Source: Escherichia phage PBECO4. From it: 64,000 nt of DNA. The notes beneath the pieces were generated by a model. It saw nothing but the letters and a program-made list of their open reading frames with translations, was not told the origin of the DNA and searched no databases. Below, one piece after another: positions 1-64,000 of the stretch (positions within the stretch are counted from its first letter, which is position 1; each line of letters opens with the position of its first letter). The DNA lies in the sequence record KC295538; one strand, given 5' to 3'. The translations under genes were made by a program, and so were the position numbers.

Positions 1-238
1 TATTTTCATCATTGAAATCTAAAATATGTTCATTGTATAGGTAACTAATGTACTTGTTTTTGCATAGTCTAGCATTCATTAGTAACATTTCTACTGCACG
101 TTCATAAGAACAAGGAACAAGGTATAACTTAGTACCATCTTGGTGAATAATTTCCTCAGCACCATGTGGTATAAAACGTTCTGCTGTATGTGGAATATAC
201 GGCTTAGTTTTAAAAATAATTTTGAATTTAGTATCCAT
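1..238 (-). CDS. hypothetical protein (partial; C-terminus beyond window edge)
   Basis: ATG at 236-238 with GGAGG ~7 nt upstream; frame open to position 1 (MDTKFKIIFKTKPYIPHTAERF...). Confidence 0.5.
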   Translation of the reverse strand, partial: MDTKFKIIFKTKPYIPHTAERFIPHGAEEIIHQDGTKLYLVPCSYERAVEMLLMNARLCKNKYISYLYNEHILDFNDEN

Positions 239-254
239 ACCAAATCCTCCAGAT

Positions 255-1103
255 TTATAATGTTTCTTTTATGTTATGTAACATAGTATTAACTATGCAC
301 ATCTTACCACCTAACTTGTAGTAATATTCTAACTTATTAATAATATTACTTTTTAATATATCAAATATTTGATATTCATTTGGATCGAAACTAAGTTCGA
401 ATTGGAATGTATATAAATTGTTAAAGAGGTGAACTAATGATGCATCTGGTGATTCCATTGTAACTGTATATTTTTCACGATAACCAGTACTAATCACTAC
501 TTCGGATATATCACCTTTCATGTATATATCAATATTGTACATCATTGGTCTGCCTGTGGCAATATCTTTCATGCGAAAGAATGCAGTGCTACGATATACA
601 ATGCCTTCTGAAACCTGTTCTTGTATAGTGATATTTGAAACTTCACTCTCTTGGAATTTGGACTCGAATGAATGAGTGTAATTTGTTTTTTCATTATCCG
701 TGTGCATAGTACATGTGTATTTTCCAAAATCATCTCTAGATGTATATGATTTATCACTGCTAGTTTTATAGAACGAAACACCATTGATATGTTGTTCTTT
801 ATACATCATCGTGTCATGGGATTTGTAGTATGAACAATTAGGTGTTGCAAGAGATTCAAACTTGTTCACATCATGACAGTAAGAAATAGAAGAATCGCTA
901 TACATTACTACATCACGAATTGCAACTTCTTTTGTAATACCTTTTTTGACGGAAATTTGAAAGTCATTGTATGGGAAGATTGTATATCCATCGTATGCAT
1001 CTGATGTACTGATACCAAATGGTGTAGTAGAATTCAGAAATTCGTTGATATGTTCAAGTACTGAATACTTTTTAAAATTAAGAAAATCTGAAATGTCTAA
1101 CAT
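255..1103 (-). CDS. hypothetical protein
   Basis: Track ORF 255..1109 starts at TTG; first ATG at 1101-1103 (MLDISDF...). Confidence 0.6.
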   Translation of the reverse strand: MLDISDFLNFKKYSVLEHINEFLNSTTPFGISTSDAYDGYTIFPYNDFQISVKKGITKEVAIRDVVMYSDSSISYCHDVNKFESLATPNCSYYKSHDTMMYKEQHINGVSFYKTSSDKSYTSRDDFGKYTCTMHTDNEKTNYTHSFESKFQESEVSNITIQEQVSEGIVYRSTAFFRMKDIATGRPMMYNIDIYMKGDISEVVISTGYREKYTVTMESPDASLVHLFNNLYTFQFELSFDPNEYQIFDILKSNIINKLEYYYKLGGKMCIVNTMLHNIKETL

Positions 1104-1132
1104 ATACAATCCTCATAAATTTAGACAAAAAA

Positions 1133-1264
1133 TTAGTCGAGAATAAATCTCGACTTGTGTTTTACTTTACCATTTTTCATTTCTTTTTTACGATCCACAT
1201 GTGTCTGAGGTTTATTAAACTCATTCATGTGTTTCTGTACGAAATTGTTAACTTTCTTCGACAT
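1133..1264 (-). CDS. small lysine-rich hypothetical protein (43 aa)
   Basis: ATG..TAA ORF MSKKVNNFVQKHMNEF...; ends in terminator hairpin; below track size cutoff. Confidence 0.3.
   Translation of the reverse strand: MSKKVNNFVQKHMNEFNKPQTHVDRKKEMKNGKVKHKSRFILD
1135..1155 (-). terminator. intrinsic terminator hairpin
   Basis: agtcgagaataaatctcgact inverted repeat followed on minus strand by T-run. Confidence 0.5.
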
Positions 1265-1266
1265 AA

Positions 1267-1740
1267 TTACTCCAAACTAGGATCTTTAACTGTTAGACTT
1301 TCTATGTCACTCGCATAAAGAACTACATTGGATTGATTTTCAGATACTTTAAAGTCGTGATAACTGTCTTTTACGATAAAATTATCTAATATAAACCCTT
1401 TACTACAGCACATCATAATTTTATCATCTTTGATTGTGTAGGTGTTTTTCTTTTTACGTACTTCAGATTGTGGCGTAATACTATCGTTATTACGAATAAC
1501 ACAATCAATATATTGTTCATTTGTACTCATAGGCATACCCATGATAAACGAGTTTTCAGTACTGATTGTTAGTATAAAAACGTTAGTATTTGGGTTGTGA
1601 AAAAAATCATGCATTGTCTTGCTACACAAAAATAGACATTGAATAATGTCCTTCACATTAAACATTATATCATGAACTTTGAATGCGTCCAACTCTAAAA
1701 TGTCATCAATTTTCCCATTTTCAACAGTTTTAATCTCCAT
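1267..1740 (-). CDS. hypothetical protein
   Basis: 157 aa ORF, tightly abutting neighbours. Confidence 0.6.
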   Translation of the reverse strand: MEIKTVENGKIDDILELDAFKVHDIMFNVKDIIQCLFLCSKTMHDFFHNPNTNVFILTISTENSFIMGMPMSTNEQYIDCVIRNNDSITPQSEVRKKKNTYTIKDDKIMMCCSKGFILDNFIVKDSYHDFKVSENQSNVVLYASDIESLTVKDPSLE

Positions 1741-1782
1741 GATCTATCCTTGATCTTCTAATGCACTCCATGTGCGTTTTTA

Positions 1783-2280
1783 TTAAGTCACTGCATTATA
1801 CTTCTCTATAGCATTAGTAATATTTAATATAGCTTCAGGAACCATTTCTTTATTGTATTCACGTTTTAAATTTTCCATTTTCTTAATAATTTCCAAGAAA
1901 AATGGCAAAATACATGAAGTATCTGTAAAATTACATGAGTACAAAGTACTCATTTGAAATAATTCACCTGAATCAATATTAAGAGTATTGTATTCCTTAA
2001 CAATGTTTTCGTTTGAATTGAAAATGTGAAATACTGTTCCCATGTGATGAAGATATACACCATTCTCATTTTGAATATTGCATGGTGTGATTACAATAGC
2101 AGTGTTGTCAATATTATTTACTATTGATAAACGCAGACTATGTAAACCAAAAATAACAGTGCAATCACTTGAACTGCTTTGAATTTGGTCAGCAGTTTGT
2201 GTAACACTTGTAATATTTTCTCCATCAAGACAACTCTTGATTTTATCAAATGAATTTTTCATTGATTTAGTTAGATACAT
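1783..2280 (-). CDS. FamA paralog (FQxS C-terminal module)
   Basis: 165 aa; motif GELFQMSTLY. Confidence 0.7.
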   Translation of the reverse strand: MYLTKSMKNSFDKIKSCLDGENITSVTQTADQIQSSSSDCTVIFGLHSLRLSIVNNIDNTAIVITPCNIQNENGVYLHHMGTVFHIFNSNENIVKEYNTLNIDSGELFQMSTLYSCNFTDTSCILPFFLEIIKKMENLKREYNKEMVPEAILNITNAIEKYNAVT

Positions 2281-2684
2281 TTATGAACACCTTCGAAATA
2301 TTTGATTAATGATTTTATCATATCGCTACTAATGCCATGTAAGTCAACACCTAAACACTCGTATTGAAAAAAATCAATATCCTCCAGCGTGTTTAGATCA
2401 ATTTCCACCTTATCATGACCCAACGAATTCATAATAACACTGCTATCATTAATTGTCAAGAAAGTTTTATTACTTGAACCTAAAAAGATTTTAACATGTT
2501 TATTTGGCATTGCATCATAAGACAACGATTGTGAACCATAAATGTATGTACCTTCCATCGAACCAGTATCTATAAAGTATAGACGAATCCCTTTATGGTA
2601 TTTTGACTCCTTAGTGATCGCCTCTATTAGTTCATCTGTGGTTGTTAACCTTGTTTCTTTCTTCTCTAAATTGCTCAAATGCAT
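2271..2684 (-). CDS. FamA-like paralog (divergent)
   Basis: 137 aa; DIDFFQYECLGV. Confidence 0.55.
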   Translation of the reverse strand: MHLSNLEKKETRLTTTDELIEAITKESKYHKGIRLYFIDTGSMEGTYIYGSQSLSYDAMPNKHVKIFLGSSNKTFLTINDSSVIMNSLGHDKVEIDLNTLEDIDFFQYECLGVDLHGISSDMIKSLIKYFEGVHKCI

Positions 2685-3105
2685 AAAATAATACCTTGAT
2701 CATTTGTAATGTTTCTGACATTACATCAGCAGAAAATTGAACATCAGTGTATTTTACCATAGTACTTTGAGTAAAGAAAGTAGCTTCAATATCTTCAAGG
2801 TCAAATGGCTCATCAAATAAATTAGTACTGAACATATCAGTTTTTTTCTTATAAGTCAACATAAACTTAGCACTGTATCTCAGTACTATTTCATCTTTAC
2901 TTACTAAAATTCGTGCAATGTTCTGTCTTCCAAGCGTCGTAATGTTAACATTAAATGTATTTTTACGTGTCTCGATAATATCAACAAAATATCCATCACC
3001 CTGATAAACATTGTGGTGAACTTCTAAACCTTGTTGTACTGTATTAAACAATGCATCTTGAATAAAATAATTTGCAGTGTCGATGTTTCCTAAAATATCT
3101 AACAT
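2632..3105 (-). CDS. FamA-like paralog (divergent)
   Basis: 157 aa; EATFFTQSTMV. Confidence 0.55.
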   Translation of the reverse strand: MLDILGNIDTANYFIQDALFNTVQQGLEVHHNVYQGDGYFVDIIETRKNTFNVNITTLGRQNIARILVSKDEIVLRYSAKFMLTYKKKTDMFSTNLFDEPFDLEDIEATFFTQSTMVKYTDVQFSADVMSETLQMIKVLFYAFEQFREERNKVNNHR

Positions 3106-3617
3106 AACTTCTCCTTTATAGCTGTCATATTTAGAAGAAATTCAGTAAGCAATTCCTCCGTAACATGCTCTGTATACCAGAATATCACAATATCTTTTGA
3201 AAGTCGTGTATTCATAAAAATATCTACTAACTCTTTGTAGTACTCTAAATCATTAAGATCTTTTAAAATCAATGAGTACTGAAAGAGTAATTCTTCAGTT
3301 AGATTAAATTCTGGGTAGAGTAAATCATTAAATTCATGTGACGCTGTTTGAACTTTAATTTCTTTGAAATCATTTGTTATTCCTCCACATGTTCCATATA
3401 AAGCTGCATAGTCCATGAATCTGGCTTTGGGGTTCAAGTCAAGAACCGTTTCCCCTTTATAGGATAAACGATGGAACGCAGAGAACTTGGTTAATTCCCA
3501 CGGTTGCTTAATGCCTAATTCAAGTATATCAACCCCACTGTACAAAATATCAGTGAATATCTCACCAATCCTCAATAATAATTTAGTACGTGCTAGTACT
3601 GTCATAGGTTCAATCAT
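3099..3617 (-). CDS. FamA paralog
   Basis: 172 aa; EELLFQYSLIL. Confidence 0.7.
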   Translation of the reverse strand: MIEPMTVLARTKLLLRIGEIFTDILYSGVDILELGIKQPWELTKFSAFHRLSYKGETVLDLNPKARFMDYAALYGTCGGITNDFKEIKVQTASHEFNDLLYPEFNLTEELLFQYSLILKDLNDLEYYKELVDIFMNTRLSKDIVIFWYTEHVTEELLTEFLLNMTAIKEKLC

Positions 3618-4030
3618 TATACACCTTCATATTCATCAAGGAAATCTTCGATGATCATTTCAGCTTCATCCATATGCATCGCATCAACTTCAATAATACG
3701 AATTTTAGATGTATCCCAAATCATAAAGCTAGGAACATTGTCTGGCTCGTAATCATTTTTGTACTGAACAGCATCATAACCTTGAGCCGTGCAATTCTCA
3801 ATAAGTGAACGCCACTCATCATCACTGCCTAAATCTTCACACAGAAGCACGTTATCAACATCAACTTCTAAGGTATGCAAGTATACTGTACATGCGTCAA
3901 CAACGTTTAGTGGGCTTCTCAGCTTGCGTAATGCAGCTTCCAAAGCACTGTGTTTGCCTCCCATATGAAGTCCACCATACGGGATATAAAAGTTATCAAT
4001 TTTTACAGTACTCGCATGATACAGTTTCAT
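3617..4030 (-). CDS. hypothetical protein
   Basis: 137 aa ORF; no family motif. Confidence 0.6.
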   Translation of the reverse strand: MKLYHASTVKIDNFYIPYGGLHMGGKHSALEAALRKLRSPLNVVDACTVYLHTLEVDVDNVLLCEDLGSDDEWRSLIENCTAQGYDAVQYKNDYEPDNVPSFMIWDTSKIRIIEVDAMHMDEAEMIIEDFLDEYEGV

Positions 4031-4039
4031 ATTTCATTC

Positions 4040-4624
4040 CTATTTCAGTACTTTAGTCAATGCTTTCACAGCGGTTTCGAGTTGAGCATAGTCGTTAATT
4101 GTAAGGTAATGAATACCATGTGCATTCATTTCAGCATCTATTTTACTATATAAATCAAACATGTCAAGGATATGATTGTATGCATATGAAGTATTTGAAA
4201 CACACAATTCTTGGAACAAACGTTCTTCCAAGTCATTCACAACTTCACCATGAATGTCAAGTACTACACCATCTTTGTAAGTATAGTATTCTTCACTCCA
4301 CTCTTCAGAAAGTCGGAACAGTAACGGATTCCCGCCGAACACTTCCATGTCATAGGAATTTATCTCACTAAGTAGTGTTTCACCTGGTTCTGGTGTGAAG
4401 TCGAAATATGCGAGTGTTGAACCATCATAGTCCTTGAGTGATATACCAGTATGATTTAAGCTTACTTCACCATAATTATTATTCTTGAACTTGATTTTGA
4501 TATTAATCTCAATGTATTTTATTGTCTCATCATCACTGAAATTGTAATCAATTTTATACTTTTCCCAAAGAAGTTTGATATCTTTGAAGTACTTTAATTT
4601 ACTTTCAATTTCTTTAAAGTCCAT
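4040..4624 (-). CDS. FamA paralog
   Basis: 194 aa; EERLFQELCV. Confidence 0.65.
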   Translation of the reverse strand: MDFKEIESKLKYFKDIKLLWEKYKIDYNFSDDETIKYIEINIKIKFKNNNYGEVSLNHTGISLKDYDGSTLAYFDFTPEPGETLLSEINSYDMEVFGGNPLLFRLSEEWSEEYYTYKDGVVLDIHGEVVNDLEERLFQELCVSNTSYAYNHILDMFDLYSKIDAEMNAHGIHYLTINDYAQLETAVKALTKVLK

Positions 4625-5216
4625 CTGGAACCACCATTTCTTGAATGTGCTTACATTTTATATTTGCCATATTAGTATGCAATATAAGGGTGTGATTACG
4701 CAATGATTTTACTTTATAGCACTCATTGAGTACTGAAATAATTCCCCATAACTCTTCTACACTAATAGTGATAGGTTCACTTGTACTCAGTTGCATTAGT
4801 GCTGCTTCAACATCATCTTTGTTATTAATAGTGAACTGAATTCCTCTTTTGAGAATTTTAGTTTTTGGATTGTATTCAGCTAATACATCACCTTCTGGAT
4901 AACCCTCATGAAGTAATAATGTTGTTTCAAAATCACCGCAGTTGAAGTTAATTTCATCATAATCAGGTACACAAATGTTTCCTTCCCCGTACTCATTAGG
5001 TTCAGATTCTAGTGTTAAAATACGCTGAGTCTCATTGCTCAGGATGATAGAATCATTCCAGTACTGGGTAGTGAATGCTCTACGTTTCTTTTGAAAGCAC
5101 ATACTCGACATTGACCCATACTTCTTGTATATGGACTTCTTGAACTCAATAGCAGCAGGAGCCACCTTGATAACTTCACGAATTAAGTCAATAGCTTCTT
5201 GATAACTTTTTCTCAT
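4614..5216 (-). CDS. FamA-like paralog (divergent)
   Basis: 200 aa; EAALMQLSTSE. Confidence 0.55.
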   Translation of the reverse strand: MRKSYQEAIDLIREVIKVAPAAIEFKKSIYKKYGSMSSMCFQKKRRAFTTQYWNDSIILSNETQRILTLESEPNEYGEGNICVPDYDEINFNCGDFETTLLLHEGYPEGDVLAEYNPKTKILKRGIQFTINNKDDVEAALMQLSTSEPITISVEELWGIISVLNECYKVKSLRNHTLILHTNMANIKCKHIQEMVVPDGL

Positions 5217-5764
5217 TTATCGTATCCATATAAAATATGATCTAGTGTACTTTGGACTTCTTCATGAAAGAATGAAGGGTAAACTAGTATTAATTTATCT
5301 TTAAGTTCAAGGGAATGGCATAGTTCTAATGTTTTGTAACAATCCTCGTACTGTGCCAGAACATGCAATGTACTTAACTGAAAATGTTGTTCTTCAGAGT
5401 ACAATAAATCATAAACCATATTATCGGATAAAAGATTAGATTTGATTGAAGGATCAAGTACTGTCTGATGGTGACCAACCCAAAAGATAGCTTTGGAGTT
5501 AATGTTATTACAACCCCATCCTTTCCCCATCTTTTGGTGAATAGCAAATACACAGGAATCATACAAATTAATGTTCAGACGTTCTTCGTCTGCATGGATA
5601 GTTACACCATCAATAGATAGTGTATATTTGAAATCCATAGCCCCCTCACTTCGTGCACGGGAACTAAAGACGATATATCGATGAATTATGGTATTGATTT
5701 TATCTGCCCATCCTTCAACACATTTGGATGCACATAATGTAAAAAGATCATGATTGTAGTTCAT
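5213..5764 (-). CDS. FamA paralog
   Basis: 183 aa; EEQHFQLSTLH. Confidence 0.7.
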   Translation of the reverse strand: MNYNHDLFTLCASKCVEGWADKINTIIHRYIVFSSRARSEGAMDFKYTLSIDGVTIHADEERLNINLYDSCVFAIHQKMGKGWGCNNINSKAIFWVGHHQTVLDPSIKSNLLSDNMVYDLLYSEEQHFQLSTLHVLAQYEDCYKTLELCHSLELKDKLILVYPSFFHEEVQSTLDHILYGYDK

Positions 5765-5825
5765 AAAATTCTCCTTGAGAACAATGTATCATACAAAAAA
5801 ACCAGAGTCAACCCCTGGTACAAAT

Positions 5826-6407
5826 TTAATCCATCATAAGTGGGATGATTGCCCATATCTTTTTCATAATCATATCTTCAGTAAAAACAAATGTTTTAGG
5901 AGCAGTATATGATATTGACACACCAAATGGAAGTTTGATTGCATCATCAATTATATTATGAATATCAAACCATGTTTTAACATAATCATATGGTGGAAGT
6001 TCATGAATTGTACTTAACTGAAAGTAATGTTCTTCACCAAAATCATTATATTCAATTTCACAAATTTTAGTGAATTGTTGATTCCATTTAGATATAATAC
6101 TATTTTTATTATTGTACATAGTAGTTCTATGCATAAAACCATTTTTGCTAGTATGATTTGATATTACGTTTTCTTCAATGTCAGTATCTATTTTAAAATT
6201 CATATCAAAGTTGTAGTACGGACTCGAAGATTCTTTGAATTTTAAATGTAAATTACGATTGTTATTAATTTCAATTTCAATACAAAACACATCTGAATCA
6301 AAACGATTAAACTTGTAATCGTTATCTTCCGGTAGATTCTGTATTTTTTTCATAATACTAAGCATAGGGTGTACTACACTTTTAATAAAATCATTTGTTA
6401 TTTTCAT
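5826..6407 (-). CDS. FamA paralog
   Basis: 193 aa; EEHYFQLSTIH. Confidence 0.7.
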   Translation of the reverse strand: MKITNDFIKSVVHPMLSIMKKIQNLPEDNDYKFNRFDSDVFCIEIEINNNRNLHLKFKESSSPYYNFDMNFKIDTDIEENVISNHTSKNGFMHRTTMYNNKNSIISKWNQQFTKICEIEYNDFGEEHYFQLSTIHELPPYDYVKTWFDIHNIIDDAIKLPFGVSISYTAPKTFVFTEDMIMKKIWAIIPLMMD

Positions 6408-6900
6408 AGTATTCCTTTAGAACTTTATATGATTCAACAATACTATCTTGTGTATAATTTGAACTATATACAACAGCACTTGTTTTAGTTGACCATAGAT
6501 ATGACATAAAGGTTATAACACTACTACATGGACTTAATGTATTGTTTTGGAATTCAATTTCTTCAATGTTATCAGTACTGGTATTGATGAATTGTAAAGT
6601 ATCCATTGATTTATTGTACAGCGATACTATAGTAGAATCCGTACCAGGACTATACATGAATGTCTCATTGCTAATAGTACTATCATTAGTATATGATGGT
6701 TTAGGAATATAAATCAAACGCATGATATCACGCTCCAGACCTGACTTATTACTTTCCACCAAAGAAATCATATCTATATTTGTTATATGTTCAACACTGA
6801 CATGGAACTTTTTGTTTAGAATTACATCTTTTGGAGAATTTTTATATGAAGATAAGATCTCATACATCTCAACTAATTCTCGTGCATTTAATAAACTCAT
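6391..6900 (-). CDS. hypothetical protein
   Basis: 169 aa ORF in array; motif not clear. Confidence 0.55.
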   Translation of the reverse strand: MSLLNARELVEMYEILSSYKNSPKDVILNKKFHVSVEHITNIDMISLVESNKSGLERDIMRLIYIPKPSYTNDSTISNETFMYSPGTDSTIVSLYNKSMDTLQFINTSTDNIEEIEFQNNTLSPCSSVITFMSYLWSTKTSAVVYSSNYTQDSIVESYKVLKEYYENNK

Positions 6901-7325
6901 GTTTTGTCTCTTAATGAAAGAATATCCTTAGTATAAACTGAAACAGAAATATGATTATATTTCATCATTAATTTATACACATAAGAAGCTAGTACTAAAT
7001 CGTAAATTAATTTAGTATTATATAGTACTTGGTATTGTAACGCAAGTGAATCAATATCATCTTTACTTTCAATATCCAGAAATGTACCAAAAATTGTAGT
7101 ACCGTGGAGATGAAAAGTGGAATTAATGCAATCAATGCATTCATTGTCCAACAGAGTAGATGATGATGCCCTCGGTGAATCCCAAATAGTCACTGCGTGT
7201 ATGCCCTCAACGAACAAATCTATCCATATTTTGTGTCGTTGTCTTTTTTTTGTTTTATAATTTTCTGGATTTGAAAGTGTAGTTTCAATTATATCCCATA
7301 TGTACAAACAATCATCTCTTGTCAT
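6897..7325 (-). CDS. hypothetical protein
   Basis: 142 aa ORF; stop/start overlap with neighbours. Confidence 0.55.
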   Translation of the reverse strand: MTRDDCLYIWDIIETTLSNPENYKTKKRQRHKIWIDLFVEGIHAVTIWDSPRASSSTLLDNECIDCINSTFHLHGTTIFGTFLDIESKDDIDSLALQYQVLYNTKLIYDLVLASYVYKLMMKYNHISVSVYTKDILSLRDKT

Positions 7326-7903
7326 TATAGCACCTTATCCATTGCTGCATTTAATGCTTTTAAACGATCTACATTCAAATTATTGAAGATGTATGTTCCT
7401 AACATGTGGAAATCGAACTGGTACTTTTTGTATTCATGATAAATTAAACTACAAAAAATAACAGTACTAAGAACCTCTTCATGTATAACAGTGCTCATCT
7501 GGAACAGTTCTTCTTCAACTGTACTTGATTCTGGATTGATAGCTTTTAACACATACTCTTCATCACCGAATAGTACTTTAATATTATATAAAACACTAAT
7601 AGTACTAATATGGAATGGGTGGTGTGAAAAACTTCCATCATCCTTAATTTGTATATCGGTTCTAATCTCACACTCTTCATTACTTTTATTTTTATTTTTT
7701 ACAATACAAATATTTCTAGCCCCAGAAATAGTAAGAATACCGTGATCGTAATATTCATTGGACCAACATTTAGATGAAATTGCTACATCACGGATGAGGT
7801 ATTGTTTTTCAATTTCTTTTGCACTACTAACAATTGATAACATTTTTGTACTGATATCATATAATAACTGATGGCGTTCTGTCATATAACTATAAGCGTT
7901 CAT
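7325..7903 (-). CDS. FamA paralog
   Basis: 192 aa; EEELFQMSTVIH. Confidence 0.7.
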   Translation of the reverse strand: MNAYSYMTERHQLLYDISTKMLSIVSSAKEIEKQYLIRDVAISSKCWSNEYYDHGILTISGARNICIVKNKNKSNEECEIRTDIQIKDDGSFSHHPFHISTISVLYNIKVLFGDEEYVLKAINPESSTVEEELFQMSTVIHEEVLSTVIFCSLIYHEYKKYQFDFHMLGTYIFNNLNVDRLKALNAAMDKVL

Positions 7904-8474
7904 ATTTTTCCTTAACCGATTCTATATTTTGAAGTAGTGTATTCAGAACATCAGTCTTGTAATTGATAAAATCATTGTACATAACTAGTTCACCACAATC
8001 AAGAACTTTTGCAGTATCGTAACAAAGCATTAAGTACTCGAATTCTTTGTAATTGTCCAACAATGATTTCTGGAAAATGAATGCATCTCGAATATCTTCA
8101 CTTTGGTCTAATTCTGGTGGAACATCCAACCCAATAAAACCATCATCTTCACTGAAATCAGATTCTACAATTTTATTCATTTTTTCATGTAATGCATTCG
8201 CAAATACCATATTAGAAGAAATAGAACCAATACGTTCACGATTTCTGGATGTGCGAATGTACATAGTAATCGTATCCCATGAACTTTTAATTTTTTTAGA
8301 AAATTCATAAGTTTTATATACATCCAACTGAACTGAACCAAAACGATGTTTGGATTTGTTTTCAATTTTCAGTCGATAATCATCAAATTCAACAATTTCT
8401 GTAATGTCATGAATCTCTGAAAGTTCTGCAATGTCATGCATGAGTCTCAAAATTTTAGTTCTGATATGGTTCAT
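7890..8474 (-). CDS. FamA paralog
   Basis: 194 aa; DAFIFQKSLLD. Confidence 0.7.
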   Translation of the reverse strand: MNHIRTKILRLMHDIAELSEIHDITEIVEFDDYRLKIENKSKHRFGSVQLDVYKTYEFSKKIKSSWDTITMYIRTSRNRERIGSISSNMVFANALHEKMNKIVESDFSEDDGFIGLDVPPELDQSEDIRDAFIFQKSLLDNYKEFEYLMLCYDTAKVLDCGELVMYNDFINYKTDVLNTLLQNIESVKEKYERL

Positions 8475-9037
8475 TGTGCATCCTCGAATTTAACAGGTAC
8501 ATATTCATTAATGAAATTCTTAAGAGCCTGTACTAAATCCTCTAATTCTTTTGTACTGTATTTTAAAATAGTTTTAAAGTGAATCAAATCTTTTCTTTCC
8601 ATGATCTTTGGAATTTTATATGCTAACTCTAAACAGCGTACAGTACTGGCATCATACAAAAGGTTTGCGTTGAACATTAGCACATTGTATTCATCAGATG
8701 AAATTTTATAATTATATGTATCAATCACTTCATGTGTGTATAAATTCTTATACACAATTTTATTCTCACTGAAGTTTGAGCAAACACACAGATAATCGTT
8801 GTAAAATGAAGAACGATAATCTTGTTTACGTTGTACATCTGCTATGATTTGTAATACTGTATATTTTTCTTCAGAATCCAACTCAATGTTAGCATAACTG
8901 CTCGCAGTTTCAGATACAAGGATATTGATGTTATATTTCTCATTAACTTTAATGTACTGGCGTGAACCAGTATCAGGAATGAACTTAAAACAATGCTTCA
9001 GAAGTAAGGTAACTTCTTTAATTAATTCAGTACTCAT
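8471..9037 (-). CDS. hypothetical protein
   Basis: 188 aa ORF; motif degenerate. Confidence 0.55.
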   Translation of the reverse strand: MSTELIKEVTLLLKHCFKFIPDTGSRQYIKVNEKYNINILVSETASSYANIELDSEEKYTVLQIIADVQRKQDYRSSFYNDYLCVCSNFSENKIVYKNLYTHEVIDTYNYKISSDEYNVLMFNANLLYDASTVRCLELAYKIPKIMERKDLIHFKTILKYSTKELEDLVQALKNFINEYVPVKFEDAQ

Positions 9038-9108
9038 ATCTTCTCCTATCCTCTATTAAAAGCGATTATAACACATCTGAATGCTACTGTAAAGACATAA
9101 ACACAAAA

Positions 9109-9124
9109 AGACCCATAAGGGTCT
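9109..9124. terminator. bidirectional intrinsic terminator
   Basis: agacccataagggtct hairpin flanked by A-run and T-run. Confidence 0.55.
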
Positions 9125-9691
9125 TTATTTTGGTAAAACACTGTCAATGTACGCTAGAGCTTCATCTCTAAGGTACGTCCCATCTATTGTTAGGTAATAG
9201 TTCATGGGAATATCACTCCCAACGTTCTCATAAATTTTCATACATGATATCACATCTTCATCACAAATGGTACTCAATTGAAAAAGTACTTCATCGGTTA
9301 ACGGTACGATATCAAGTTTAGATATAGGATTGGTATTTTCATTCAACACAATATTAATCAAGTTAGGAGTATTCTTTGACGAAATGTAACGATGCTTACT
9401 ACGAATTACCATTCTCGATAGTGAAATACTGGAACTCCATCTTGGATCAACATCTTCATATGATAACGATATTAACATCTCGTGAAAATCTTGAAATTTC
9501 ATTGACGCATAATATGTTTTGTCCTCACCGTACATTCCAAATGATTTGAATTCAATATCCCCTACTTTGTATGTATCGACATCATTATTTGAGAACTTTA
9601 TTAAACTCTTAATTAGTCTAATTAGAATATCATCTTTATCCATTCTTAAATAACTCCAAGTGCATGTCGTATAAATCTCTGAAGTCTTCAT
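9125..9691 (-). CDS. FamA paralog
   Basis: 188 aa; DEVLFQLSTICD. Confidence 0.7.
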   Translation of the reverse strand: MKTSEIYTTCTWSYLRMDKDDILIRLIKSLIKFSNNDVDTYKVGDIEFKSFGMYGEDKTYYASMKFQDFHEMLISLSYEDVDPRWSSSISLSRMVIRSKHRYISSKNTPNLINIVLNENTNPISKLDIVPLTDEVLFQLSTICDEDVISCMKIYENVGSDIPMNYYLTIDGTYLRDEALAYIDSVLPK

Positions 9692-10199
9692 AGAAATCTT
9701 TTTCTACCAGAATATCCTTTAAACTAGGAAACTCTTCCATAATTTCTTCTATATCCGATTCTATGAAAAACCCTGATCGATTATCGTAGTTTTGTAACAG
9801 ATAACTGAAAGTAATAATGTAAAGAAGTTCATTAGGATTGTGAATTAAACTTAGCTGGAACATAGCTGATTCTAAATCGGATTCAGTACTAAGATCAACC
9901 CAACGTGAATTTCTATAATCAATTCGTACTTGACTTGTATTTGGATTCCATGTGAAGCAATGTGTACCAATATGACCTATACAACCAACCCTTGTACTGT
10001 CTCCGGTATCAACACTGATATCAACAAATAGTTCAACACAGATATCGGATGATGTTACACGACCTTTTTTCAGAAATAAATCATTATCCTTACGAAATTG
10101 TTTGGATGAAAGAGTGTCAATGATGCACATCAATGTTTTTGCAAATGCAACACAATGACGAAATTCAAGCCTATGAAATTGGTAATCATTGATATTCAT
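9636..10199 (-). CDS. FamA paralog
   Basis: 187 aa; ESAMFQLSLIH. Confidence 0.7.
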   Translation of the reverse strand: MNINDYQFHRLEFRHCVAFAKTLMCIIDTLSSKQFRKDNDLFLKKGRVTSSDICVELFVDISVDTGDSTRVGCIGHIGTHCFTWNPNTSQVRIDYRNSRWVDLSTESDLESAMFQLSLIHNPNELLYIITFSYLLQNYDNRSGFFIESDIEEIMEEFPSLKDILVEKDFYEDFRDLYDMHLELFKNG

Positions 10200-10738
10200 A
10201 ATTCAACCCCCAATATTTTATCAGCAATTGATATAACCTTATCATTGAATACATTACCAATCTCAATCCTTATATACATAGCAGGTGGAATCTTTCCTTG
10301 TAGTGAATAATATGTTTGTATACCTAAGTACTCATTATCTGATAATGAAAATTTGATTCTCTCCATATCAATGTCTGTTACTGGTAAATCAATCATTTCA
10401 TAATGGTAGTCAACGTTTTCAGTGTATATTTTATCGAAGTAATTTGAATAATCACTACTAATATAGATGCTATCATCACGAATAATCACTTTATAATCAG
10501 AAGGTTCAAATTTATCTTTAGAAGAAAAGAATGCATCATCTATCTTCTCTTCTCTTATACCGAATAACATTTTACCATCATATTTTACATCAAGAATACT
10601 ACCTAGTATATTAATGGTACAATGCTCATCAATATTATGACGTAAAGAATGAGTCTTGTATTTTGGGTTAATGAAAATTTTCATTAATTTTATACAAATG
10701 TCAGTAATGCATTTTACATTCTCATTTTCTATGTACAT
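10196..10738 (-). CDS. hypothetical protein
   Basis: 180 aa ORF. Confidence 0.55.
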   Translation of the reverse strand: MYIENENVKCITDICIKLMKIFINPKYKTHSLRHNIDEHCTINILGSILDVKYDGKMLFGIREEKIDDAFFSSKDKFEPSDYKVIIRDDSIYISSDYSNYFDKIYTENVDYHYEMIDLPVTDIDMERIKFSLSDNEYLGIQTYYSLQGKIPPAMYIRIEIGNVFNDKVISIADKILGVEL

Positions 10739-11216
10739 TAAAAGCCCTCTTTAATTCTTTTACATTTTTAATGAATACTTTCATTGCAGAAATCTCAAAA
10801 GATAATGTATTAAATTTGCAGTACTTTTTAAAGTACGACATAATGAATAGCATTTTGAGTTCTTTTTCTGTGTAAATTAAACTATTTTGAAAGTAACTTT
10901 CTTCTGATAAATCATCAAGAAACGGATATAAAACTCCATTTGTTCTCAAGAACATGATACCTTCACTCCATGATCTAAATGAAAGGTAATCAGTCTTACC
11001 ACATTCATATAAGGAGTTTATCATTCCATCAATCATTAAGGAGAACTCAATACTGTATCCTAATCTTTCACACTTGTATCTCTTATCTTCTTTCTTTGTA
11101 ATTACGAAGTGATGACCCAGTGAGTCTTTGTTATCGAAAATGAAATCAACTGTCTCTAAACACTCCTTAGCGAACTTCATAGTTTCTCTGTACTTTCGGT
11201 TCATTAGTCTCTCCAA
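10722..11216 (-). CDS. FamA paralog
   Basis: 164 aa; EESYFQNSLIY. Confidence 0.7.
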   Translation of the reverse strand: MERLMNRKYRETMKFAKECLETVDFIFDNKDSLGHHFVITKKEDKRYKCERLGYSIEFSLMIDGMINSLYECGKTDYLSFRSWSEGIMFLRTNGVLYPFLDDLSEESYFQNSLIYTEKELKMLFIMSYFKKYCKFNTLSFEISAMKVFIKNVKELKRAFNVHRK

Positions 11217-11617
11217 ACTTTACCAGGGAAGTGTTTCTCGTAGTACTCATCATCACTTAACATATAATCAGGAGTTTCTACTTCTATGGTTTTGAAGATT
11301 GTTTCTGGAATGTGTGTGACTTTATTGGGTTGTACTTTATGTTCGCGTAAAACCTTCTGTATCGCTCCTAGACGTTGTAAATCGATACATGTAGGAAAGA
11401 CTAAGCTGTACTGAAATAACTCATCAGGGGTCATTATAGACACATCTTTCGCTTGTTTGATTTGATAATTAGTACTAATGAATATATCAAATCCTTGTAC
11501 AGCATTATAGCTTACATAGGTTGTTTTATTTTTGTCAATAGGAGCACTTAAACGATATCCATATACCCCGTGTTGATCAACAAGACAGCGTTGTATAATT
11601 TTAATCATTTCTAACAT
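11204..11617 (-). CDS. FamA paralog
   Basis: 137 aa; PDELFQYSLVF. Confidence 0.7.
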   Translation of the reverse strand: MLEMIKIIQRCLVDQHGVYGYRLSAPIDKNKTTYVSYNAVQGFDIFISTNYQIKQAKDVSIMTPDELFQYSLVFPTCIDLQRLGAIQKVLREHKVQPNKVTHIPETIFKTIEVETPDYMLSDDEYYEKHFPGKVWRD

Positions 11618-11963
11618 AATTTACCTCATATGTATTGTAACACCACGGTTTAACAATATCGATTTGTATATCATTTGCTTCATGAAAATGTTTAAGTACC
11701 TTCTGGTATTCCATTATTTCGTACACATCTTCAGTACTGATAGTGCTCTCCTGAAATAATTCCTCTTCTGATAAAGTACTATAATCAGGGATTTTTATTT
11801 CTGAATATATATCATTTATCTTTCCATTATTTTGATAAATCTGGATATAAAATTGATTGTACTCTGGAATATAGGTTACATAATGGTTGTGGTTGATTAC
11901 ATATCTTGAAACAAAGTATTCAGTACCATCCGTCATGTACTGAATTGTTGTTGTATTATGCAT
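11601..11963 (-). CDS. FamA paralog
   Basis: 120 aa; EEELFQESTIS. Confidence 0.7.
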   Translation of the reverse strand: MHNTTTIQYMTDGTEYFVSRYVINHNHYVTYIPEYNQFYIQIYQNNGKINDIYSEIKIPDYSTLSEEELFQESTISTEDVYEIMEYQKVLKHFHEANDIQIDIVKPWCYNTYEVNYVRND

Positions 11964-12438
11964 TCAAATAATCCACGCATTGATGGTATACAACTAAATC
12001 TATAAAGAATCGTTGTTTGTATTTGTAATGATGAAGTAGTGCACCATAAAGTAATATAGCATTAAGTACTTTTGCATCATGAATACAAGACCCTTGGAAG
12101 TACATTTCTTCTGTCATGAAAACTAACTCACTATAAGGGACAAGCACTGAATCTCTAAAGGTATCAATATTAATCTTCAAATCAGACCCAGGGCAATATG
12201 AAATATATTCGGTTTTGTAATGAAAGTCATTATCATCAAAGTACTCCGCGTAGATTTGATTACCTCTAACATTAGTAAATGCTAGTCTTCCTTTAGATGA
12301 ACTGAACTCATCGTATTGAAACATACCACCAAAAGGCATTCCACCAAAAGGCTTAGGACTTCTGAACTCCTTTGCAATGCGATAGATATTTTCTGTAAAT
12401 TCTAAAACACCATCGTAATCATATTCTGTAGTAATCAT
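11956..12438 (-). CDS. FamA paralog
   Basis: 160 aa; EEMYFQGSCIHD. Confidence 0.7.
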   Translation of the reverse strand: MITTEYDYDGVLEFTENIYRIAKEFRSPKPFGGMPFGGMFQYDEFSSSKGRLAFTNVRGNQIYAEYFDDNDFHYKTEYISYCPGSDLKINIDTFRDSVLVPYSELVFMTEEMYFQGSCIHDAKVLNAILLYGALLHHYKYKQRFFIDLVVYHQCVDYLNA

Positions 12439-12911
12439 AAACCATTTTTCTCCAGGTACTCAATAATACAATCGACATTGTTCAGGTCCAAGTAGAAATG
12501 ATCACTATCGGAATTTAGTTCATTTTTAAGGGCAGTGTAAATCACAGAACTGAAAACAATCCTCTCTGGATACACAGTACTGTACTGGAAGAACTCTTCT
12601 TCAGTGTTAATTACAATCGTATTAAATGCTTCATTTATAAGAAGATGATTGTAGTATTTGAAATTATCTGAACTTGGAAAATGGTATGAAATAAAATCAC
12701 CACTTGGTACTTCATCAAGTACTCTAATGCTACAAGTTGATTCATCTGAACTATAGAGTAACCCATCCATAAATGAAAGGTATCCATTTCGTTTAATAAC
12801 TTTATGTTCCCCCACGGAAAAATCTTCAGTAACATTCGCAAGGAATTTATAAACCCTGATAATGTCTTTTGCTATTTTTTGTGCATTGCTAAATGATAGG
12901 TCTTTGGACAT
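12435..12911 (-). CDS. FamA paralog
   Basis: 158 aa; EEEFFQYSTVY ... FYLDL. Confidence 0.7.
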   Translation of the reverse strand: MSKDLSFSNAQKIAKDIIRVYKFLANVTEDFSVGEHKVIKRNGYLSFMDGLLYSSDESTCSIRVLDEVPSGDFISYHFPSSDNFKYYNHLLINEAFNTIVINTEEEFFQYSTVYPERIVFSSVIYTALKNELNSDSDHFYLDLNNVDCIIEYLEKNGL

Positions 12912-12970
12912 TGTGATATAACCCTTTACAATTAATATAAAGAGATTATATCACAAAGAATCGGAGGGTG

Positions 12971-13555
12971 TCAAGATGGGTTGCGAAGTTCTACCATTTC
13001 TTTCCAAACTAATTGGTAATCTTCTAAGTCCAGATAGAAGTCTTCATTCCAGTGCTCATAAAAGTACTTATACATGAATAGAACTCCTAAATCGTATGCA
13101 GGAAACAATAATGATAGTTGAAAGTAGTATTCCTGATTTAAAACTATATCAATGAACTCTAATGTACGTATGCCACCTTTCGATGAACGTATCTCAATGT
13201 GTGAGGTATCCTTTATACTGTAACACATGAAACCGCCTCTGAATTCTGGATCATATTCACATTCGAACTGCTCACTGTTGTTATAGAAATCTCTCCCACT
13301 TTCTTTATCTTTCGGTCTACGTACTGATACATGAATATTGTTATCACGGTACATTGAACGATTTAGTATTTTCAAACATTTGAACTTATTTTCTTTAATG
13401 AACTTGATAATATCAATTATATCTTGTGCTGTACTGATAGCTGATTCGAATGTATCCAACTTAAGATGATTATATTGTGTTCCATTGTTCATTTTTTCAT
13501 CTAACATATAAACCTCATAATTCATACATTTTTGATTTGAACTGCATATGACCAC
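12971..13555 (-). CDS. FamA paralog
   Basis: 194 aa; QEYYFQLSLLF ... FYLDL. Confidence 0.7.
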   Translation of the reverse strand: MVICSSNQKCMNYEVYMLDEKMNNGTQYNHLKLDTFESAISTAQDIIDIIKFIKENKFKCLKILNRSMYRDNNIHVSVRRPKDKESGRDFYNNSEQFECEYDPEFRGGFMCYSIKDTSHIEIRSSKGGIRTLEFIDIVLNQEYYFQLSLLFPAYDLGVLFMYKYFYEHWNEDFYLDLEDYQLVWKEMVELRNPS

Positions 13556-13850
13556 CTATTTCACATGGATAACAATTCATAATTTTGTTCAATAAAATCT
13601 GGTATTTTTTAATAACTTCTATATCAATTTTTATATTACTATTAAAAACTAATGATTCTTGAAATAATTCACCCTCGTCAAGTGAAGTAAAATCATTTAT
13701 CTTCAACGGTATATTGTTGCATCGCAAGGAGAATGTATTTTCATCACGAATTAAAGTATAGAAATCATTATGTTTTTTATTATAATCAAATTTCACAAGT
13801 AGTAGTTTAATATGAGTAGCGTACATTACTTTCACTAATTCAGTCTTCAT
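13515..13850 (-). CDS. FamA paralog
   Basis: 111 aa; EGELFQESLVF. Confidence 0.7.
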   Translation of the reverse strand: MKTELVKVMYATHIKLLLVKFDYNKKHNDFYTLIRDENTFSLRCNNIPLKINDFTSLDEGELFQESLVFNSNIKIDIEVIKKYQILLNKIMNCYPCEIGGHMQFKSKMYEL

Positions 13851-14202
13851 AACGGAATAAAATTCTCCTGTACTGCTCCGGTCCAGTACTCAATCTCTTC
13901 ACTGGATAATTATCAAAGATTCTTTTCATTTCTTTCTGGATTAAACATAAGAAATCAAAGTTACAATCGTACTTATTATCCCATACTAAACTTTCTTGGA
14001 ATAACTCATCCTCTTGCATTAGTGTAGTGTCAATTACATCTTCACGAACATAGCTATATACTTCATAGCTCTTGAAGCCATCTTCTGATAATTCTAATTC
14101 ATATGCAGCCATATCAAACATATCATCATGGTTTGTCTTCAATGATATAAAACAAGTAACTAATTTTTTAGTTGTATAGTATGTAATACTTAATGTGTTC
14201 AT
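13840..14202 (-). CDS. FamA paralog
   Basis: 120 aa; EDELFQESLVWD. Confidence 0.7.
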   Translation of the reverse strand: MNTLSITYYTTKKLVTCFISLKTNHDDMFDMAAYELELSEDGFKSYEVYSYVREDVIDTTLMQEDELFQESLVWDNKYDCNFDFLCLIQKEMKRIFDNYPVKRLSTGPEQYRRILFRYED

Positions 14203-14207
14203 TTGTT

Positions 14208-14810
14208 TTATACCTCAGTATAAAGCTTACAATAGCTTTCATCAAAATCACAAACACTTCTCAAGTACTGACACAGGTCAGTAAAAATATTTACATTTGC
14301 TATATATACATTATCAAATTCTACTCGTTGAAAGAATGTATGCATAGAATTTGTAATATATCTCATTGCAGATTCACGTTCCATCGTTAAATCATTTGTG
14401 AACATTGCATCTTCATCAGTACTGACTAATTCAATATCAAATGATTGCATATATGGAATACTCTTTCCTAGGGCATAACTATCACCATATGATGCTTCTA
14501 CTGCACCGTTAGAATACACCAATTGATATAAGTCCGAAATAGGGTTATAAAAAGTGCGGCAAATTGAGGAACATAATTTATTATTCATCCAATAGAAAAC
14601 CCTATTTGAATTACCGTCAAATGCTATACGCAATCCATCACCATCTAGAGTAATAATCCCATCCAGAATAAAAGAGAACTGAACTAATGCTTTTTCTAAG
14701 TCCATTCTTTTGTGATAAATGATTTCTTGCATATAGATAATATCATTTACTAATTTCTTAAAAAACAAATGCACATCTGCACTACAACATTTATTTGCAT
14801 TTATTGGCAT
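14208..14810 (-). CDS. FamA-like paralog (divergent)
   Basis: 200 aa; EKALVQFSFILD. Confidence 0.55.
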   Translation of the reverse strand: MPINANKCCSADVHLFFKKLVNDIIYMQEIIYHKRMDLEKALVQFSFILDGIITLDGDGLRIAFDGNSNRVFYWMNNKLCSSICRTFYNPISDLYQLVYSNGAVEASYGDSYALGKSIPYMQSFDIELVSTDEDAMFTNDLTMERESAMRYITNSMHTFFQRVEFDNVYIANVNIFTDLCQYLRSVCDFDESYCKLYTEV

Positions 14811-15361
14811 AATAGTTCCTTATACATATTATGTACTTTACAAATCTCATTATAGTATTTCATATCAATATCATTTGTATTAAAAACGGAAACAGACAAT
14901 ACCGCTAAATCATCAATGAAGTAATTATTATCGGCGTACTCTTTTAACTTATTGAACATATAGATGCATTTTATACTTAATTCATCATGCAACACACTGT
15001 TCTGAAAAATATTCTCTTCAGTATTAGGAGATAAGTAATCTTCAATTATATACGATAAACTACTATCGCAATCTTTATAGATTGAAATTGATGGATGTAA
15101 TGTGTCATACATTACACAAAACAGATCACCGTCATATGTGGATATTAAACTATTATTGGAAACAGTAGGATGATAATATTTCAGTACTGAAAACTTTGAA
15201 CAATCAGTGCAGTAAAAATGATCCATCCCTCGACGACTTTCGTATGAGAATAGTTTACTTGTATATTCAATCCCTTTGGTGCGACGGATTGTTTCATGCA
15301 TTTCATTGCATTGCATTAAAATTACCATACGTTCAAACGCAAGATCTAAATCATCGTACAT
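14801..15361 (-). CDS. FamA paralog
   Basis: 186 aa; EENIFQNSVLHD. Confidence 0.7.
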   Translation of the reverse strand: MYDDLDLAFERMVILMQCNEMHETIRRTKGIEYTSKLFSYESRRGMDHFYCTDCSKFSVLKYYHPTVSNNSLISTYDGDLFCVMYDTLHPSISIYKDCDSSLSYIIEDYLSPNTEENIFQNSVLHDELSIKCIYMFNKLKEYADNNYFIDDLAVLSVSVFNTNDIDMKYYNEICKVHNMYKELLCQ

Positions 15362-15542
15362 AACGGATATCCTTCTTCAACGAATTAATATATTCTAAAA
15401 TAACTTGTTCTTGGTATTGGGTTCCTAAGTACATCAGTACTTTCAACTCTTTGAATTCAGTACTATATGAGTCTGTTTGCATCATTCTAGTAGAATATAT
15501 ATTGAATAGTTTAGCAATGTCATTTTGGTCTATTATTATCAT
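15351..15542 (-). CDS. FamB paralog (LGTxxQE motif) embedded in FamA array
   Basis: 63 aa; MYLGTQYQEQVI. Confidence 0.6.
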   Translation of the reverse strand: MIIIDQNDIAKLFNIYSTRMMQTDSYSTEFKELKVLMYLGTQYQEQVILEYINSLKKDIRYVR

Positions 15543-15738
15543 ATATTCTCTTCTGGATTAGTTCCTGTAAGTGCTGAATATAACCCTTCATTGCAACATC
15601 CTGTTTGTTAGAGCCAACGAAGAACAAGAGCTTAAAGTCATGGTAATCCATTTTTGGTTTAGTAGTGAACCATATGTCCCACACTGCACTCACAGTTCTC
15701 ATGTATTCAATTCGATTAAATGTTTTTGAATACTTCAT
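15520..15738 (-). CDS. FamB-like paralog embedded in FamA array
   Basis: 72 aa; FFVGSNKQDVAM. Confidence 0.55.
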   Translation of the reverse strand: MKYSKTFNRIEYMRTVSAVWDIWFTTKPKMDYHDFKLLFFVGSNKQDVAMKGYIQHLQELIQKRIYDNNRPK

Positions 15739-16252
15739 CGATGTTCATCGCCAATAAGTTAATATACAAATTACTGTTAAATGCAATCTGCAATTCCATA
15801 TAGAACTGAATGATAGCATAGTCAGGGTCAGTACACGATAGTTGAAAACACTGTTCGTCAAATGCATTGTAATTGTACTTAGGGATGTGAATTTCACGCT
15901 TCAAATCAGGTTGACCCCACTTCATCGCATACACACCAATGTTATTGTTCTTTTTCCTTTTCTTAAATGTTAATTGTTGAATATTTCCAGCGTTGTCTAG
16001 GAAAATAGTATTATTCGACACAGGTGCACCAATAGAAAACAATGATGTATCAATTACGTGTGTCTCACGCACCTCACACTTCTGGAATGCCCCAGTACCC
16101 TGTAATACATAATGAAAATTGTACTTCTCATTAACAACAGTACTAGGATCGATTAAACCAGTACTGCATTTTTTGAGTACTGGTACAATGGTGCGAATCT
16201 TTTTTGATAAATCTTGTAATGCATCAAAGTCATTGATGTTAACTTTCATCAC
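15716..16252 (-). CDS. FamA-like paralog (divergent)
   Basis: 178 aa; DEQCFQLSCTD. Confidence 0.55.
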   Translation of the reverse strand: MMKVNINDFDALQDLSKKIRTIVPVLKKCSTGLIDPSTVVNEKYNFHYVLQGTGAFQKCEVRETHVIDTSLFSIGAPVSNNTIFLDNAGNIQQLTFKKRKKNNNIGVYAMKWGQPDLKREIHIPKYNYNAFDEQCFQLSCTDPDYAIIQFYMELQIAFNSNLYINLLAMNIDEVFKNI

Positions 16253-16698
16253 TCGAATGTAGCCTCTTCAGTAGTAACAAAATTGGTTAGTGTATCCAGT
16301 TCAGCAGTGTCAAGATAAAATACATCTAGTACAGATTTCTGATATATTACACTGAATGTGCATAGATTGTCAAGTGTTCCTTGTTCATAAACAGTACTAC
16401 CCTGGAAGTACCCTTCTTCAGTACTCAGGGATAAAATATCTGAAATTTTAAAAGATTCTTCAGTTGTATGTCTTTCTATATTAACTATATTGCCGTTTCG
16501 GTTCAATGAAATATAATCGTATGCTAACTCAATTAGACTATAATTATCCGCATTAGTGTCAAATAAAGCGACAATTTTTCGTCTCAATCTCTCATCGTGA
16601 TCATGGTTTTCATCAGCTAAGTATTCAGGATTTTCTTTGAAGAACTTAACAACTTTTAGAATATCATTTGCTTTCTTGATTGCACTTTCGTAACTCAT
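16249..16698 (-). CDS. FamA paralog
   Basis: 149 aa; EEGYFQGSTVY ... FYLDT. Confidence 0.7.
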   Translation of the reverse strand: MSYESAIKKANDILKVVKFFKENPEYLADENHDHDERLRRKIVALFDTNADNYSLIELAYDYISLNRNGNIVNIERHTTEESFKISDILSLSTEEGYFQGSTVYEQGTLDNLCTFSVIYQKSVLDVFYLDTAELDTLTNFVTTEEATFE

Positions 16699-17003
16699 AA
16701 TAATTCAACCACTCCATCTCTAAAGTACATATAACTACCACCATTGGATACTGTGAATTCTATTGTCCCCAATAATATATTATATTTTTTTATTTCACAT
16801 GTAGTACTTGTAGTGTAAGGCTCACCATCTCCTAAGTACATTGACATATGACATAGAACTTTTCTACCAGCATATTTCTCTTCAAACGATTGTTCAAAAC
16901 TATGCATAATTTGATTTAAAGCTGAAATGTAATTAATAAAGTCAGGTATTTCTGTCAATGAATTATAAACCGTACAAAGTGAATCAAATTCATTTTTAGT
17001 CAT
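16695..17003 (-). CDS. hypothetical protein
   Basis: 102 aa ORF; no family motif. Confidence 0.55.
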   Translation of the reverse strand: MTKNEFDSLCTVYNSLTEIPDFINYISALNQIMHSFEQSFEEKYAGRKVLCHMSMYLGDGEPYTTSTTCEIKKYNILLGTIEFTVSNGGSYMYFRDGVVELL

Positions 17004-17317
17004 TATATTTCTATCTCAATGTAATCCTGTGTGATTAAGTAATCCCAATGATACTTCACCTGCTTTTGTAATTCAATTAACGTAAAGAAGTTGATCGATT
17101 TATCCCACACGAGCGATTCCTGGAAAATAAATGATTCATGTTCATCGTAATAATCACACTCTAAAAAATCAGGTATATATTCACTATCGTGAATGTATTC
17201 AACAAACGAACTAGCTTGGCATTTCTTTACTACTAGTAATAATGAATTATCATGATCAAACAGATACAATAAACTAATTTCACCAGGGACGTACTGAACA
17301 CTGAATAAGTTTTTCAT
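17003..17317 (-). CDS. FamA paralog
   Basis: 104 aa; ESFIFQESLVWD. Confidence 0.7.
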   Translation of the reverse strand: MKNLFSVQYVPGEISLLYLFDHDNSLLLVVKKCQASSFVEYIHDSEYIPDFLECDYYDEHESFIFQESLVWDKSINFFTLIELQKQVKYHWDYLITQDYIEIEI

Positions 17318-17766
17318 TCTATACCTTCTGGATCTTTACGAAGTTCTTCGAAATCCAAATAAAATCGAGGACAGTTAACACTCTTTAAGTACCACATAAT
17401 AACTAATGCTTCAAGTACTTCATCATCGTAAACAGTACTGTTTTGGAAGTAATATTCTTCACTATCCCACGGACCATCCAGTACTTCATAATTCAAAATT
17501 AATGGTTTTTTGCGATTAATAAAACGAATGCTACCATTTTCAACATAACTAATAAATTCTGCATCTCTATTGTATTCAGAAAACGATATAGGACTATTGG
17601 AATTCAACCCAAGAATAACCCTTACACCAACGGAGTTATTATACATTTCATCTTTGTAGTAGTTGCCGTTCTCGGCTTTGTACACTTCTTTGAACTTTCC
17701 TGCCTTTATATCGTCAAAGTATCCATGTAGTTCTTTTGCTTTTTCAAGAGCACTTTGTAATGACAT
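17314..17766 (-). CDS. FamA paralog, MSLQSALEKAK subfamily copy 1
   Basis: 150 aa; WDSEEYYFQNSTVYD; FYLDFEEL. Confidence 0.75.
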   Translation of the reverse strand: MSLQSALEKAKELHGYFDDIKAGKFKEVYKAENGNYYKDEMYNNSVGVRVILGLNSNSPISFSEYNRDAEFISYVENGSIRFINRKKPLILNYEVLDGPWDSEEYYFQNSTVYDDEVLEALVIMWYLKSVNCPRFYLDFEELRKDPEGIE

Positions 17767-18232
17767 TACCTTCTCCTACAGTATTCTCTACATATTCATA
17801 ATCAAAATAGAAACTACTGGAGTCAATACTTTTGAAATACCACATAATCACAATAACATCCAGTTCTTCTTCATTGTACAACGTACTATTCTGGAAGTAA
17901 TACTCTTCACTATCCCACGGACCTTCTAGTACTGAATAAGGAATGATAGTGTCATCAGCATCACTATCTGTGTTGTAGATGGTAATATCTTCATTACGGC
18001 AATAACTAATGTACTGATTGTACATATGATATTCACAGTTATCACTGTCACCAGTATCAGTGTGCAGTACTAATGTTTCTGCACATATCTCGGACTCGTC
18101 ATAATCGTCACGGTCTTTTACAAAAAATTCAGTATCAGATGTTTTATATACACCTGGAACTGAACCTTCTTGTACCATAATCATATACTCATGAATCTTC
18201 TTTGCTTCTTTCAATGCACTTTGTAACGACAT
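17744..18232 (-). CDS. FamA paralog, MSLQSALEKAK subfamily copy 2
   Basis: 162 aa; WDSEEYYFQNSTLYN. Confidence 0.75.
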   Translation of the reverse strand: MSLQSALKEAKKIHEYMIMVQEGSVPGVYKTSDTEFFVKDRDDYDESEICAETLVLHTDTGDSDNCEYHMYNQYISYCRNEDITIYNTDSDADDTIIPYSVLEGPWDSEEYYFQNSTLYNEEELDVIVIMWYFKSIDSSSFYFDYEYVENTVGEGNVITKCS

Positions 18233-18675
18233 TACAAATCCCCTGAACTTAAATATTCACATGCTCCCCAGTCAAGAAAGAATGGTTCAAAATTCAATTC
18301 CTTAAAGTACCACAACACAACCAAGGAATCAAGCATTTCTTGGTTAAAAATGAAACTCTGTTGGAAGTAATACTCTTCAGTACCCCACGGGCCATCAAGT
18401 ACCCCGAAGTCAACAGGTGCATTTGATGTGTCAAACGTAATCTTAGTACCTGGAATATATACAAAAAAACTAGTATATTGACTACATGAAGAGTACTGTA
18501 TAGTATTGTCTTTATCCTGTCCCATAAGTAAAATATCATCAGAATATGTCTTTATACCTGATAGATAATACTCATCACCAAATGCACTTACTTTATCACC
18601 ATAGAACCCACTTTTTATGTTATCGTGGAAGTGATGTATTCTGTGTGCTAGTTCAAGTGCACTTGCTAAACTCAT
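18232..18675 (-). CDS. FamA paralog, MSLQSALEKAK subfamily copy 3
   Basis: 147 aa; WGTEEYYFQQSFIFN. Confidence 0.75.
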   Translation of the reverse strand: MSLASALELAHRIHHFHDNIKSGFYGDKVSAFGDEYYLSGIKTYSDDILLMGQDKDNTIQYSSCSQYTSFFVYIPGTKITFDTSNAPVDFGVLDGPWGTEEYYFQQSFIFNQEMLDSLVVLWYFKELNFEPFFLDWGACEYLSSGDL

Positions 18676-19142
18676 ATATCCTCTTTAATAACTCGTAGTA
18701 GATCCAAGTCCAAATAGAAGCTAGGACAATCTGTATTATTAAAGTACCACAGAATGACAAGCTTGTCAAGTACATCTTCTGCGTAGATCGTATTCTGCTG
18801 GAAGTAGTACTCTTCACTTCCCCAGTCATTATCCAGTACTGAATACGGAAGATGTTTCTCTGCTGCACCAGATATAATGTCAGAATCTTGTATTAAAATA
18901 TCAGCATCACGACAGAAGTACATGTAATTATCTTCCAAATTAACATCACACCCATTGAGTGTTGTTTCAGAAGAATCTAAGTTTTCTTCATACATGTGAA
19001 TGTACTCACTACTGTCATCGTATCTCATTCGACAATAAGATTTACCTTCCTTGAATAGATATCCATTGAGACAATTTGCTACAATTTCTTTGCTGCATAA
19101 ATCAATTAACTTCGCAATCTCTAATGCTCTTTCTAAACTCAT
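18672..19142 (-). CDS. FamA paralog, MSLQSALEKAK subfamily copy 4
   Basis: 156 aa; WGSEEYYFQQNTIYA. Confidence 0.75.
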   Translation of the reverse strand: MSLERALEIAKLIDLCSKEIVANCLNGYLFKEGKSYCRMRYDDSSEYIHMYEENLDSSETTLNGCDVNLEDNYMYFCRDADILIQDSDIISGAAEKHLPYSVLDNDWGSEEYYFQQNTIYAEDVLDKLVILWYFNNTDCPSFYLDLDLLRVIKEDI

Positions 19143-19143
19143 T

Positions 19144-19635
19144 TTAACCCCTGTTAATACCGTTATCTACAGTTTTCTTTACGTATTTGTAATCGAAATA
19201 GAAGTTCCCAGAACCAATACTTTTAAAGTACCACATAATTATAATAACATCAAGCACTTCATTATCGTATACAGTACTTTGTTGGAAGTAATACTCTTCA
19301 CTATCCCACGGACCTTCCAGTACTTCACTCGGAATTATAATGTCATCGGAATCGCTATCAGTACTGTAGATGGTATCTGTATCATTAATATAGACCATGT
19401 ACTCATTATGCATATTAATGAAGCATTCATAATCATTAGGGTCGGTATCCAGTACACACGTTTCTGTATCCAGTACGCACGTTTCTGTATCTGAGTCGTC
19501 ATTATTAAGGAGGTTATCCGGTACATAATATTGAGTACTTGTGTCTTTGAAAACACCGTAAACTGAACCTTCTTTTGCCATATTCATGTACTCATGAATC
19601 TTCTTTGCTTTTTCCAATGAACTCTGTAATGTCAT
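19144..19635 (-). CDS. FamA paralog, MSLQSALEKAK subfamily copy 5
   Basis: 163 aa; WDSEEYYFQQSTVYD. Confidence 0.75.
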   Translation of the reverse strand: MTLQSSLEKAKKIHEYMNMAKEGSVYGVFKDTSTQYYVPDNLLNNDDSDTETCVLDTETCVLDTDPNDYECFINMHNEYMVYINDTDTIYSTDSDSDDIIIPSEVLEGPWDSEEYYFQQSTVYDNEVLDVIIIMWYFKSIGSGNFYFDYKYVKKTVDNGINRG

Positions 19636-19644
19636 TTTATAATC

Positions 19645-19998
19645 TCATATATTGAAATAATAATTATTCGTTCTTGATGGGGATGGATTAAATACGTTTT
19701 CTTTTTCAAATCTCTTCATTTCATTTTGCAAAGAAACCATTTCTTCAAATGTACAGGAGTACTTATTCTTATCAAACACTAATGCAGCCTGAAATAGTTC
19801 ACCATCGTCCAGTACTGTATAATCTATAAGACTCTCAGATTCATAGTCATCATGTGATACATGAATAAATTTAAAACAAGAATCTTTGTAATGCATATAT
19901 AAACTCAACTCATGTTCCGAGTCTCCCTTAATAAGATTACAGCACAAGTCCCATCCTTTAGGTAACTTATAATAGTACATAGAATAATCATATGTCAT
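19645..19998 (-). CDS. FamA paralog, LFQxALVFDKKY subfamily
   Basis: 117 aa; DGELFQAALVFDKNKYSCTFEEM. Confidence 0.7.
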   Translation of the reverse strand: MTYDYSMYYYKLPKGWDLCCNLIKGDSEHELSLYMHYKDSCFKFIHVSHDDYESESLIDYTVLDDGELFQAALVFDKNKYSCTFEEMVSLQNEMKRFEKENVFNPSPSRTNNYYFNI

Positions 19999-20354
19999 TC
20001 TTGAATTCCTAAATTGAATTTGTATTCTTGATTAATACTTGCATTGGGTTTATTCAAAGCAGCATACTCTTTCATTTCATTTTGTATTGCAATAACTTCT
20101 TCAAATGTACACAAGTACTTCTTATCAAATACTAATGATTCTTGGAATAGTTCTGCGGTATCCATTAATGTATAGTCAGGCATATCTTGGTGTGGATACT
20201 GTAATGAACTGTAATCAATGAATGTAAATTTACCCTGAGTGTAATGAATATACTCATTTGCACTGTGCATTAAATCACCTTTGTTTAAATTACAAAAGTA
20301 CTGATAACTGTGCTTAAAAGAATGTACTGATATTAAAAAATCAAATTCCATCAC
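19995..20354 (-). CDS. FamA paralog, LFQxALVFDKKY subfamily
   Basis: 119 aa; TAELFQESLVFDKKYLCTFEEV. Confidence 0.7.
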   Translation of the reverse strand: MMEFDFLISVHSFKHSYQYFCNLNKGDLMHSANEYIHYTQGKFTFIDYSSLQYPHQDMPDYTLMDTAELFQESLVFDKKYLCTFEEVIAIQNEMKEYAALNKPNASINQEYKFNLGIQE

Positions 20355-20728
20355 TCTTCCCCTAGATTGAAATGATTACAAAAATTATCTTCACCAGTAC
20401 TGCACCAGATATCTATACATTCCCTGTGAATACATTTAATTCTACGCTGTAATTCAATCATCTCTTCTAATGTACAGATGTACTTCTTATCAAATACTAA
20501 TGCCTCCTGAAACAGTGCAGCATCATCAAGTACTGTATAGTCCAACATCTCGGTTGCTTTACCCCTAAACCCAGTACTAAAATCCATCAAATAAAAGTCA
20601 GCATTCCAGTACTTTAAAATCTTGTCCCTAGCGTAGTTTAAATCACCCTTGTATAAGTTAGAGTGCGTAACTAACTCACCAGTGTACATCCATGTCCTTG
20701 CACAAAATTCATTATATTTTATTTCCAT
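20351..20728 (-). CDS. FamA paralog, LFQxALVFDKKY subfamily
   Basis: Start moved to ATG at 20728 (MEIKYNEF...); DAALFQEALVFDKKYICTLEEM. Confidence 0.7.
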   Translation of the reverse strand: MEIKYNEFCARTWMYTGELVTHSNLYKGDLNYARDKILKYWNADFYLMDFSTGFRGKATEMLDYTVLDDAALFQEALVFDKKYICTLEEMIELQRRIKCIHRECIDIWCSTGEDNFCNHFNLGEE

Positions 20729-20778
20729 CTTAATCTCTACTATAATTAATAAGGTAAACTCCAATATAAGGAGCACGT

Positions 20779-20909
20779 TGCGGGGCGGGGTATTTTTTTG
20801 TTTCAGGAAACATGCCCTGTACTCTGAAAAACACAATATAAAACTTTATATTAAACATATACCTTAACATGTTTTTCAGCGGAAATTTTTTTGACCCCCC
20901 CCTGCGGCC
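20779..20909. other. GC-rich structured intergenic element (G-tract ... C-tract)
   Basis: gcggggcgggg + T-run at 20780-20800 and gacccccccctgcggcc at 20893-20909 can pair across ~100 nt; unusual in AT-rich context. Confidence 0.4.
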
Positions 20910-20927
20910 TGTCAAAATGAAACGTCT

Positions 20928-21137
20928 CTATTTATTCAGCCTAGAAAGCTTGATTTCTTCAATCCTTTTCATTGCACAAAGCCTTCGACTCGTCATCTCG
21001 TATAAATTCAATACTCGGTTTACCGTATTATCTACACTCTGAACCAAATATGTATCCTTCAAAATCAAATCCATCATGTATTCAAAACCCTTAATACTAT
21101 GCGAACTTATCACTTCCGGCTCTTCAAACGTAATCAT
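20928..21137 (-). CDS. hypothetical protein
   Basis: 69 aa ORF. Confidence 0.5.
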   Translation of the reverse strand: MITFEEPEVISSHSIKGFEYMMDLILKDTYLVQSVDNTVNRVLNLYEMTSRRLCAMKRIEEIKLSRLNK

Positions 21138-21327
21138 AATTCCAATCCCCTATTCCCTCTAACCTTCTAAGATATCTTGCGTAAATTATTTCGAAATATC
21201 TGTGCAACGAAATTACGGATTGCTCATAATCATCATTCCTGTACATTGTGCATGTAAGAAAATCATTTAAACCGTAATCTAAACTGCACTTGAACTTCTC
21301 CTTTGCAACATCTCTAAAATTATTCAT
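21124..21327 (-). CDS. hypothetical protein
   Basis: 67 aa ORF. Confidence 0.5.
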   Translation of the reverse strand: MNNFRDVAKEKFKCSLDYGLNDFLTCTMYRNDDYEQSVISLHRYFEIIYARYLRRLEGIGDWNYDYV

Positions 21328-21487
21328 AATATGTCCTCTGTACAGCGTAGGTGTACTGTGAACTCAGCACCACTAATAGGTAATCTATATTGTAAGCACG
21401 ATTTCCTCGTTGACTAGCACGACTGGAATAAAGAATATTATCCACATATGCATTGAACTGATCTTCAAATAACTCTTTCATCAGCAT
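21324..21487 (-). CDS. small hypothetical protein (54 aa)
   Basis: ATG ORF MLMKELFEDQFNAY...; ATGA stop/start overlap with downstream gene. Confidence 0.35.
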
Positions 21488-21509
21488 TATACCATCACAT
21501 AATCATACA

Positions 21510-22061
21510 TCATACATTAACAACTTTATCGATGTAATCTTCTAACATATCAATATATCTGGTATTGGTTCTAACTAAAAGGTATGCAAATCCAGAAAAC
21601 TCCTGTGTATAATGCTTTACAGCGTACATACAACGAAGCTTATCATTGTCATACATTGTACTGTACTGAAACAAACTCTCGTCTGATAGCTCTAATAACG
21701 CTTGGGCTTCACTTCTCGTGAACTTCATAGGGTCATGTACTGCATCACAAAAACAAACCTGTGTCTCGCTATTGAAACCCTGTGATAGATATATACCTTC
21801 ACACTCTGAACGCACCGATACTGCATTATAACTATGTGTTGCCCCCATCATATCTGAACTCAAAACTAAAATCAACCCATTTTTATTTTTAATCAACAAA
21901 TCTGACTTAAGGGATTTGATCTCCGTATGGGAAATATCACCAAATCTTCCTGGGACTTCAAACTTATCAACGTTGTATACAATCTTTTGTACTTGCTCTT
22001 TTAAACGCTTAATTGCACTTCTGTCTTTTTCTAATGTATCTAATAAACTCATTGAACTCAT
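21510..22061 (-). CDS. FamA paralog
   Basis: Start moved to ATG at 22061 (MSSMSLL...); DESLFQYSTMYD. Confidence 0.65.
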   Translation of the reverse strand: MSSMSLLDTLEKDRSAIKRLKEQVQKIVYNVDKFEVPGRFGDISHTEIKSLKSDLLIKNKNGLILVLSSDMMGATHSYNAVSVRSECEGIYLSQGFNSETQVCFCDAVHDPMKFTRSEAQALLELSDESLFQYSTMYDNDKLRCMYAVKHYTQEFSGFAYLLVRTNTRYIDMLEDYIDKVVNV

Positions 22062-22071
22062 TGTACTTTCC

Positions 22072-22416
22072 TTACATATTTGTACCGAACAAAACGGAAC
22101 TTTGAATGCCATTAATCGACACTTCATGTACATATATATTTTGTCTGAACAAAGGAACTAATTGAACTAAACTCGTTTGCATAATAATATGCATATGTAC
22201 ATTGTCATATGCCGTTTCGTATTGGAATCGTGCAGCTTCATCTTCTATGAAATTCGGAACTTGGACTGGATTCTCAAAATTTGTCCTTGTACTGAACTGT
22301 ACATCATTGTCCTGTACCTTAATACCATATGAATTATCATTGTTATCAACTACATCAAATTCAATTAAACTACCATCTTTACTGACGTTTACTATATAAA
22401 CCGAAAATCGACTCAT
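22072..22416 (-). CDS. FamA-like paralog (divergent)
   Basis: 114 aa; EAARFQYETAYD. Confidence 0.5.
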   Translation of the reverse strand: MSRFSVYIVNVSKDGSLIEFDVVDNNDNSYGIKVQDNDVQFSTRTNFENPVQVPNFIEDEAARFQYETAYDNVHMHIIMQTSLVQLVPLFRQNIYVHEVSINGIQSSVLFGTNM

Positions 22417-22928
22417 AAACCTATTTCCTCTAAATCTTTGACAAATGTATCATAATCCGATAATGACAAAAATATGTCTGTACTGATGTTCTGACGTAAT
22501 GTATTAAACAAATTATGTACCTGTAATAAATCAGGTGAATAAATCAGGGATTGCTGGAAATACGATTCTTCTGTATCTAATATATCCCTGCACTCAATTT
22601 CACGAACTCGTTGGTATATTGAATTTAATAATACATTTTCATCTTTGAGCATTGGAAGGTATCGGATGTACATGTTCTCCATCAACTCATCTTGGATTGA
22701 ACCCCTGAACTGCAACACGTATTCAAAACACATCACTACATCTTGTAGGTAATTGGCACTGTACTGATTACTATACACGATTTTATGACAACTGAACTCG
22801 GAATCATTTCTGAACCAATTGTTACCCTCTTTCCTGTACTTATGACTAAGCTTCCCATCCTCCAACGCTCGAATGAACTTCATAATGTTAATTGCAAAAT
22901 CATATGAATGATGCTTGTGTTGATGCAT
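22413..22928 (-). CDS. FamA paralog
   Basis: 171 aa; EESYFQQSLIY. Confidence 0.7.
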   Translation of the reverse strand: MHQHKHHSYDFAINIMKFIRALEDGKLSHKYRKEGNNWFRNDSEFSCHKIVYSNQYSANYLQDVVMCFEYVLQFRGSIQDELMENMYIRYLPMLKDENVLLNSIYQRVREIECRDILDTEESYFQQSLIYSPDLLQVHNLFNTLRQNISTDIFLSLSDYDTFVKDLEEIGL

Positions 22929-22936
22929 TTTTTACC

Positions 22937-23131
22937 TCAATTCTGTCCGAAAAAATAACCAAAATGTTTAAAGCAAGAAAGCATTACTATGTTCATCACT
23001 CTATCATCAAATTCATCTTGTGTTTCTGCACATAATGTTTCACTGATATTCATATGTAATAATTCAAGCTGGAAACTATCGGTGAACCAATCAAACTTAC
23101 GGTATTTTTGTTTAACATCAACTGTAAGCAT
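22937..23131 (-). CDS. hypothetical protein
   Basis: 64 aa ORF. Confidence 0.45.
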   Translation of the reverse strand: MLTVDVKQKYRKFDWFTDSFQLELLHMNISETLCAETQDEFDDRVMNIVMLSCFKHFGYFFGQN

Positions 23132-23132
23132 A

Positions 23133-23756
23133 CTATATATCCAACCCTTTTACAACATCTACGAAATGTTCAAACACTTCTTTTGAAAAATAACCACCTT
23201 CACAAAAAAGCATACTAAACGGTGGCAGCATGTCCGATAACTCTTTAGCTAAATTGATTTCTGCTCTTAACTCTTGAACATCAATGATATCATGTACTAA
23301 AGATAATTGAAACATGAATGCATCTACATCTTCATTCATTTCTGAATTGTAATATAACTCTTCAGGGAATTTGTCGGTTTCGTAATAATAAAAAACTTTA
23401 TTGTTGAACACACCACTAATAGGAACATCATTTTCATCTTTCTTTGAAATGTTTGTTTCCCATGACTCTATATTATTAGGAACAAAAAAATCATAGGCTG
23501 ATTTTGAACCCTGTACTGAATCCAACTTTATTCCATAATATTCCGTATCCATGTATTTCTGCTGTAATGTAATACCACGTGTACTGACATTCACTTGGAA
23601 TATATCATCTTTATCTGGAACGCTAAATGGAATACATAACACTGAATTCTCAGGGTATTTGGCAATGAATGCATCCAGCACTTTATTAAGCACTGGAATG
23701 GCAATTTTACTGTACTGCATCAAATCATACATTTTAATTCTGGTCATATCATTCAC
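23133..23756 (-). CDS. FamA paralog
   Basis: 207 aa; DAFMFQLSLVHD. Confidence 0.7.
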   Translation of the reverse strand: MNDMTRIKMYDLMQYSKIAIPVLNKVLDAFIAKYPENSVLCIPFSVPDKDDIFQVNVSTRGITLQQKYMDTEYYGIKLDSVQGSKSAYDFFVPNNIESWETNISKKDENDVPISGVFNNKVFYYYETDKFPEELYYNSEMNEDVDAFMFQLSLVHDIIDVQELRAEINLAKELSDMLPPFSMLFCEGGYFSKEVFEHFVDVVKGLDI

Positions 23757-24279
23757 CTGTGTATGTTTTCACCCTTAGCGATTCAAAATCCCATACATCA
23801 CTGATTGTACCATTGTGCCTGTAATCATAATATTCTACTAATACATTATACAATAACTTCAACGATACAAATTCATGATTCCACGGAGCTTTATTCTCAT
23901 GAACACATTTGGTGATATAAGGTATAATATATAAACTAAACAACACTAATGGTGAATGTATACATTGCATTTGAAAATATTCTTCTTCTTGCATACAATG
24001 TTCAGGAATAATTAGATCATAATGTGTCTCAAATAAATGTAAACCTATTGTGGTTTTTTTCGTATCACATGCGTACCATATTGTACTATCCGAAATAAAT
24101 GGAATGATACCATTATTGTTTGCAATGTACATCATATGGTAAGAGCGATTTGTCTTGTTAAATATCTCGATACTTTCGATATTACTACAAATCATGTATT
24201 CAAGGCAATCAATGATCTTATCTTTAAATGTACCAATTTCATTGAATGACATTGCTTTCTGTACTGTTGTACTGCTCAT
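23749..24279 (-). CDS. FamA paralog
   Basis: 176 aa; EEEYFQMQCIH. Confidence 0.65.
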   Translation of the reverse strand: MSSTTVQKAMSFNEIGTFKDKIIDCLEYMICSNIESIEIFNKTNRSYHMMYIANNNGIIPFISDSTIWYACDTKKTTIGLHLFETHYDLIIPEHCMQEEEYFQMQCIHSPLVLFSLYIIPYITKCVHENKAPWNHEFVSLKLLYNVLVEYYDYRHNGTISDVWDFESLRVKTYTGE

Positions 24280-24818
24280 ATGTTCTCCTTAAAAAAATCC
24301 AAATACTCTTCATTGAAAGCATATGTATCATCTTTTATGTTATGCACCACATAATCATAAAGAGCTATGAATGCAGGGATTATGATCTTACATGATGTAT
24401 TATTATATTTGTGCTGCTCCAAATCAACGGTATTCAATTTAGCAATAAGCATAGCAACAAAGATATCTTCATGGCGGTGTACTGTACTGTACTGAAAATA
24501 TTCATCCTCTCCAATATCAGGATGATATAACGGTATATCCAAATTATTACGAATTGACATTTTATATTTTTGTAATGCAGCTAAATGCATGAACCACAAT
24601 CTATCTTCATGGAAAGATGGAAAAATAATTTTGTCTGTGCTAATAAAAATTTCTTCATTTCGATTATTTGTCACAAGAGGTGCATACATTTTAATTTTTG
24701 CAGATCTAATAATTAAATTAAAAATATAATGAATCTTATGAACTGCACTTGATGCATCTTCGTATGTACTTGGGATTATGAAACTCACTATATGTTCTCC
24801 TTTAAAATGATTACACAT
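24276..24818 (-). CDS. FamA paralog
   Basis: 180 aa; EDEYFQYSTVH. Confidence 0.7.
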   Translation of the reverse strand: MCNHFKGEHIVSFIIPSTYEDASSAVHKIHYIFNLIIRSAKIKMYAPLVTNNRNEEIFISTDKIIFPSFHEDRLWFMHLAALQKYKMSIRNNLDIPLYHPDIGEDEYFQYSTVHRHEDIFVAMLIAKLNTVDLEQHKYNNTSCKIIIPAFIALYDYVVHNIKDDTYAFNEEYLDFFKENI

Positions 24819-24870
24819 GATAACAGCTTTGGTCTTCTATGTCAATACCAAAACGAAAAAAGCCCATATC

Positions 24871-25377
24871 TTACGATACAGGCGTTCTGGGCATGTTTAT
24901 TTGAATTTCATTGTACAAATCATCAATATATAGACATGAAAACGATACACTTTCTTTAACTATATTGTTGTGATAAAGCATTTTAAATGCAATATAGAAA
25001 AATAAATCAATATCATCATGTACTAAATTCTGCTGGAACCACCACTCTTCTGTTAAATCTTGTGCATTAAAATCATCAGGAACTACAATTGACGACATAT
25101 CAGAATCTTCTTTGTACTCAAACCACATGTCGTCATTCGGATAACGTTCATGCTTCTCTGGGTAACAATTGGTGGGATTAAATGCTAAAATATAAAATGC
25201 CGTCGAAGAATGTTCTTTATTAAAAAATGAATTATTCCACACCTGATACCTTTCACCAACATCAAGCTCTTTTGATACTGATGTTATTGCACATAATGTA
25301 CTGTATATTGTTTCTATTTTGTGAACAAATTTAAATGCTGCATCTAAACTGAACTCTAAATCAGACATGCGGTGCAT
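24871..25377 (-). CDS. FamA paralog
   Basis: 168 aa; EEWWFQQNLVHD. Confidence 0.7.
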   Translation of the reverse strand: MHRMSDLEFSLDAAFKFVHKIETIYSTLCAITSVSKELDVGERYQVWNNSFFNKEHSSTAFYILAFNPTNCYPEKHERYPNDDMWFEYKEDSDMSSIVVPDDFNAQDLTEEWWFQQNLVHDDIDLFFYIAFKMLYHNNIVKESVSFSCLYIDDLYNEIQINMPRTPVS

Positions 25378-25697
25378 AAAATTACCTCAACTAAAACAAG
25401 AACGGTATTGAATTCGATGCAACCTTTGATTCCTTGATTGTACATGTACTTTGCTACTACATATTTCTGTACTAAATTATAATTTTTAAATTCCTCAAAA
25501 TTGTAATTTAGAACAAAATCTGTACTCAAAAATAACTTATGCATCTCTAATGCACTTTGATAATACGCGTACAACTCACGGATATCAATACTGGTTAAAT
25601 TATATTGTTCATATCTATGATACGGGATGGCTTCAATTTCAATACTATAAAACCATTCTCTTAACTTATTAATATCAAATGTATTATTCAGCTTCAT
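25356..25697 (-). CDS. hypothetical protein
   Basis: 113 aa ORF. Confidence 0.5.
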   Translation of the reverse strand: MKLNNTFDINKLREWFYSIEIEAIPYHRYEQYNLTSIDIRELYAYYQSALEMHKLFLSTDFVLNYNFEEFKNYNLVQKYVVAKYMYNQGIKGCIEFNTVLVLVEVILCTACLI

Positions 25698-26250
25698 AAC
25701 TCAATACCTCCATTAAACACTCATACACACCATCAATCGCATAAGCACAAAAATTGAAATTAATTTTGTGATTCTTGTGTAATGGACTATTGTGTACTGT
25801 ACTCATTATGACATTATAAAATAACAAACGCACTGGTACAAGCATTGAACCTTGGAAAAATTCTTCCTCTGATTTATATGTATTGTACTCTATTGCTTTG
25901 TTCGTTTCTGTATCATATTTTACCATTACTAACGGGGCATTTTTATTATACCATGCGTACTCTAAATCATTCTTTCCAATAACAGCACCAGGTGCAAAAT
26001 CCAAAAGACCAATAACACTACGGGCATTTGGTGTATCAGGTGTATTGAATCGTTTATCAAAATGACTCGTGCACGTAATATATGTATTGTACTTCGATGG
26101 AATAATACCAATACATTTGTGGAAATGACGCTTGTGATATTTCTGGGCATTATATAAGGCTGCAACAATACAAGCTAACTTTTGTCCCATAAGGATGGCA
26201 TTAGCGTAGGTGTACTGAATATCATTGCTGGTACGGTACTTCGAGGTCAT
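25684..26250 (-). CDS. FamA paralog
   Basis: 188 aa; EEEFFQGSMLV. Confidence 0.7.
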   Translation of the reverse strand: MTSKYRTSNDIQYTYANAILMGQKLACIVAALYNAQKYHKRHFHKCIGIIPSKYNTYITCTSHFDKRFNTPDTPNARSVIGLLDFAPGAVIGKNDLEYAWYNKNAPLVMVKYDTETNKAIEYNTYKSEEEFFQGSMLVPVRLLFYNVIMSTVHNSPLHKNHKINFNFCAYAIDGVYECLMEVLSYEAE

Positions 26251-26533
26251 AATATTTCCTTTGCCATATCATGGGCTTAAAATCAATAACAGCTTTCTGT
26301 ATCTTTTTTAATAATAAGACATCATAACCACCCGTGTCAATCACTAATTGCTGTTGGAACAATTCTTCATCGGATAATGTATTGAAATCTACAAAATAAT
26401 CTGTAACTATCGAATCATTTAAATGTGCCATGTACCAACCTGAACTTCTTGAATAAATCAAATTCCACCCATCGTCATCATCTTCTAATTCAACATAAAT
26501 CATATCTGGGGTATACATCATTTTATACTTCAT
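26222..26533 (-). CDS. FamA paralog
   Basis: 103 aa; DEELFQQQLVID. Confidence 0.65.
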   Translation of the reverse strand: MKYKMMYTPDMIYVELEDDDDGWNLIYSRSSGWYMAHLNDSIVTDYFVDFNTLSDEELFQQQLVIDTGGYDVLLLKKIQKAVIDFKPMIWQRKYYDLEVPYQQ

Positions 26534-27077
26534 AACTATATCCTTGCATTAATAAATCATAAACTACATGGACTAAATTTAATTGAATATAAAATTTTAA
26601 ACCTTTAATTAATGAATTCAAATGCATTGTACTGAATAACATTAGATACATCATCTCATGCGGTTTTGTGATTAATGATTTTTGAAATACTTCAGCTTCA
26701 TCATAAGGGTCTATGAACTGAAATTTGTCTTCATCATAATTTGTATTGGAATGCTGATATATAAAATAATCATCATTGGTATTGTACCACAAATATCCTT
26801 CGAATCCTGTACTAACATCTTTGGTCAATGGGGATGCTGATACTGGATTTGAACTGATTAATGCACCTACATCAACAATCCCCGTTGTATCATATTCGAT
26901 TTCAACATCAATGTCAATATCAATGTATTTCCTTGCGATATCTGCGTTTATGGACAAATATAAACTACCACCTGTCCTCTGACTCAGGATTCCATCTATC
27001 TGCGATATAGGATGGTTGTTATTGAGGATAAGCATTATTGTACTTATCTTGTGTGCTAATAACTCTATCTCATTCAT
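26523..27077 (-). CDS. FamA paralog
   Basis: 184 aa; EAEVFQKSLIT. Confidence 0.7.
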   Translation of the reverse strand: MNEIELLAHKISTIMLILNNNHPISQIDGILSQRTGGSLYLSINADIARKYIDIDIDVEIEYDTTGIVDVGALISSNPVSASPLTKDVSTGFEGYLWYNTNDDYFIYQHSNTNYDEDKFQFIDPYDEAEVFQKSLITKPHEMMYLMLFSTMHLNSLIKGLKFYIQLNLVHVVYDLLMQGYSYEV

Positions 27078-27277
27078 AATTTACCTATCGATGGATACCT
27101 AGGATTTGTAGGATGTAAAATCCTGTCCTGTACTGAAAGGTGCTCAAATGTAATTAAACTCAAATAATAATCGTAATTATCAATACCACCCTTCAAATGT
27201 ATATTGTAATACATCTTAATACTATCTAATAATGAATCCTGTAATGCATTTAATGTTATCGTATTAATCTTTTGCAT
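27074..27277 (-). CDS. hypothetical protein
   Basis: 67 aa ORF. Confidence 0.45.
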   Translation of the reverse strand: MQKINTITLNALQDSLLDSIKMYYNIHLKGGIDNYDYYLSLITFEHLSVQDRILHPTNPRYPSIGKL

Positions 27278-27425
27278 TAATGTTCTTCTCTTAAAAATCG
27301 TTTGATAGCATAATCTAAATAAAATTCATAACACATGCTATCTCTGTTCTTTATCCATATTTTGTAATCGGATTTTATATTACGCAACAAATAATTTGTA
27401 TTAATTGTGTAATAATCTAATCGCC

Positions 27426-27812
27426 CTAATCTTTCCATTTAATAGGATACTCCTTTCCTTGTACTATATATGACAAAATCCATCCGTAATGAATAGGATG
27501 ATTTTTATCTGAATCAGGAATAAAATATAAAGCTGTACTTGGATTATGACTGAATAAATCTTTATTGTCAAATGTAAAATGTGATAATATAATTTTCCTT
27601 GTACTTGGACGAATAACATTCTTAACACTGAACTCTGTTCCTTTGTATTTCTCCGAGAATTCAAATAATGCATCTGTAATTAAATCACTGAACTCTTGGA
27701 TTACAAAATTCTGATAAAATGCATTAATCTCTTTTAACTCTGTATACAATTCACTTCTGGTATTCAAAAGGAATATTACTTGTTTAAGATCCTGTACTAT
27801 TGTTGGGTTCAT
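27426..27812 (-). CDS. hypothetical protein
   Basis: 128 aa ORF. Confidence 0.55.
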   Translation of the reverse strand: MNPTIVQDLKQVIFLLNTRSELYTELKEINAFYQNFVIQEFSDLITDALFEFSEKYKGTEFSVKNVIRPSTRKIILSHFTFDNKDLFSHNPSTALYFIPDSDKNHPIHYGWILSYIVQGKEYPIKWKD

Positions 27813-28071
27813 ATTTGTTTATCTCATTATGTACCTTAAGCATAAAAATTTGCATATGAATTTTTTGTTCAAGGTGCTTGATAAATTTCTGTACTGTATC
27901 TTCTTGATCTTTTGTACCAAGATAAAATAACATATTAAATTCAGATAATCTCAGAGAGAAATCTTCCTCTCCCCCTCGTAAACAAAAATCCCTGTACTTT
28001 GAAGCGTACAATAAAGAATCTACCTTTTTATATATTTGGGTCTGCATTGTATCTCCATTTTCAAGGACCAT
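27784..28071 (-). CDS. FamB paralog
   Basis: 95 aa; LFYLGTKDQEDTV. Confidence 0.6.
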   Translation of the reverse strand: MVLENGDTMQTQIYKKVDSLLYASKYRDFCLRGGEEDFSLRLSEFNMLFYLGTKDQEDTVQKFIKHLEQKIHMQIFMLKVHNEINKYEPNNSTGS

Positions 28072-28232
28072 ATGAGCTTATCAACGCATTGATCCTGTGC
28101 TATTGTCCCTAGATAAAATAATACATCAAAATCTGATATTTTGATATTAAAAGGATCGGTGTGTACATTTTTAATAAACTCCCTGTACTTCATTTCATAT
28201 GCATTAGGTATATTCTTATATGTCAATTTCAA
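28020..28232 (-). CDS. FamB paralog
   Basis: 70 aa; LFYLGTIAQDQCV. Confidence 0.6.
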   Translation of the reverse strand: MKLTYKNIPNAYEMKYREFIKNVHTDPFNIKISDFDVLFYLGTIAQDQCVDKLIWSLKMEIQCRPKYIKR

Positions 28233-28533
28233 TGATCCTCCCTGACATACCTTGTATTAGCTTATCATACATATCGAGCATCACTTTTTGAATACTAATT
28301 AGTACTGGCATCGTGCAAATATCAATGTCGTATACTAAGCTGTACTGGAATAATTCATCTTCCTGCATTTGTACTAAATTAGGTAAAAGATAATTGTCTG
28401 CCTCTTCATCCTGGTACTTGAAATGCATAACACCATCCTTTTTGTACAAAAGAATGTCAATATCACCCAACTCTTCGGCATAACCAAATATACATATATT
28501 AGATGTTTTTGCTATATTAAATTTCATCTCCAC
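28216..28533 (-). CDS. FamA paralog (short)
   Basis: 105 aa; EDELFQYSLVYD. Confidence 0.7.
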   Translation of the reverse strand: MEMKFNIAKTSNICIFGYAEELGDIDILLYKKDGVMHFKYQDEEADNYLLPNLVQMQEDELFQYSLVYDIDICTMPVLISIQKVMLDMYDKLIQGMSGRIIEIDI

Positions 28534-28769
28534 CTCTCTCCGTCAGCACAAGAGTACTGGTACGTTGTCGTTAGGGTAGGGACCATGTTCGTAATGGGCA
28601 TGTTGTTAACAATAACCGTAACAGGCATAAGAATCGTCTCTACTCTACTCTGTCCTGTCCTTGTGCAATTCATCTTCTGCATTTCATCTGAATCCATGAA
28701 ATACAATACAAATGGTGCAATCCCAAGAACAATACACAAGACGATAAGGAAATTTAAAAAATTTAACAT
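28524..28769 (-). CDS. small membrane protein (single N-terminal TM helix)
   Basis: 81 aa; hydrophobic FLNFLIVLCIVLGIAPFVLYF. Confidence 0.5.
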   Translation of the reverse strand: MLNFLNFLIVLCIVLGIAPFVLYFMDSDEMQKMNCTRTGQSRVETILMPVTVIVNNMPITNMVPTLTTTYQYSCADGERWR

Positions 28770-28830
28770 AATTTTCTACCCTAATGATTAACGTACAGGT
28801 ACTATATCAGTAATGAAAAGTACTGTCAAG

Positions 28831-29226
28831 CTAGTATTGCACTGTTCTAATGAAAGTACCTTTACTCATGGATTTAAGCTTATGAACCTCTTCCTGTATA
28901 CCCTTGATTAACCCTAAAGGTATAGGTACATCATGTACTAAGCTGTACTGAAAGTATTCTTCTTCAGATAAAGTACTAACATCTGGAACGCCAATTTTAG
29001 TTAGATAATCTTGATGTGTTGACCAATAAATTATATCTTCAGTACTATTGTACTCCCCATATACTGAACAATATTGATGAATATCTTTCCTGTACCCTTG
29101 AGCAATAAAGAACTTATCTACTGCATTACCAGCATTAATAGAATTCACTTCGATTGTCACAGTACTTGAGCTTGTATAACTCTTAATATTATCAGTACTC
29201 AACTGTGTGTTCTTCATAATCACCAT
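28831..29226 (-). CDS. FamA paralog
   Basis: 131 aa; EEEYFQYSLVHD. Confidence 0.7.
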   Translation of the reverse strand: MVIMKNTQLSTDNIKSYTSSSTVTIEVNSINAGNAVDKFFIAQGYRKDIHQYCSVYGEYNSTEDIIYWSTHQDYLTKIGVPDVSTLSEEEYFQYSLVHDVPIPLGLIKGIQEEVHKLKSMSKGTFIRTVQY

Positions 29227-29536
29227 TAGGCTCCTGTTTAGATTCTTTCATTAGTACTATCATCTTATGTACTAATGGCATAGGAAACTCTAAATCCCAT
29301 ACTAATGATTCCTGAAAGTATTCCTCTGGTGATAAAGTACTTAAATCTTTAATATCAACGTGCTTGTATATTTTATTTTCGTAATTAACAAATGATATAT
29401 ATAAATCACTAACATAAGAATCATAGGTAATTGTGAATGGCTTACCCTTGTAATCCATTACATCTCTACATAGACTACTTTTGATATATGTATGTTCAAA
29501 TGATTTATATACCTTGAGTTGTATATTAGTTTTCAT
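29192..29536 (-). CDS. FamA paralog
   Basis: 114 aa; PEEYFQESLVWD. Confidence 0.7.
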   Translation of the reverse strand: MKTNIQLKVYKSFEHTYIKSSLCRDVMDYKGKPFTITYDSYVSDLYISFVNYENKIYKHVDIKDLSTLSPEEYFQESLVWDLEFPMPLVHKMIVLMKESKQEPNGDYEEHTVEY

Positions 29537-29801
29537 ATTTCTCTTTATTAGCTTGTTTGGTTTTATAGTGAATTAAATCTATTAATGTAATCAAGTACAA
29601 CGTCAAATAGTACTCTTGTTGATCTGTACCTAATGATACAAAGAACTTGTGCTCATAGATTAAAACCTGTTTCTCTTCAAATGGACATTTAATCCTCTGT
29701 ATAGGCTTAAGTAAATGATAGTACTTATTAAATCTATGATACATTTCTAGTTCTGTCAGTACTTTCATATTAAACATGTACTCCATTAGCAGTAGCATCA
29801 C
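29526..29801 (-). CDS. FamB paralog
   Basis: 91 aa; FFVSLGTDQQEYY. Confidence 0.6.
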   Translation of the reverse strand: MMLLLMEYMFNMKVLTELEMYHRFNKYYHLLKPIQRIKCPFEEKQVLIYEHKFFVSLGTDQQEYYLTLYLITLIDLIHYKTKQANKEKYEN

Positions 29802-29991
29802 GTAAAGCTGTCAAATACTTCTGTACGGCTTGCTCTTGCTTATTTGTACCTAAAAGTATATACATCCATAATTCACTGTAATGTACATCTTGTGTATAAG
29901 GGTTGTTGTAACTTTTTGATAATATAGCATCAAATTCAGATGCATGAACCCTTGTGAACTTAAGAATATCTTGTTGTGTTATGATTCTCAT
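29770..29991 (-). CDS. FamB paralog
   Basis: 73 aa; YILLGTNKQEQAV. Confidence 0.65.
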   Translation of the reverse strand: MRIITQQDILKFTRVHASEFDAILSKSYNNPYTQDVHYSELWMYILLGTNKQEQAVQKYLTALRDATANGVHV

Positions 29992-30203
29992 ATCTTTTCC
30001 TGAACTATCTGCATAAGAATCCCTATGTGTGAATTAACAGTTCTCTCTTGATGCTGTGTTCCTAAGAGTGTCAGTACTATCATCTCTGAACGCAAAAGAT
30101 TTTTTTCAAGTTCACTTATATCAGTTCTTGAATCAAGTGCCATATATTTGTGATTATTCTTCCTGAATAGTGCCAAGTACTCTTGATTTGATATTTCCTT
30201 CAT
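29988..30203 (-). CDS. FamB paralog
   Basis: 71 aa; LTLLGTQHQERTV. Confidence 0.65.
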   Translation of the reverse strand: MKEISNQEYLALFRKNNHKYMALDSRTDISELEKNLLRSEMIVLTLLGTQHQERTVNSHIGILMQIVQEKI

Positions 30204-30430
30204 AGTTTATTCCTGATGCCATTTAAAAGTGCTCTAATATGCTCATTGACAAATCGCTCTTGGGAATCTGTTCCTAGAGTGAGTAGCAATCTTAAATCTG
30301 AACTTTTGATGTGATATTCTAAATCATTCTTTGATTCTTGCATCAGTTTCTTAAAGGATGAGAAGTTTGCAGCCATTAGTTCAATGTATTCTGCTGTTCC
30401 TAGGGGTTTGTGTGTGTGCTGTCTGTGCAT
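30200..30430 (-). CDS. FamB paralog
   Basis: 76 aa; LTLGTDSQERFV. Confidence 0.65.
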   Translation of the reverse strand: MHRQHTHKPLGTAEYIELMAANFSSFKKLMQESKNDLEYHIKSSDLRLLLTLGTDSQERFVNEHIRALLNGIRNKL

Positions 30431-30642
30431 TTTAATTGTATTACCCTTTTGAGTGTATTAATGTAATTATACACATTGGCTTCTTGATAGTTTGTTCCTA
30501 GAGTAGCTTGAACGTAGATTTCATTTAACTTAATAATTTTATCAGTATCTGGAAGTTTTGATGTGTTAATGGCAAATAACTTCGAAAACAGTCCATTTAT
30601 GATTGTTAGGTATTCTACTTCGGTAATGATTCGCATTTGCAT
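30400..30642 (-). CDS. FamB paralog
   Basis: 80 aa; QATLGTNYQEANV. Confidence 0.65.
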   Translation of the reverse strand: MQMRIITEVEYLTIINGLFSKLFAINTSKLPDTDKIIKLNEIYVQATLGTNYQEANVYNYINTLKRVIQLKCTDSTHTNP

Positions 30643-30854
30643 TGGATAAACCTTTTTAGTTCATTGATGTAATCATTAATATTGCATTCTTGATAGTTAG
30701 TCCCTAGTGTAGCTTGAACATAGATTTCACTTACTAGAATACTTATTTCATCATCTGGTAATTTCATGCTTTTTGTTATAAACAGCTTTAGAATTAAACT
30801 ACTTAATAGTTGGTTGTATTCTGTGGGTGAAATGATTTTCATTTGCATTTGCAT
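30615..30854 (-). CDS. FamB paralog
   Basis: 79 aa; QATLGTNYQECNI. Confidence 0.65.
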   Translation of the reverse strand: MQMQMKIISPTEYNQLLSSLILKLFITKSMKLPDDEISILVSEIYVQATLGTNYQECNINDYINELKRFIQCKCESLPK

Positions 30855-31060
30855 TTTCTCAGTACTGATTCTTTAAGTTCATTAATGTAGCACTCTACAT
30901 ATTCTTCTTGTAGGTTTGTTCCGATATGTAACAGTACTCTTAAATCTGCTCTCAGTACTTCTTTGTCATCTTCATCTATATCAGACAGTGTTATGTTTAA
31001 GAATTTACTTGAACTCTCTATAAGTAATATTACTGAATCACCTTTGCTTAAAATTTTCAT
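30839..31060 (-). CDS. FamB paralog
   Basis: 73 aa; LLHIGTNLQEEYV. Confidence 0.65.
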   Translation of the reverse strand: MKILSKGDSVILLIESSSKFLNITLSDIDEDDKEVLRADLRVLLHIGTNLQEEYVECYINELKESVLRKCKCK

Positions 31061-31268
31061 AATCTCTTTTTGCTTTCCTCGCCAAAAGGTACATATACGA
31101 TTCTTCGTATTGTGCTTGGAAGTTTGTGTTTAAGAGTCGAAACAACTTCTGTTCTGCTAGAACGAGTTGCTTATCTTCATAACAACGGTAGCGTATCAAC
31201 TTTTTGTATTCGATGTTGATTACATCCATTACTATAAGTCCATGTTCATCATCTGTCAAGTGTTTCAT
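31038..31268 (-). CDS. FamB paralog
   Basis: 76 aa; FRLLNTNFQAQYE. Confidence 0.6.
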   Translation of the reverse strand: MKHLTDDEHGLIVMDVINIEYKKLIRYRCYEDKQLVLAEQKLFRLLNTNFQAQYEESYMYLLARKAKRDYENFKQR

Positions 31269-31507
31269 GCATTTTTTCTTTTTCTTATATGTTTAGTTAA
31301 AAGGTATATTAGTTTTCTGATGTATTCTTCCTGATAGTTTGTTCCTAGGAGTGCAAGAAGTTTTGCTTCAACTAAAGCTAATTGACGTTCTTCGAATGTG
31401 TGTTCCAGTATGTACTTGGGGTTTGATTTTTTAGAAATTGCACTATTAGTTTTCATTACAATCGTATGATATTCATTAACTGTTAGGATTTTTAAATTCT
31501 TGAGCAT
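31265..31507 (-). CDS. FamB paralog
   Basis: 80 aa; LALLGTNYQEEYI. Confidence 0.65.
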   Translation of the reverse strand: MLKNLKILTVNEYHTIVMKTNSAISKKSNPKYILEHTFEERQLALVEAKLLALLGTNYQEEYIRKLIYLLTKHIRKRKNA

Positions 31508-31727
31508 GTATCTTTTCCTTTATAGAGAATTTAAGATATCGAAGCATACTTTCAATGTAATACTCTTGTCTGTCAGTGCCAAGAAAGTACATGAGTTGAA
31601 TGTATAAAACTTCTGCACTCCTTTCGGCATGTGACTTGTTTGTGTCGTTTGGAAGTTGATTTGTAAGTTTTCTGGATTTAATTAGTCGTTCTTTTAACTC
31701 ATCGTCTGTTAAGTATTTCATTTGCAT
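31476..31727 (-). CDS. FamB paralog
   Basis: 83 aa; MYFLGTDRQEYYI. Confidence 0.65.
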   Translation of the reverse strand: MQMKYLTDDELKERLIKSRKLTNQLPNDTNKSHAERSAEVLYIQLMYFLGTDRQEYYIESMLRYLKFSIKEKIHAQEFKNPNS

Positions 31728-31953
31728 TTACTTTTTCCTTAATAGTGATTTTAAGATATCTAATCATACGTGCAACATATTCCTCTTGTCTATCAGTTCC
31801 AAGAAGGTATGGTAGTGATTGGAATAAAACTTCTGCACTCCTTTCGGCAGGGGTTTGGTTTAGGTCAATTGGACGTTTATTGGTATATCTCTTGGCACGA
31901 ACTAATCTCTCGACGTATTCATTATAGGTTAAGTATATCATTTCATTTTGCAT
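31699..31953 (-). CDS. FamB paralog
   Basis: 84 aa; PYLLGTDRQEEYV. Confidence 0.65.
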   Translation of the reverse strand: MQNEMIYLTYNEYVERLVRAKRYTNKRPIDLNQTPAERSAEVLFQSLPYLLGTDRQEEYVARMIRYLKITIKEKVNANEILNRR

Positions 31954-32169
31954 TTACATTCTCTCATGTACATCCTGGGTTAAAAGATCAATCCAGATTT
32001 CCACATATCGTTGTTGGTGTTGCGTCCCTAATAGTACACCCAACTTAGCTTCACACTCTAATAACAATCTGGTTTTGTATGGTAGACTTTGGAATCCTAT
32101 AGTAGCATCTAATTTGGTAATTGCATAGTTGATTCGGATGAATCTTTCTTGCAATGTGATGTTGATCAT
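31954..32169 (-). CDS. FamB paralog
   Basis: 71 aa; GVLLGTQHQQRYV. Confidence 0.65.
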   Translation of the reverse strand: MINITLQERFIRINYAITKLDATIGFQSLPYKTRLLLECEAKLGVLLGTQHQQRYVEIWIDLLTQDVHERM

Positions 32170-32429
32170 TTCTTAGTACACCTCAGTGGTTGGGTCATTT
32201 GATGAAAGTACAGCTTACCTCTGATTTCCAGTAGCAACTCCGCGATTAAGCGATTTACTTCTGTATCTTGATAGTTTGTTCCTAAGAATACACCCATCTT
32301 TAACTCACGCATCATAATCATTTTCTTACTGTGTTGAATTTCTGGGTTGTGATAGATTGTATTACGTTTGTGCGTAATTTTTGTCATACGCTCGGTATAT
32401 TCATCTTTACTTAAATTGATCATTTGCAT
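32166..32429 (-). CDS. FamB paralog
   Basis: Start moved to ATG at 32429 (MQMINLSKDEY); GVFLGTNYQDTEV. Confidence 0.65.
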   Translation of the reverse strand: MQMINLSKDEYTERMTKITHKRNTIYHNPEIQHSKKMIMMRELKMGVFLGTNYQDTEVNRLIAELLLEIRGKLYFHQMTQPLRCTKK

Positions 32430-32458
32430 GTTAATTACCCTTACATTTATTTTCAATA

Positions 32459-32698
32459 CTATTCTTTAGTTTGTAGATATAGTTTTCTTCCAATGTATCT
32501 CTTAAGTGCGATTATGTATTCATCTACATAATACTCCTGATAGTTTGTTCCTATGAATGCACCCACCTTTAACTCAAGTTTCATAATCATCTTATTTCCG
32601 TGTTTAATGACTTCTCCGTGATGGATTTCATTAAGTCCAGGTGCAATTTTTACCAGGCGTTCTTTATATTTTGCTTGAGATAATTTAATCATTTTCAT
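32459..32698 (-). CDS. FamB paralog
   Basis: Start moved to ATG at 32698 (MKMIKLSQAKY); GAFIGTNYQEYYV. Confidence 0.65.
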   Translation of the reverse strand: MKMIKLSQAKYKERLVKIAPGLNEIHHGEVIKHGNKMIMKLELKVGAFIGTNYQEYYVDEYIIALKRYIGRKLYLQTKE

Positions 32699-32699
32699 G

Positions 32700-32930
32700 T
32701 TAATTACCCTTACATTTATTTTCAATACTATTCATGAGTTCTATAAGATAGTTTTCTACCTTACCTTCCTGATAGTTAGTCCCTAGGAAGTTGCACAACA
32801 CGGCTTCTATGATTTTGATTTTCCTGATATCAGGCTTCAATCTTTTGTTATTGAATATTTGAATCCTTATATCTCTGGATGCATTTAAACGTTTTTGATA
32901 TTCATGGTAAGTTAAATTAATCATTTTCAT
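32700..32930 (-). CDS. FamB paralog
   Basis: 76 aa; CNFLGTNYQEGKV. Confidence 0.65.
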   Translation of the reverse strand: MKMINLTYHEYQKRLNASRDIRIQIFNNKRLKPDIRKIKIIEAVLCNFLGTNYQEGKVENYLIELMNSIENKCKGN

Positions 32931-33145
32931 TTACGTTTAACCTCTCGCTGGAGGGCATCAATTAACATCAGTACAGCATTCTCTTGATAGTTTGTTCCTA
33001 AGACTGAAAGCATCTTTATCTCATTTACTAAAATCAACTTCTTTGAGGGTTCAATAATGTGACTATCATAAACGGCCTTACGTGCTGGATAAGTTTTCGC
33101 CAGTATAACATAAAATTCGTCTTTACTTAAATTAATCATTTGCAT
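32927..33145 (-). CDS. FamB paralog
   Basis: 72 aa; LSVLGTNYQENAV. Confidence 0.65.
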   Translation of the reverse strand: MQMINLSKDEFYVILAKTYPARKAVYDSHIIEPSKKLILVNEIKMLSVLGTNYQENAVLMLIDALQREVKRK

Positions 33146-33354
33146 TTACTTTTAACCTCTTTCTGTAGAGCGTCAATCCATAGATCTACATACATTTGTT
33201 GATAGTTTGTGCCTAAGAGTGCACCTACATAGAGTTCAGTTACTAGTGCGTGCTTAAGGTTAGCTTGGATGCTCTTATCGCTTGATAAGATTTTCCTTCT
33301 GCTGGTGCATGTTTTCAGGAGTCTGATGTATTCAAAGCCTTGTAATTTTCTCAT
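33136..33354 (-). CDS. FamB paralog
   Basis: 72 aa; GALLGTNYQQMYV. Confidence 0.65.
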   Translation of the reverse strand: MRKLQGFEYIRLLKTCTSRRKILSSDKSIQANLKHALVTELYVGALLGTNYQQMYVDLWIDALQKEVKSKCK

Positions 33355-33566
33355 TCTTTTGATATCACCTTGTTACGTAAGGCACTTAACAATACGTCAG
33401 TGTAGATGTTTTGATAGTTTGTCCCTACGAAAGCACCCAACTTCATTTCAGCTATTATAACACATTTGTCCTCTTGTGCAATAGATTTGTTTAACACAAT
33501 ACTATACACTTTTGATTTGATAGTTTGTAACCTCCAATGATACTGATACTCATTAAGGATTATCAT
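33351..33566 (-). CDS. FamB paralog
   Basis: 71 aa; GAFVGTNYQNIYT. Confidence 0.65.
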   Translation of the reverse strand: MIILNEYQYHWRLQTIKSKVYSIVLNKSIAQEDKCVIIAEMKLGAFVGTNYQNIYTDVLLSALRNKVISKE

Positions 33567-33801
33567 TCTCTTTCCTCCAGATTTCGGTTCTCATGTGTTG
33601 GCAGTGTGCTTCGATGAACATATCTATTGATTTGGCAATTGCGTTTTTATCAGTGCCTGTCATCAGTACAAGCATCTCTGCCTCACTATGAATTAAACGC
33701 ATGATATCATAGGGTAATATTTCAGATACAGTGTCATAGTGTTTCTGTGCCAGTGTCTGCAATAGTTTACAATACATTTTGTGATTTAGTCTTTGTCGCA
33801 T
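33553..33801 (-). CDS. FamB-like paralog (divergent)
   Basis: 82 aa; LVLMTGTDKNAIA. Confidence 0.5.
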   Translation of the reverse strand: MRQRLNHKMYCKLLQTLAQKHYDTVSEILPYDIMRLIHSEAEMLVLMTGTDKNAIAKSIDMFIEAHCQHMRTEIWRKENDNP

Positions 33802-34058
33802 TGTTTATTCCATTCTTTTTTGGCTCTATGGGTTTTATATTGGATTTGGTTTCTCAATGCTGCCAGGTATCGTAGAATGAACAGTTCTTGATAGTTTGTT
33901 CCAATGAATTTCATAAGATAAACATCACCGTTGATAACATCCAATTCAGGTGCACCATGTAATGTATAGTTTTTTCTAAGGGTGTTAAGAATAGAGAAGA
34001 GGGCGGTTTGATACTCAGAGCTTGATAAAGTTTTCATATTTTTCCACAATTCGTTCAT
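33786..34058 (-). CDS. FamB paralog
   Basis: 90 aa; MKFIGTNYQELFI. Confidence 0.65.
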   Translation of the reverse strand: MNELWKNMKTLSSSEYQTALFSILNTLRKNYTLHGAPELDVINGDVYLMKFIGTNYQELFILRYLAALRNQIQYKTHRAKKEWNKQCDKD

Positions 34059-34272
34059 TTAGTTTTATCTGTATAAGATCCATTAGTTGTTCAAGATAAT
34101 CGGTACAATATTTCTCTTGATATTGGGTTCCCACAAAGTACAGCAACCATAGCTCATGAACTTTAACTTTCATCTCGTTCCATGAAAGTGCATCGTCATC
34201 GTAGATTACTCTTGCTTCTGGGGTGAGCTTTCGAATTCTAAGTGAATATTCATCGTTCGTCAAGTGTTTCAT
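34015..34272 (-). CDS. FamB paralog
   Basis: 85 aa; LYFVGTQYQEKYC. Confidence 0.65.
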   Translation of the reverse strand: MKHLTNDEYSLRIRKLTPEARVIYDDDALSWNEMKVKVHELWLLYFVGTQYQEKYCTDYLEQLMDLIQIKLNERIVEKYENFIKL

Positions 34273-34273
34273 T

Positions 34274-34428
34274 TACATTTATCCCTTATTAGATTTGTGA
34301 GTGCAACTATGTGTTCATGGATATAAAAATTCTGATGAGAAGTTCCAAGAAAGTACAACATCCCTCCCTCACTCTGCTCGACTTCTAGTTTAGTATCGAG
34401 TTGGTCAGATATGTTAATGAAAACCATT
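34274..34428 (-). CDS. FamB paralog (51 aa, below track cutoff)
   Basis: ATG ORF MVFINISDQ...MLYFLGTSHQNFYI; ATGA overlap with upstream gene. Confidence 0.5.
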
Positions 34429-34651
34429 AGTTCTTTTCCTTTCTTTCTATTTGTTTCATAAGAACATTGATATACTCACCCGCAAACCTATTCTGATACT
34501 GCGTCCCCATGAATTCCAACATCCATACTTCAGCAACCTTTTCTTCAATTTCAGTCCATTGTAAGTACATCATAGTGAAGTAAATGGTGTTCTCTTTTTT
34601 TCTGGCACTCTTAGCACGGGCCTCGTATTCAAAGTTATTAATGATGTTCAT
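34427..34651 (-). CDS. FamB paralog
   Basis: Start moved to ATG at 34651 (MNIINNFEYE); LEFMGTQYQNRFA. Confidence 0.6.
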   Translation of the reverse strand: MNIINNFEYEARAKSARKKENTIYFTMMYLQWTEIEEKVAEVWMLEFMGTQYQNRFAGEYINVLMKQIERKEKN

Positions 34652-34865
34652 TACATTTGTCCATAATGTAATTCTTGAGTGCAACTATGTGTGCAATAAC
34701 ATACTCTTCCTGGAAGTTCGTCCCCAGTACAGCCATCATGCGTTTATCGGTGGTGTTTATCCTGTGTTCCCTTACACATAAACCTTCTTTGTGAGGAAGT
34801 GTAAAATATTTGTTTATTGCAGCAACGATAATTTTATTCTTCTCGGAGTTACTTAAATGTTTCAT
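34638..34865 (-). CDS. FamB paralog
   Basis: 75 aa; MAVLGTNFQEEYV. Confidence 0.65.
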   Translation of the reverse strand: MKHLSNSEKNKIIVAAINKYFTLPHKEGLCVREHRINTTDKRMMAVLGTNFQEEYVIAHIVALKNYIMDKCNEHH

Positions 34866-35074
34866 AGTTTACTCCTGATATAATTCTGAAGTGCAATTAA
34901 GTATTCCCCTACATAATACACCTGAAAGTCTGTATCAAGGAATGCACCCATAAGTAAATCTTTTTCTAATACCCTTGATAAGTTAAGGTCTGCATTTGAA
35001 AGGTATATAAGTAAGATTTCACCCTGTGCGGAATTGAAACGTTTCTTATATTCTTCTGGTGTTAAAAAAATCAT
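34862..35074 (-). CDS. FamB paralog
   Basis: 70 aa; GAFLDTDFQVYYV. Confidence 0.6.
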   Translation of the reverse strand: MIFLTPEEYKKRFNSAQGEILLIYLSNADLNLSRVLEKDLLMGAFLDTDFQVYYVGEYLIALQNYIRSKL

Positions 35075-35286
35075 AATTTGCTCCTGATATATTTCTCAAG
35101 AGATGACAAATACTTTTCCTCATAATACTTCTGATAGTCTGTTCCTAAGAATGCACCCAATAGTATATCATTTTCCAATACCTCGGCTAAGTTTAAATCA
35201 GAAGTCTCTTCGTATATTATGAGGATTTCAAGTTGTCTGGCAGCGATGCGTTCAGTATATTGATATGAGTTTTCTATAATAATCAT
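35071..35286 (-). CDS. FamB paralog
   Basis: 71 aa; GAFLGTDYQKYYE. Confidence 0.65.
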   Translation of the reverse strand: MIIIENSYQYTERIAARQLEILIIYEETSDLNLAEVLENDILLGAFLGTDYQKYYEEKYLSSLEKYIRSKL

Positions 35287-35492
35287 AATTTACTCTTTAT
35301 ATCTTGAATTAAAAATCGAATCCATTCTTCAACATAATCTTCCTGATGGTTTGTGTTCAGTACAGCCAACATGCGGATCTCTGCTCTTGCAACTTCAATT
35401 TCAGTTTTAGGAAGGTCTTTGCTGATATCCACCATTAAGTCCATGTATTTCAAGATAAGACCGTATGATTGGGTTCGTGTTATAGTTTTCAT
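35283..35492 (-). CDS. FamB paralog
   Basis: 69 aa; LAVLNTNHQEDYV. Confidence 0.6.
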   Translation of the reverse strand: MKTITRTQSYGLILKYMDLMVDISKDLPKTEIEVARAEIRMLAVLNTNHQEDYVEEWIRFLIQDIKSKL

Positions 35493-35689
35493 TGTTTCCT
35501 CGTGGACAATATTTTATTTTTCAATGTATCCATATATTGAATCACCCATCTTTCCTGATAGTTAGTTCCCAAAGTAATCAAAAGGTATAACTCCATTCGT
35601 TCTACGTGTGTGTCTGTATTATAAATCTTTGTGAAGTTTTTACGTAACAGTGATTGATATTCTTCTTTATTTAAAATACGCATTTTCAT
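35489..35689 (-). CDS. FamB paralog
   Basis: 66 aa; ITLGTNYQERWV. Confidence 0.65.
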   Translation of the reverse strand: MKMRILNKEEYQSLLRKNFTKIYNTDTHVERMELYLLITLGTNYQERWVIQYMDTLKNKILSTRKQ

Positions 35690-35883
35690 AGTTTACTCGT
35701 TATATCTTCAATTAAATACCAAATCCAATCGTTGACATACCTTTCCTGAAAGTTAGTTCCAATGAATAGTGCCATAATTAATTCACGCTTATAGGCAATA
35801 CCACGGTCATGGGACTTATACATTATCATAGCCATGTTATTGATAAGTCTTTCGTGGTGCTGTTCTTTAGTTAAAATACGCAT
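35686..35883 (-). CDS. FamB paralog
   Basis: 65 aa; LFIGTNFQERYV. Confidence 0.65.
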   Translation of the reverse strand: MRILTKEQHHERLINNMAMIMYKSHDRGIAYKRELIMALFIGTNFQERYVNDWIWYLIEDITSKL

Positions 35884-35916
35884 AGGATAAAATCCATAGG
35901 TTCATATGTGAAAAAA

Positions 35917-35942
35917 CATCATACCCCATGTGAGGCATGATG
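35917..35942 (-). terminator. intrinsic terminator
   Basis: catcataccccatgtgaggcatgatg hairpin followed on minus strand by T6. Confidence 0.5.
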
Positions 35943-35969
35943 TCAAGATGTTTTGTTCATATAAATGCA

Positions 35970-36335
35970 TTATACTTCAAATGAAATATTCCCAGTAGCA
36001 CGTGAGTCTTTACAATTCTCAATAGTAGTACATCCCAATTTTTGTATTTCACGTACCAATTCAATAGGAAGTTTAAAATCCCATTTCTTCGCTTCTTTTG
36101 CGAACGCTTTCTCGGACAGTACAACTAAGTTTTTTATACGAATCAATGAATAGATATCTGCATATTGATTTTCATCAATAGAAAATACCATTTCGTTATT
36201 GTTGCTAACAACTGATACAAGGGTGTCAGGTGCTTCAGTGATATCAGCAATGAATGATTTTATAGTAGATGTAGGTTTAAAAAACAACCATTCTACATTA
36301 AAGGAAGTACCACATTTATTAGATGATGGATTCAT
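35970..36335 (-). CDS. hypothetical protein
   Basis: 121 aa ORF. Confidence 0.55.
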   Translation of the reverse strand: MNPSSNKCGTSFNVEWLFFKPTSTIKSFIADITEAPDTLVSVVSNNNEMVFSIDENQYADIYSLIRIKNLVVLSEKAFAKEAKKWDFKLPIELVREIQKLGCTTIENCKDSRATGNISFEV

Positions 36336-36425
36336 AGTTCGGTGACCTCTAAAGTTGAGTTAATGTAACTAACATATAAAATATGAATGAAATATAATAT
36401 AGACTATATATTATCAGAATTATAT

Positions 36426-36590
36426 AAAAAGTCAAGCCCCTATCACTCCTTTTTTCGAAGTCGCTAAGGTTACCCGCCCTTTAGCCCCCTACGCATTTTG
36501 CCATAGTCCAATCCCTTTTATTTCAAAAAAGTCAAGGGATTACCTATGCATTTTTTTAACGCATAATTTTAAAAACGCCTTGACTTTTTT
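36426..36590. repeat. intergenic repeat cluster (aaaaagtcaagg direct and inverted copies; tacgcatt repeats)
   Basis: aaaaagtcaagcccc, aaaaaagtcaaggg and inverted ccttgactttttt within 165 bp of ORF-free DNA. Confidence 0.5.
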
Positions 36591-36618
36591 CTGAATCAGT
36601 ACTAGATCCCTTTACGCA

Positions 36619-36828
36619 TTAATCCTTCGTTACGCTAACGATTATCTGTGTATCCCCGTAGTCCTGCCATACTTCCACGCCATCGGTCGCCCTGGTTAGT
36701 CGTGCTGTCATCTGCTTAATGGTCTTAGGCTTTAGTGGAACCTGTTGCAGTACTGTACGCATAGCATCATTGACGTTATCATGTACGCCTGCAATAGTAC
36801 CTAGAACGCTGTATACTGTATAGAACAT
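36619..36828 (-). CDS. hypothetical protein
   Basis: 69 aa ORF; AGGAG SD. Confidence 0.55.
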   Translation of the reverse strand: MFYTVYSVLGTIAGVHDNVNDAMRTVLQQVPLKPKTIKQMTARLTRATDGVEVWQDYGDTQIIVSVTKD

Positions 36829-36896
36829 ATGTATGTACTCCTGATATAGTTAAGGCCGCTACAAGGCGGCCTATGATGTTTGGTGATGTGTAACGC

Positions 36897-37298
36897 TTAC
36901 AGTCCTAAGATAGTGCGTGCTTCGTTACGTTCCGTACACAGCTGCATGATGTGAGCAAGTAAGTCCTTGCTAATGTATCCGTTGTCCATAGCTTCACGGA
37001 TAGATACATCATAAGCACCGAACCCCGTGCGAACGATACGCACATCATTCAGGTTAGTATTATAGATACCGCCGAGATCAACGGCTTCGAATACTACATC
37101 AACAGAATATTCATTGTTGCCATCGTGGAAGTTTTCCAGTGCAATAGTATTGGATACCGCCCAACGTTTGCAGTTTCCAATGATGCGGCACTGTTCCGGT
37201 TGGATAGTGCCATTACTTACAGCGTACTCCAGTGCATCTTTACCGAAAGTCCGAGCCAGTACTAAAACGTCAGCGAAGGAATTGATTGAGAAGGTCAT
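36897..37298 (-). CDS. hypothetical protein
   Basis: Start moved to ATG at 37298 downstream of leader hairpin and AGGAG SD. Confidence 0.6.
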   Translation of the reverse strand: MTFSINSFADVLVLARTFGKDALEYAVSNGTIQPEQCRIIGNCKRWAVSNTIALENFHDGNNEYSVDVVFEAVDLGGIYNTNLNDVRIVRTGFGAYDVSIREAMDNGYISKDLLAHIMQLCTERNEARTILGL

Positions 37299-37318
37299 GA
37301 TAAAACTCCTTAATTTAG

Positions 37319-37380
37319 GAGGGAGAACCATTTCCCCCTCTCTATGTAAAACATTATACTTGATTCTAAGTACTATGCAA
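37319..37380 (-). promoter_or_regulatory. sigma70-like promoter + 5'-leader stem-loop (PeSL-like cassette)
   Basis: minus strand TTGCAT-N16-TATAAT, then gagggggaaatggttctccctc hairpin, then AGGAG-ATG. Confidence 0.6.
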
Positions 37381-37387
37381 GTACTTT

Positions 37388-37720
37388 TTACATTTTAATT
37401 CCTGGATTCAGGTAACGGTGAGATCCATATTCTGGATAGGTTTCGTTCCAGTACTGTAAATCGATAGTACCTTTCGCGTTAATCTTGTCTACCAGCTTAT
37501 TCATCTTAGCGTATACTACGTCAGCATCGATGCGTTTAAAGCCAGTAGCTTTAGTGAAGTAGTAGTGATTTGCTTCACTATCATTAAGGATATACCGAGC
37601 ACCGTTTGCAGTCTGTGCGATAATGATTGAGTATTCTACTTCCCGATCCAGACCGTCGATGAATACAGATGAAACATTGGTACGGATGAAAGCTTTAACG
37701 ATAGCGATTGAAGTACTCAT
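37388..37720 (-). CDS. hypothetical protein
   Basis: 110 aa ORF. Confidence 0.6.
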   Translation of the reverse strand: MSTSIAIVKAFIRTNVSSVFIDGLDREVEYSIIIAQTANGARYILNDSEANHYYFTKATGFKRIDADVVYAKMNKLVDKINAKGTIDLQYWNETYPEYGSHRYLNPGIKM

Positions 37721-37870
37721 TTTGAATCTCCTAACTTTGTGGGCCGTCGCACCATTGCCGCCCTACGAGATACATTATTGCAGTACTGATATACTTTGTC
37801 AATACTTTTTTATTAATAGTTTTAGTTCCACCAGCAGATAGTTACTCACCGTTATTAACTATATATTTTG

Positions 37871-37953
37871 GATACACTTATGCACCCTGTGGGCTGATTT
37901 GTTTCTATGCGTATATAATAGCAAAGGGACTGACCGGAGTCAATCCCTTTTTT
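37871..37953 (+). repeat. terminator-bearing repeat, copy 1 (candidate small RNA cassette)
   Basis: gatacact..gcaccctgtgggc..tatataatagcaaa + gggactgaccggagtcaatccc hairpin + T6. Confidence 0.5.
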
Positions 37954-37964
37954 ATTCTTTTTTG

Positions 37965-38165
37965 TTAGATGATTCTCCAATCATCAACGATCATGGTAAG
38001 ATACCGAACCAGTGATTCGAGTGATTCGTGTTCTCGATAGTCTGCCGCACCGCCAGCGGTACAAGTACAGCCGATTAAGCCGTTTTGCAATTCCTTAATC
38101 TGTACATCGATAAGGTTGGCTTTAGCTTCTTTCAGTACTTCAACCAGGGCGAGAGCGATAGACAT
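37965..38165 (-). CDS. hypothetical protein
   Basis: 66 aa ORF; GGAG SD. Confidence 0.55.
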   Translation of the reverse strand: MSIALALVEVLKEAKANLIDVQIKELQNGLIGCTCTAGGAADYREHESLESLVRYLTMIVDDWRII

Positions 38166-38188
38166 AATGTTTTACTCCAAACTATTGG

Positions 38189-38250
38189 CGGGAGAACTAT
38201 TCCCCCGCTCTATGTAAAACATTATACATTACTGGTTAGTACTGTCAAAT
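38189..38250 (-). promoter_or_regulatory. sigma70-like promoter + 5'-leader stem-loop (PeSL-like)
   Basis: TTGACA-N17-TATAAT then gcgggggaatagttctcccgcc hairpin. Confidence 0.65.
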
Positions 38251-38255
38251 AGTTT

Positions 38256-38513
38256 TTATGAAATATCTTCGATGTAGTCGGCCCATTTCATTTTTTCAGT
38301 ACTGTCAATGGCTACCGGATTATTTGGATCAAACCATTCACCATTACCGCAATACATACCAACGGCTACGGTTTTATAGCCATCCTGGGCCGTACACCAC
38401 GACATTGCACGATAGATATGGCCTTTAACTGGTTGCAGTACTGGTAACGTTTTATGGTCTTCTACGTAGGCCATAGCTTGAGGATTTACCCGATATTGTG
38501 TGAATTGTTCCAT
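38256..38513 (-). CDS. hypothetical protein
   Basis: 85 aa ORF. Confidence 0.55.
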   Translation of the reverse strand: MEQFTQYRVNPQAMAYVEDHKTLPVLQPVKGHIYRAMSWCTAQDGYKTVAVGMYCGNGEWFDPNNPVAIDSTEKMKWADYIEDIS

Positions 38514-38589
38514 TATGTTTCCCCTTGTAGTTAGTAAAGTTATTACATCAGTACTATCAAGCTATGTCAATAGTACTGAAATAAAACTT

Positions 38590-38814
38590 TTAGATTAGAT
38601 TATTGAGGCCGTCAATGGTAGACTCACTTTCTTCTTTCTCCCATTGTCGGTAGTACTTCCATGCTTCATGATAGGTGGCGATTAGTTCATCTTTTTGATC
38701 CTGGTTACATGCCAGTACTGAATCACGGTGAGCGGTGTTATAGATAGAATCGAATGATTTCTTCTCTTCTGCCAGGTTAGCTACTTCCCGCATCAGTTCA
38801 TCAAAGTTAGCCAT
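38590..38814 (-). CDS. hypothetical protein
   Basis: 74 aa ORF. Confidence 0.55.
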   Translation of the reverse strand: MANFDELMREVANLAEEKKSFDSIYNTAHRDSVLACNQDQKDELIATYHEAWKYYRQWEKEESESTIDGLNNLI

Positions 38815-38832
38815 TTTATTACTCCTTTTAGT

Positions 38833-38889
38833 GGGGGAGGATATCTCCCCCTATGCAAAACATTATACTTTGTTTTAGTTATTATGCAA
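38833..38889 (-). promoter_or_regulatory. PeSL-like promoter + leader hairpin
   Basis: TTGCAT..TATAAT then gggggagatatcctccccc hairpin. Confidence 0.6.
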
Positions 38890-39145
38890 GTACTTTTTTC
38901 ATATAAACATTAAATTCTACACCGCCGTAACCTTCCACGATGATATGTTTTGCGTTATCACGTTTGCACATAGTGAAACCATCGTTTACGTGTTTTGCAT
39001 TTTCCAGGGCGACATCACCGATAGCGGCACATACAGCACTAATAACGATATTCCGCAAAGTACTGGTATCATTAGCGGTCATAGTAGTTTGCATGATTAC
39101 GTTGTCGTATACGTGTGCATTGATAGTGATTTCGATAGTGTTCAT
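38882..39145 (-). CDS. hypothetical protein
   Basis: 87 aa ORF; AGGAG SD. Confidence 0.6.
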   Translation of the reverse strand: MNTIEITINAHVYDNVIMQTTMTANDTSTLRNIVISAVCAAIGDVALENAKHVNDGFTMCKRDNAKHIIVEGYGGVEFNVYMKKVLA

Positions 39146-39162
39146 GGTGTATCTCCTGGACT

Positions 39163-39224
39163 GGCGGGAGAACTATTCCCCCGCTCTATGTAAAACATTA
39201 TACGTTAATCTAACTACAATGCAA
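39163..39224 (-). promoter_or_regulatory. PeSL-like promoter + leader hairpin
   Basis: TTGCAT-N17-TATAAT then gcgggggaatagttctcccgcc. Confidence 0.6.
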
Positions 39225-39231
39225 GTACTTT

Positions 39232-39423
39232 TTAAATTTTATTTCCGATATAGTCTGGCCTGTTCTTTTCGGTCATACGCTTAAGCATTTTTTGCATATG
39301 GCTTATTGCTTGTAGTGTATCCTCTTCCAGGGATGAATCGAGATAATCAGGATCATTCTTCACCTTGCAATGATTATGATAGCGTAGTACTGCCAGTACT
39401 TTTTTAACTTCTTCAACTGTCAT
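39232..39423 (-). CDS. hypothetical protein
   Basis: 63 aa ORF. Confidence 0.5.
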   Translation of the reverse strand: MTVEEVKKVLAVLRYHNHCKVKNDPDYLDSSLEEDTLQAISHMQKMLKRMTEKNRPDYIGNKI

Positions 39424-39692
39424 AATAAGTACTCCACTTCGTTAGCTTTCAGGTTAGTATCAATCATCAATGGTTTTTTGTAGTTCACAAAACGATTAGT
39501 TTTTTCGATAGCGAATCCCATATAATCCAGCTTACTAACAGTACATTCATTCTTAAAAACTTCTTTCGCTGCATCGATGGCTGATTGCATGGATAACCGA
39601 CCATCTAAATTAATGTTTCCAAATGATCCACCAGCAGAAGTAGGATTACCGTTCATATCTTTAATGATCATAGTAGCGGAGTAGCTGGACAT
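39420..39692 (-). CDS. hypothetical protein
   Basis: 90 aa ORF. Confidence 0.55.
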   Translation of the reverse strand: MSSYSATMIIKDMNGNPTSAGGSFGNINLDGRLSMQSAIDAAKEVFKNECTVSKLDYMGFAIEKTNRFVNYKKPLMIDTNLKANEVEYLL

Positions 39693-39713
39693 AATTTTGT
39701 TTCCTTTTAGTAT

Positions 39714-39773
39714 CGGGGAGAACTATTCTCCCCTTGATGTAAACTATTATACAGTACTAATATACTTTGTCAA
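39714..39773 (-). promoter_or_regulatory. PeSL-like promoter + leader hairpin
   Basis: TTGACA-N16-TATAAT then ggggagaatagttctcccc. Confidence 0.65.
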
Positions 39774-39776
39774 TAC

Positions 39777-39998
39777 TTAATTACGTTTAAAATGATATGT
39801 GCCTTTATCATCCTGTACGCCCCATACTGATTTACCATCAACACCAGTGAAGCCGGATTGTAATTCAATATGGAAACCATTATTATCAACTACAAAAACT
39901 TTTTTATTTTCATCCCGATAACATTGATATTCTGAATCAACATTAAAGGCCGCATCATTCAGAAGATTGGAAGCGTAAATGCAAGTCATTGTAGTCAT
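39777..39998 (-). CDS. hypothetical protein
   Basis: Start moved to ATG at 39998 (MTTMTCIY...); track N-terminus MFYIERGKRFS is the translated leader hairpin. Confidence 0.55.
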   Translation of the reverse strand: MTTMTCIYASNLLNDAAFNVDSEYQCYRDENKKVFVVDNNGFHIELQSGFTGVDGKSVWGVQDDKGTYHFKRN

Positions 39999-40017
39999 GA
40001 TTTTATTCCTTATTGCC

Positions 40018-40078
40018 AGGGAGAACCGTTTCCCCCTCTCGATATAAAACATTATACTTGATTCTAAGTACAATGCAA
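40018..40078 (-). promoter_or_regulatory. PeSL-like promoter + leader hairpin
   Basis: TTGCAT-N16-TATAAT then gagggggaaacggttctccc. Confidence 0.6.
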
Positions 40079-40120
40079 GTACTTTTTTAAAATAGTTTTC
40101 AGTACTGAATACTTATATAA

Positions 40121-40210
40121 TAGATACACTTCCGCACCCTATGGGTCAGTGAGTTATCTCTCAATGAATATATAATAGCAAAGGGACTGACCGGAGTCAA
40201 TCCCTTTTTT
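40121..40210 (+). repeat. terminator-bearing repeat, copy 2 (candidate small RNA cassette)
   Basis: TATAAT-agatacacttccgcaccctatgggtc...aaagggactgaccggagtcaatccc + T6. Confidence 0.5.
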
Positions 40211-40218
40211 AATCTTTT

Positions 40219-40803
40219 TTATCGTGTTATAGTTACGGCTTTTACATCACGCTTTTTATAGTACTGATTCCAGATATTGCGGGTTAAACCGTAATCAAGT
40301 ACTTTAATAAGGCCGTTGCGATCCTGGCCGATATTCTGTTTTCTGATATCTCTTATCGTTAGTGTTGACAGTGTATCATCAACGTGTTGTAGTGCATCAG
40401 CAAAGCGGTGCTGGCGTTCAATAGCATTACGTTTAATATTGTACTTTAATTCGTTGCACGCGTTAACGTGCTTCACACTGCCTTTACTTGCAGTACTCAA
40501 CCGATCCATAACAATAAACATATTATCAGGATCGCTTAAATGCATATGCACTTTAGCGAAGAACTGTTTCAACTGAGGGCGGTCATAGTCTAAAAAATTC
40601 CATACCCTACATTCTGTTTCATTTTGTTCTACACCCGCATCACAATTCGCGACCTTGATCACTAACCGATCATTTAAAGCGAAAACTATACGGGAAGAAC
40701 CCGCACCGATGATCTCCAGACCAGCTAACCGACAAGCTGAAAGGATCTCTTTGTTGGTTTCCATTGCTGACAGGGTACGGATGAATTTAGTATAATTACG
40801 CAT
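40219..40803 (-). CDS. putative protein kinase (minimal eukaryotic-like kinase fold)
   Basis: Gly-rich loop IGAGSSRIVF, VIKV lysine, DIRKQN catalytic-loop-like, DYG (DFG-like), all in canonical order; start moved to ATG at 40803 with AAGGAG SD. Confidence 0.55.
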   Translation of the reverse strand: MRNYTKFIRTLSAMETNKEILSACRLAGLEIIGAGSSRIVFALNDRLVIKVANCDAGVEQNETECRVWNFLDYDRPQLKQFFAKVHMHLSDPDNMFIVMDRLSTASKGSVKHVNACNELKYNIKRNAIERQHRFADALQHVDDTLSTLTIRDIRKQNIGQDRNGLIKVLDYGLTRNIWNQYYKKRDVKAVTITR

Positions 40804-40831
40804 TGCATGTTCTCCTTGAGTTAATGAAACT

Positions 40832-40860
40832 ATCTTACAGTACTTTACTATCAATGGCAA
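40832..40860 (-). promoter_or_regulatory. sigma70-like promoter
   Basis: minus strand TTGCCA-N17-TAAGAT upstream of kinase-like gene. Confidence 0.5.
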
Positions 40861-41077
40861 CTACTTTTTTTACACTAACCGCGTGAATCACTTCCTTAGT
40901 GTTTTTAGTACTGAATACTTTCGCCGTGCCTTGTTCTACTGCAATACGATAACGACCGTTAACATCAACCATATTAATAAAGTCCGGTGTACTAAACCGA
41001 GTAGTTTTACATTTCAGTACTGTTAACAGTTCCACCAGCGATGTGGTTTCTTTGATACGTTTTTCTAAAGTAATCAT
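40835..41077 (-). CDS. hypothetical protein
   Basis: Start moved to ATG at 41077 (MITLEKRIKE...). Confidence 0.5.
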   Translation of the reverse strand: MITLEKRIKETTSLVELLTVLKCKTTRFSTPDFINMVDVNGRYRIAVEQGTAKVFSTKNTKEVIHAVSVKKVVAIDSKVL

Positions 41078-41130
41078 TTTGTTTTCCCCGTGTTGGTATG
41101 TACATATAGTACTAAAACATTTGAGTACTG

Positions 41131-41385
41131 TCAACGTGATATTAGTTTTATTTTCTTATTATATTGTTGATGTTCATAAAGGTTTATCTTTCCTGTGTTC
41201 TCTATTACTATTCTGTTGTTAGTGTCTACATCGATTACACGCAGTTTTCCGTTGCTTAACTTCCTTGGTAATAGGTTACCATTAATAAACTCATTAGCAA
41301 GCTGTACGGCCTTTGTGATGATTCTCTGAGGTGCTTTATAGTGTACCCGCAAGATATTATCTTTAGATAGTTGTACCTTAATCAT
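41131..41385 (-). CDS. hypothetical protein
   Basis: 84 aa ORF. Confidence 0.55.
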   Translation of the reverse strand: MIKVQLSKDNILRVHYKAPQRIITKAVQLANEFINGNLLPRKLSNGKLRVIDVDTNNRIVIENTGKINLYEHQQYNKKIKLISR

Positions 41386-41406
41386 TTTAGTTTATCCTAT
41401 AAAAAA

Positions 41407-41425
41407 GGCGGGAACTGATCCCGCC
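41407..41425 (-). terminator. intrinsic terminator
   Basis: ggcgggaactgatcccgcc hairpin followed on minus strand by T6. Confidence 0.6.
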
Positions 41426-41447
41426 GTGTTGTTAGTACTGCAAGTTA

Positions 41448-41843
41448 TTAGATAACCTGTCGGCGTTTACTATATACTGTTACACGATTACCCTTACGGT
41501 CGTGTCGGATCTCTTTCTGGTTGCGTACCAGTTCACTTGGACGCTTCAGGTTTGCCAGGTGATCCGCGTGAGTCCAAGCGGTATGGTTTGTCTGTACTTT
41601 GATATCAGAATCAGCGATAAACTCATCTTGTGCATCAAGTATTGACGCCAGTAAATCCGCTCGTTTTAGTTCTGCTGCTGTTAGTACTGGCTCCGGTGAA
41701 TTCACAATATCAGAGATCTCTTTGAACTGTACGGCCCAGCGTTGACCTTTCGGTGCATCTTTGCCCATGTCTTTAAATGTTTCGCCTTCCTCGCGTGCAA
41801 CAATACGGGCAGCTTCACGGGTAGCGTAGAATTTAGTAATCAT
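41448..41843 (-). CDS. hypothetical protein (paralog of 54341..54607)
   Basis: shared KFYATREAARIxAR..GxTFKDMG and DRKGNRVTVY; start moved to ATG at 41843. Confidence 0.65.
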   Translation of the reverse strand: MITKFYATREAARIVAREEGETFKDMGKDAPKGQRWAVQFKEISDIVNSPEPVLTAAELKRADLLASILDAQDEFIADSDIKVQTNHTAWTHADHLANLKRPSELVRNQKEIRHDRKGNRVTVYSKRRQVI

Positions 41844-41938
41844 GGTATACATCCTATTAGTTGAGTTAGTACTACAAGTTAGAGTCTATTATAAAGTACT
41901 ATCTGGGCAATGTCAAATAGTACTTTAAATGGATTCTA

Positions 41939-42262
41939 TTACATGTCTTTCTTACGTTTTACATCGTGGTAGCGAACTGTTATTTCTTTGTTGATCTCTT
42001 CCTCGATGCGGTGAATAACTGTTTCTTTCGGGTTGAAACCTATAACGGTTTCTTTAATGATCTCCAAGCCCGTGTATTCTCCTTGTGTACCGTAACCGTA
42101 AGTAAAGGTTTCATGTCCCAGGTCTTCCCAGCGGTCGCCAATTAACGCGGACACGTAGCAAGAGTGGTAAGTGTTACCGTTCCGATCAGTCCAGCGATTA
42201 ACTTTAATGTCAAAGGAGGTTACAATTTTCAGTTCTACTTTCTGGGTAAGGATCATAGCCAT
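41939..42262 (-). CDS. hypothetical protein (paralog of 48709..49032)
   Basis: shared RWTDxxGNTYHSC.VS and DVKRKKD. Confidence 0.65.
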   Translation of the reverse strand: MAMILTQKVELKIVTSFDIKVNRWTDRNGNTYHSCYVSALIGDRWEDLGHETFTYGYGTQGEYTGLEIIKETVIGFNPKETVIHRIEEEINKEITVRYHDVKRKKDM

Positions 42263-42286
42263 TTTTATTTCTCTCTCTCTTTGTTA

Positions 42287-42350
42287 GGAGGGGAACCGTT
42301 TCCCCTCGCTTGATGTAAACTATTATACAGTACTAAGATACTTTGTCAAT
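42287..42350 (-). promoter_or_regulatory. PeSL-like promoter + leader hairpin
   Basis: TTGACA-N17-TATAAT then ggggaaacggttcccc. Confidence 0.65.
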
Positions 42351-42352
42351 AC

Positions 42353-42535
42353 TTATTTTTTGGAAAGTTTACGCATTAATTCTACGCTTTCTTGTGAACG
42401 TTTTGCTACCTGGCAATCTGTATGGGTAGTAAACATTTTTGTATAGTCTGACGGTTTGCCACCGAACCGAGCGGCACGCTCACGGGCACTTGGAACTAAT
42501 ACGATTTCTTTCTTACAGATAGTGCACTTAGCCAT
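42353..42535 (-). CDS. hypothetical small protein (possible Cys/His metal-binding)
   Basis: 60 aa; CTICKK ... HTDC. Confidence 0.5.
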   Translation of the reverse strand: MAKCTICKKEIVLVPSARERAARFGGKPSDYTKMFTTHTDCQVAKRSQESVELMRKLSKK

Positions 42536-42557
42536 TTTTATTTCTCTCTCTTTGTTA

Positions 42558-42616
42558 GGAGGGGAACCATTCCCCCCTTGATGTAAACTATTATACAGTA
42601 CTAAGATACTTTGTCA
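42558..42616 (-). promoter_or_regulatory. PeSL-like promoter + leader hairpin
   Basis: TTGACA-N16-TATAAT then gggggaatggttcccc. Confidence 0.65.
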
Positions 42617-42620
42617 ATAC

Positions 42621-42896
42621 TTAATTATTGTAAATGCAGTGAATAGTGATAAAGTTTTTACGACCGTAAACCTGCAAATCAATATCAATGTAGTGCTTAT
42701 CAAGTACATCCTCGACGCTTAACGCGGTGTCGTGAATATCTTCGTAGAATTGAGGATCTACAATCTTGCTTAAGTCATCCGGCGTTAACTTATCGTTAAG
42801 CCATTGAACCGCCTGGATATCTGCTTCACGTTTCCAGTCTTCCAGGTTAGTAGTCAGTACTTGCTCGATTTCGTTAGCTGTCAGTAGAATCCGCAT
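42621..42896 (-). CDS. hypothetical protein
   Basis: 91 aa ORF. Confidence 0.6.
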   Translation of the reverse strand: MRILLTANEIEQVLTTNLEDWKREADIQAVQWLNDKLTPDDLSKIVDPQFYEDIHDTALSVEDVLDKHYIDIDLQVYGRKNFITIHCIYNN

Positions 42897-42961
42897 TTTT
42901 ATGTTTCCTTATCAGTAGTTGATGTAAGTATTATACTCGTTTACTTTCTATTGTCAATCTT

Positions 42962-43060
42962 TTTTTATCAGGGGAGTTTTTCGTATGTCTTACTCCTGGA
43001 CTACTTAACGGGGTTACTTGTTTTGTTCCCCGTCCTGATGTAAAACATTATACTTGATTC
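42962..43060 (-). promoter_or_regulatory. long conserved 5'-leader element (copy 1 of 3) with promoter
   Basis: atcaggggagtttttcgt..cttactcctgg..acgggg..ccccgtcctgatgtaaaacattatac; near-identical at 53653-53760, variant at 50455-50555. Confidence 0.5.
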
Positions 43061-43093
43061 TAAGTACAATGCAAGTACTTTTTAAAAATAGTT

Positions 43094-43258
43094 TTACTTA
43101 CTCATATTAACAGGCTTGAACGGTGGCAATGTAAGATCATGCGGGGTTAAACTATCATGCTTTGCCCACATACCGGAATCCCTACGGAATAATACCTTAT
43201 TGTTTTTTATACGATAAAAGTTACCATTATCAGTGTTTTTGTACCATATCATTTTCAT
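43094..43258 (-). CDS. small hypothetical protein (54 aa)
   Basis: ATG ORF MKMIWYKNTDNGNFYRIK...; AGGAG SD; below track cutoff. Confidence 0.45.
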   Translation of the reverse strand: MKMIWYKNTDNGNFYRIKNNKVLFRRDSGMWAKHDSLTPHDLTLPPFKPVNMSK

Positions 43259-43343
43259 TTACTCCTGGTTATGTCGTTATTAAACATTATACGGGGTTAT
43301 AGATAGTTTTCAAGTATATTTCAGTACTAGCCACCAGCATATA

Positions 43344-43430
43344 ATAGATACATTTATGCACCCTATGGGCTGATTTTTTTCTATGCGTATATAATAGCAA
43401 AGGGACTGACCGGAGTCAATCCCTTTTTTA
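43344..43430 (+). repeat. terminator-bearing repeat, copy 3 (candidate small RNA cassette)
   Basis: TATAAT-agatacatttatgcaccctatgggctg...gggactgaccggagtcaatccc + T6. Confidence 0.5.
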
Positions 43431-43437
43431 ATTCTTT

Positions 43438-43587
43438 TTAAACTTCTTTCGGGTTGCGATATGTGATAGCGTTCGGGTACATTTGTTTAATGTTATTCCA
43501 TGCCTGGTTAACATTGTAACCACTTGAGCGAATCAGTTGGTTACTACCGACACCTTGAAACACTACTTCGAATAAGAATTCTTTCAT
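43438..43587 (-). CDS. small hypothetical protein (49 aa)
   Basis: ATG ORF MKEFLFEVVFQGVGS...; GAGGTG SD. Confidence 0.4.
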   Translation of the reverse strand: MKEFLFEVVFQGVGSNQLIRSSGYNVNQAWNNIKQMYPNAITYRNPKEV

Positions 43588-43756
43588 GCTTTCACCTCGC
43601 TATCTGCTTTACCTTTACGCCAGGACATTACTAATTGTTCGCGTTGCCATAAATCGAGTGATACAAAAAGTTTTGCGGTATCACTTTTAGGATACTCGCC
43701 AGTAGTACCTAACCGATAAAACAGATCTTTCAGTACTGATAATTCTACTTGAATCA
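43584..43756 (-). CDS. small hypothetical protein (57 aa)
   Basis: ATG ORF MIQVELSVLKDLFYR...; AGGAG SD; ATGA overlap. Confidence 0.4.
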
Positions 43757-43863
43757 TTTTATTACTCCTGATTGATTTAATACTTCTACTATTGCATGAA
43801 TGATCATAAGTACAGCTAAAACAATAATCATCGGATTCATTTGCATAAGCTGTACTCCTTCTA

Positions 43864-44076
43864 TTAATCTTTCAGCCAATGATCTTGAATGAATTTTTCA
43901 CAGAATCCCTGTTTCATGGATTCCAACAGGCGTTCGCGGTGAGCGTTTGCGAATTGCTCAGTACTATGCGTTACGCCAGGCTGATAACGTGATACCCCAT
44001 CCGGTCCGATGTATTGTACATCCCACGGTTTTTCGTTAGTATCAGACCATTTACGAACGATTAGTTGACCTTGCAT
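43864..44076 (-). CDS. hypothetical protein
   Basis: 70 aa ORF. Confidence 0.55.
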   Translation of the reverse strand: MQGQLIVRKWSDTNEKPWDVQYIGPDGVSRYQPGVTHSTEQFANAHRERLLESMKQGFCEKFIQDHWLKD

Positions 44077-44092
44077 TTTTCTTTCCTCTCAG

Positions 44093-44153
44093 TGGGGAGA
44101 ATCATTTCTCCCCTTCATGTAACTTATTATACAGTACTAGATTATCTTGTCAA
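44093..44153 (-). promoter_or_regulatory. PeSL-like promoter + leader hairpin
   Basis: TTGACA-N16-TATAAT then ggggagaaatgattctcccc. Confidence 0.65.
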
Positions 44154-44159
44154 TAGTTT

Positions 44160-44483
44160 TTATTCACCTTGTTTGAATTTAGTTTTCTCCATTGATTCCA
44201 TGATTGCAACCAATACGCCGTGGATCTCGCTTAACGCGGAATCACTGAAAGCATTAATGAATAGTCGATCATTCTCGCGAATATTTTTAATGTACTTTTC
44301 AGCAGTAGTTGCGAATTCATTCAACGGTAGATCAAATGCTTTATCCCATGATGGATGGCGTAATTGTAACAGTACTGGATTATCACGATCACCAGGGGAA
44401 AACGTACCAGTGATGAAACATACGCCCGGAATACTTTCGAACTGGCAACGGACTTCCTTTGTGATAGTAGTATGAATGTACAT
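44160..44483 (-). CDS. hypothetical protein
   Basis: 107 aa ORF; GAGGA SD. Confidence 0.6.
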   Translation of the reverse strand: MYIHTTITKEVRCQFESIPGVCFITGTFSPGDRDNPVLLQLRHPSWDKAFDLPLNEFATTAEKYIKNIRENDRLFINAFSDSALSEIHGVLVAIMESMEKTKFKQGE

Positions 44484-44510
44484 TTATTGTTATCCTCTAT
44501 TAAATTAATA

Positions 44511-44705
44511 TTACAGTTTATGAATCAATTCTTTATCTAAGCGATAGCGTACATTATTAATAGTAACGGCATTGTTTTTAATGCTACGCTGTACAGGTCC
44601 ACCAGCAATAACAAATGTTGCTTTATTACCCCGAACAATGATAGCACTTCCAGGATTACCGAAATCATCTTGTACTAAAATACTTGATAAGTTTTCCATT
44701 TTCAT
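44511..44705 (-). CDS. hypothetical protein
   Basis: 64 aa ORF. Confidence 0.55.
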   Translation of the reverse strand: MKMENLSSILVQDDFGNPGSAIIVRGNKATFVIAGGPVQRSIKNNAVTINNVRYRLDKELIHKL

Positions 44706-44716
44706 TTCCTCTTAGT

Positions 44717-44773
44717 AGGGGAAGATGTTTCCCCTTGATGTAAGTACTATAACACTACTGGATAGTACTGTCA
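44717..44773 (-). promoter_or_regulatory. PeSL-like promoter + leader hairpin
   Basis: TTGACA..TATAGT then ggggaaacatcttcccc. Confidence 0.55.
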
Positions 44774-44780
44774 ATACTTT

Positions 44781-45038
44781 TTATCTCATAGATCTATGCC
44801 AACAATTACGCGGGGGACGTTTAAAAGTACTATCATGATCCTCCTGGCAAGTTATGCAGTACTTACATCCCTTAACGGCCTGGCGTCGTTTCTCAGGGAT
44901 TATATCGCCGCAGTCGAGGCAATGTATCAGTGATTCTATTTGTGCGTTAATTTGCTTTCTAGCGTGGTTAACGGCGGCCTGAATCACTGCGTTAATCTCG
45001 TCTTGTTCGGCCCCATCTTTCGCGAATCCTACAGCCAT
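44781..45038 (-). CDS. TraR/DksA-family C4 zinc-finger protein
   Basis: CLDCGDIIPEKRRQAVKGCKYCITCQ: CxxC-N17-CxxC typical of phage TraR/DksA-like proteins. Confidence 0.6.
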   Translation of the reverse strand: MAVGFAKDGAEQDEINAVIQAAVNHARKQINAQIESLIHCLDCGDIIPEKRRQAVKGCKYCITCQEDHDSTFKRPPRNCWHRSMR

Positions 45039-45242
45039 TATTTTAACCTCATTATAAAAATACTATAGTACTGTAATGCGACAATAATATTACTTGTTCT
45101 TACTTTTTCCAATCCACATGATACCACATATTCATCCCCATATGTGCGGAACGATACACCATGAAAATTTTTATACACTTGCACTACTAATCATAACCTT
45201 TCGTCTAACCAACTGCATAGAATTATACTACTTTACGCAAAT

Positions 45243-45275
45243 TGATCAAGTATTGATCAGATCATTTTTTGATCA
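45243..45275. promoter_or_regulatory. cluster of three TGATCA palindromes (GATC sites) in long leader
   Basis: ttgatcaagtattgatcagatcattttttgatcaa; overlaps TTGATC-N17-TATAAT on minus strand. Confidence 0.45.
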
Positions 45276-45369
45276 ATATTATACAGTTACATTTGTGCAC
45301 CCTATGGGTTAGTGACGTTCTCGTCTTGATGTAAGTATTATGCCAGTACTTGATGATATTGTCAATAGT

Positions 45370-45567
45370 TTATTTTAATTTTTTTCTGTCATTGATTAAT
45401 GCTTTCAGTACTATACTAATGATTTGCAATGATTCATCAATGACTATAAAATTATTCTCTTTCATTAGATGATAGTTACCATTGATTGTATATTCTAAGG
45501 AGTACTGTTTACGTTTAATTTTTGATAATGTTTCTATTTGTTTTTGTACTGATTTCATGCTAATCAT
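45370..45567 (-). CDS. hypothetical protein
   Basis: 65 aa ORF. Confidence 0.5.
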   Translation of the reverse strand: MISMKSVQKQIETLSKIKRKQYSLEYTINGNYHLMKENNFIVIDESLQIISIVLKALINDRKKLK

Positions 45568-45672
45568 TGTTAAACGTCCTGTAACGCATTCTAACGAGAT
45601 AAACGGTTTAGTACTGGCATTGTATAGGGTAATGAATTAAAGCCCACCAGCGTTAACCAGTGGGCTATAATC

Positions 45673-45816
45673 TTACATCTTGCGGATAATCTTAACAGTA
45701 TCTTTCACCGATTTACCGTCTTGCTGGCATTGCTCGATCATTGCGTATTGTTCTGCTGTAAGATCCTCGCCAGTTTTTGCCAGTACTGCGTCGATGAATG
45801 AATCCAGTGCGATCAT
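45673..45816 (-). CDS. small hypothetical protein (47 aa)
   Basis: ATG ORF MIALDSFIDAVLAKTGEDL...; below track cutoff. Confidence 0.4.
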   Translation of the reverse strand: MIALDSFIDAVLAKTGEDLTAEQYAMIEQCQQDGKSVKDTVKIIRKM

Positions 45817-45915
45817 TTTGTTTCTCTCTTAGGTTAAGTTAACTACTGTTTATAAAACTTATTATACAGTACTATCAAACGTTGTCAATATCTTTAATAG
45901 TACTGGTAATATATT

Positions 45916-46158
45916 TTAGCGGTAATCGTCGTATGCTTTATTCACCTGGCGAATGTAACTTTCAAAGGCTTCGTCTACCGTTTCATACTCCCGAACATAA
46001 TCACCATAGGAAACTACATACATACCTTTTTGATCTTCAAACGACATGATGATAGAATCCAGGCCGATGATTTCAGTTTTTGCGATGATAGCCATTTTTA
46101 ATTCCTTAGTAGTGTAGTTGATAAAAGTTATTATGCCAGTACTATCAATCAGTGTCAA
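45916..46158 (-). CDS. hypothetical protein
   Basis: 80 aa ORF. Confidence 0.55.
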   Translation of the reverse strand: MTLIDSTGIITFINYTTKELKMAIIAKTEIIGLDSIIMSFEDQKGMYVVSYGDYVREYETVDEAFESYIRQVNKAYDDYR

Positions 46159-46178
46159 TAGTACTGTGATAATATTTT

Positions 46179-46391
46179 TTAGTTAATAATAGTCAGTGTA
46201 AAATTGTAATCCCCTGCCTGGTATAGTACTTTATCGCCGAACGTTCCAACACGTTTCATATTGCAATAGATACCCATAACACTTTTTACATCTTTGATAT
46301 TCCGAACGCCAGTAATATCCTTGTTTAAATGATCGTGATCAGAAAATAAAACTTGTTTTGCATTTTTCAGTACAGTGCAGATATTAGCCAT
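46179..46391 (-). CDS. hypothetical protein
   Basis: 70 aa ORF. Confidence 0.55.
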   Translation of the reverse strand: MANICTVLKNAKQVLFSDHDHLNKDITGVRNIKDVKSVMGIYCNMKRVGTFGDKVLYQAGDYNFTLTIIN

Positions 46392-46411
46392 TTTGTTTTC
46401 TCTCTGTTAGT

Positions 46412-46471
46412 GGGGAGAATCATTTCTCCCCTTCATGTAACTTATTATACAGTACTATAATCTATTGTCAA
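46412..46471 (-). promoter_or_regulatory. PeSL-like promoter + leader hairpin
   Basis: TTGACA..TATAAT then ggggagaaatgattctcccc. Confidence 0.65.
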
Positions 46472-46485
46472 ACTATTTTTTTATA

Positions 46486-46827
46486 TTATTCGAAATCTTC
46501 TGGACCGGACTGATAATCATCTTCACCGTATGCACTTTCTAACTTCTCGCCAGTGTGATCATCAGTTAGTGAATCATCCTCATAATTCACGTCTACGCCT
46601 ACAATGTAAAACTGGCTATCGTCTGGATCATTGAAATTAATTTTCTGAATGTTTACAATAACTGTATTGATGCCCAGGACACAGCCATCAGCCGTTACAA
46701 AGTACTGATAGTTTTCACAACCGCCTGAATTGAAACCGTAATTGATTTCGGCCCGACCATCATTTAAACGCAGTGCCTGGGCGATGATTTCGTTTTCAAA
46801 GTTAGATTGAGCAATTGAGATAGTCAT
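46486..46827 (-). CDS. hypothetical protein (acidic C-terminus)
   Basis: 113 aa ORF. Confidence 0.6.
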   Translation of the reverse strand: MTISIAQSNFENEIIAQALRLNDGRAEINYGFNSGGCENYQYFVTADGCVLGINTVIVNIQKINFNDPDDSQFYIVGVDVNYEDDSLTDDHTGEKLESAYGEDDYQSGPEDFE

Positions 46828-46847
46828 GATTCGTTTCCTTATTACTA

Positions 46848-46906
46848 GGGGAAACCGTTTCCCCTTTCGATGTAAAACATTATACGCTTATTGAGATAGT
46901 TTGCAA
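46848..46906 (-). promoter_or_regulatory. PeSL-like promoter + leader hairpin
   Basis: TTGCAA-N16-TATAAT then ggggaaacggtttcccc. Confidence 0.6.
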
Positions 46907-46960
46907 GTACTTTTTATCAAATACTTTAAAATAGTTTTCAGTACTCAAACATTATACAAT

Positions 46961-47050
46961 AGATACACTCCTGCACCCTGTGGGCTAGTGAGCTATCTCT
47001 CAATGATTATATAATAACAAAATGGCTGACCGAAGTCAACCACTTTTTTC
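46961..47050 (+). repeat. terminator-bearing repeat, copy 4 (variant)
   Basis: TACAAT-agatacactcctgcaccctgtgggct...tggctgaccgaagtcaacca + T6. Confidence 0.45.
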
Positions 47051-47052
47051 AT

Positions 47053-47187
47053 TTATTTTTTAGCTTTAAGTACTGCGGCCTTTCGTGTCATGCCTTGCTT
47101 GATGTATTCCTGTACTTTCGCTTTACGTGCTTTAGCTTTATCTGCTTTAGTTTTAGGAGTACTGTAAACTATACCGTTAGGATTCAT
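47053..47187 (-). CDS. small lysine-rich hypothetical protein (44 aa)
   Basis: ATG ORF MNPNGIVYSTPKTKADKAKARKAK... Confidence 0.35.
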   Translation of the reverse strand: MNPNGIVYSTPKTKADKAKARKAKVQEYIKQGMTRKAAVLKAKK

Positions 47188-47273
47188 TTAAATCACCATA
47201 AAGAATAGATAGGTTACTAACAACGCCGCGATCAATGCACCGACCAGGGCCGAACTGTAATAAGCTAAGGATC

Positions 47274-47426
47274 TCATTTTTTAGCCTGAAAATAATGTTT
47301 AATTTGTGCGGCGGTCAGTGCACAATTACGCAGGAAGTTTTCTGTATAACTGCGGCGAGTATTAAAAGAGAATTGACCTTTACCGTTACCGATAGTTACA
47401 TCCATCCGAGCGTTGTATTGTTTCAT
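47274..47426 (-). CDS. hypothetical protein
   Basis: Start moved to ATG at 47426 (MKQYNARMDV...) after leader hairpin. Confidence 0.5.
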   Translation of the reverse strand: MKQYNARMDVTIGNGKGQFSFNTRRSYTENFLRNCALTAAQIKHYFQAKK

Positions 47427-47444
47427 TTTGTATCTCCTGTTATC

Positions 47445-47504
47445 GGGGAGAATCATTTCTCCCCTTCATGTAAAACATTATACAGTACTAAAAACTAATT
47501 GCAA
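47445..47504 (-). promoter_or_regulatory. PeSL-like promoter + leader hairpin
   Basis: TTGCAA-N17-TATAAT then ggggagaaatgattctcccc. Confidence 0.65.
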
Positions 47505-47507
47505 GTA

Positions 47508-47750
47508 TTATTTTAAACTTTGTGCGACTAATTTCGCACGGTCAATCATATACTGCCATTTTTGGATCTCTTCTGGCAGAAAACGATATTCACCAATAAC
47601 AATAGTGATACACTTTTCAGCTTGGTCAATGTATGTAGTATCAATCTCGACTTGAACGGGTACACGTTCGCCGTATTCAGTCCCTGGGATAATGCAATCA
47701 TTATCATAAGTTACAGTAGTAGTAGTGTCTTTGATTAAAATTGTTTCCAT
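47508..47750 (-). CDS. hypothetical protein
   Basis: 80 aa ORF. Confidence 0.55.
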   Translation of the reverse strand: METILIKDTTTTVTYDNDCIIPGTEYGERVPVQVEIDTTYIDQAEKCITIVIGEYRFLPEEIQKWQYMIDRAKLVAQSLK

Positions 47751-47774
47751 TATACTTTCCTCGTTAGGTGTAAG

Positions 47775-47828
47775 GGGAACGTTTTCCCCTTCATGTAAAA
47801 CATTATACAGTACTGAAAACTAATTGCA
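47775..47828 (-). promoter_or_regulatory. PeSL-like promoter + leader hairpin
   Basis: TTGCAA..TATAAT then ggggaaaacgttcccc. Confidence 0.6.
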
Positions 47829-48029
47829 AGTACTTTCCGAAAGTAAATGCTCATACGCTGCATTAACTACATTTTCAATAACCGACTGTACAGAAAGATC
47901 CCCCACGTCCTGGCTATAGTAGAAATTGCTTACAGTGGTGTCATCGTATGCAAATACTTTACCAGGTACTGCATCAATCACATACATATTAACCTTTAAG
48001 ATGTCGATCTTATCCTGTACAGTAAGCAT
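47820..48029 (-). CDS. hypothetical protein
   Basis: 69 aa ORF. Confidence 0.55.
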   Translation of the reverse strand: MLTVQDKIDILKVNMYVIDAVPGKVFAYDDTTVSNFYYSQDVGDLSVQSVIENVVNAAYEHLLSESTCN

Positions 48030-48034
48030 ATTAA

Positions 48035-48307
48035 TTAACCTTTTAAGTACTGGCTTAAGTAGTCTTTTTGATCTTCGGTGATTGCAGTCATCTTCCCTAG
48101 TACTGGATTGATGATATAATCCCCTGTAACGTCCTGTAACGCATTCTCAGGCGGTTTAACGGCTGGGGTAGCCATAGCCATTGCCTGGACTTGTTCGACG
48201 CTGTAACGCTCATAAAGGCGGCATTCTTCCGGTGTTAACATAGCATCAGTACGCTTCATCGGTTTAATGATGCTTTCGATCTCATTCAGTACTTGATTAA
48301 CGTTCAT
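48035..48307 (-). CDS. hypothetical protein
   Basis: 90 aa ORF. Confidence 0.55.
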   Translation of the reverse strand: MNVNQVLNEIESIIKPMKRTDAMLTPEECRLYERYSVEQVQAMAMATPAVKPPENALQDVTGDYIINPVLGKMTAITEDQKDYLSQYLKG

Positions 48308-48358
48308 GGTATAATCCCCAATATAAGCGGCCTAAATCGACCGCTAACGATGTTTTGA

Positions 48359-48628
48359 TTAATAGGTGTAAGGTTGACGCTCAAACAATGATTGTACGCT
48401 GTACGCCCCGCTAATGGGCTTCGCTGGCAAATCAATTTTATATTGTTCACGCTTAAAGATAATAAAACGGCAATTGTTTTTAACATCAAAATTGATTGAA
48501 CGTTCCAGGAGTTTTCCATCGTGCACAAATACAAGATAACCGCTTGGTACTTGTTTTGTAGAACTGGTTGCAACCATAGACCGACGAACATGTGTACCTG
48601 CATCGATTAAAGTACTGATATTTTTCAT
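48359..48628 (-). CDS. hypothetical protein
   Basis: 89 aa ORF; GAGGA SD; preferred over overlapping alternative frame. Confidence 0.55.
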   Translation of the reverse strand: MKNISTLIDAGTHVRRSMVATSSTKQVPSGYLVFVHDGKLLERSINFDVKNNCRFIIFKREQYKIDLPAKPISGAYSVQSLFERQPYTY

Positions 48629-48708
48629 TTTACTATCCTCTTAAGTTGATTTAATTTCTTTCCCCTATGCAGACACTGTATCAAAGTATCTGCATAAAGT
48701 AAAGCTAA

Positions 48709-49032
48709 TTAAAGATCTTTTTTACGTTTTACATCCTGTACAGTACAATGCAACGGGATAGACAAATCATTACACAAACGAGTAAGGGAGGTTTCAACAG
48801 TATCAAGCCCGTCTACTGATTCCTTTAAGAGATCAAACGCCGTTTGTTGATATGCATCTTCATAGCCATAAGTAAATGATTCAACCGCCAGATCATTCAA
48901 ACCGTTATCCAGTTCAACGCTTACATGACAAGAATGATAAGTATTGCCATATGAATCAGTCCAACGTTTACCGTCAACATTGATTGCATGGATTGCAGCC
49001 AGGGAAACGGTATTGATGATAGTTTTAGCCAT
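48709..49032 (-). CDS. hypothetical protein (paralog of 41939..42262)
   Basis: 107 aa; shared RWTDSYGNTYHSCHVS and DVKRKKD. Confidence 0.65.
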   Translation of the reverse strand: MAKTIINTVSLAAIHAINVDGKRWTDSYGNTYHSCHVSVELDNGLNDLAVESFTYGYEDAYQQTAFDLLKESVDGLDTVETSLTRLCNDLSIPLHCTVQDVKRKKDL

Positions 49033-49123
49033 TTTAGTATTCCTTAAATTAATATGTGTCGTCTTGATAAAATCTATTATGCCAGTACTATCAAACTATG
49101 TCAATAGTACTGTGATAATATTT

Positions 49124-49336
49124 TTACTTACTTTCTTTCGCTGCTTTATATGTTGCCACTGCCATAACCACATCAGCACGAACAAAGTTTTTAACCGTGT
49201 CACTGTAATAATTGATCGCATCATCTATATCTGCGAACGTCCGATACATACCGCACCAAGATACTTTATAACCTTCTTTCACTTCTGCCAGTTTAACGAT
49301 AGTCTTGTTAACTTTGATTTTAGTAATGATAGCCAT
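49124..49336 (-). CDS. hypothetical protein
   Basis: Start moved to ATG at 49336 (MAIITKIKV...). Confidence 0.55.
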   Translation of the reverse strand: MAIITKIKVNKTIVKLAEVKEGYKVSWCGMYRTFADIDDAINYYSDTVKNFVRADVVMAVATYKAAKESK

Positions 49337-49355
49337 TTTAGTTTCCTCATTATCA

Positions 49356-49414
49356 GGGAGAACCATTTCTCCCCTTGATGTAATGTATTATACTTTATTC
49401 GATTTACTTTGCAA
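49356..49414 (-). promoter_or_regulatory. PeSL-like promoter + leader hairpin
   Basis: TTGCAA..TATAAT then ggggagaaatggttctccc. Confidence 0.6.
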
Positions 49415-49423
49415 GTACTTTTT

Positions 49424-49651
49424 TTAATTTAATTCATCCAGGCAAAGGATACGCTCAACGCCCAAATCAGTTAAACTAATCGACGGCACTTGATAGGTTT
49501 CAATGTATGCTACACTTGCCCACTGACCGAACTCATTAACGGCCCAGGTATTCATTGCATTTTGCAATTCCGCACCTGCCTTGTTAGTAATGACTGCAAC
49601 TACTTGTTCGTTGCCAGTAGTACCAGATACGCGAGTAATGATAATAGCCAT
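49424..49651 (-). CDS. hypothetical protein
   Basis: Start moved to ATG at 49651 (MAIIITRVSG...). Confidence 0.55.
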   Translation of the reverse strand: MAIIITRVSGTTGNEQVVAVITNKAGAELQNAMNTWAVNEFGQWASVAYIETYQVPSISLTDLGVERILCLDELN

Positions 49652-49674
49652 TGTTTTGATTCCTTTGATTTGGA

Positions 49675-49734
49675 AGGAGAACCGTTTCCCCCTCTCGATG
49701 TAAAACATTATACGCTAATCTCTTAATCGTGCAA
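49675..49734 (-). promoter_or_regulatory. PeSL-like promoter + leader hairpin
   Basis: promoter then gagggggaaacggttctcc hairpin. Confidence 0.6.
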
Positions 49735-49893
49735 GTACTTTTTATTACTTTTTGCAAAATACTTTAAACGCTCTCAATCGCATTCTAACGACCTTAACGC
49801 CACCAGCTAGGGCGATGTATCAGATAATCAGTTTAATGCGTTAGAATCGATTCTAGGCGGTGCTGGTGGACTGGAATACTACAGACACAAAAA

Positions 49894-49915
49894 AGCCCAC
49901 TGTTTAAGGTGGGCT
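49894..49915 (-). terminator. intrinsic terminator
   Basis: agcccaccttaaacagtgggct + T6 on minus strand; identical copy at 50628-50649. Confidence 0.65.
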
Positions 49916-49936
49916 AGTGATTCAGTACTTTAATTG

Positions 49937-50434
49937 TTATGCTTCAACTTTGCGATGAGCTTCGATCCATTCCTCGCGAGTCATACCGCTTTCTTTGATA
50001 GCGTCCAGTACTACCGCAATGCAGTTACCGCGTACAGGAATCATATGTTCTTCCCCGTTATCAAGTACTACAGTAACACGTTCTTGAATCCATTTTTTAG
50101 GTTTAGATTCTGGCTTATCTTCACCATACTTAACCGCCAGGGCTTTATGTGCCATTTCTACAACTACTTCCAGATCCAATCCAGCCACCGCCGCCTGGAT
50201 ACTTTCGATTGTTGCTTGCAGTTCGGCTTCACGGGCTTTTTTCTGTTCTTCCAGTTCTGCTACCTTTTTGGCTTGCAGTTCTTTAGCTTCACTGTACGCA
50301 ATGTTAAAATTGTTGCGTACTGCTTTCATGGTATCGTTATCCAGGTCAGCCAACAATTCAGCAGCAATAACAGTATCGTTTGAAATCAGTGCTTTCAGGA
50401 ATGATTTTACATTAGCCATTTTATAAATCCTCAA
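49937..50434 (-). CDS. hypothetical protein (predicted coiled-coil, basic C-terminal region)
   Basis: 165 aa ORF; heptad-like AELEEQKKAREAELQATIESIQ. Confidence 0.6.
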   Translation of the reverse strand: MRIYKMANVKSFLKALISNDTVIAAELLADLDNDTMKAVRNNFNIAYSEAKELQAKKVAELEEQKKAREAELQATIESIQAAVAGLDLEVVVEMAHKALAVKYGEDKPESKPKKWIQERVTVVLDNGEEHMIPVRGNCIAVVLDAIKESGMTREEWIEAHRKVEA

Positions 50435-50454
50435 TTAAAGTTTAGTTTACGTTT

Positions 50455-50555
50455 ATTAGTGTATCAAAGTTTTATCGACGTGTCCAGTTTTTCGTTCGAC
50501 TTACTGGCGGTCTACTTAGTGCTCCCCGTCTTGATGTAATACATTCTACGCCTTT
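50455..50555 (-). promoter_or_regulatory. long conserved 5'-leader element (copy 2, variant)
   Basis: gtccagtttttcgttcgacttactggcggtctacttagtgctccccgtcttgatgtaatacattctac. Confidence 0.4.
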
Positions 50556-50627
50556 TTGTGGTAATGTCAACTACTATTTTAAAACTATTTTTAAAGTATG
50601 CAGTACTACGATAATACAAAAACAAAA

Positions 50628-50649
50628 AAGCCCACTGTTTAAGGTGGGC
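50628..50649 (-). terminator. intrinsic terminator
   Basis: same hairpin + T-run as 49894-49915. Confidence 0.65.
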
Positions 50650-50667
50650 TAGTGATTCAGTACTATA

Positions 50668-50967
50668 TTATAAACAGTTAATTACTCCGGTGTGCGTTAC
50701 TTTCTCAGTATCCATAACCGTGACCGATCCACGCTTAGTACTTACATCGTAATAAATTGTCGTGCTACCTTTTTCGTCTTCTTCATGGAACGGGCCGCTT
50801 TTAAATGCTTCTGGCTGGATCTCTAAATCCTTTAAAACAATCTCGCCAGTACTTTCATCTGTCATCGCAACAGTGCACTGAATGAATTTTTCACTACTTA
50901 CATCTAACGACGCATTAACAGCGAAAGAGGAAACAGATAAAGCCAGGGCGATGATTGCAATTTTCAT
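50668..50967 (-). CDS. exported small protein (signal peptide)
   Basis: MKIAIIALALSVSSFAVNA / SLD: hydrophobic core with AxA-type cleavage motif. Confidence 0.6.
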   Translation of the reverse strand: MKIAIIALALSVSSFAVNASLDVSSEKFIQCTVAMTDESTGEIVLKDLEIQPEAFKSGPFHEEDEKGSTTIYYDVSTKRGSVTVMDTEKVTHTGVINCL

Positions 50968-50987
50968 TTGATTATCCTTAGTTACCA

Positions 50988-51046
50988 GGGGGAACCGCTC
51001 CCCCGTGCGATGTAAAATATTGTACAGTACTAAAAACTAATTGCAA
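50988..51046 (-). promoter_or_regulatory. PeSL-like promoter + leader hairpin
   Basis: TTGCAA..TACAAT then gggggagcggttccccc. Confidence 0.6.
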
Positions 51047-51051
51047 GTACT

Positions 51052-51288
51052 TTATGATTTTTTATAAAACATTTCGGCAGTAATATTTTTACCCGTTGGT
51101 TGTACTTTATCCAGAATTTTTTGATGCCCTGGCCGTCCAAATGAATATGATCCGTAAACCGTAAACCAGTAGTTACCCTCAGTGTTTACATGTACAGCAC
51201 AATAGGGAACGCCCCGCGATTCATCACCAATAAAGTGTGATACCGTTCCCGTTACATTAGCAGACGTTGATTTGATTTGTTCAAGCAT
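51052..51288 (-). CDS. hypothetical protein
   Basis: 78 aa ORF. Confidence 0.55.
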   Translation of the reverse strand: MLEQIKSTSANVTGTVSHFIGDESRGVPYCAVHVNTEGNYWFTVYGSYSFGRPGHQKILDKVQPTGKNITAEMFYKKS

Positions 51289-51309
51289 TTTCTTATTCCT
51301 TAGTTACCA

Positions 51310-51363
51310 GGGGGAACCGCTCCCCCTATGCAAAACATTATACGCGTTTAAAAACTAATAGCA
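51310..51363 (-). promoter_or_regulatory. PeSL-like promoter + leader hairpin
   Basis: promoter then gggggagcggttccccc. Confidence 0.55.
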
Positions 51364-51397
51364 AGTATTTTAATAAAAAGTATTTGAAAAATAATTG

Positions 51398-51426
51398 TTG
51401 ACAACTGCATCCAGTACTGGCATAAT
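51398..51426 (+). promoter_or_regulatory. plus-strand sigma70-like promoter (antisense to flanking genes)
   Basis: TTGACA-N17-CATAAT, reading into ..ctaacccaccgggtgc.. element. Confidence 0.5.
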
Positions 51427-51506
51427 TACTACATCAAGACGAAACAGTCACTAACCCACCGGGTGCCGAGATCCGTCTATTAAATGATTCAGTACTTAAC
51501 AATAAA

Positions 51507-51524
51507 GGGGATCAATCGATCCCC
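51507..51524 (-). terminator. intrinsic terminator
   Basis: ggggatcaatcgatcccc perfect palindrome + T-run on minus strand. Confidence 0.55.
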
Positions 51525-51530
51525 TATGTA

Positions 51531-51752
51531 TTACTTAGTAAGGTATAAACAGAAGTCACCTTTATTTGCTACGCCGCCAGTGTAACGCGATGAATAGTTA
51601 GAAACGTCCTGGACTTCTGCTATTACCAGTGTATCATCATTCAATTCGTCGCAGAAGCAAACGGCTGGATCTTTTACGCCGATCTTGTCGGCATGTTCCC
51701 GCATAGATTTAACCAGTGCTTCCAGTTGAGAAAGAGTAGTGATATTAGCCAT
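51531..51752 (-). CDS. hypothetical protein
   Basis: Start moved to ATG at 51752 (MANITTL...). Confidence 0.55.
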   Translation of the reverse strand: MANITTLSQLEALVKSMREHADKIGVKDPAVCFCDELNDDTLVIAEVQDVSNYSSRYTGGVANKGDFCLYLTK

Positions 51753-51771
51753 TGTATTTTCCTCATTACCA

Positions 51772-51830
51772 GGGAGAACCATTTCTCCCCTCTATGTAAA
51801 CTATTATACAGTACTGAAAACTAATTGCAA
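51772..51830 (-). promoter_or_regulatory. PeSL-like promoter + leader hairpin
   Basis: TTGCAA-N16-TATAAT then ggggagaaatggttctccc. Confidence 0.65.
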
Positions 51831-51836
51831 GTACTT

Positions 51837-52025
51837 TTAATTAAATTCCATAAAATCATTCTCAACGTGCACAACAATTTGATTGTTTTTAAAGTCCGCA
51901 GCGAACTCGATGCAATCATAAACCGCTTTTTGTGTTACAATGCTATGAGTACCAATCGGATTAATAGGGGATTGAATTGTTTCAATCTCGTTCCCTTGCT
52001 CATTAACAATTAAAATATTAAACAT
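51837..52025 (-). CDS. hypothetical protein
   Basis: 62 aa ORF. Confidence 0.5.
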   Translation of the reverse strand: MFNILIVNEQGNEIETIQSPINPIGTHSIVTQKAVYDCIEFAADFKNNQIVVHVENDFMEFN

Positions 52026-52081
52026 CGCTGTTACTCCTGGGTAGTGTTAACTCGATATAAAGTATTATACGCCTTTATTGC

Positions 52082-52288
52082 TTAGTGTCCAGTACTTTTT
52101 AAAACATATTCATAAACACTACGCACATCATTGATCATCGCCTGGCGGTTAGCAGGTAACGCACCAGGATCGCCACTATCCCAGGCATTGATAAAACTCC
52201 CCAAATCATGAAAGATTTTATTCTGTAAGCCGATTAACTGCAATTCTTTTTCTTCAAGCTCTTTGATACGGTCAATTAAAAGACTCAT
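52082..52288 (-). CDS. hypothetical protein
   Basis: Start moved to ATG at 52288 (MSLLIDRIKE...); GAGGAttatctaATG context shared with next gene. Confidence 0.55.
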   Translation of the reverse strand: MSLLIDRIKELEEKELQLIGLQNKIFHDLGSFINAWDSGDPGALPANRQAMINDVRSVYEYVLKSTGH

Positions 52289-52305
52289 TAGATAATCCTC
52301 AGTAC

Positions 52306-52593
52306 TTAATTGTAAGATCCGCAACGGTTACAATAGTGCCCGTCTTCCTCGTCATCGTCAACGAATTGACCGACGAAATTATCTACTTTCTCTTTGAGAT
52401 TCTGATAATTGTTTTCAACTTCCTTTAGACGTTCCTGGTAGTATTCCAGGGCTTGCACATACGCCGCCTCAGCCGTTTTCGCTCTTAAGGCTAAATTCAT
52501 GCCACGCGTTTCATCGTACATCCAAAAGCCATCGGTGCACTCACTGATTGACAATGATTTGGTTAACACTTTATAGTCAATTACTTTGCTCAT
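52306..52593 (-). CDS. hypothetical protein
   Basis: Start moved to ATG at 52593 (MSKVIDYKV...) after ggcgggtgtggttcccgcc hairpin. Confidence 0.55.
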   Translation of the reverse strand: MSKVIDYKVLTKSLSISECTDGFWMYDETRGMNLALRAKTAEAAYVQALEYYQERLKEVENNYQNLKEKVDNFVGQFVDDDEEDGHYCNRCGSYN

Positions 52594-52649
52594 TAGATAA
52601 TCCTCAGTAAAGGCGGGAACCACACCCGCCATTGATTCAGTACTGAATG

Positions 52650-52889
52650 TTACATTCCAACCATTGCAGCACGGATCGCCGTAGTGCTATACTTGAATCC
52701 GTCCGGTGTTGTAGTAGTACCGTTGGCTTTTAATCTGCGGTACATACATTGGGCCGCAATATCTTTAGTTTTACATTGTGCGATGCAACTTTGAGCAAGC
52801 CGATATAATGACTCACCGTTATTAATCCACAATGAAACATTCCAATGAGTTTTGTTTTTGTGCCCGTTGTAAGTTTTAGTAGTAGCCAT
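52650..52889 (-). CDS. hypothetical protein (paralog of 54698..54937)
   Basis: 79 aa; shared GHKNKTHWNVSLWINN and TPDGFKYSTTAIRAAMVGM. Confidence 0.65.
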   Translation of the reverse strand: MATTKTYNGHKNKTHWNVSLWINNGESLYRLAQSCIAQCKTKDIAAQCMYRRLKANGTTTTPDGFKYSTTAIRAAMVGM

Positions 52890-52911
52890 TTTTAAATCCT
52901 CGTTTAATTGA

Positions 52912-52973
52912 GCGGGAGAACCATTCCCCCGCCTCGATATAAAGTATTATACGCTTTTAAACTTAGTTTGCAA
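52912..52973 (-). promoter_or_regulatory. PeSL-like promoter + leader hairpin
   Basis: TTGCAA..TATAAT then gcgggggaatggttctcccgc. Confidence 0.65.
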
Positions 52974-52985
52974 GTACTTTTTAAA

Positions 52986-53597
52986 TTAATATGCGATTGA
53001 TTCTACTACGTCATCAATAACATTGAATTGATACTCGTTACCCTCGATCAGTGCCGTGATGTTCTCAGTAGTGAATTGATCCTCATATGCATTCTCTAAA
53101 TCACGGTACAACTTGCGGGACAATTCACGAATAGTATCAGTGAGTAGTTCCTCAAGCTCATTAACTAACGTTTCTTGTTTTGCGGTTAAATCAGTGTAAG
53201 CCGATTCAATGTACCCGCTTACAGTATTCTCATGCGAGTAGTGGGAGTGCGAACGCTTTACACTCATCGCCAAATCATCTTCATTCAGCAAGTGACGGAT
53301 TGAGCGATACTTAGTTAATGCTCTTACCTTGCGTAAAAACTTCACTGCGTCAACGTGGTCAGTACTGATTGATGCACCGTCACCCTGGGACCAAAAACCA
53401 CTGAATTGTATTTCAGCTTCATTAATGCCATATTCCGGTAGTACTGTTTCTTTATAGTATTCAATTTCACTTTCAGAAAAATAATTGTCGTTTGAGTTTT
53501 TTTCACGTTCCCGAACCAGTTCGATAGCTGACGTTTGTTGTTCTGCGTTCAATTCAGAAAAATCCATAACGAAAGTAGTAGTAGTGATAGTTTTCAT
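52986..53597 (-). CDS. hypothetical protein
   Basis: 203 aa ORF; largest gene of cassette region. Confidence 0.6.
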   Translation of the reverse strand: MKTITTTTFVMDFSELNAEQQTSAIELVREREKNSNDNYFSESEIEYYKETVLPEYGINEAEIQFSGFWSQGDGASISTDHVDAVKFLRKVRALTKYRSIRHLLNEDDLAMSVKRSHSHYSHENTVSGYIESAYTDLTAKQETLVNELEELLTDTIRELSRKLYRDLENAYEDQFTTENITALIEGNEYQFNVIDDVVESIAY

Positions 53598-53652
53598 TTT
53601 GTAACCCTCATTCAGTAGTTGATGTAAGTATTATACGCTTTTAAAAACATTT

Positions 53653-53760
53653 GTCAAACTATTTTATCAGGGGAGTTTTTCGTGTGCCTTACTCCTGGGC
53701 TACTTAACGGGAAGTTACTTATTTCGTTCCCCGTCCTGATGTAAAACATTATACGCCTTT
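53653..53760 (-). promoter_or_regulatory. long conserved 5'-leader element (copy 3) with tandem promoters
   Basis: near-identical to 42962-43060; second TTGACA..TATAAT promoter closer to the ATG. Confidence 0.5.
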
Positions 53761-53818
53761 AAACATAGTTTGCAAGTACTTTTTAAAAATAGTTTTCAGT
53801 ACTGAATATTAAAAAAGT

Positions 53819-53847
53819 ATTGACAGCATTATCAAGTACTGGCATAA
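53819..53847 (+). promoter_or_regulatory. plus-strand sigma70-like promoter
   Basis: TTGACA-N17-CATAAT; convergent with a minus-strand TTGACT..CATAAT promoter ~100 bp away. Confidence 0.5.
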
Positions 53848-54022
53848 TATACCACATGACAACAGCTAACCCACCGGGTGCACAATTGTAACTATACTAA
53901 ACTAATTTTTCTATAGATACACTCCCGCACCCTATGGGCTACGGCTTATCTGCCAATGAATACATTATGCCAGTACTGACAAAATAAGTCAATACCGGCA
54001 ATTGTAAAGATTTGTAAACTAC

Positions 54023-54253
54023 TTATACTGCAATCGCGTCCAGGCTATAATAATAATAAGTGCCGTATTGGTGTACTTTATTACCTTTTATTTCAGTACT
54101 GAATGAATCCGAACGATTTGCATATGATGTTAATTTAAAGTACTTTGATTTGCTGATACGTTGCCATACACCACAGATCCGCTGTAAGTAAGTAGTTTTA
54201 TTCGTGGTAGTATCTTTTACGGTTTTAACTTCAGTCATATACATATTAGTCAT
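54023..54253 (-). CDS. hypothetical protein
   Basis: 76 aa ORF. Confidence 0.55.
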   Translation of the reverse strand: MTNMYMTEVKTVKDTTTNKTTYLQRICGVWQRISKSKYFKLTSYANRSDSFSTEIKGNKVHQYGTYYYYSLDAIAV

Positions 54254-54273
54254 TTTTATTACTCCAGGTTATA

Positions 54274-54333
54274 GGCGGGAAGAGTTCCCGCTCTCGATGT
54301 AAAACATTATACGCCTTTAAACATAGTTTGCAA
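54274..54333 (-). promoter_or_regulatory. PeSL-like promoter + leader hairpin
   Basis: TTGCAA..TATAAT then gcgggaactcttcccgcc. Confidence 0.65.
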
Positions 54334-54340
54334 GTACTTT

Positions 54341-54607
54341 TTATTCAAGTACTGCAATCTTTTTAGTACGGTACACGGTCACGCGGTTGCCCTTTCGGTC
54401 GAGCTTTATTTCTACCACTCGACGCGATACACTATCGGGACTTTTTAAGGCCGCTAACCAGTACTGTAATGATCTGGCTGTACTACGCTTTACAATGGCC
54501 CAACGTTTACCACGTTCCGATTGTACGCCCATATCTTTAAACGTTGCCCCGTCCTGGCGTGCGGCGATCCGAGCTTGTTCACGCGTCGCAAAATACTTAA
54601 TATTCAT
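54341..54607 (-). CDS. hypothetical protein (paralog of 41448..41843)
   Basis: Start moved to ATG at 54607 (MNIKYFATREQ...). Confidence 0.65.
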   Translation of the reverse strand: MNIKYFATREQARIAARQDGATFKDMGVQSERGKRWAIVKRSTARSLQYWLAALKSPDSVSRRVVEIKLDRKGNRVTVYRTKKIAVLE

Positions 54608-54697
54608 GCTGTTGCCCTTATCGTTGGTGTATGAATAAAACACTATTATAAAGTACTATCGCAAAAAATGATAGTACTTTAAATAAATTCTATTCTA

Positions 54698-54937
54698 TTA
54701 CATTCCAACCATCGCCGCACGGATCGCAGTAGTGCTATACTTAAAGCCGTCCGGTGTTTTATCTTGTCCAGTCTGTTCTAAAAATAGCATCATATGACGG
54801 GCCGCATCATTACGATTAGTATTGGCGGCAATAAAGTCCTGGGCCAACCGATACAATCCCTCATCGTTATTAATCCAAAGGCTTACATTCCAATGAGTTT
54901 TGTTTTTGTGACCTAAGAACATTTTTGATTTAGCCAT
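54698..54937 (-). CDS. hypothetical protein (paralog of 52650..52889)
   Basis: Start moved to ATG at 54937 (MAKSKMFLGHKNK...). Confidence 0.65.
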   Translation of the reverse strand: MAKSKMFLGHKNKTHWNVSLWINNDEGLYRLAQDFIAANTNRNDAARHMMLFLEQTGQDKTPDGFKYSTTAIRAAMVGM

Positions 54938-54957
54938 TTTTTTAATCCTCTTATATA

Positions 54958-55016
54958 GTGGGGAACTATTCCCCACCTGATGTAAAGTATTATACGCTTT
55001 TAAATTTAGTTTGCAA
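54958..55016 (-). promoter_or_regulatory. PeSL-like promoter + leader hairpin
   Basis: TTGCAA..TATAAT then gtggggaatagttccccac. Confidence 0.65.
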
Positions 55017-55019
55017 GTA

Positions 55020-55253
55020 CTATTTTTTCAGTACTGGTAAACCTTTGATCTCACCTGGCTGTACTTCCTCAAAGGCGACCGCCATCATACGGCTATCATC
55101 TTCCTTACATTCTTCCATCGCATCACAAAAATGATTAATAACGTCCGGTGCAACGTCAACCACATCAAACAAGCCAACCTCAGTGCAACGGCTTAAAGCG
55201 TTTAATAGGTCAGTCAGTGCAACGGATTGAGAAACAGTTAAAATAGTACTCAT
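55020..55253 (-). CDS. hypothetical protein
   Basis: 77 aa ORF. Confidence 0.55.
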   Translation of the reverse strand: MSTILTVSQSVALTDLLNALSRCTEVGLFDVVDVAPDVINHFCDAMEECKEDDSRMMAVAFEEVQPGEIKGLPVLKK

Positions 55254-55273
55254 ACAATTAATCTCTTAATTAT

Positions 55274-55333
55274 AGTGGGGAACTATTCCCCACCTGATGT
55301 AAAACATTATACGCTTTTAAACTTAGTTTGCAA
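55274..55333 (-). promoter_or_regulatory. PeSL-like promoter + leader hairpin
   Basis: same hairpin sequence as 54958-54976. Confidence 0.65.
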
Positions 55334-55347
55334 GTACTTTATTAAAC

Positions 55348-55710
55348 TTATTTGTAAATTTTGCCACTGTCAGCCCATACCAGGAAACGAGGCATATTAT
55401 CCCATGCATCTTGTTTTAAATTTAAACCGTGCAATTCCTCAGTAGTTGCCATCCCTGGTACTGGCTTACTACACACCGCGAAATTTTCGCCCATATACTG
55501 ATAAACCATCGTCAAATCATTTGAGATCATCTTATGGATCATCGCATCAAGCATCACGGTAGCGGCGTATTGTTCACGCTTAAGCGGCAGCATTTTAATC
55601 AGTTCGCGGTATGCGTCAATGTGAGTTTTAACCGTTGCCGCCGGAAGATCTTTCATCTCGTCGCGGAAGTTAACCAGGTTAGCAATAATTTTGGTGATTT
55701 GAGTTGCCAT
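55348..55710 (-). CDS. hypothetical protein
   Basis: Start moved to ATG at 55710 (MATQITKII...). Confidence 0.6.
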   Translation of the reverse strand: MATQITKIIANLVNFRDEMKDLPAATVKTHIDAYRELIKMLPLKREQYAATVMLDAMIHKMISNDLTMVYQYMGENFAVCSKPVPGMATTEELHGLNLKQDAWDNMPRFLVWADSGKIYK

Positions 55711-55733
55711 CGTTTTAATCTCTCTTAAAGTGT

Positions 55734-55793
55734 AGCGGGAACACTTCCCGCTCTCGATGTAAAACATTATACGCTTTTATCAGTACGGTGCAA
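55734..55793 (-). promoter_or_regulatory. PeSL-like promoter + leader hairpin
   Basis: promoter then agcgggaagtgttcccgct. Confidence 0.6.
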
Positions 55794-55825
55794 GTACTTT
55801 CTACAAATACTTTTAAAATAGTTTT

Positions 55826-55917
55826 CTTTCTATATAGGAGTACTATTATTCAGTACTGAATCAATCCAGGGGAACTATCTTTCTATATAGGAGTACTATT
55901 ATTCAGTACTGAATCAA
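55826..55917. repeat. tandem direct repeat (2 x ~40 bp)
   Basis: ctttctatataggagtactattattcagtactgaatcaa twice, 13-bp spacer. Confidence 0.7.
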
Positions 55918-56069
55918 CCAAATCACTACTACACCCCATAAAACGGCCTCAGACGCATTCTAACGCATTAATACACCTAAGCTATACATTTGCACCACTC
56001 CCAACAATCCAGGGCGTTACGGGCCGTTTAAACGCGTTAAATTATTTTCAATTATTTTGTTTTTAGGTA

Positions 56070-56097
56070 TTGACTTGATCCTGAAAAAGCGTATAAT
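56070..56097 (+). promoter_or_regulatory. plus-strand sigma70-like promoter
   Basis: TTGACT-N16-TATAAT in ORF-free region. Confidence 0.5.
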
Positions 56098-56284
56098 TAC
56101 TACATAGACGCGAGAAAGCGGAAACCCCAGAGGGTGCGGAATTACGCCCAAAATTCAAGATATAAAAAAAGGATACACTCCCGCACCCTAGCAGGTAAAC
56201 GCACTTTCTCAGTACTGAATTATAGTACCATAGTCCGGCCCAGGATGGCAAGCAAATTAATTAAAACTTTTTTCATCCAGGGTA

Positions 56285-56312
56285 TTGCTTTATTTTTCCA
56301 GTACTGTATAAT
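56285..56312 (+). promoter_or_regulatory. plus-strand sigma70-like promoter
   Basis: TTGCTT-N16-TATAAT. Confidence 0.45.
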
Positions 56313-56409
56313 AGTTCCATCAAGTCGAGAAAGACTCAAGCCCACCGGGTGCATAGTTACGCCCAAAATTCAGTACTGAAAAAATTTTTAAAAATATCCG
56401 TCCAGGCCG

Positions 56410-56438
56410 TTGACATTGCCCCCAGTTTATAAGATAAT
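56410..56438 (+). promoter_or_regulatory. plus-strand sigma70-like promoter
   Basis: TTGACA-N17-GATAAT upstream of iteron-like array. Confidence 0.5.
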
Positions 56439-56534
56439 GATTCCAGATTCAGAAAAATCTAACTCCAGATACTGCGGGGAAACTATCCCCACGCGGTAGG
56501 GGAACTATTGGAAAAAACAAAATAAAATTTTGAT

Positions 56535-56655
56535 TTAGCCGTCTATACTTCCAGACGTGTAACCATCTAGCCGTTTAGCCGTCCAAACGTCTAGCCATCC
56601 AGCCATCCAGAAATCTAGCCGTTTAGCCGTCTAGATGGATAGCCATCTTTACTTC
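56535..56655. repeat. iteron-like direct repeat array (TAGCCGTY / AGCCATC units)
   Basis: ttagccgtc, ctagccgtttagccgtc (twice), ctagccatccagccatccag, agatggatagccatc within ~120 bp. Confidence 0.65.
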
Positions 56656-57048
56656 CAGACTTCTGGAGGGCTAGACATATCTACGTCCAAAATCCACCCA
56701 GGGTAACTACGCCCAAAATCCGTCAGTACTATACCATAGATCTATCTTTTGAAAGGGAGTATTCAGTACTGCCACAATAGCCCTCACTATGTTACCCTAG
56801 GAGGATGAAGACTATCATGTAGTACTGAATACTGTTAGAGGGAATCCACCAGCTTGTGCTGGTGGCATAATGCTTTAGATTAAAATCAGTACTGACACCA
56901 TTCTGTTAATATCAGTACTGTTATTACGATTTTCATATGAGGTTCAAAAAGATGTACCACCACAGGAGGAACTATCTTTTCTGTACTGTCTCACGACAGG
57001 AGGTAGAGTAAATGAATTGTTCGCAGCAACTCATCACCCTATGTAGAA

Positions 57049-57077
57049 CATTATACAGTACTGAATCATAATGTCAA
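57049..57077 (-). promoter_or_regulatory. minus-strand sigma70-like promoter reading into ORF-free region
   Basis: TTGACA-N17-TATAAT on minus strand; no ORF downstream for >1 kb. Confidence 0.5.
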
Positions 57078-57705
57078 TAGCTTTCTTTCATTATTCAGTA
57101 CTGATATTCTTGAGAACTACCCGACTACAAACATCATTATATCCCACAAATCATAAACGTCCCAACGTAAATTTCAACTTTCGAAGATCCAACTTTTATT
57201 TCATAGGTACTCCAAAATTTTTAGGATCGAGATTTAGGATGGAGTACTAACCAACTTTTTGCTGGAGCCTCAAGGGGTAATGGAATTTTACCCCGAAGGG
57301 TAAAGGGGTAATTGAAATTAAGGTGAAAGTAATAATTCAGTACTAATCATTGCGTGATTACTTTTGATTACATTTGATGTAATTTGAAAAATGGAAAAGG
57401 AGCTTGGAAACTACAAAGTACGGCAGACTTCCTCTGCCTACTTAGTGGCATATCAGTACTGAATCCTTCCCGTGCATTCTTGAGCATTCTTGTCTATACT
57501 AATCAGTACTGAATCATATATAATCATTCTGTGATTCTACGGTGCTCATATAAATGTTTATATATGATTACTTATGACTACCTATGATTACGGGGTTTAG
57601 CCTGGGGAGAATCCTAGTGATCGCATTTGTCCAGGCTGAATTTTAACAATTCGCCTGTACATAAAGGTTGTTCACTAGGAGCTTCCCCTGTCTACTTGTG
57701 TTTAA

Positions 57706-57897
57706 TTACTTCCTATATATAAGCATTAAGATATAGTAGTACTGATTATACTGTACATTCTCTTTAATATTATAAGGGTCTATAGCAATCTCGGTACATC
57801 TGTTAAATGCATATCTATTAAATGCCAGTGGAATTATAGATCTAATCCATACTTGTTCATTTTCTTTTAGTTTACTTATATAGAAGTTTTTATACAT
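57706..57897 (-). CDS. FamC paralog
   Basis: 63 aa; MYKNFYISKL ... YYYILMLIYRK. Confidence 0.6.
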   Translation of the reverse strand: MYKNFYISKLKENEQVWIRSIIPLAFNRYAFNRCTEIAIDPYNIKENVQYNQYYYILMLIYRK

Positions 57898-57912
57898 AGT
57901 ATTCTCTATTAA

Positions 57913-58095
57913 TTAATATGATAGTACTAGTGTTAGTACTGAGCACAATTGTTCTTTGTAGTTCTTAGGGTATATAGAATCTTTTATGCACTCATTGAAG
58001 TGCCATAGGTATAATCTTGGGTCGCATTCTTTATATATTCTTACGGGGACGAATGTTAGTTTTCGTATATAGAATTCTTTATGTTCTTTATTCAT
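57913..58095 (-). CDS. FamC paralog
   Basis: 60 aa; MNKEHKEFYIRKL ... FNECIKDSI. Confidence 0.6.
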   Translation of the reverse strand: MNKEHKEFYIRKLTFVPVRIYKECDPRLYLWHFNECIKDSIYPKNYKEQLCSVLTLVLSY

Positions 58096-58096
58096 A

Positions 58097-58285
58097 TTAG
58101 TACCTGAATATAAGTAGGATTATGTTATAGTACTGGTTAGTACTGCAATGATTCTCTATACATCGATTAACAGTTATGGAATAGCTATATCTGGCGTAAG
58201 CATTATCCAGCGGGATTTTACATTGAGCACTTAGAGAAAGTACAGTAGGTAGTGTATTCAAATAGAAGTCTTTGTAATTATTCAT
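58097..58285 (-). CDS. FamC paralog
   Basis: 62 aa; MNNYKDFYLNTL ... YYNIILLIFRY. Confidence 0.6.
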   Translation of the reverse strand: MNNYKDFYLNTLPTVLSLSAQCKIPLDNAYARYSYSITVNRCIENHCSTNQYYNIILLIFRY

Positions 58286-58487
58286 ACAGGAATAGTATAC
58301 CTATGATACCTGAGTACAGGTTAGTACTGTTACCATCTTCGTTTGCGTTTAAAGTCATTTGAATACAATTATTGTAGCATACTCTGCCGAAAAATGTATT
58401 AGTACTTAAAGGTGGAGTAGTCCTTAGAAACATTTGTTCTGAGGGGCTTATGTATTTGGAGTAGAATTCTTTATGTTCTTTATTCAT
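58278..58487 (-). CDS. FamC paralog
   Basis: 69 aa; MNKEHKEFYSKY ... YNNCIQMTL. Confidence 0.6.
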   Translation of the reverse strand: MNKEHKEFYSKYISPSEQMFLRTTPPLSTNTFFGRVCYNNCIQMTLNANEDGNSTNLYSGIIGILFLYE

Positions 58488-58492
58488 ATTAG

Positions 58493-58678
58493 TTAGTGTC
58501 TGTATATAAGTAATAGTAAGAATACGTACTGCACATCTTCATCTTTAGTATTGAGTACTGTACGTATTGCGTCATTAAACAAGAATATAGTACTTGGGTC
58601 ATGAAAATTTAAAGGGGTTCTGGGTACGGCATGTTTGTAGTTCCCTTTAACAAATTGTGTGTAGTATTCTCTATGCAT
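58493..58678 (-). CDS. FamC paralog
   Basis: 61 aa; MHREYYTQFV ... YVFLLLLIYRH. Confidence 0.6.
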   Translation of the reverse strand: MHREYYTQFVKGNYKHAVPRTPLNFHDPSTIFLFNDAIRTVLNTKDEDVQYVFLLLLIYRH

Positions 58679-58679
58679 A

Positions 58680-58865
58680 TTAGTACCTATATATTAGGGC
58701 GAGAATGTAGTACAATTCATATGGAATGTAATTTGGGGTGATCGCACACTGTGTATGGTAAATGAATTGTTCGGTATTTTTCTTATCCTTGATATCTATT
58801 GGGATTTGTGGTATAAGCATTTTGGAGTTTAGATCGAGATGGCTTAAGTAGAATTCTTTATGCAT
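58680..58865 (-). CDS. FamC paralog
   Basis: 61 aa; MHKEFYLSHL ... YYILALIYRY. Confidence 0.6.
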   Translation of the reverse strand: MHKEFYLSHLDLNSKMLIPQIPIDIKDKKNTEQFIYHTQCAITPNYIPYELYYILALIYRY

Positions 58866-58874
58866 ATTGTTCTC

Positions 58875-59063
58875 TTAGAATACGAAAGCTAGGTACAGGG
58901 TATGATACAGTACTCGATGATAGCTGTCAAAATCTAGTATACATGCTTTAGTGCACATAGTAAAGTACACTTTATCGTTTTGTGCATTGATACCGCGAGG
59001 TTTATCTAATAGATTAGTTCTGAGGTACATTGGGAAATATTTTGTGTAGTATTCTTTATGCAT
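58875..59063 (-). CDS. FamC paralog
   Basis: Start moved to ATG at 59063 (MHKEYYTKYF...). Confidence 0.6.
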   Translation of the reverse strand: MHKEYYTKYFPMYLRTNLLDKPRGINAQNDKVYFTMCTKACILDFDSYHRVLYHTLYLAFVF

Positions 59064-59064
59064 A

Positions 59065-59247
59065 TTAGTACCTGAATATAAGTAGGATAGTGTTATATAG
59101 CTGGTCATAACTACTACTATTTTCTATACTTCGTTCTATGCAGTTATTGAATCCCAGTACTGCCAAATCGTTATCCAGGGGGACTTTGTATCTGGTGTAG
59201 TGTTCAAAAATGCTGGGGAGAAATTGTGTGTAGTATTCTTTGTGCAT
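59065..59247 (-). CDS. FamC paralog
   Basis: 60 aa; MHKEYYTQFL ... FNNCIERSI ... LYNTILLIFRY. Confidence 0.6.
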   Translation of the reverse strand: MHKEYYTQFLPSIFEHYTRYKVPLDNDLAVLGFNNCIERSIENSSSYDQLYNTILLIFRY

Positions 59248-59248
59248 A

Positions 59249-59434
59249 TTAGTACTTATATATTAGTAAAAGGATGTGATACAGTACTCGATTATAGTCT
59301 TCAATATATATCGAGGATTTAGTGCACTGAATGAAGTAGTCTTTTTCGTAGTTTTTTTCTATACCCAATGCAACGTTTGGTACAAGGTGTTGGAGATACA
59401 TTGGGAGTTTCTCTATGTAGTATTCTTTATACAT
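59249..59434 (-). CDS. FamC paralog
   Basis: 61 aa; MYKEYYIEKL ... YHILLLIYKY. Confidence 0.6.
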   Translation of the reverse strand: MYKEYYIEKLPMYLQHLVPNVALGIEKNYEKDYFIQCTKSSIYIEDYNRVLYHILLLIYKY

Positions 59435-59443
59435 ATATTATCC

Positions 59444-59644
59444 TTAGTACTGGAACGCAAGGTACAGGGTGTGGTACAGTTGTACTTGATAATTGTTTTC
59501 ATTAGCTTCTTCATTAAGTACTTGTTCAGTACATGTACGGAAGTAATCAGCTTCATATATACAGTCAATACCGCGAGGTTCATCTTCTAATAGATTTCCT
59601 TGTAGAAACTTTGGTAGTTCTTTTATGTAGAATTCTTTATACAT
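59444..59644 (-). CDS. FamC paralog
   Basis: Start moved to ATG at 59644 (MYKEFYIKEL...). Confidence 0.6.
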   Translation of the reverse strand: MYKEFYIKELPKFLQGNLLEDEPRGIDCIYEADYFRTCTEQVLNEEANENNYQVQLYHTLYLAFQY

Positions 59645-60308
59645 AGTTTGTAATATACGTAATGAGGTGATGCATTTTCTTATTAGTACTGATAATTTCC
59701 TGTACATGTTTTGTCAGATTGTACGCGTTTTTATAGAGTGCTGGATTATCGATTACAGTACTGTACATGAATAGTTCTTCCTCGGATAATTCTTTGCCTT
59801 GTAATTCTTTGAGGAATTGTAGTACTGTATCAGTTTCTTCTGTACGTTGTGCTTGCCAGAAGTGCATATTCTCGTGTACTTTTTCTGCATCAGTAGAGTA
59901 TATGCCACCCATTTGGAATTGTGCTGTATTGACATCGTGGGAGGTGTTACAATTCCCGAAGAAGTATGTATTCCCGAAGTATAGCATTAAAGTGCACGGG
60001 GTATTATCCAACTGCATATTGATGATGAAGGATGCGTTCTTTAGTACCTTTGTGCTCGTATTAGTACTCAATACTTTTAAATCAGTATTATAGATATTCA
60101 TATAATGAACAGCTATATTATTTTTCTTCATGTACAATTCAAGGTTCTTTGATACGTTAACTCCATTTGTACTGGATTTTTCCTTTTTATTTCGTTTCTT
60201 TAGTACATTCGGGTGATACGTATATGCAGATGTAACTGATTCTGCCTGAATACTATTGAGGTACTTAAAGTGCTTAAGGTATTGTTTGCTGTGTGCATTA
60301 AGTTTCAT
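59637..60308 (-). CDS. hypothetical protein with FamA-like motif
   Basis: 223 aa; EEELFMYSTVID near C-terminus. Confidence 0.6.
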   Translation of the reverse strand: MKLNAHSKQYLKHFKYLNSIQAESVTSAYTYHPNVLKKRNKKEKSSTNGVNVSKNLELYMKKNNIAVHYMNIYNTDLKVLSTNTSTKVLKNASFIINMQLDNTPCTLMLYFGNTYFFGNCNTSHDVNTAQFQMGGIYSTDAEKVHENMHFWQAQRTEETDTVLQFLKELQGKELSEEELFMYSTVIDNPALYKNAYNLTKHVQEIISTNKKMHHLITYITNYV

Positions 60309-60318
60309 TTGGTTTCCT

Positions 60319-60498
60319 TTATATAGATGCCAGGGCGAGGATTTCCCTGTAGGGATTATCTTGTGTTAGTACAGCATAAATGCAGCTATTGAGATTAATA
60401 TTTTTAGTACTTTTTGTTCCTAGTTTGTAGTACTTCACGAAGGTGTCGTACATGAAACGGTCTTTTATGGTTATACGTTCTCTATAGAATTGTTGCAT
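60319..60498 (-). CDS. FamC-like small protein (59 aa)
   Basis: ATG ORF MQQFYRERITIKDRFMYDTFVKYY...; below track cutoff. Confidence 0.4.
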   Translation of the reverse strand: MQQFYRERITIKDRFMYDTFVKYYKLGTKSTKNINLNSCIYAVLTQDNPYREILALASI

Positions 60499-60506
60499 AG
60501 TATTCC

Positions 60507-60689
60507 TTAAATAGCGATTAGTTTCATTACTTCTCTGTATGTGTACTTTTCGTTTTGTGCATCTCTTGTGACGACATATAGGAAGGTGTGTTTATCTTTT
60601 TTGTTCCCGCAATTGTAGAAAATATTGAACTTATTGAAGTTGAATCTTTCGGCGTGTTGTAGTTTAGTTAAATAGAATTCTATGTTCAT
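60507..60689 (-). CDS. FamC-like paralog
   Basis: 60 aa; MNIEFYLTKL ... KYTYREVMKLIAI. Confidence 0.55.
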   Translation of the reverse strand: MNIEFYLTKLQHAERFNFNKFNIFYNCGNKKDKHTFLYVVTRDAQNEKYTYREVMKLIAI

Positions 60690-60697
60690 TTTCTTCC

Positions 60698-60883
60698 TTA
60701 CATTTCAATAAGTTTCAGTACTGCTCGGTACGTGTACTTAGTTGTCAGTGCTTCTTTAATAGAAATACAGAAGTAATGTTGTTTGTCTCTTATACTGCCG
60801 CGTTTGTAGTACCACACATGGGAGTTGTGACTGTACTTGTCTCTGTCGGATAGTTGTTGGTAGTAGTAGCTTATATGATTCAT
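60698..60883 (-). CDS. FamC-like paralog
   Basis: 61 aa; ... TKYTYRAVLKLIEM. Confidence 0.55.
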   Translation of the reverse strand: MNHISYYYQQLSDRDKYSHNSHVWYYKRGSIRDKQHYFCISIKEALTTKYTYRAVLKLIEM

Positions 60884-60930
60884 TGTAATTAGCCTTACTA
60901 TGTTAAAGTACTCGGTCCCTGGTGTACCTT

Positions 60931-61125
60931 TTAGAACTTAAAGATGAGGTTCAGGATAGAGCGGTACTTAGTTGCAGGGAACGTATGTTCTATTGCATAA
61001 CGTGTCACCATCCTGAAATCGTAATTATAATACAGATTATCCTTTCTCATAGGTGGTGCTAAAGAGAATGATAGCTGTTCTTGTTTGGGTAGTTTACTAC
61101 AATAGAAATCTTTATGATTATTCAT
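60931..61125 (-). CDS. FamC paralog
   Basis: 64 aa; MNNHKDFYCSKL ... KYRSILNLIFKF. Confidence 0.6.
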   Translation of the reverse strand: MNNHKDFYCSKLPKQEQLSFSLAPPMRKDNLYYNYDFRMVTRYAIEHTFPATKYRSILNLIFKF

Positions 61126-61327
61126 AGAAATATATTAGTCCTATTAAACCTGAGTACATAATATTTTTGTTATTACATTCGATTGCTTCTATAGTACTAC
61201 GTATACAATTATTAAAGCAATCTCTGGCGTGTGGTGTATCTATACTTAAAGGTGATACACTCCTTAGAAACAATTGTTCTTCGTTGCTAAGGTATTTGGT
61301 GTAGAATTCTTTATGTTCAGTATTCAT
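61118..61327 (-). CDS. FamC paralog
   Basis: 69 aa; MNTEHKEFYTKY ... FNNCIRSTI; close paralog of 58278..58487. Confidence 0.6.
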   Translation of the reverse strand: MNTEHKEFYTKYLSNEEQLFLRSVSPLSIDTPHARDCFNNCIRSTIEAIECNNKNIMYSGLIGLIYFYE

Positions 61328-61328
61328 A

Positions 61329-61532
61329 TTAGTACTCGATTAAAAGGGCAAGGATATAATAGTATTGCATACTTTCTGCCCCTTGTAAAGCATTTCTTAT
61401 GATATTACTCCTGTACGAGTTCAGGAGTTTAGGACAACGTTTGTAGTGTATAAAAGTATTTTGTGTATACAGTAGGCTTTCTCGTAGACCTTTTGTTGGT
61501 AGTGCATCGATGTAGTACTGTTCAATGTTCAT
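61329..61532 (-). CDS. FamC paralog
   Basis: 67 aa; MNIEQYYIDAL ... YYYILALLIEY. Confidence 0.6.
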   Translation of the reverse strand: MNIEQYYIDALPTKGLRESLLYTQNTFIHYKRCPKLLNSYRSNIIRNALQGAESMQYYYILALLIEY

Positions 61533-61756
61533 ATAGATAGCAGTACTAAGATTTTTGATAATTGTTTATTGCTATCCCCGCAGATGTTGCTGTGTAAAAT
61601 ACTCACAATGAGGGTATCAATTGCATTGTTCATCATAAGGGTGCATCCTGGACTATTATAATTTTTTAGCTCAATTAGCCACGAACTATCCGCGAGAAAT
61701 TCCCCGTACTCTAGTTCATTTAGAGTATTGAGGTAGTACTTAAGAGTATTTGTCAT
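61529..61756 (-). CDS. FamC-like paralog
   Basis: 75 aa; MTNTLKYYLNTL... Confidence 0.5.
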   Translation of the reverse strand: MTNTLKYYLNTLNELEYGEFLADSSWLIELKNYNSPGCTLMMNNAIDTLIVSILHSNICGDSNKQLSKILVLLSI

Positions 61757-61858
61757 GTGTAGTTCTCCTTATATTCCTTCTATAGTACACCAGTACTGAA
61801 AGGATGTCAAGGGTTTTCTTTATGGGGTAAATATGATATAATGAATAAGGAGGGAAAT

Positions 61859-63061
61859 ATGTTACCTTTTGGAAGAATGGTTAAGTACGCAAATATTGCA
61901 CCAGGTCCAGAACCTGTAGAGTTCTCAGATGTTTTACAACAACATTATACAAACTGTATGTATCTACATAACCCAACTAATACTTTATATGGTTATGGTA
62001 GTAATAACATGTATCAATTTGGTCTTGGGAATTCAGCAGCAGTTTCGTCATTTACAGTACTTGCAAGGAACTGTGCAGCCTTTTGGCTTGGTGTTCAAGG
62101 TTCGTTGATGATTGATTTGGATAATAAAATATACTACACTGGGTCTGTGGCTGCATTTTCTGATTATGGAGATGCAACACCTGTTAATGGTTATTTGACA
62201 ACATGGACTGATGTTACTGTTGCATTTAATAAAATAGGTGTTATGGCTAATATGATCAAGAGTGTATATATAGGTGAAAGTACTAGAATATTATTAACCG
62301 ATGGTAGAGTAATTGCGTGTGGAAGAAATACCAATGGTGAATGTGGCTCTGGTAATAAAAATTCCATCCCTACACTCACAGTTATGACTAATATGGGTGA
62401 AGTTACACATATGGCATGTTCATTACAAGGAACGCACTATATCAAATCAAATAAAGATGCATGGTTTTGTGGTAAGGATAACTTTGGTGAAAGTGGATGT
62501 GGTGGTAGTTCTGTTGTATATTTGAACAAATTCGTGATTAGTAATGTAGAACATATTAGTACTACATACGATGTTACTTGGTGGTTTACTACTGGTGGGT
62601 CTGTATATTATAGCGGGGCTAACAGTACTGGACAAGCGGGTAATGGTACGACTACATCGGTAAATCAGCTAACACCAATTAGGAACACATCGGTCACGGT
62701 TGATGTAAGTAAGTACAGTACTTTTATTTGTCCAAGTAATATGGGAAATGCATCAATTGGTGCACCTATGGCACAATACGCACCATATGTTAGAAGTAGT
62801 GGTGCTAACTCATATGGTCAAGAAGGTAATGGAACTAATACATTAGTTAGAACTTGGAATATTTTTAATCTTAGTGCAATAAGTGGTGGTTATGAAAATG
62901 TTCTTATGGCATCTAAAGATTGGAGCAGAACCATAATAATTACTAAAGATTATAAATTATATGCATGTGGTGGCTGGAATGGAAATGGTGGTAGATTGCC
63001 AGATGGCACTTATAGTATTACTACACTAACATTAATGCCAACGCAGTTATGGCAACAATAG
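61859..63061 (+). CDS. RCC1-like repeat (beta-propeller) protein
   Basis: Repeated G-x-N-x-x-G-Q/E-x-G-x-G units (GANSTGQAGNGTTTS, GANSYGQEGNGTNT, GRNTNGECGSGNKNS); GGAGGG SD before ATG at 61859. Confidence 0.65.
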   Translation: MLPFGRMVKYANIAPGPEPVEFSDVLQQHYTNCMYLHNPTNTLYGYGSNNMYQFGLGNSAAVSSFTVLARNCAAFWLGVQGSLMIDLDNKIYYTGSVAAFSDYGDATPVNGYLTTWTDVTVAFNKIGVMANMIKSVYIGESTRILLTDGRVIACGRNTNGECGSGNKNSIPTLTVMTNMGEVTHMACSLQGTHYIKSNKDAWFCGKDNFGESGCGGSSVVYLNKFVISNVEHISTTYDVTWWFTTGGSVYYSGANSTGQAGNGTTTSVNQLTPIRNTSVTVDVSKYSTFICPSNMGNASIGAPMAQYAPYVRSSGANSYGQEGNGTNTLVRTWNIFNLSAISGGYENVLMASKDWSRTIIITKDYKLYACGGWNGNGGRLPDGTYSITTLTLMPTQLWQQ

Positions 63062-63069
63062 GAGGGAAT

Positions 63070-64000: not shown

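Follow-up and report, generated by a model that had tools for sequence, protein, structure and literature searches.

The cos site of phage lambda consists of a nicking site (cosN) and a recognition region (cosB), which contains the R3, R2 and R1 boxes bound by the small terminase subunit and the IHF site I1. In phages T3 and T7, a recognition element (pacB) and cleavage sites (pacC) flank a direct terminal repeat of 160–230 bp at the concatemer junction. Longer terminal repeats (10–13 kb) that carry the earliest expressed genes are found in T5 and SPO1, and the inner end of the T5 repeat has been proposed to hold an injection pause signal. The classical model for the duplication of terminal repeats involves staggered nicks and strand displacement, which requires 3′-OH ends that point into the repeat. 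For phages with long exact repeats (T5, SPO1 and many jumbo phages), it is poorly understood how concatemers are cut and how the repeat is duplicated. For T5 and SPO1, the cis-acting sites of end formation have, to our knowledge, not been defined at the sequence level, so that their motifs cannot be used for comparison. Lastly, T4-type phages contain promoter–stem-loop cassettes (PeSLs) that are linked to the modular shuffling of small early genes.

Here, we describe a non-coding module of ~160 bp in a 64,000-base stretch of phage DNA (the window, meaning the whole stretch that was analyzed). The 3 kb around this module are 97–99% identical to the Asteriusvirus jumbo coliphages BF17, phAPEC6, G17 and 121Q; judged by sequence, the window is part of an Asteriusvirus genome of ~350 kb, with E. 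coli as its host. We infer that the module probably acts as a DNA maturation site of the cos/pac kind, with a promoter next to it.

Repeats at the edge of a long terminal repeat

The module lies in a gap of 283 bp (36336-36618) without ORFs, flanked by orf121 (35970..36335) and orf69 (36619..36828), and all genes around it are on the minus strand. A preliminary description of this DNA had reported several repeats in the gap, and the window sequence bears these out: aaaaagtcaagcccc is found at 36426-36440, aaaaaagtcaaggg at 36525-36538 and the inverted copy ccttgactttttt at 36578-36590, with tacgcatt-like copies at 36490, 36547 and 36613 and acgcataa at 36559. Below, 36426-36436 is designated copy C, the box at 36525 copy B (box 1), and 36578-36590 copy A (box 2). 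A repeat search returned a perfect 13-nt inverted repeat, formed by AAAAAAGTCAAGG (36525-36537) and CCTTGACTTTTTT (36578-36590) with 40 nt in between, and a second inverted pair of 11 nt that involves copy C. The hexamer ACGCAT occurs 32 times in the window, with three of these in the gap.

The shared motif CTTGACTTTTT (allowing at most one mismatch) has exactly three copies in the 64,000 bases, all within one 165-bp stretch. Short A/T-rich motifs recur readily, and the window-wide count of three is close to the 2.9 copies per 64 kb expected from shuffled sequence, as would be the case for chance similarity in AT-rich intergenic DNA. However, shuffling predicts only ~0.008 copies for a stretch of 165 bp, which means that the clustering is real. 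In addition, 33 Asteriusvirus records contain the segment, most of them with few or no changes, and other genera carry the boxes at the same position. Clustering and cross-genus conservation have thereby already refuted chance as an explanation, leaving it next to no probability.

In related phages, a physical chromosome end has been mapped inside this locus. The end of the direct terminal repeat (DTR) in G17, fEgEco12 and vB_Ec-M-J reads GCTA^AGGTTACCC (the caret marks the cut), which corresponds to the step between 36466 and 36467 in the window. Position 1 of the G17 record (AGGTTACCCGCC...) equals window position 36467, and this record is linear, with redundancies of ~20 kb visible in the coverage (PMC6563267). 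The vB_Ec-M-J record carries an annotation 'Direct Terminal Repeats' at 1..21525, whose end at 21525 is the same base, 36467. The fEgEco12 DTR, of 20,993 bp according to PhageTerm and restriction digests (PMC13070987), likewise ends on the window equivalent of 36467. vB_Ec-M-J differs by a single base (A/AA) on the 5′ side of the cut; otherwise, the surroundings of the cut are identical in the window and these relatives. At the opposite terminus, the G17 and vB_Ec-M-J records read ...GGCAGACTTCCTCTGCCTACT, which is 57422-57442 in the window. The end positions used here are those of the relatives (G17, fEgEco12 and vB_Ec-M-J) transferred to the window. Every mapped end derives from restriction maps, read depth or pile-ups of reads, and in some records the end may have been placed by analogy with an earlier entry.

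Placed on the window, the DTR spans 36467-57442 (20,976 bp) and is present as a single copy. This is the collapsed or concatemer form, in which one DTR copy is flanked by both unique ends. It is well supported that the repeats sit on the junction between unique DNA and the DTR, where one physical end of the virion chromosome is made: copy C is located 31 bp outside the DTR, and copies B and A are located 59 and 112 bp inside it. The DTR holds roughly 50 genes, all of which are transcribed from the far end toward the 36467 end. The preliminary description had considered a recombination site plausible at the gap. A DNA-processing or recombination-type site is indeed plausible at this functional boundary, which has turned out to be the inner edge of a 21-kb direct terminal repeat.

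It had also placed a change in gene organization at the gap. This change is confirmed and coincides with a switch in composition, as the palindrome AGTACT has no sites in 31001-36466 vs 130 sites in the DTR (36467-57442). Both the organization of the genes and the density of AGTACT change abruptly at this point because the DTR edge lies there. The first AGTACT site after a 5.6-kb stretch free of them is in TCAGTACTAG (36596..36605), and TCAGTACT is invariant in Asteriusvirus and present in RaK2. The window as a whole contains 258 AGTACT sites vs 18.8 expected (13.7-fold), with the next palindromic hexamer at only 2.25-fold, and Klebsiella phage fENko-Kae01 has 122 vs 6.3 expected. Besides the overlapping-gene array beside the module, a 7.6-kb stretch (20701-28300) is free of the palindrome. 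Elsewhere, both coding and non-coding sequence contain it, as do two promoter classes of the DTR, TTGACA-N9-AGTACTGTATAAT and AGTACTTGCA...TATAAT. Our literature search returned no description of an AGTACT excess in jumbo phages, and we found no explanation for it.

Compared with its relatives, the window is a mosaic. Its right DTR boundary (57300-57620) is 100% identical to phAPEC6 and only 81.7% to BF17, while for the left boundary (35000-38000) both BF17 and phAPEC6 are 99.3% identical over the aligned part, with query coverages of 99% vs 81%.

Conservation of the cut site and its boxes

The module comprises the cut motif as well as CCTTTAG at +12, CATAGTCCAA at +36, and two AAGTCAA boxes at ~+60 and at +100–125. 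The terminus-generating site itself, GCTA^AG (36463..36468, plus strand, cut between 36466 and 36467), is assigned from the mapped ends and from conservation. It forms the left arm of an imperfect inverted repeat, GCTAAGG / CCTTTAGC (36463-36485), and is invariant in 13/13 Asteriusvirus genomes as well as in an alignment of 12 lineages. Since the window contains 14 occurrences of GCTAAG, specificity must come from the flanking boxes. One of these is CATAGTCCAA (36502..36511, plus strand), at +36 to +45 from the terminus and invariant in alignments A2 and A4. The cut motif and this box, which are the most conserved elements of the module, were absent from the preliminary description. Between them lies CTACGCATT (36489..36497, plus strand), the first tacgcatt-like copy, of which the ACGCAT part does not vary within Asteriusvirus; other genera have an A-rich stretch in its place.

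Further inside the DTR, at +59, box 1 reads AAAAAAGTCAAGGGATTACCTATGCATTTT (36525..36554, plus strand) and is a candidate protein-binding box. Its pattern, AAAAGTCAAG(G/C).ATTACCTRYGCATTTT, is kept in Asteriusvirus, Pectobacterium phage CBB and the lineages L025, L042 and L076, and partly in fENko-Kae01, L027 and L037. Overlapping the end of box 1 is an inner inverted repeat, TATGCA-T7-AACGCATA (36544..36566, plus strand), which holds the second and third tacgcatt-like copies and makes up the 9-bp inner helix of the predicted fold; its CTAYGCATTTT part is kept across lineages as the box 1 tail. Box 2, CCTTGACTTTTTT (36578..36590, minus strand), is an inverted AAGTCAA box at +112 that can form a 13-bp stem with box 1. 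The fourth tacgcatt-like copy, TACGCATTA (36613..36621, plus strand), overlaps the stop codon of orf69 and is invariant in Asteriusvirus.

The preliminary description had proposed a comparison with related genomes, and this comparison finds the module both within Asteriusvirus and in other genera. In 13 aligned Asteriusvirus genomes, the invariant blocks are GCTA^AGGTTACCC, CCCC.ACGCAT, CATAGTCCAATCC.T and TCAGTACTA.ATCC.TTTACGCATTAATCC. In the same alignment, boxes B and A are strongly diverged or replaced in the viable isolates Turkey5 and JNE01, so these boxes are not strictly essential in that form. Turkey5 (L010, 700-873) additionally shows a tandem duplication of ~76 bp between box 1 and orf69 (TTTTTTGCGTAG...TCAGTACTAAATCCTTTTACGCATTAATCCTTCGTTA, twice), and in its box 1 segment, TAAGGTATTGGTTTA, it matches Klebsiella phage RaK2 exactly and not the other Asteriusvirus genomes.

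Independently mapped repeat ends outside Asteriusvirus are available for two phages. fENko-Kae01 has a repeat of 19,736 bp by PhageTerm (PMC11218385), the end of which reads GGTGGCTA^AGGCAT with CATAGTCCAAT at +36, followed by AAAAGTCAA and the inverted CTTGACTT. For CBB, a repeat of 22,456 bp was derived from doubled read depth, and the total genome size including repeats was checked by PFGE (PMC5259590); its end reads CCTCGCTA^AGCGTT, with CATAGTGCAA at +36 and AAGGGATTACCTATGCATTTTAAAAGTCAAG beyond. In Asteriusvirus, fENko-Kae01 and CBB, the mapped repeats therefore end at the same GCTA^AG dinucleotide. RaK2 and uncultivated relatives also carry the module, in these at a predicted repeat edge. 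A direct search of RaK2 with GCTAAGGTTACCC (at most three mismatches) returned nothing meaningful as a left boundary, and the site was instead located by the switch in organization together with the spaced motif. In this phage, spaced cassettes give way to packed gene arrays ~19.8 kb from the right-end core, and the switch is marked by AAAAGTGCTA^AGCC, CACAGTCC at exactly +36, an AGTCAA/TTGACT pair and TTCAGTACTGAA.

The spacing GCTAAG-N33-CAYAGTCC is identical in the window, RaK2 and fENko-Kae01, in each case at the repeat edge or organization switch, and an estimate from the base specificity of the pattern predicts ~1 occurrence per 1e9 positions. A scan of IMG/VR with GCTAAG-N33-CAYAGTCCRA returned Rak2-like contigs of 355-371 kb, including one of 354,378 bp, with the same N33 spacing. 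Most of the 54 hits belong to an unrelated coding family and were discarded, so that only Rak2-like contigs were used. CBB has the same spacing with one mismatch in the box. Across the 12-lineage alignment, GCT-A-G and CA.AGTCC.A are invariant, with the cut sequence conserved above the surrounding non-coding DNA, and the flanking genes cannot be aligned between genera. By these sequence comparisons, the module is conserved across at least five lineages of Rak2-like jumbo phages. Box 2 is inverted in Asteriusvirus and fENko-Kae01 and direct, ~30 nt past box 1, in RaK2, CBB and the IMG/VR lineages. The inverted repeat that had been pointed out originally is thus present in the window, but it is not a conserved feature, since most related lineages carry box 2 in direct orientation.

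A related cleavage motif is found at the other boundary of the DTR, on the opposite strand. Here, the terminus taken from the G17 and vB_Ec-M-J records (57441..57464, minus strand, cut between 57442 and 57443) reads ATTCAGTACTGATATGCCACTA^AG. Read from outside to inside, the left boundaries are GTCGCTA^AG in Asteriusvirus, GTGGCTA^AG in fENko-Kae01, CTCGCTA^AG in CBB and, as an inferred site, AGTGCTA^AG in RaK2. The right boundaries, on the other strand, are GCCACTA^AG in Asteriusvirus (and, inferred, in RaK2) and TCCGCTA^TA in fENko-Kae01 and CBB, where CCGCTA^TAT is found at the corresponding mapped right ends. What the two boundaries have in common is a short core (CTA plus flanks), and their flanking boxes differ. 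ACTTAGTGGCATATCAGTACT is 100% identical in Klebsiella Alcyoneusvirus phages, as is the right-end core ACT^TAGTGGCATATCAGTACT in Alcyoneusvirus phages such as RaK2 and K64-1. In RaK2 (JQ513383; L019/L020), the two motifs predict a DTR of 19,848 bp at 224815-244662 of the record, with the edges GCTA^AG at 244662 and ACT^TAG at 224815; the stretches of this record that were examined contain no terminal-repeat annotation.

The surroundings of the right terminus have features of their own. Around 57442, a region of ~1.3 kb (56380-57705) is without a convincing gene and contains nine TCAGTACT(G/A)A palindromes, and RaK2 has an equivalent gap of 1.5 kb. Iterons of 10 bp, TGATTAC(T/A)TT, are present on both sides of the cut (57352-57385 and 57557-57593), and a hairpin, GTAcGGCAGA-CTTCC-TCTGCCTAC, stops one base short of the terminus.

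Promoter, terminator and operator readings

Copy C is the only one of the three copies with a −10 element at 16–18 nt. It contains the −35 hexamer of a sigma-70-type promoter, TTGACT-16-TAATAT with a TG before the −10 (36408..36436, minus strand), which reads into orf121 and the gene array. Copy C is kept in 12/13 Asteriusvirus genomes, and an equivalent promoter is found at the same place in phAPEC6 (TTGACT-16-TAAAAT) and fENko-Kae01 (TTGACA-17-TATACT). Copy C takes no part in the proposed maturation machinery and instead supplies the −35 hexamer for the promoter of the first operon beyond the DTR. Copies B and A were rejected as promoters, since they have no acceptable −10 at this spacing on either strand in any lineage; their best candidates, ATTGGA and TAGATC, are both missing from the promoter scan, and the whole of box 1 in the window sequence likewise lacks a −10 at promoter spacing. 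Also rejected was TTGACTTTTT as a generic phage promoter element, given that it is found nowhere else in the 64 kb and that the DTR's own promoters are of the two AGTACT-containing types described above.

The preliminary description considered an operator plausible. In such a scenario, the three TTGACTTTTT copies would bind a phage or host regulator of the promoter at 36435..36408, cooperatively or by looping. In its favor, one of the copies covers part of the −35, the two direct copies are separated by 100 bp (~9.5 helical turns), and the motif is found nowhere else in the 64 kb. On the other hand, TTGACT at copy C is fully accounted for as a −35 hexamer, boxes 1 and 2 exist in other lineages without a matching box at the promoter, and no DNA-binding domain was hit in the flanking proteins, of which the first array gene and orf69 match only families of 'unknown function' (phrog_17833 for orf69). 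Together with the missing −10 at copies B and A, this leaves the operator reading without direct support, and we regard it as very improbable.

The genes on both sides differ in their distribution. orf69 (minus strand) is the last gene of the DTR and has homologs in phAPEC6 (gp490c) and G17 (G17_00001). orf121 (minus strand), which has no Pfam or PHROG match, lies just outside the DTR and forms an extra cassette with a second promoter (TTGACA-17-TATGAT, 35946..35918); among relatives with gene order examined, it is present only in the window and BF17. The window diverges from phAPEC6 and G17 starting ~13 nt outside the DTR cut (window 35884-36450; phAPEC6 L002 2385-2450), briefly rejoins them at the shared −35 region TTGACTTTTTATAT, and does so permanently at the start codon of the first array gene. 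Such a pattern of divergence and rejoining suggests, at the sequence level, cassette exchange at the promoter.

Since the DTR genes are arranged as promoter-plus-hairpin cassettes, the boundary might be purely transcriptional, with AAAAAAGTCAAGG/CCTTGACTTTTTT as a bidirectional intrinsic terminator for orf69, copy C as the next promoter, and the DTR edge as incidental. The promoter at 36435..36408 is a good one, at the same place in phAPEC6 and fENko-Kae01, and the segment folds stably as RNA from both strands: the minus-strand transcript (36600-36515) has a predicted energy of −23.6 kcal/mol (z −5.4) and a stem followed by U6, and the plus-strand RNA has a z of −3.2. The stem has seven central pairs, GUCAAGG, within a stable extended fold. 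However, this stem is mostly A-T and its 40-nt loop is far from that of a canonical terminator, which has a G+C-rich stem, a loop of 3–8 nt and a U-run; a pattern scan for intrinsic terminators called none here. The boxes are direct in CBB, L025, L027, L037, L042 and L076, where they cannot pair, and the structure is significant only in Asteriusvirus and RaK2 (z −0.8 in fENko-Kae01, −0.7 in L027). Moreover, a transcriptional boundary leaves unexplained why GCTA^AG and CATAGTCCAA stay invariant at a fixed distance from the mapped chromosome end in five lineages. We therefore consider it unlikely as the whole explanation.

As orientation flips and folds are insignificant outside Asteriusvirus and RaK2, the hairpin or terminator was rejected as a conserved feature, and no compensatory changes in it were seen within the 13 aligned Asteriusvirus genomes. 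The change in box 2 orientation and the restricted structure instead favor protein-binding sites: the conserved feature would be the boxes themselves, as candidate binding sites. In Asteriusvirus, the inverted pair may, according to the folding model, also terminate transcripts of orf69, and part of the conservation of the module could thus be transcriptional, given a credible bidirectional terminator in this genus and the adjacent promoter. An Rfam search gave a single match, bglG-cis-reg, at 28.4 bits vs a gathering score of 80, which we judged to be chance, so a known RNA family was rejected. A tRNA or tmRNA remnant was likewise rejected, as ARAGORN finds none in the window.

A proposed maturation site and its relation to known systems

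As a maturation site, the module would be bound by the terminase, probably via its small subunit and possibly with the help of a host bending protein, at the boxes just inside the DTR. The recognition boxes would be CATAGTCCAA and the AAGTCAA boxes with their GGGATTACCTAYGCATTTT tail, all on the packaged side of the cut. The terminase would then nick 3′ of GCTA, between 36466 and 36467, and packaging would start into the DTR. With nicks 3′ of (G/A)CTA on opposite strands at both edges, the 3′-OH ends would point into the DTR, and strand-displacement synthesis could copy the 21 kb, resulting in two daughter chromosomes that each receive a full repeat. The 36467 end would be packaged first, and the opposite end would enter the cell first with its early promoters firing inward; on established phage biology, the direction of all DTR genes, from the far end toward 36467, fits this order.

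The conservation of the module and its constant distance from the physical end would equally fit another chromosome-end function, such as an origin or priming site for DTR replication or recombination, the binding of a protein that protects the ends or is related to ejection, or a signal that pauses injection. The repeated boxes with their flexible orientation and an adjoining AT-rich segment fit such a function, and so do the iterons and dense palindromes in the 1.3-kb non-coding region at the opposite boundary. Yet there are no DnaA-box-like or other recognizable origin features at the module, and it is the cut motif that is most conserved and that the two boundaries share in inverse orientation, which points to end formation. 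Another end function in place of terminase recognition is therefore rather improbable, somewhat less so than an operator.

Returning to end formation, one module might be shared well beyond this phage. Asteriusvirus, Alcyoneusvirus, Mimasvirus, the fENko-Kae01 group and an IMG/VR lineage could, as a tentative proposal from their sequences, have a previously undescribed end module in common. In such a module, CATAGTCCAA and the AAGTCAA boxes would direct a T4-type terminase to the two edges of a repeat of ~20 kb; the enzyme would nick one strand at the first edge and the other strand at the second, each time 3′ of GCTA, and strand displacement would duplicate the repeat. Published reports of ~20-kb repeats in these phages do not describe the boundary sequences, and literature searches for the boundary motif found no prior description. 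The cut site can be read directly here; it is conserved across genera, with boxes at fixed distance and a short motif shared by the two edges on opposite strands. If such a shared module exists, the staggered-nick model would for the first time have sequence-level evidence in a phage with long terminal repeats, and the signature GCTAAG-N33-CAYAGTCC would predict the physical ends of any such genome, as for the RaK2 repeat of 19,848 bp. Genomes of this group have mostly been deposited as circularly permuted assemblies that lack defined ends. For these, the motif pair permits prediction of the true termini and of the length of the repeat, which is relevant to annotation, engineering and the characterization of therapeutic phages.

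The module has no sequence similarity to the lambda, T3/T7, T5 or SPO1 systems, and its likeness to them is one of layout. As in lambda cos, a defined nick site appears to be accompanied by short repeated boxes of mixed orientation, ~50–150 bp away on the packaged side, and these would confer specificity as cosB does for cosN. Box 1 resembles an IHF site as well: read by eye, AGTCAAGGGATTA matches the IHF consensus WATCAANNNNTTR at 8/9 defined positions, which makes it a candidate. In contrast to lambda, which has 12-nt cohesive ends and no terminal repeat, the cuts here are ~21 kb apart and the DNA between them must be duplicated.

The phages described here resemble T3 and T7 in that their direct terminal repeats are exact and that each junction of the replicated DNA contains a single repeat copy. 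In both, ends are formed in a sequence-specific manner at each boundary, accessory repeats lie beside the ends, and the repeat has to be duplicated during maturation. Here, however, a jumbo myovirus with a T4-type terminase carries a repeat of 21 kb, ~100 times the length of theirs, and the motifs are unrelated; we know of no report of an inverted (G/A)CTA^ motif at both repeat boundaries for T7. The likeness to T5 and SPO1 lies in a long exact repeat of small early genes, strong host-type promoters and repeat-rich non-coding DNA at a repeat boundary. Finally, the DTR resembles PeSLs in its small genes flanked by an early promoter and a hairpin, and in the orf121 cassette that is gained or lost at a junction starting with a promoter. 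PeSLs, however, are dispersed, near-identical elements of ~50–60 nt, whereas the TTGACTTTTT boxes occur only at this locus and are tied to a chromosome end.

Follow-up and report, generated by a model that had tools for sequence, protein, structure and literature searches.

Portable promoter and leader-hairpin cassettes in the terminal repeat block of an Asteriusvirus coliphage

Introduction

The elements reported here resemble the PeSL cassettes known from T4-type phages. The stem-loop of published PeSLs is found upstream of the promoter, inside it, or immediately ahead of its start site, and its described function is to terminate transcription arriving from upstream (PMC2839356, PMC4122927). 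In the RB49/phi1 PeSLs, one stem-loop equalled rrnB T1 in its reduction of lacZ expression, and one RB49 mini-circle crossover mapped to the loop of a stem-loop (PMC2839356). A different role is known for the stem-loop of T7 gene 10 (g10), which, when placed upstream of a Shine-Dalgarno (SD) sequence, raises mRNA stability and expression 1.5-3.6-fold, according to the account of Mertens et al. (1996) given in PMC6146998. As to terminal repeats, phage CBB has RpoD-like promoters with UP elements grouped in its early region and terminal repeat (PMC5259590), genes in the direct terminal repeat (DTR) of PA5oct, a relative of the phage studied here, are highly transcribed early (PMC7318152), and the Sharanji DTR measures 20,668 bp (PMC11895373).

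Results

The window, that is, the whole 64,000-nt stretch of DNA analysed, is 94-98% identical to Asteriusvirus genomes, and its source is, on this alignment, an Asteriusvirus (121Q-like) jumbo coliphage, a non-T4 lineage. The phage has a genome of about 350 kb, a terminal repeat of about 21 kb and E. coli as host. In the alignment with vB_Ec-M-J (annotated DTR, 1-21525), position 1 falls at window position 57442 and position ~21525 at ~36465. All the cassettes lie inside this DTR equivalent (Table 1), where GC content is 0.38-0.39 versus 0.30-0.34 in the adjoining DNA; transcription of the block is predicted to run inward from the genome left end (57442). A 94-nt cassette is found in 8-11 places in Asteriusvirus records with one DTR copy and in 16-20 places in those with both copies.

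Twenty-four canonical cassettes and one variant were identified on the minus strand between 37.3 and 55.8 kb, in line with the figure of about 25 given by an earlier, sequence-only reading of this DNA. The unit, of about 100 bp, comprises an AT-rich UP region, a near-consensus sigma70 promoter (TTGACA/TTGCAA-N16/17-TATAAT), a conserved leader start (TTTACAT), a GC-rich hairpin, an SD sequence and an ATG. The stem is perfect, 7-10 bp long, with a purine-rich 5′ arm and a pyrimidine-rich 3′ arm, a polarity seen in all 58 distinct hairpins. It is separated from the -10 element by 8-14 nt (mode 12), and the hairpin from the ATG by 17-25 nt of unstructured, A-rich spacer carrying the SD; the start often reads ATGGCTA. 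The consensus is GGGGAGAA-loop-TTCTCCCC, with variants GCGGGGGAA..TTCTCCCGC, as described in that reading.

The rule-based scan behind the canonical set looked for a -10-like hexamer, a -35 (up to 3 mismatches allowed) and, 5-17 nt downstream, a perfectly paired stem of 7 bp or more that includes 4 or more G-C pairs. Between 36465 and 57442 it returned 25 sites on the minus strand (the 24 cassettes and one real terminator, 50650) and 2 on the plus strand; 100 dinucleotide shuffles gave a mean of 0.22 sites (maximum 2), and no site turned up on either strand in the 43 kb of the window outside the block. The window holds 12 exact matches to TTGACA-N15-18-TATAAT where 0.29 would be expected, 11 of them on the minus strand at 38-57 kb. 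The block holds about 58 ORFs, 34 of them with a sigma70-type promoter directly in front. A full promoter-hairpin cassette precedes only 24-25 of the roughly 58 ORFs, so that the original phrase "nearly every small gene" is too strong; the description of the genes as unrelated holds, with only 2 paralogous pairs among 34. Nine promoters share the conserved leader start but have no hairpin.

Table 1. Features of the DTR-equivalent block (window coordinates). All 24 canonical cassettes rest on the rule-based scan.
Feature	Position	Strand	Promoter	Leader or hairpin	Remarks
DTR equivalent	36465..57442	-			Alignment to vB_Ec-M-J DTR
Cassette	55710..55793	-	TTGCAC-16-TATAAT	AGCGGGAA-gtg-TTCCCGCT 55752-55734	ATG 55710
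Cassette	55253..55333	-	TTGCAA-16-TATAAT	GGTGGGGAA-tag-TTCCCCACT 55294-55274	ATG 55253; leader folds at -17.6 kcal/mol, z -3.8
Cassette	54937..55016	-		GGTGGGGAA-tag-TTCCCCACT 54977-54957	ATG 54937; hairpin identical to that of 55253..55333; right-hand repeat of cassette-flanked indel
Cassette	54253..54333	-		GCGGGAA-ctc-TTCCCGC 54291-54275	
Cassette	52889..52973	-		GGCGGGGGAA-tgg-TTCTCCCGCT 52933-52911	
Cassette	51752..51830	-		GGGGAGAA-atgg-TTCTCCCT 51790-51771	
Cassette	51288..51364	-		TAGGGGGAG-cgg-TTCCCCCTG 51328-51308	Directly after terminator 51525-51506
Cassette	50967..51046	-	-10 TACAAT	GGGGGAG-cgg-TTCCCCC 51004-50988	
Cassette	49651..49734	-		GAGGGGGAA-acgg-TTCTCCTTC 49694-49673	Two G·U pairs; after terminator 49915-49894
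Cassette	49336..49414	-		GGGGAGAA-atgg-TTCTCCCT 49374-49355	
Cassette	47750..47829	-		AAGGGGAA-aacg-TTCCCCTT 47791-47772	
Cassette	47426..47504	-		GGGGAGAA-atga-TTCTCCCC 47464-47445	
Cassette	46827..46906	-		AGGGGAAA-cgg-TTTCCCCT 46865-46847	After terminator 47046-47019
Cassette	46391..46471	-	TTGACA-16-TATAAT (perfect)	GGGGAGAA-atga-TTCTCCCC 46431-46412	Leader folds at -13.9 kcal/mol, z -3.7; 8-20 copies per Asteriusvirus record
Cassette	44699..44774	-	TTGACA-17-TATAGT	AGGGGAA-acatc-TTCCCCT 44735-44717	
Cassette	44076..44153	-		GGGGAGAA-atga-TTCTCCCC 44113-44094	
Cassette	42535..42617	-		GGGGGGAA-tgg-TTCCCCTC 42577-42559	Left repeat of cassette-flanked gene
Cassette	42262..42349	-		GAGGGGAA-acgg-TTCCCCTC 42307-42288	Right repeat, same indel as 42535..42617
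Cassette	39998..40078	-		AGGGGGAA-acgg-TTCTCCCT 40037-40018	After terminator 40207-40180
Cassette	39692..39773	-		GGGGAGAA-tag-TTCTCCCC 39733-39715	
Cassette	39145..39224	-		GCGGGGGAA-tag-TTCTCCCGC 39184-39164	
Cassette	38814..38889	-		GGGGGAG-atatc-CTCCCCC 38851-38833	
Cassette	38165..38248	-		GCGGGGGAA-tag-TTCTCCCGC 38208-38188	
Cassette	37298..37380	-		GAGGGGGAA-atgg-TTCTCCCTC 37340-37319	
Variant cassette	37720..37802	-	TTGACA-17-AATAAT	GGGCGGCAATGGTGCGACGGCCC	Imperfect leader hairpin
Hairpin-less promoter	53597..53657	-	TTGACA-16-TATAAT (perfect)	ACTTACATCAACTACTGA	Second of tandem pair; leader unstructured on folding
Hairpin-less promoter	52025..52091	-			
Hairpin-less promoter	49032..49104	-	Extended -10 TGGCATAAT		
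Hairpin-less promoter	46095..46158	-	Extended -10		
Hairpin-less promoter	45816..45888	-			
Hairpin-less promoter	43258..43313	-			
Hairpin-less promoter	42896..42957	-			Second of tandem pair
Hairpin-less promoter	41843..41916	-			
Hairpin-less promoter	38513..38570	-			
Promoter with long leader	53666..53775	-		AUCAGGACGGGG...CUCCCCUGAU 53740-53666, ~75 nt, Y-shaped	First of tandem pair; Y-shape in place of simple hairpin
Promoter with long leader	42967..43074	-		43039-42967, ~73 nt, structured	First of tandem pair, second copy; conserved in muut and A73
Promoter with long leader	50451..50570	-			Degenerate third copy
Intrinsic terminator	51506..51525	-			Stem and T-run
Intrinsic terminator	50629..50650	-			
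Intrinsic terminator	49894..49915	-			
Intrinsic terminator	41407..41425	-			
Terminator-like hairpin	47019..47046	-	TTGACT-N17-TATTAT (embedded)		
Terminator-like hairpin	43399..43426	-	Promoter-like site (embedded)		
Terminator-like hairpin	40180..40207	-	Promoter-like site (embedded)		
Terminator-like hairpin	37923..37950	-	Promoter-like site (embedded)		

Comparison with related phages showed that homology borders concentrate in the cassettes. With breakpoints taken as BLAST HSP ends, 24 of the 49 unique ones fall in cassettes, which cover 15.7% of the block (p = 5e-8), as do 24 of the 26 non-coding breakpoints, cassettes making up 49% of non-coding DNA (p = 4e-6). Crossovers proper were mapped in the three aligned cases only: at three sites where relatives lack the gene, these carry one chimeric cassette in place of the two that flank the gene in the window, and the crossover lies inside the cassette. 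Recombination between two cassettes deletes or inserts the intervening gene(s), leaving one chimeric cassette. Such junctions also link the phage to unrelated coliphage groups. Homology with Justusliebigvirus muut stops at hairpin 42577-42559 (cassette 42535..42617), homology with the Vequintavirinae phage A73 stops just past hairpin 49374-49355 (cassette 49336..49414), and the segments that the window has in common with muut and A73 (85-93% identity) start or end at hairpins. As judged from these comparisons, the repeated cassettes act as portable homology for gene gain, loss and swapping, including with unrelated phages, which bears out the cassette shuffling first suggested.

The hairpins lie downstream of their promoters, in the predicted 5′ UTR. 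The 8 nt after the stem contain 1-3 T residues, compared to 6-7 for real terminators; a U-tract is absent after the cassette hairpins, and none was flagged as a terminator on the minus strand. The four intrinsic terminators that had been named separately all exist, and four canonical cassettes and the variant sit directly after real terminators. With no U-tract of their own, and with several of them located behind true terminators, the cassette hairpins are not, by these sequence features, intrinsic terminators, in agreement with the initial proposal. The classical PeSL function, in which the stem-loop terminates or attenuates transcription of the upstream gene and insulates each cassette, would fit the succession of a G-run and a C-run and the intergenic position, both of which match RB49/phi1 PeSLs (PMC2839356). 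We find it improbable here: besides the missing U-tract, an efficient terminator placed downstream of its own promoter would abort its own gene's transcripts too, separate canonical terminators exist, and cassettes directly behind these need no insulation.

Orthologous comparison with four relatives revealed substitutions at 8 of 922 stem positions (0.9%), against 206 of 4976 in the flanks (Fisher p = 2.7e-8) and 19 of 208 in the loops (9.1%). Stems are thus 4.7 times better conserved than flanks, part of this being inheritance as many cassettes are recent paralogues, whereas loops vary freely and evolve faster than flanks. Seven of the eight stem substitutions preserve pairing, every one through G·U, and a 5′G·3′U pair is present in 13 of 24 hairpins, where the opposite strand would have an A·C mismatch. 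Both-side changes occur at 8 of 9 stem pairs, and the covariation score is 0.571 compared to 0.232 in shuffles (0/500) and 0.12-0.20 in slid controls, measures inflated by the pre-selection of hairpins for perfect pairing. Folding energies of the hairpins range from -10.8 to -17.6 kcal/mol. In 6 of 8 folded leaders the MFE structure leaves the SD-AUG region unpaired; the other two have a second, weaker helix over it. Phage RaK2 shares this architecture, but its stems are unrelated (GGGGATACA/TGTATCCCT and GGGAATGAA/TTCATTCCC). Conserved stems, free loops and G·U-preserving changes therefore point to purifying selection on stem pairing of the sense-strand RNA.

These data also bear on whether the inverted repeat acts in DNA, with no RNA function; it could be part of the homology used in recombination, a hot spot (cruciform, replication slippage) or the palindromic operator of an early-promoter repressor. 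The cross-genus junctions at or beside hairpins, the RB49 crossover in a stem-loop's loop (PMC2839356) and the location of the repeat at +6 to +26, a plausible operator position, are consistent with such a role. It is nevertheless highly improbable: the G·U pairs, including those in 7 of 7 pair-preserving substitutions, would be mismatched in a cruciform or second operator half-site, the arms always run purine then pyrimidine, half-sites change compensatorily instead of being conserved, and within-genus crossovers fall at differing parts of the cassette. The invariant polarity would also suit a purine-rich 5′ arm that serves as initial transcribed sequence (ITS), aiding RNA polymerase escape from near-consensus promoters, with the 3′ arm masking an SD-like G-rich stretch; hiding GGAGG/GGGAG would keep the 5′ arm from trapping ribosomes. 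Counted from the predicted start, purines make up about 14 of the first 17 bases; the 5′ arm is SD-like and the 3′ arm anti-SD-like, and T5 N25 has a comparable purine-rich ITS. This idea draws purely on composition, and promoters that match the consensus just as well but lack a hairpin have ordinary leaders; we give it the slightest likelihood.

Of the shared post-transcriptional control put forward in the sequence-only reading, a sequence-specific RNA-binding repressor or nuclease is less likely because the loops vary freely. On this view the hairpins would be recognition or processing sites for a common trans-acting factor (phage or host RNA-binding protein or endoribonuclease). Such a factor might regulate the early mRNAs jointly or cut all of them, for example in early shut-off, or process read-through polycistronic RNA to monocistronic units retaining a 3′ hairpin, as RNase III does with T7 early RNA. 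Promoters far outnumber terminators, so read-through RNAs with internal hairpins must exist; moreover, a single leader structure recurs in 24 unrelated genes, its stem top (GAA-loop-TTC) conserved and its distance to the ATG constant (17-25 nt), and the structure is conserved in four phage groups. However, the fast-evolving loops differ in sequence and length (TAG, ATGG, ATGA, CGG, ACGG, ACATC, others), RaK2 stem sequences are completely different, RNase III needs stems longer than these 7-10 bp, and no candidate protein was found. A trans-acting factor is, on balance, rather unlikely.

Discussion

The cassettes had been likened to the PeSLs of T4-type phages. They do work like PeSLs for gene shuffling, but the phage is an Asteriusvirus, and two defining PeSL features fail because the hairpin is transcribed from its own promoter and lies in the 5′ UTR, where the PeSL stem-loop is placed otherwise. 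By their sequence organization, the cassettes form a PeSL-like system that belongs to a non-T4 lineage and has its stem-loop shifted to the 5′ UTR.

By analogy with the T7 gene 10 5′ stem-loop, the most likely role of the hairpin would be that of an mRNA stabiliser or expression enhancer. It would shield the 5′ part of transcripts that begin at its own promoter and keep the downstream ribosome site independent of context; on read-through transcripts, it could also serve the mRNA of the upstream gene as a barrier on the 3′ side. Some points count against this role. Transcription usually starts 7-8 nt after the -10, and from a start so predicted the hairpin leaves 4-6 unpaired 5′ nucleotides; according to Emory, Bouvet and Belasco (1992), a stem-loop is reportedly protective only if no more than about 2-4 nt separate it from the 5′ end. 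RNase E scanning is little hindered by simple internal stem-loops (PMC11194081). Finally, the hairpin is not indispensable, since nine promoters with the same leader start lack it.

The DTR block is probably an early region relying on host RNA polymerase. Altogether, we consider it reasonably probable that this is an early DTR block of portable cassettes, in which the hairpin would be a leader RNA element that raises early mRNA yield.

Cassettes and the terminal repeat

The closest records to the window are Escherichia jumbo phages of 348–386 kb (121Q, phAPEC6, JP4, UB, SHEFM2K, TH47 and others), Asteriusvirus by classification, to which the 41.4–47.0 kb segment and the control region at 14–22 kb are 91–98% identical. 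In phage vB_Ec-M-J a direct terminal repeat (DTR) is annotated at 1–21,525; position 1 of this phage corresponds to position 57,442 of the window and the end of the repeat aligns at about 36,465. The block in which the sequence-only reading had placed the cassettes (36,619–55,800) thus lies inside the DTR equivalent. A change in GC content at the block (0.30–0.34 to 0.38–0.39) fits this placement, as does the length of the Sharanji DTR, 20,668 bp (PMC11895373). A 94-nt cassette probe matches 8–11 places in records with one copy of the DTR and 16–20 places in two-copy records. Transcription of the minus strand is predicted to proceed inward, starting at the genome's physical left end. In PA5oct, a related jumbo phage, DTR genes are strongly transcribed early (PMC7318152), and the early region and terminal repeat of CBB contain clusters of RpoD-like promoters with UP elements (PMC5259590).

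The exact arrangement TTGACA-N15–18-TATAAT occurs 12 times in the window, against 0.29 expected. Allowing up to three mismatches to TTGACA-N16/17-TATAAT, the block contains 34 sigma70 promoters, 10 of which are perfect and all of which are preceded by an A/T-rich stretch (e.g., AAAAAGTAC). Cassettes were scanned for as a -10-like hexamer, a -35 element with no more than three mismatches and, 5–17 nt downstream, a perfect stem of at least 7 bp with at least four G-C pairs. This rule yielded 25 sites on the minus strand of the DTR, namely 24 cassettes and one terminator, and 2 sites on the plus strand; 100 dinucleotide shuffles of the DTR gave a mean of 0.22 and a maximum of 2, and the other 43 kb of the window gave 0 sites on both strands.

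The cassettes are built uniformly. The -35 element is TTGACA or TTGCAA, the spacer mostly 16 nt and the -10 element TATAAT, and the leader starts with (A/G)NTTTACAT(C/G)(A/G)(A/G). In all 24 the stem begins 8–14 nt (mode 12) past the -10 element, or approximately at +3 to +8 of the predicted transcript. Stems of 7–10 bp enclose loops of 3–5 nt; the 5′ arm is nearly all purine (GGGGAGAA, GCGGGGGAA, GGTGGGGAA), the 3′ arm is its pyrimidine complement, and all 24 perfect stems are of the GGGGAGAA/TTCTCCCC type. The ATG follows the hairpin at 17–25 nt, with the Shine-Dalgarno (SD) sequence in between. Departures from this plan comprise the imperfect hairpin of one variant cassette, three promoters with a longer structured leader in place of the hairpin and nine hairpin-less promoters with a cassette-type leader start. 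Nearly every small gene was originally thought to be preceded by a cassette. This was too strong for a block of approximately 58 ORFs, of which 34 have a sigma70-type promoter directly ahead and 24–25 the full cassette. The description of the genes as unrelated stands, only two paralogous pairs being found among the 34. Cassette-led proteins measure 50–133 aa and are all encoded in the 21-kb DTR.

Twelve of the 34 promoter-led genes start with ATGGCTA (Met-Ala). Cassette homology extends into the coding region, and one mapped crossover lies up to this heptamer. Two other features set off parts of the region. The first ~1.6 kb of the terminal repeat is without any convincing gene and rich in short repeats, which may be linked to genome ends or packaging, and has one strong promoter. 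Beside the terminal repeat, more than 20 tandem paralogues of a single family (PHROG 4148 in the SHEFM2K annotation) form a long, dense run of small genes, most of them overlapping, which has no intergenic promoters or hairpins and is very unlike the cassette block in organisation.

Positions of cassettes, repeated elements and neighboring features (window coordinates unless a locus of another phage is named)
Feature	Position	Strand	Remark
Canonical cassette	51342	minus	directly after genuine terminator
Canonical cassette	49712	minus	directly after genuine terminator
Canonical cassette	46884	minus	directly after genuine terminator
Canonical cassette	40056	minus	directly after genuine terminator
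Variant cassette	37720–37802	minus	imperfect hairpin; directly after genuine terminator
Terminator returned by cassette scan	50650	minus
Leaders with second helix over SD-AUG	55251–55298; 38163–38213
ATGGCTA gene starts (examples)	46391; 42535; 42262; 49336; 54937
Gene missing in SHEFM2K	42535–42353
Cassette-flanked gene	55253–55020
Gene missing in TH47	51288–51052
AGTACT in promoter spacer (examples)	46452–46457; 42598–42603
Bins lacking AGTACT	24–28 kb; 32–36 kb		4 kb each
CCCAYAGGGTGC element	53938; 46984; 45308; 43369; 40145; 37893	minus	non-coding
CCCAYAGGGTGC in RaK2 locus L002	443; 1876; 5810	plus
CCCAYAGGGTGC in RaK2 locus L002	3741	minus
~73–75-nt structured leader element	53740–53666	minus
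~73–75-nt structured leader element	43039–42967	minus
~73–75-nt structured leader element	from 50535		degenerate copy
~73–75-nt element, A73 locus L001	2926–3000
~73–75-nt element, muut locus L010	~2996–2920	minus
Gene-poor start of terminal repeat	55800–57442	minus
Short repeats, GGCTAGAYG/GGCTAAACGGCTAGAT	56690–56540		runs
Short repeats, TTTTGGGCGTA(G/A) x4			in gene-poor start
Short repeats, TTCAGTACTGAATAATAGTACTCCTATATAGAAAGA x2	55915–55830
Strong promoter in gene-poor start	57077–57050
PHROG 4148 gene run	1–36000; locus L003 1–8300		beside terminal repeat

The hairpin as a conserved RNA structure

Thirteen of the 24 hairpins contain a 5′G·3′U pair, the reverse orientation being found in one only; on the opposite strand these pairs are A·C mismatches. 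Orthologous hairpins were compared in four relatives with no requirement for pairing. Substitutions were found at 8 of 922 stem positions (0.9%) versus 206 of 4,976 positions in the flanks (4.1%; Fisher p = 2.7e-8), and at 19 of 208 loop positions (9.1%). Seven of the eight stem changes keep the pair, every one via G·U. In a gap-free, 21-nt alignment of 20 distinct hairpins, including those of RaK2, muut and A73, eight of nine stem pairs show changes on both sides, and the covariation score is 0.571, compared to 0.232 in column shuffles (0 of 500) and 0.12–0.20 with slid partners; the sequences having been picked as hairpins, the percentage of paired positions is inflated, while covariation beyond column composition is not. 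This alignment and a loop-anchored analysis took the place of MAFFT and RNAalifold, which gave a poor consensus structure for the 24 cassettes because loops of unequal length, 3 nt versus 4–5 nt, misaligned the arms.

The layout recurs in RaK2 (Alcyoneusvirus), where the stems are unrelated (GGGGATACA-tag-TGTATCCCT and GGGAATGAA-tta-TTCATTCCC). When eight predicted leaders were folded, the hairpin dominated (-10.8 to -17.6 kcal/mol) and the SD-AUG region was unpaired in the minimum free energy structure of six; a weaker second helix covers it in two. A role of the hairpin in promoter escape and SD masking is purely conjectural.

Together, the G·U pairs, the stem conservation, the covariation, the RaK2 layout and the folding point to the shape of the RNA from the sense strand as the target of selection; the structure of the hairpin, rather than its sequence, is the conserved property. 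Such a pattern fits neither a DNA palindrome nor a loop sequence read by a specific protein. A role at the DNA level is weakened by the G·U pairs, and these, along with the compensatory half-site changes, led us to discard a palindrome, operator or cruciform. So many genes carrying one leader hairpin had initially suggested a shared site for an RNA-binding protein or nuclease; this proposal has lost ground, as the loops vary freely. Stems of 7–10 bp are too short for RNase III, and a site for this enzyme was rejected on that account.

Some further candidates were dismissed. Pairing between the 5′ tail and sequence past the hairpin, which would lengthen the stem, is inconsistent across cassettes. 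Loops reading ATGA or ATGG, whose ATG the ORF finder took as the start of four genes, might have suggested leaderless translation or initiation at the loop AUG; the SD sequence and ATG lie 17–25 nt downstream and most variants lack the loop ATG. A search of the whole window against Rfam 15 at gathering thresholds gave no matches, and one of the 36–58 kb segment at E <= 1 gave three only, all at chance level.

The cassette hairpins lack the features of intrinsic terminators

The four hairpin-plus-T-run terminators reported on first inspection were recovered as real by a terminator scan. Such genuine terminators of the block have 6–7 T residues in the 8 nt past the stem; all 24 cassette hairpins have 1–3. 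None of these hairpins was among the 23 terminator-like sites returned by the scan, which found 8–9 genuine terminators on the same strand. Furthermore, four canonical cassettes and the variant one directly follow genuine terminators, so that there would be nothing at these places needing to be stopped. A hairpin that terminated efficiently 25 nt past its own promoter would, in addition, shut off the gene behind it. The intrinsic-terminator reading was rejected for lack of a U-tract, and the original assignment of the hairpin to the 5′ UTR, rather than to the end of the upstream gene, is borne out as far as predicted transcription starts allow. Attenuation of the kind associated with PeSLs, the promoter-early stem-loop cassettes of T4-type phages with which the block had been compared, is weakened on two counts, the position of the hairpin and the absent U-tract.

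Cassettes as sites of gene exchange

The gene content of the block is mosaic even among close relatives, coverage of a 5.6-kb sample ranging from 47% to 96%. In comparisons with four relatives, 24 of 49 unique ends of colinear homology fall inside cassettes, which make up 15.7% of the block (p = 5e-8). Of the non-coding ends, 24 of 26 are in cassettes, equivalent to 49% of the non-coding DNA (p = 4e-6), and many “coding” ends lie within 15 nt of a start codon. These breakpoints are mostly ends of BLAST alignments. In all, the analysis covered the four relatives and three out-group loci.

At least five indels bear the signature of direct-repeat recombination: the window has one or more genes between two cassettes where the relative has a single cassette, and the latter aligns to both window cassettes with an overlap of 54–102 nt. 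Three were aligned base by base and place the crossover inside the cassette. The lone cassette of SHEFM2K corresponds to the left copy through hairpin and SD and changes to the right gene past ATGGCTA; in TH47 the switch occurs between hairpin and SD. The crossovers differ in position along the cassette, which speaks for ordinary homologous recombination across ~100 bp and against a site-specific event. The mosaic gene content, the enrichment of breakpoints and the three hybrid cassettes uphold the view of the cassettes as mobile, each event being either an insertion or a deletion.

Several block genes are also found singly, at 84–92% nucleotide identity, in coliphages of ~145–150 kb belonging to the Stephanstirmvirinae (Justusliebigvirus, Phapecoctavirus) and Vequintavirinae. 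In muut (Justusliebigvirus), a 513-nt segment, 92.6% identical, takes in a 91-aa gene together with the structured leader and promoter ahead of it and the promoter and leader that follow. Identity ends exactly at the start of the next hairpin, which is a different, internally compensated variant with a different gene behind it. In A73 (Vequintavirinae), a 380-nt segment, 85.5% identical, runs from just past one hairpin to just past the next. The A73, muut and RaK2 loci have two to four cassettes each, of the same architecture. A pattern scan of IMG/VR for TATAATNNTTTACATNRRGGGG returned only four contigs: 121Q itself, an uncultivated 109-kb contig with 7–8 cassettes in 12.6 kb, and contigs of 333 kb and 37 kb that appear to be chance matches. 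Host origin or prophage carriage was discarded, the 94-nt cassette matching none of 5,426 complete E. coli genomes.

Other repeated elements

The palindrome AGTACT (extended CAGTACTG) occurs 258 times in the 64 kb, where base composition predicts 21.5. No other palindromic hexamer comes near this count (the next, TTTAAA, occurs 83 times). AGTACT is located both within and between genes and is absent from two bins. Within promoters it is found in the spacer (AGTACTGTATAAT) or, as AAAGTAC-TTGCAA, abutting the -35 element. It is just as dense in the RaK2 locus (7.1/kb) and the 109-kb IMG/VR contig (6.8/kb), and rare in the A73 and muut loci (0.4–0.7/kb). AGTACT is possibly a binding or modification site.

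The CCCAYAGGGTGC repeat is conserved between Asteriusvirus and Alcyoneusvirus and always lies just upstream of a sigma70 cassette. In most copies, a terminator-like hairpin containing TTGACT-N17-(TG)nTATTAT is followed by CAT and then by a small hairpin with a covarying stem (GGC/GCC, GAG/CTC, GAC/GTC, CCAC/GTGG, GCA/TGC) and the loop AGAUAA or AGAACA; invariant CCCAYAGGGTGC, 4–5 nt and (A/G)TGTATCTAT come after it. The element has no Rfam match and is possibly a small RNA made early, or else a complex leader.

The third element, of ~73–75 nt (AUCAGGACGGGG..CCCCGUUAAGUAGYCCAGGAGUAAGRCAYACGAAAAACUCCCCUGAU), is kept in three unrelated phage groups. It is predicted to be transcribed from one sigma70 promoter, directly followed by a second promoter without hairpin, and to adopt a Y-shaped fold (-19 to -24 kcal/mol) whose closing helix, AUCAGG/CCUGAU, begins at the predicted +1. 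It could represent either a small RNA or a long leader protected at its 5′ end.

Discussion

By analogy, the most likely function of the hairpin would be that of an mRNA stabiliser or expression enhancer of the T7 gene 10 type. The nearest functional precedent is the T7 gene 10 leader, whose 5′ stem-loop, as summarized in PMC6146998 with reference to Mertens et al. 1996, stabilises the mRNA and, placed upstream of an SD sequence, raises expression 1.5–3.6-fold. A second precedent, among the titles referenced in PMC3997798, is provided by the 5′-terminal stem-loops of ompA and papA. A self-contained hairpin that leaves the ribosome-binding site free would make the cassette usable before any gene, a property suited to a recombined module.

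The weak point of the stabiliser model is geometry. With transcription predicted to start at the A of the conserved CAT, 7–8 nt past the -10 element, 4–6 unpaired nucleotides would precede the stem; according to Emory and colleagues, protection by a terminal stem-loop is reported to need a stem within ~2–4 nt of the 5′ end. Internal stem-loops are weak obstacles to RNase E scanning (PMC11194081). The longer structured leaders at 53740 and 43039 are predicted to pair from their very first nucleotide, which would fit 5′-end protection, although it is no proof of it.

The T7 element (phi10 leader, GGGAGACCACAACGGTTTCCC; Mertens et al. 1996, re-tested in PMC6146998) and the window hairpins are both short GC stem-loops with a G/A-rich first arm, located in a phage mRNA leader upstream of the SD sequence. 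They have no sequence homology. The T7 hairpin, for which PMC6146998 documents a gain in mRNA stability and expression, stands at +1 of a T7 RNA polymerase transcript, whereas the window hairpins would be transcribed by the host sigma70 polymerase behind their unpaired nucleotides. With the ompA and papA mRNAs, as represented by Emory, Bouvet and Belasco 1992, they share a stable 5′-proximal hairpin followed by an accessible ribosome-binding site.

Likeness to the PeSLs of RB49/phi1, PST/T4 and nt-1/KVP40 (Arbiol et al. 2010, PMC2839356; Comeau et al. 2014, PMC4122927) is extensive. In both, a sigma70 promoter close to consensus is preceded by AT-rich DNA and accompanied by a stable stem-loop with a G-run followed by a C-run, and the SD sequence and ATG stand at the 3′ end. 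Both consist of ~100 bp of conserved sequence repeated before small ORFans in a hyperplastic early region, and in both, cassettes border the indels and replacements that separate close relatives, and the empty site has one hybrid cassette. The match proposed by the sequence-only reading holds to this extent and fails on the position of the stem-loop and on the carrier. In the descriptions in PMC2839356 and PMC4122927, the PeSL stem-loop lies upstream of the promoter, between or over the -35 and -10 boxes, or just before the start site, hence outside the transcript of its own promoter; that of the window, judging from predicted starts, is always transcribed from its own promoter. The PeSL stem-loop was described and tested as a terminator of upstream transcription, whereas the window hairpin is without terminator features. 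PeSL carriers are T4-type (Tevenvirinae-like) phages and the window belongs to an Asteriusvirus jumbo phage. Unlike PeSLs, the window cassettes are all in a direct terminal repeat, and cassettes and the genes they bound are common to unrelated genera. Set against the descriptions in these papers, the window cassettes are PeSL-like with respect to genome plasticity and are not PeSLs by the published definition.

CBB (PMC5259590) and PA5oct (PMC7318152) belong to the same clade and share with the window the promoter type and its location in or next to a ~20–39 kb terminal repeat full of small early genes. The two papers deal with promoters only and report neither a leader hairpin nor cassette-mediated shuffling. 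No description of these cassettes was found in the accessible literature on 121Q-like, Rak2-like and rV5-like phages, nor any report of PeSL cassettes outside T4-type phages in the paper library searched.

A broader proposition, which we consider rather unlikely, is that the promoter plus leader-hairpin unit serves as a common currency of expression and exchange for early accessory genes across unrelated large virulent enterobacterial myoviruses (Asteriusvirus, Alcyoneusvirus, Vequintavirinae, Stephanstirmvirinae), the hairpin being both the preferred exchange junction and a handle for a host or phage factor setting the fate of all early mRNAs. If so, the cassettes would define a phage-borne post-transcriptional regulon, unlike the terminator-type PeSL.

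PeSLs have been proposed as the gene-shuffling engine of the hyperplastic regions of T4-type phages (PMC2839356, PMC4122927). If the present findings hold, cassette-mediated shuffling would be more general, extending to the terminal repeat of jumbo phages of 350 kb, and genes bounded by cassettes would cross between unrelated coliphage groups, a general route for virulent phages to gain ready-to-express host-takeover or anti-defence genes. The leader position and the RNA-level selection suggest that the stem-loop may be a transcribed RNA element and need not be a terminator, which would reopen the question of its role in PeSLs. The cassettes would also represent compact, natural, context-independent expression parts (strong promoter, insulating hairpin, ribosome-binding site) and would mark the points at which accessory genes could be inserted into or deleted from therapeutic jumbo phages.

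Follow-up and report, generated by a model that had tools for sequence, protein, structure and literature searches.

The locus examined here, a 64,000-nucleotide stretch of Escherichia phage PBECO4 (sequence record KC295538; hereafter the window), raises the question of why a single octamer, GCTGGTGG, recurs in it, and whether the octamer serves the phage or is simply carried along with something else. The initial annotation had claimed an excess on the basis of seven sites. An exact search of both strands found 10 copies against 0.36 expected from dinucleotide-preserving shuffles (maximum of 2 in 100 shuffles), a stronger excess than had been proposed. All seven of the sites first listed exist, although four of their coordinates were one base too low, and the tally was incomplete: cross-checking with the annotation of the related phage vB_Ec-M-J placed three overlooked copies (39628, 41032 and 44599) within small minus-strand genes. 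The copies and their settings are as follows.

37828, 39628, 41032, 43331, 44599, 45644, 49800 and 56846, minus strand: GCTGGTGG (the plus strand reads CCACCAGC)
49862 and 56858, plus strand: GCTGGTGG
37828..37835, minus strand: intergenic octamer, 25 nt upstream of a -35 box
39628..39635, minus strand: octamer in a small gene (39420-39692) that matches phrog_8099, frame GCT GGT GGn
41032..41039, minus strand: octamer in a small gene, frame nnG CTG GTG Gnn; equivalent to vB_Ec-M-J 16454 within CDS EcMJ_041
43331..43338, minus strand: intergenic octamer, 17 nt upstream of a -35-like TTGAAA
44599..44606, minus strand: octamer in a small gene (44511-44705), frame GCT GGT GGn; equivalent to vB_Ec-M-J 13199 within CDS EcMJ_031
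45641..45666, minus strand: terminator-like hairpin AGCCCACTGGT-TAAC-GCTGGTGGGCT, its 3' arm being the octamer 45644-45651
49800..49869, both strands: intergenic inverted pair of octamers 54 nt apart, ~7.6 kb from the left physical end of the genome (minus-strand member 49800-49807, plus-strand member 49862-49869)
56846..56865, both orientations: terminal palindrome CCACCAGC-ttgt-GCTGGTGG, lying 578-597 bp inward of the left physical end

Seven of the 10 sites are non-coding and three are coding. The description of the sites as all intergenic therefore holds for the seven originally listed, but fails for the full set because the three overlooked sites fall inside genes. The settings vary widely, from positions upstream of promoters and hairpin arms to coding sequence and a terminal non-coding leader. 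The excess is specific to this one word: it ranked first among octamers with at least six G/C in the region that holds the sites (10 copies, with the runner-up at 5), its 24 one-mismatch neighbours summed to only 3 copies, and none of 167 other octamers of the same composition exceeded 4.

All 10 copies match exactly the enteric Chi sequence (crossover hotspot instigator). The window is 90-98% identical to Asteriusvirus (121Q/PBECO4-type) jumbo phages whose isolation hosts were E. coli and Salmonella, and the host was taken from these records. This supplies the enterobacterial host on which the initial annotation had made its suggestion of RecBCD modulation depend. Because the window belongs to a phage type that infects E. 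coli and Salmonella, the octamer is the true Chi of the host.

Alignment with vB_Ec-M-J revealed where in the genome these sites lie.

36467..57442, minus strand: single collapsed copy of a ~21-kb direct terminal repeat (DTR), delimited by BLAST (the annotated DTR of vB_Ec-M-J, 1-21525, maps to 57442 down to ~36467)

The left physical end, genome position 1, falls at 57442 of the window; 36467 marks the inner boundary of the DTR and, for the second copy, the right physical end. By comparison with vB_Ec-M-J, the unique regions that flank the DTR continue on both sides of 36467-57442. Experiments on close relatives have mapped this DTR, whose length is 20,993 bp in fEgEco12 (from PhageTerm and restriction digests; PMC13070987); in Sharanji it is 20,668 bp. 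On its minus strand the repeat carries ~50 small early genes, every one of them with a sigma70-type promoter of its own; 10 perfect TTGACA-16/17-TATAAT promoters are found on that strand. All 20 of the repeat proteins that were scanned fell in PHROGs of unknown function.

Every Chi site in the window (10/10) lies inside the 20,976-bp repeat, and the remaining 43 kb lacks Chi altogether (p = 1.4e-5). The genome-wide count that had been proposed as a check likewise favours enrichment: the whole vB_Ec-M-J genome carries 11 Chi in its 21,525-bp DTR (0.51/kb) and 23 in the remaining 335.5 kb (0.069/kb), making the repeat 7.5-fold denser. The number expected in that DTR stays below 0.5 under Markov models of up to order 4 (0.2-0.44; p = 3e-6). 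The density in the window repeat, ~0.48/kb at only 38% G+C, is approximately twice that of E. coli itself (1 per 4.6 kb, ~0.22/kb; PMC12315714), and density at or above the host level is limited to the repeat. The interpretation of these sites as Chi that may act on RecBCD is thus supported by sequence comparison, and it gains mechanistic sense because the cluster coincides exactly with the DTR, and so with the physical ends where RecBCD would load.

When a short motif recurs in this way, there is also the concern that it arose as a by-product, whether a dispersed intergenic repeat, base composition, codon usage or the acquisition of host DNA was the source. Sites 37828 and 43331 do both lie downstream of a shared terminator/promoter repeat, the DTR has a slightly higher G+C content (38.6%) than the remaining genome (35.4%), and Chi outside the DTR are mostly on the sense strand of genes. 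However, Chi is out of register with the shared upstream repeat, since the spacing between them differs (35 vs 8 nt), composition and Markov models fail to predict even one site, seven of the 10 sites are non-coding, and a G+C content of 38% is unlike E. coli. A repeated element, which the initial annotation had kept as its alternative, was rejected because the flanks of the sites differ and are non-homologous in register; the one upstream repeat that is shared does not keep register with Chi, three sites are coding, other settings are diverse, and near-variants are not enriched. Taken as a whole, an origin of the array as a by-product is hardly credible.

Individual sites differ in structure. 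The initial annotation had described two hairpins with Chi arms, and the two proved unequal. The terminal palindrome at 56846/56858 folds into an 8-bp stem without mismatches around a 4-nt loop (DNA dG -9.9 kcal/mol, z -3.7) and has neither a T-run nor an upstream gene, whereas shuffles fold as well as the 49800/49862 pair (z -0.25). A further hairpin absent from that annotation, at 45641-45666 (dG -9.2, z -4.4), is followed by TTTAATT; the DTR of the distant phage fENko-Kae01 ends at 19354 with the same hairpin, its stem co-varying to GGCCAC...GTGGCC. Apart from this hairpin and the terminal palindrome, no Chi site in the window lies in one. The palindrome is held at a near-constant distance from the end (588/600 in vB_Ec-M-J, 578/590 in fEgEco12 and 577/589 in 121Q) and is also present in fENko-Kae01 (484/496, loop ttaa) and 7t3.

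Nine of the 10 Chi octamers stand unchanged in every one of the three other Asteriusvirus genomes; for background octamers the share is 36% (p = 2e-4 to 7e-4). They include the orthologues of 37828, 39628 and 43331. Both members of the 49800/49862 pair are intact in vB_Ec-M-J and fEgEco12, and in 121Q the left-oriented member is mutated to CCGTCAGC. This pattern suggests that the octamers are maintained by purifying selection. Moreover, Chi clusters in the DTRs of four further lineages (fENko-Kae01/7t3, RaK2, XbC2 and XaC1), even though the repeats themselves are essentially non-alignable. fENko-Kae01 has 14 Chi in its 19.7-kb repeat and 2 in the next 25 kb, and the counts within and beyond the repeat are 9 vs 0 in RaK2, 9 vs 0 in XbC2 and 12 vs 0 in XaC1. 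The enteric octamer is present in XbC2 and XaC1 though their isolation strains are described as Xanthomonas vesicatoria.

Orientation is also biased. The ratio is 8:2 in the window and, pooled with fENko-Kae01, RaK2 and XbC2, 35 sense to 7 antisense, where base composition predicts a sense share of 58% (p = 1e-3 for 35:7 against 0.6); XaC1, at 9:3, was left out of the pool. Chi works only if RecBCD arrives from its 3' side. In all lineages whose ends are mapped, the right terminus has a correctly oriented Chi at a distance of 0.4-1.4 kb (in the window 37828, 1,369 bp inward). The left terminus has one at 0.2-0.6 kb in three of four lineages, XaC1 being the exception. In the window, the sites oriented for RecBCD entry at the left terminus are the plus-strand copy of the palindrome (56858-56865) and, second and last, 49862.

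Similar loading with the respective host's motif was found in unrelated phages with long repeats. Phage K has 20 copies of GAAGCGG, the S. aureus Chi, in its 8.5-kb repeat and none in the next 41.5 kb, and these occupy similar kinds of position (promoter spacer, arms of palindromic hairpins, coding sequence); the cross-controls gave zero. In the SPO1 repeat, AGCGG, the B. subtilis Chi, occurs at 3.5/kb vs 1.1/kb (p = 9e-8), an approximately three-fold excess. The SPO1 case is less specific than that of phage K. T5, the classic long-repeat coliphage, has only 2 Chi in its 10-kb repeat. No prior report of Chi enrichment in the phage K or SPO1 repeats was found in the literature searched, and the counts given were made here.

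These comparisons bear on the idea that the octamer serves the phage family as a cis element of its own (for example a site for an early regulator, a packaging or terminus factor, or a phage helicase-nuclease) and is identical to enteric Chi by coincidence. Its presence in all five RaK2-like lineages, two of them recorded on Xanthomonas, would fit such an element, as would the several copies near or within early promoters and the one that forms a conserved palindrome ~0.5 kb from the terminus. Nevertheless, a phage-specific 8-mer would equal the host Chi by chance about once in 33,000, the sites keep no fixed register to promoters, genes or terminators, and such an element cannot explain why phages K and SPO1, which are unrelated, cluster a different motif that is their own host's Chi. 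We consider this explanation very improbable.

The reading we favour, and hold to be probably correct, is that a functional Chi array has been kept by selection in the ~21-kb DTR, where it would tame RecBCD at the injected ends and promote RecA-mediated recombination between the repeats. The virion DNA is linear with a repeat copy at each end, and after injection RecBCD could enter solely there. Entering from the right terminus, it would meet eight oriented Chi (at 1.4, 3.2, 4.6, 6.9, 8.1, 9.2, 13.3 and 20.4 kb), and from the left terminus two (at 0.6 and 7.6 kb). On encountering a Chi that it recognised in vivo, RecBCD would cease destruction of the 3'-ended strand and load RecA there, thereby limiting degradation to the redundant repeat and sparing the unique genes. 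The RecA-coated 3' tail of one repeat could then invade the other copy, or that of a sister genome; the genome would be circularised or concatemerised as a result, and the invasion could prime replication along the direction of early transcription. All of these steps would precede the existence of the phage's UvsX/UvsY-type recombination proteins. With two oriented sites at a per-site recognition of ~0.3, cumulative recognition at the left end comes to ~50%. The asymmetry between the left and right sites can be explained by inference only, and an end-protecting protein or an early inhibitor may keep RecBCD from loading on the ends. A search of the literature turned up no data on whether these phages grow better with, or require, RecBCD/RecA.

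Recognition of Chi could, however, end in protection only. The array would then just turn off the RecBCD nuclease at the ends until phage inhibitors or replication take over, starving CRISPR adaptation of degradation products, and concatemers would form later via UvsX/UvsY instead of by RecA-mediated recombination of the repeats. Host recombination may indeed be dispensable, given the complete set of T4-like recombination genes in this phage family; the vB_Ec-M-J annotation includes a UvsX-like recombinase, UvsY, SSB, an SbcCD-like nuclease and endonuclease VII. In addition, the hotspots of spacer acquisition at free DNA ends are known to be delimited by Chi (PMC8860600), and the dense spacing at the right end (8 sites in 20 kb) suits a role in stopping RecBCD before unique DNA equally well. 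Yet the sites occupy the sole duplicated, and hence recombinable, part of the genome, as in P1, and a pure shield should protect both ends equally, which the 8:2 bias does not match. By established biochemistry, RecBCD couples Chi recognition to RecA loading. A recombinogenic tail would arise even from a protective array because of this coupling, and protection as the only function appears unlikely to us.

The reading may extend beyond this family. Virulent phages with long repeats may have converged on a general strategy of loading their DTRs with host Chi (GCTGGTGG in RaK2-like jumbo phages, GAAGCGG in Kayvirus, AGCGG in SPO1), by which RecBCD or AddAB and RecA would be recruited in the first minutes of infection to shield the ends and to bring about joining or replication of the genome by repeat-repeat invasion before the phage recombinase is made. 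The Chi content of a terminal repeat would then predict the host motif and hence the true host, as for XaC1 and XbC2. We put this forward tentatively, as an idea that falls somewhat short of being probable.

A functional array would mark the earliest DNA transaction of these infections, explain one selective constraint on an otherwise fast-evolving host-takeover region, and predict how such phages appear to RecBCD/AddAB, CRISPR adaptation and end-sensing defence systems. From the Chi content of the repeat, sequence alone would be a simple means of inferring the Chi motif of a host or of checking the host on record. The phages in question are also candidates for therapy.

The Chi-rich genomes described previously are those of temperate P1 and of lambdoid phages without recombination genes, and they gave rise to the view that a phage either carries recombination functions of its own or uses Chi to borrow those of the host. 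Here, a virulent jumbo phage with a T4-like recombination set still confines dense, oriented Chi to its repeat, which would be a further form of the strategy seen in P1 and the lambdoid phage LLS. In P1 (and P7 and D6), Chi is concentrated near the packaged ends, where the terminal redundancy must recombine via RecA/RecBCD (bioRxiv 10.1101/2021.07.08.451572, Subramaniam & Smith; PMC12315714, Zheng et al., 2025). As in P1, the host's Chi is over-represented, lies in terminally repeated DNA and occurs in both coding and non-coding sequence, and recombination of the two repeats by RecBCD, Chi and RecA is proposed to follow injection. P1, however, is temperate, packages by headful with a variable redundancy of ~5-10 kb, and is rich in near-randomly oriented Chi genome-wide (50 in 95 kb), whereas the present phage is a virulent myovirus of ~350-380 kb with an exact, fixed 21-kb repeat to which strongly strand-biased Chi are confined, and its relatives have UvsX/UvsY-type genes.

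The lambdoid phage LLS and other high-Chi lambdoid phages without a Rec module share terminal clustering of Chi, an orientation bias for one end (20/23 in LLS, 8/10 here) and a Chi density approximately twice that of E. coli (PMC12315714). They differ in having cohesive ends with no long repeat, and in being without recombination genes or RecBCD inhibitors. Lambdoid genomes with their own Rec module usually have no Chi, while relatives of this phage do carry Rec genes; the rationale of compensation for a missing Rec module is not directly applicable because the present family encodes recombination proteins. In architecture, the closest parallels are the host-takeover modules of T5, SPO1 and Kayvirus (phage K), which also have a long exact terminal repeat of small early genes, each with a strong host-type promoter. 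These belong to unrelated families with other hosts and Chi motifs, and the T5 repeat has only two Chi, but phage K and SPO1 resemble the present phage in a repeat enriched in the Chi of their respective hosts.

Exact search of the window located ten copies of the host Chi octamer GCTGGTGG (CCACCAGC when read on the opposite strand), against 0.36 expected from dinucleotide-preserving shuffles. They lie as follows, together with the other short elements that bear on their interpretation.

37828, 39628, 41032, 43331, 44599, 45644, 49800 and 56846; minus strand; Chi, eight sites
49862 and 56858; plus strand; Chi, two sites
37923-37950, 40180-40207 and 43399-43426; 28-nt hairpin repeat, AAAGGGATTGACTCCGGTCAGTCCCTTT then GCTATTATAT
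47019-47046; variant of the hairpin repeat
36400-56300; minus strand; ten perfect sigma70 promoters, TTGACA-16/17-TATAAT

All seven octamers reported in the initial annotation exist, four of them with coordinates off by one base, and the three further sites each fall within a small minus-strand gene. The description of the octamers as entirely intergenic is thus correct for the seven originally listed and fails for the full set, in which 7/10 are non-coding and 3/10 coding, as verified on a relative's annotation. Likewise, only one of the two proposed hairpins stands: the sites at 56846 and 56858 form a perfect 8-bp stem with a 4-nt loop, while those at 49800 and 49862 are an inverted pair that does not fold significantly (z -0.25). 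At 45644, Chi makes up the 3' side of a hairpin resembling a terminator. Scanning the window for tRNAs gave no match.

The region matches Asteriusvirus (121Q/PBECO4-type) jumbo myoviruses, which infect E. coli and Salmonella, at 90-98% identity; this makes GCTGGTGG the real Chi of the host and bears out the enterobacterial host on which the earlier suggestion had been made conditional. Genomes of this group end in a long direct terminal repeat (DTR), of 21,525 bp in vB_Ec-M-J (annotated termini), 20,993 bp in fEgEco12, where PhageTerm and restriction digests agree (PMC13070987), and 20,668 bp in Sharanji, where the termini were mapped (PMC11895373). Alignment indicated that the window is reversed relative to the maps of these relatives, with 57442 corresponding to genome position 1 and ∼36467 to the inner end of the repeat. 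Because unique sequence from both genome ends (right-end, 57443-64000; left-end, 1-36466) flanks a single copy, the two repeat copies have been collapsed into one in the assembly. In the DTR, ∼50 small genes run exclusively on the minus strand, spaced apart and each with its own sigma70-type promoter, a layout that is that of a host-takeover early module. In addition to the perfect promoters, many TTGCAA-16-TATAAT variants occur on the minus strand across 36400-56300, giving approximately one promoter per small gene. Small genes outside the repeat are tightly packed or overlapping and without individual promoters, and overlapping ORFs of about 60-70 aa run along both of its sides. In the relatives, 14 RCC1-like (‘regulator of chromosome condensation’) paralogues stand in tandem on the opposite strand of the right-end unique region (vB_Ec-M-J 333206-351685), an array with three Chi sites of its own.

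Every one of the ten Chi sites falls within the 20,976-bp repeat, and the remaining 43 kb of the window is free of Chi (p 1.4e-5). The excess noted initially was also seen genome-wide in a count on the complete vB_Ec-M-J genome, where the 21.5-kb repeat holds 11 sites (0.51/kb) and the 335.5-kb unique part 23 (0.069/kb), a 7.5-fold difference in density (p 3e-6); Markov models of order 0-4 put the expectation for the vB_Ec-M-J repeat at 0.2-0.44 sites. The E. coli chromosome carries one Chi per 4.6 kb (PMC12315714), so the density in the repeat is approximately twice that of the chromosome, at a G+C content of only 38%.

The suggestion that the octamers simply form part of a repeated element did not survive comparison of their surroundings: read in the sense direction, the intergenic sites have dissimilar flanks, and the settings vary from positions upstream of -35 boxes to hairpin arms and the gene-free terminal leader. 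One shared element, the AAAGGGATTGACTCCGGTCAGTCCCTTT hairpin, looks like a terminator with a -35 box of the following promoter (TTGACT-17-TATTAT) inside its stem. Chi was rejected as a part of this terminator/promoter repeat, as two sites stand at unequal spacing from it and the third copy (40180-40207) has no Chi after it. As regards composition, Chi ranks first in the region among octamers with six or more G/C (10 copies, the runner-up having 5), its 24 one-mismatch neighbours total 3-6 copies and no other octamer of the same composition exceeds five. Codon usage was also dismissed as a cause, given that Chi is mostly non-coding here and is missing from adjacent coding DNA.

Nine of the ten window octamers are intact in all three of vB_Ec-M-J, fEgEco12 and 121Q, compared with 36% of all repeat octamers (p 7e-4) and 31% of those rich in G/C (p 2e-4), and single-substitution gains and losses of Chi were seen at orthologous positions (e.g., GCTGGCGG, GCTGATGG, CCGTCAGC). 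The same cluster occurs in four more distant lineages, the repeats of which are essentially non-alignable with that of the window (similarity patches of at most 350 bp); a kinase-like protein common to these repeats is 37-40% identical.

Chi sites in the terminal repeats or equivalent early regions of distant lineages
Klebsiella phage fENko-Kae01, mapped DTR of 19,736 bp: 14 in the repeat, 2 in the next 25 kb
Salmonella phage 7t3, Kae01 lineage: 15 in the repeat (14 on the sense strand; the other is the antisense half of the terminal palindrome)
RaK2, equivalent early region: 9, with 0 in the next 16 kb
XbC2 (OP292654), 1-17581, mapped DTR of 17,581 bp (PMC11273794): 9 in the repeat, 0 adjacent
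XaC1 (OR258281), 1-32031, mapped DTR of 32,031 bp: 12 in the repeat, 0 in the next 18 kb

Chi is the top G/C-rich octamer of the repeat in RaK2, XbC2 and XaC1 also. Asteriusvirus and the Kae01 group share a palindrome, CCACCAGC-N4-GCTGGTGG, at 0.5-0.6 kb from the left terminus. The terminator hairpin with a Chi arm reappears between lineages with a co-varying stem, and several Chi copies in Kae01 and XbC2 occupy the spacer that separates the -35 box of a promoter from its -10 box. This placement at tolerant positions argues for selection acting on the octamer itself. Scanning IMG/VR for the palindrome returned 46 contigs, among which 121Q was the sole relative and the others were unrelated chance matches, adding no new lineage. 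A DksA-like gene was tried as a marker of the repeat in Alcyoneusvirus KP13-7 and fell in another, non-repeat region, which provided a control (one Chi in 40 kb); the kinase-like gene is the better marker.

RecBCD, the host end-processing nuclease, recognises Chi only when arriving from the 3' side of GCTGGTGG (Smith-lab text). In genome orientation, 8/10 window sites are on the sense (top) strand and suit an enzyme entering at the right terminus.

Right-terminus-oriented Chi, distance from the right end: 1,369, 3,169, 4,573, 6,872, 8,140, 9,185, 13,341 and 20,387 bp
Left-terminus-oriented Chi, distance from the left end: 585 and 7,581 bp

Pooled over the window, Kae01, RaK2 and XbC2, sense and antisense sites number 35:7 (p 7.5e-6 against 0.5; 1e-3 against 0.6), where base composition predicts a sense share of 58%. 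XaC1, outside this pool, has a ratio of 9:3. The first right-end Chi is 376-1,369 bp from the terminus in every lineage with mapped ends.

A phage-specific element that merely happens to equal Chi is hard to reconcile with unrelated long-repeat phages in which the clustered motif matches the Chi of their own host. The repeat of Staphylococcus phage K (KF766114; 1-8486) contains 20 copies of GAAGCGG, the Chi of S. aureus (13 top, 7 bottom), and the following 41.5 kb (8487-50000) contains none. It is the top G/C-rich heptamer of that repeat, its one-mismatch neighbours total seven, and its settings resemble those of the enteric Chi sites: a promoter spacer, coding sequence and two palindromic hairpins of two Chi arms (4595/4615, 6235/6246). 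As a cross-control, GCTGGTGG is absent from phage K, and GAAGCGG from the entire window. The B. subtilis Chi AGCGG reaches 3.5/kb in the terminal redundancy (1-13185) of Bacillus phage SPO1 (NC_011421) versus 1.1/kb in 13186-50000 (p 9e-8), although as a pentamer it is less specific and ranks third in repeat enrichment behind CGCTC and CCCGC, which may overlap an extended motif. T5 (NC_005859) was set aside as a further example of a Chi-packed repeat: its first 50 kb contain only two GCTGGTGG, at 8127 and 8689, both top strand and both in the 10.2-kb terminal repeat (first-step-transfer DNA), with none in the next 40 kb. The strains used to isolate the jumbo phages XbC2 and XaC1 are described as Xanthomonas vesicatoria, yet their repeats hold 9 and 12 copies of the enteric Chi and lack the Pseudomonas-type GCTGGCGC. 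Both genomes are 32-39% G+C, and XbC2 is a close relative of Enterobacterales phages, with >50% similarity to those of Cronobacter, Serratia, Pectobacterium and Erwinia. The hosts may have been misidentified, the phages may have shifted host recently, or Xanthomonas may have a similar Chi.

Two other motifs recur in the early region. One is the palindrome AGTACT, with 130 copies in the repeat of the window against about 7 expected; it is densest at 56252-57442, and reaches 5.5-7.5/kb in the Kae01, RaK2, XbC2 and XaC1 repeats too. Thirty-one copies read CAGTACTG and 17 AAAGTACTTGCAA adjoining -35 boxes, and the gene-free terminal 1.2 kb contains 11; AGTACT may be an early-region operator or protein-binding motif. 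On the minus strand, CGTTAGAATGCG adjoins the Chi sites at 45644 and 49800 (45600-45640, 49770-49800), with an inverted copy between 49800 and 49862 (49830-49850), and may represent a regulator-binding site.

Taken on sequence evidence, the explanation for the cluster is that selection maintains an array of host Chi sites in this jumbo coliphage's terminal repeat; placement, orientation and selection are read directly from the genomes, and we infer the mechanistic steps. Since the genome is injected as a linear molecule that physically ends in the repeat copies, RecBCD would load there, and the array would turn it from a nuclease into a RecA loader before it exits redundant DNA. Assuming that RecBCD recognises an individual Chi with a probability of ∼0.3-0.4, some 90% of enzymes entering at the right would be converted by the six sites that lie within about 9 kb of that end, with >11 kb of homology left over. 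The top-strand 3' tail could then invade the other repeat copy, or that of a sister genome, yielding circular or concatemeric DNA and priming synthesis along the direction of early transcription. The smaller number of sites at the left suggests that this end is less exposed or serves chiefly as the target of invasion. Proteins may cap the ends, or an inhibitor may act on RecBCD early; a PHROG scan of 20 repeat-encoded proteins for such an inhibitor or end protector returned families of unknown function or no match.

Searches of the open-access literature and bioRxiv turned up no description of Chi clustering in these repeats, that of phage K included. The array is best classed within the known ‘Chi-exploiting phage’ strategy, and the Chi-rich repeats hint at a broader convergent rule. 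The closest precedent is P1, whose Chi sites are gathered in the region where its terminal redundancy has to be recombined by RecA/RecBCD, and the lambdoid LLS class is a second. Unlike these, the present phage family is virulent, with an exact long repeat to which Chi is restricted, and encodes recombination proteins (UvsX, UvsY, SSB, SbcCD-like and endonuclease VII). The rule of ‘Chi instead of a Rec module’ is therefore inapplicable, and the most economical reading is that Chi would act in the minutes before the phage recombination proteins are made.
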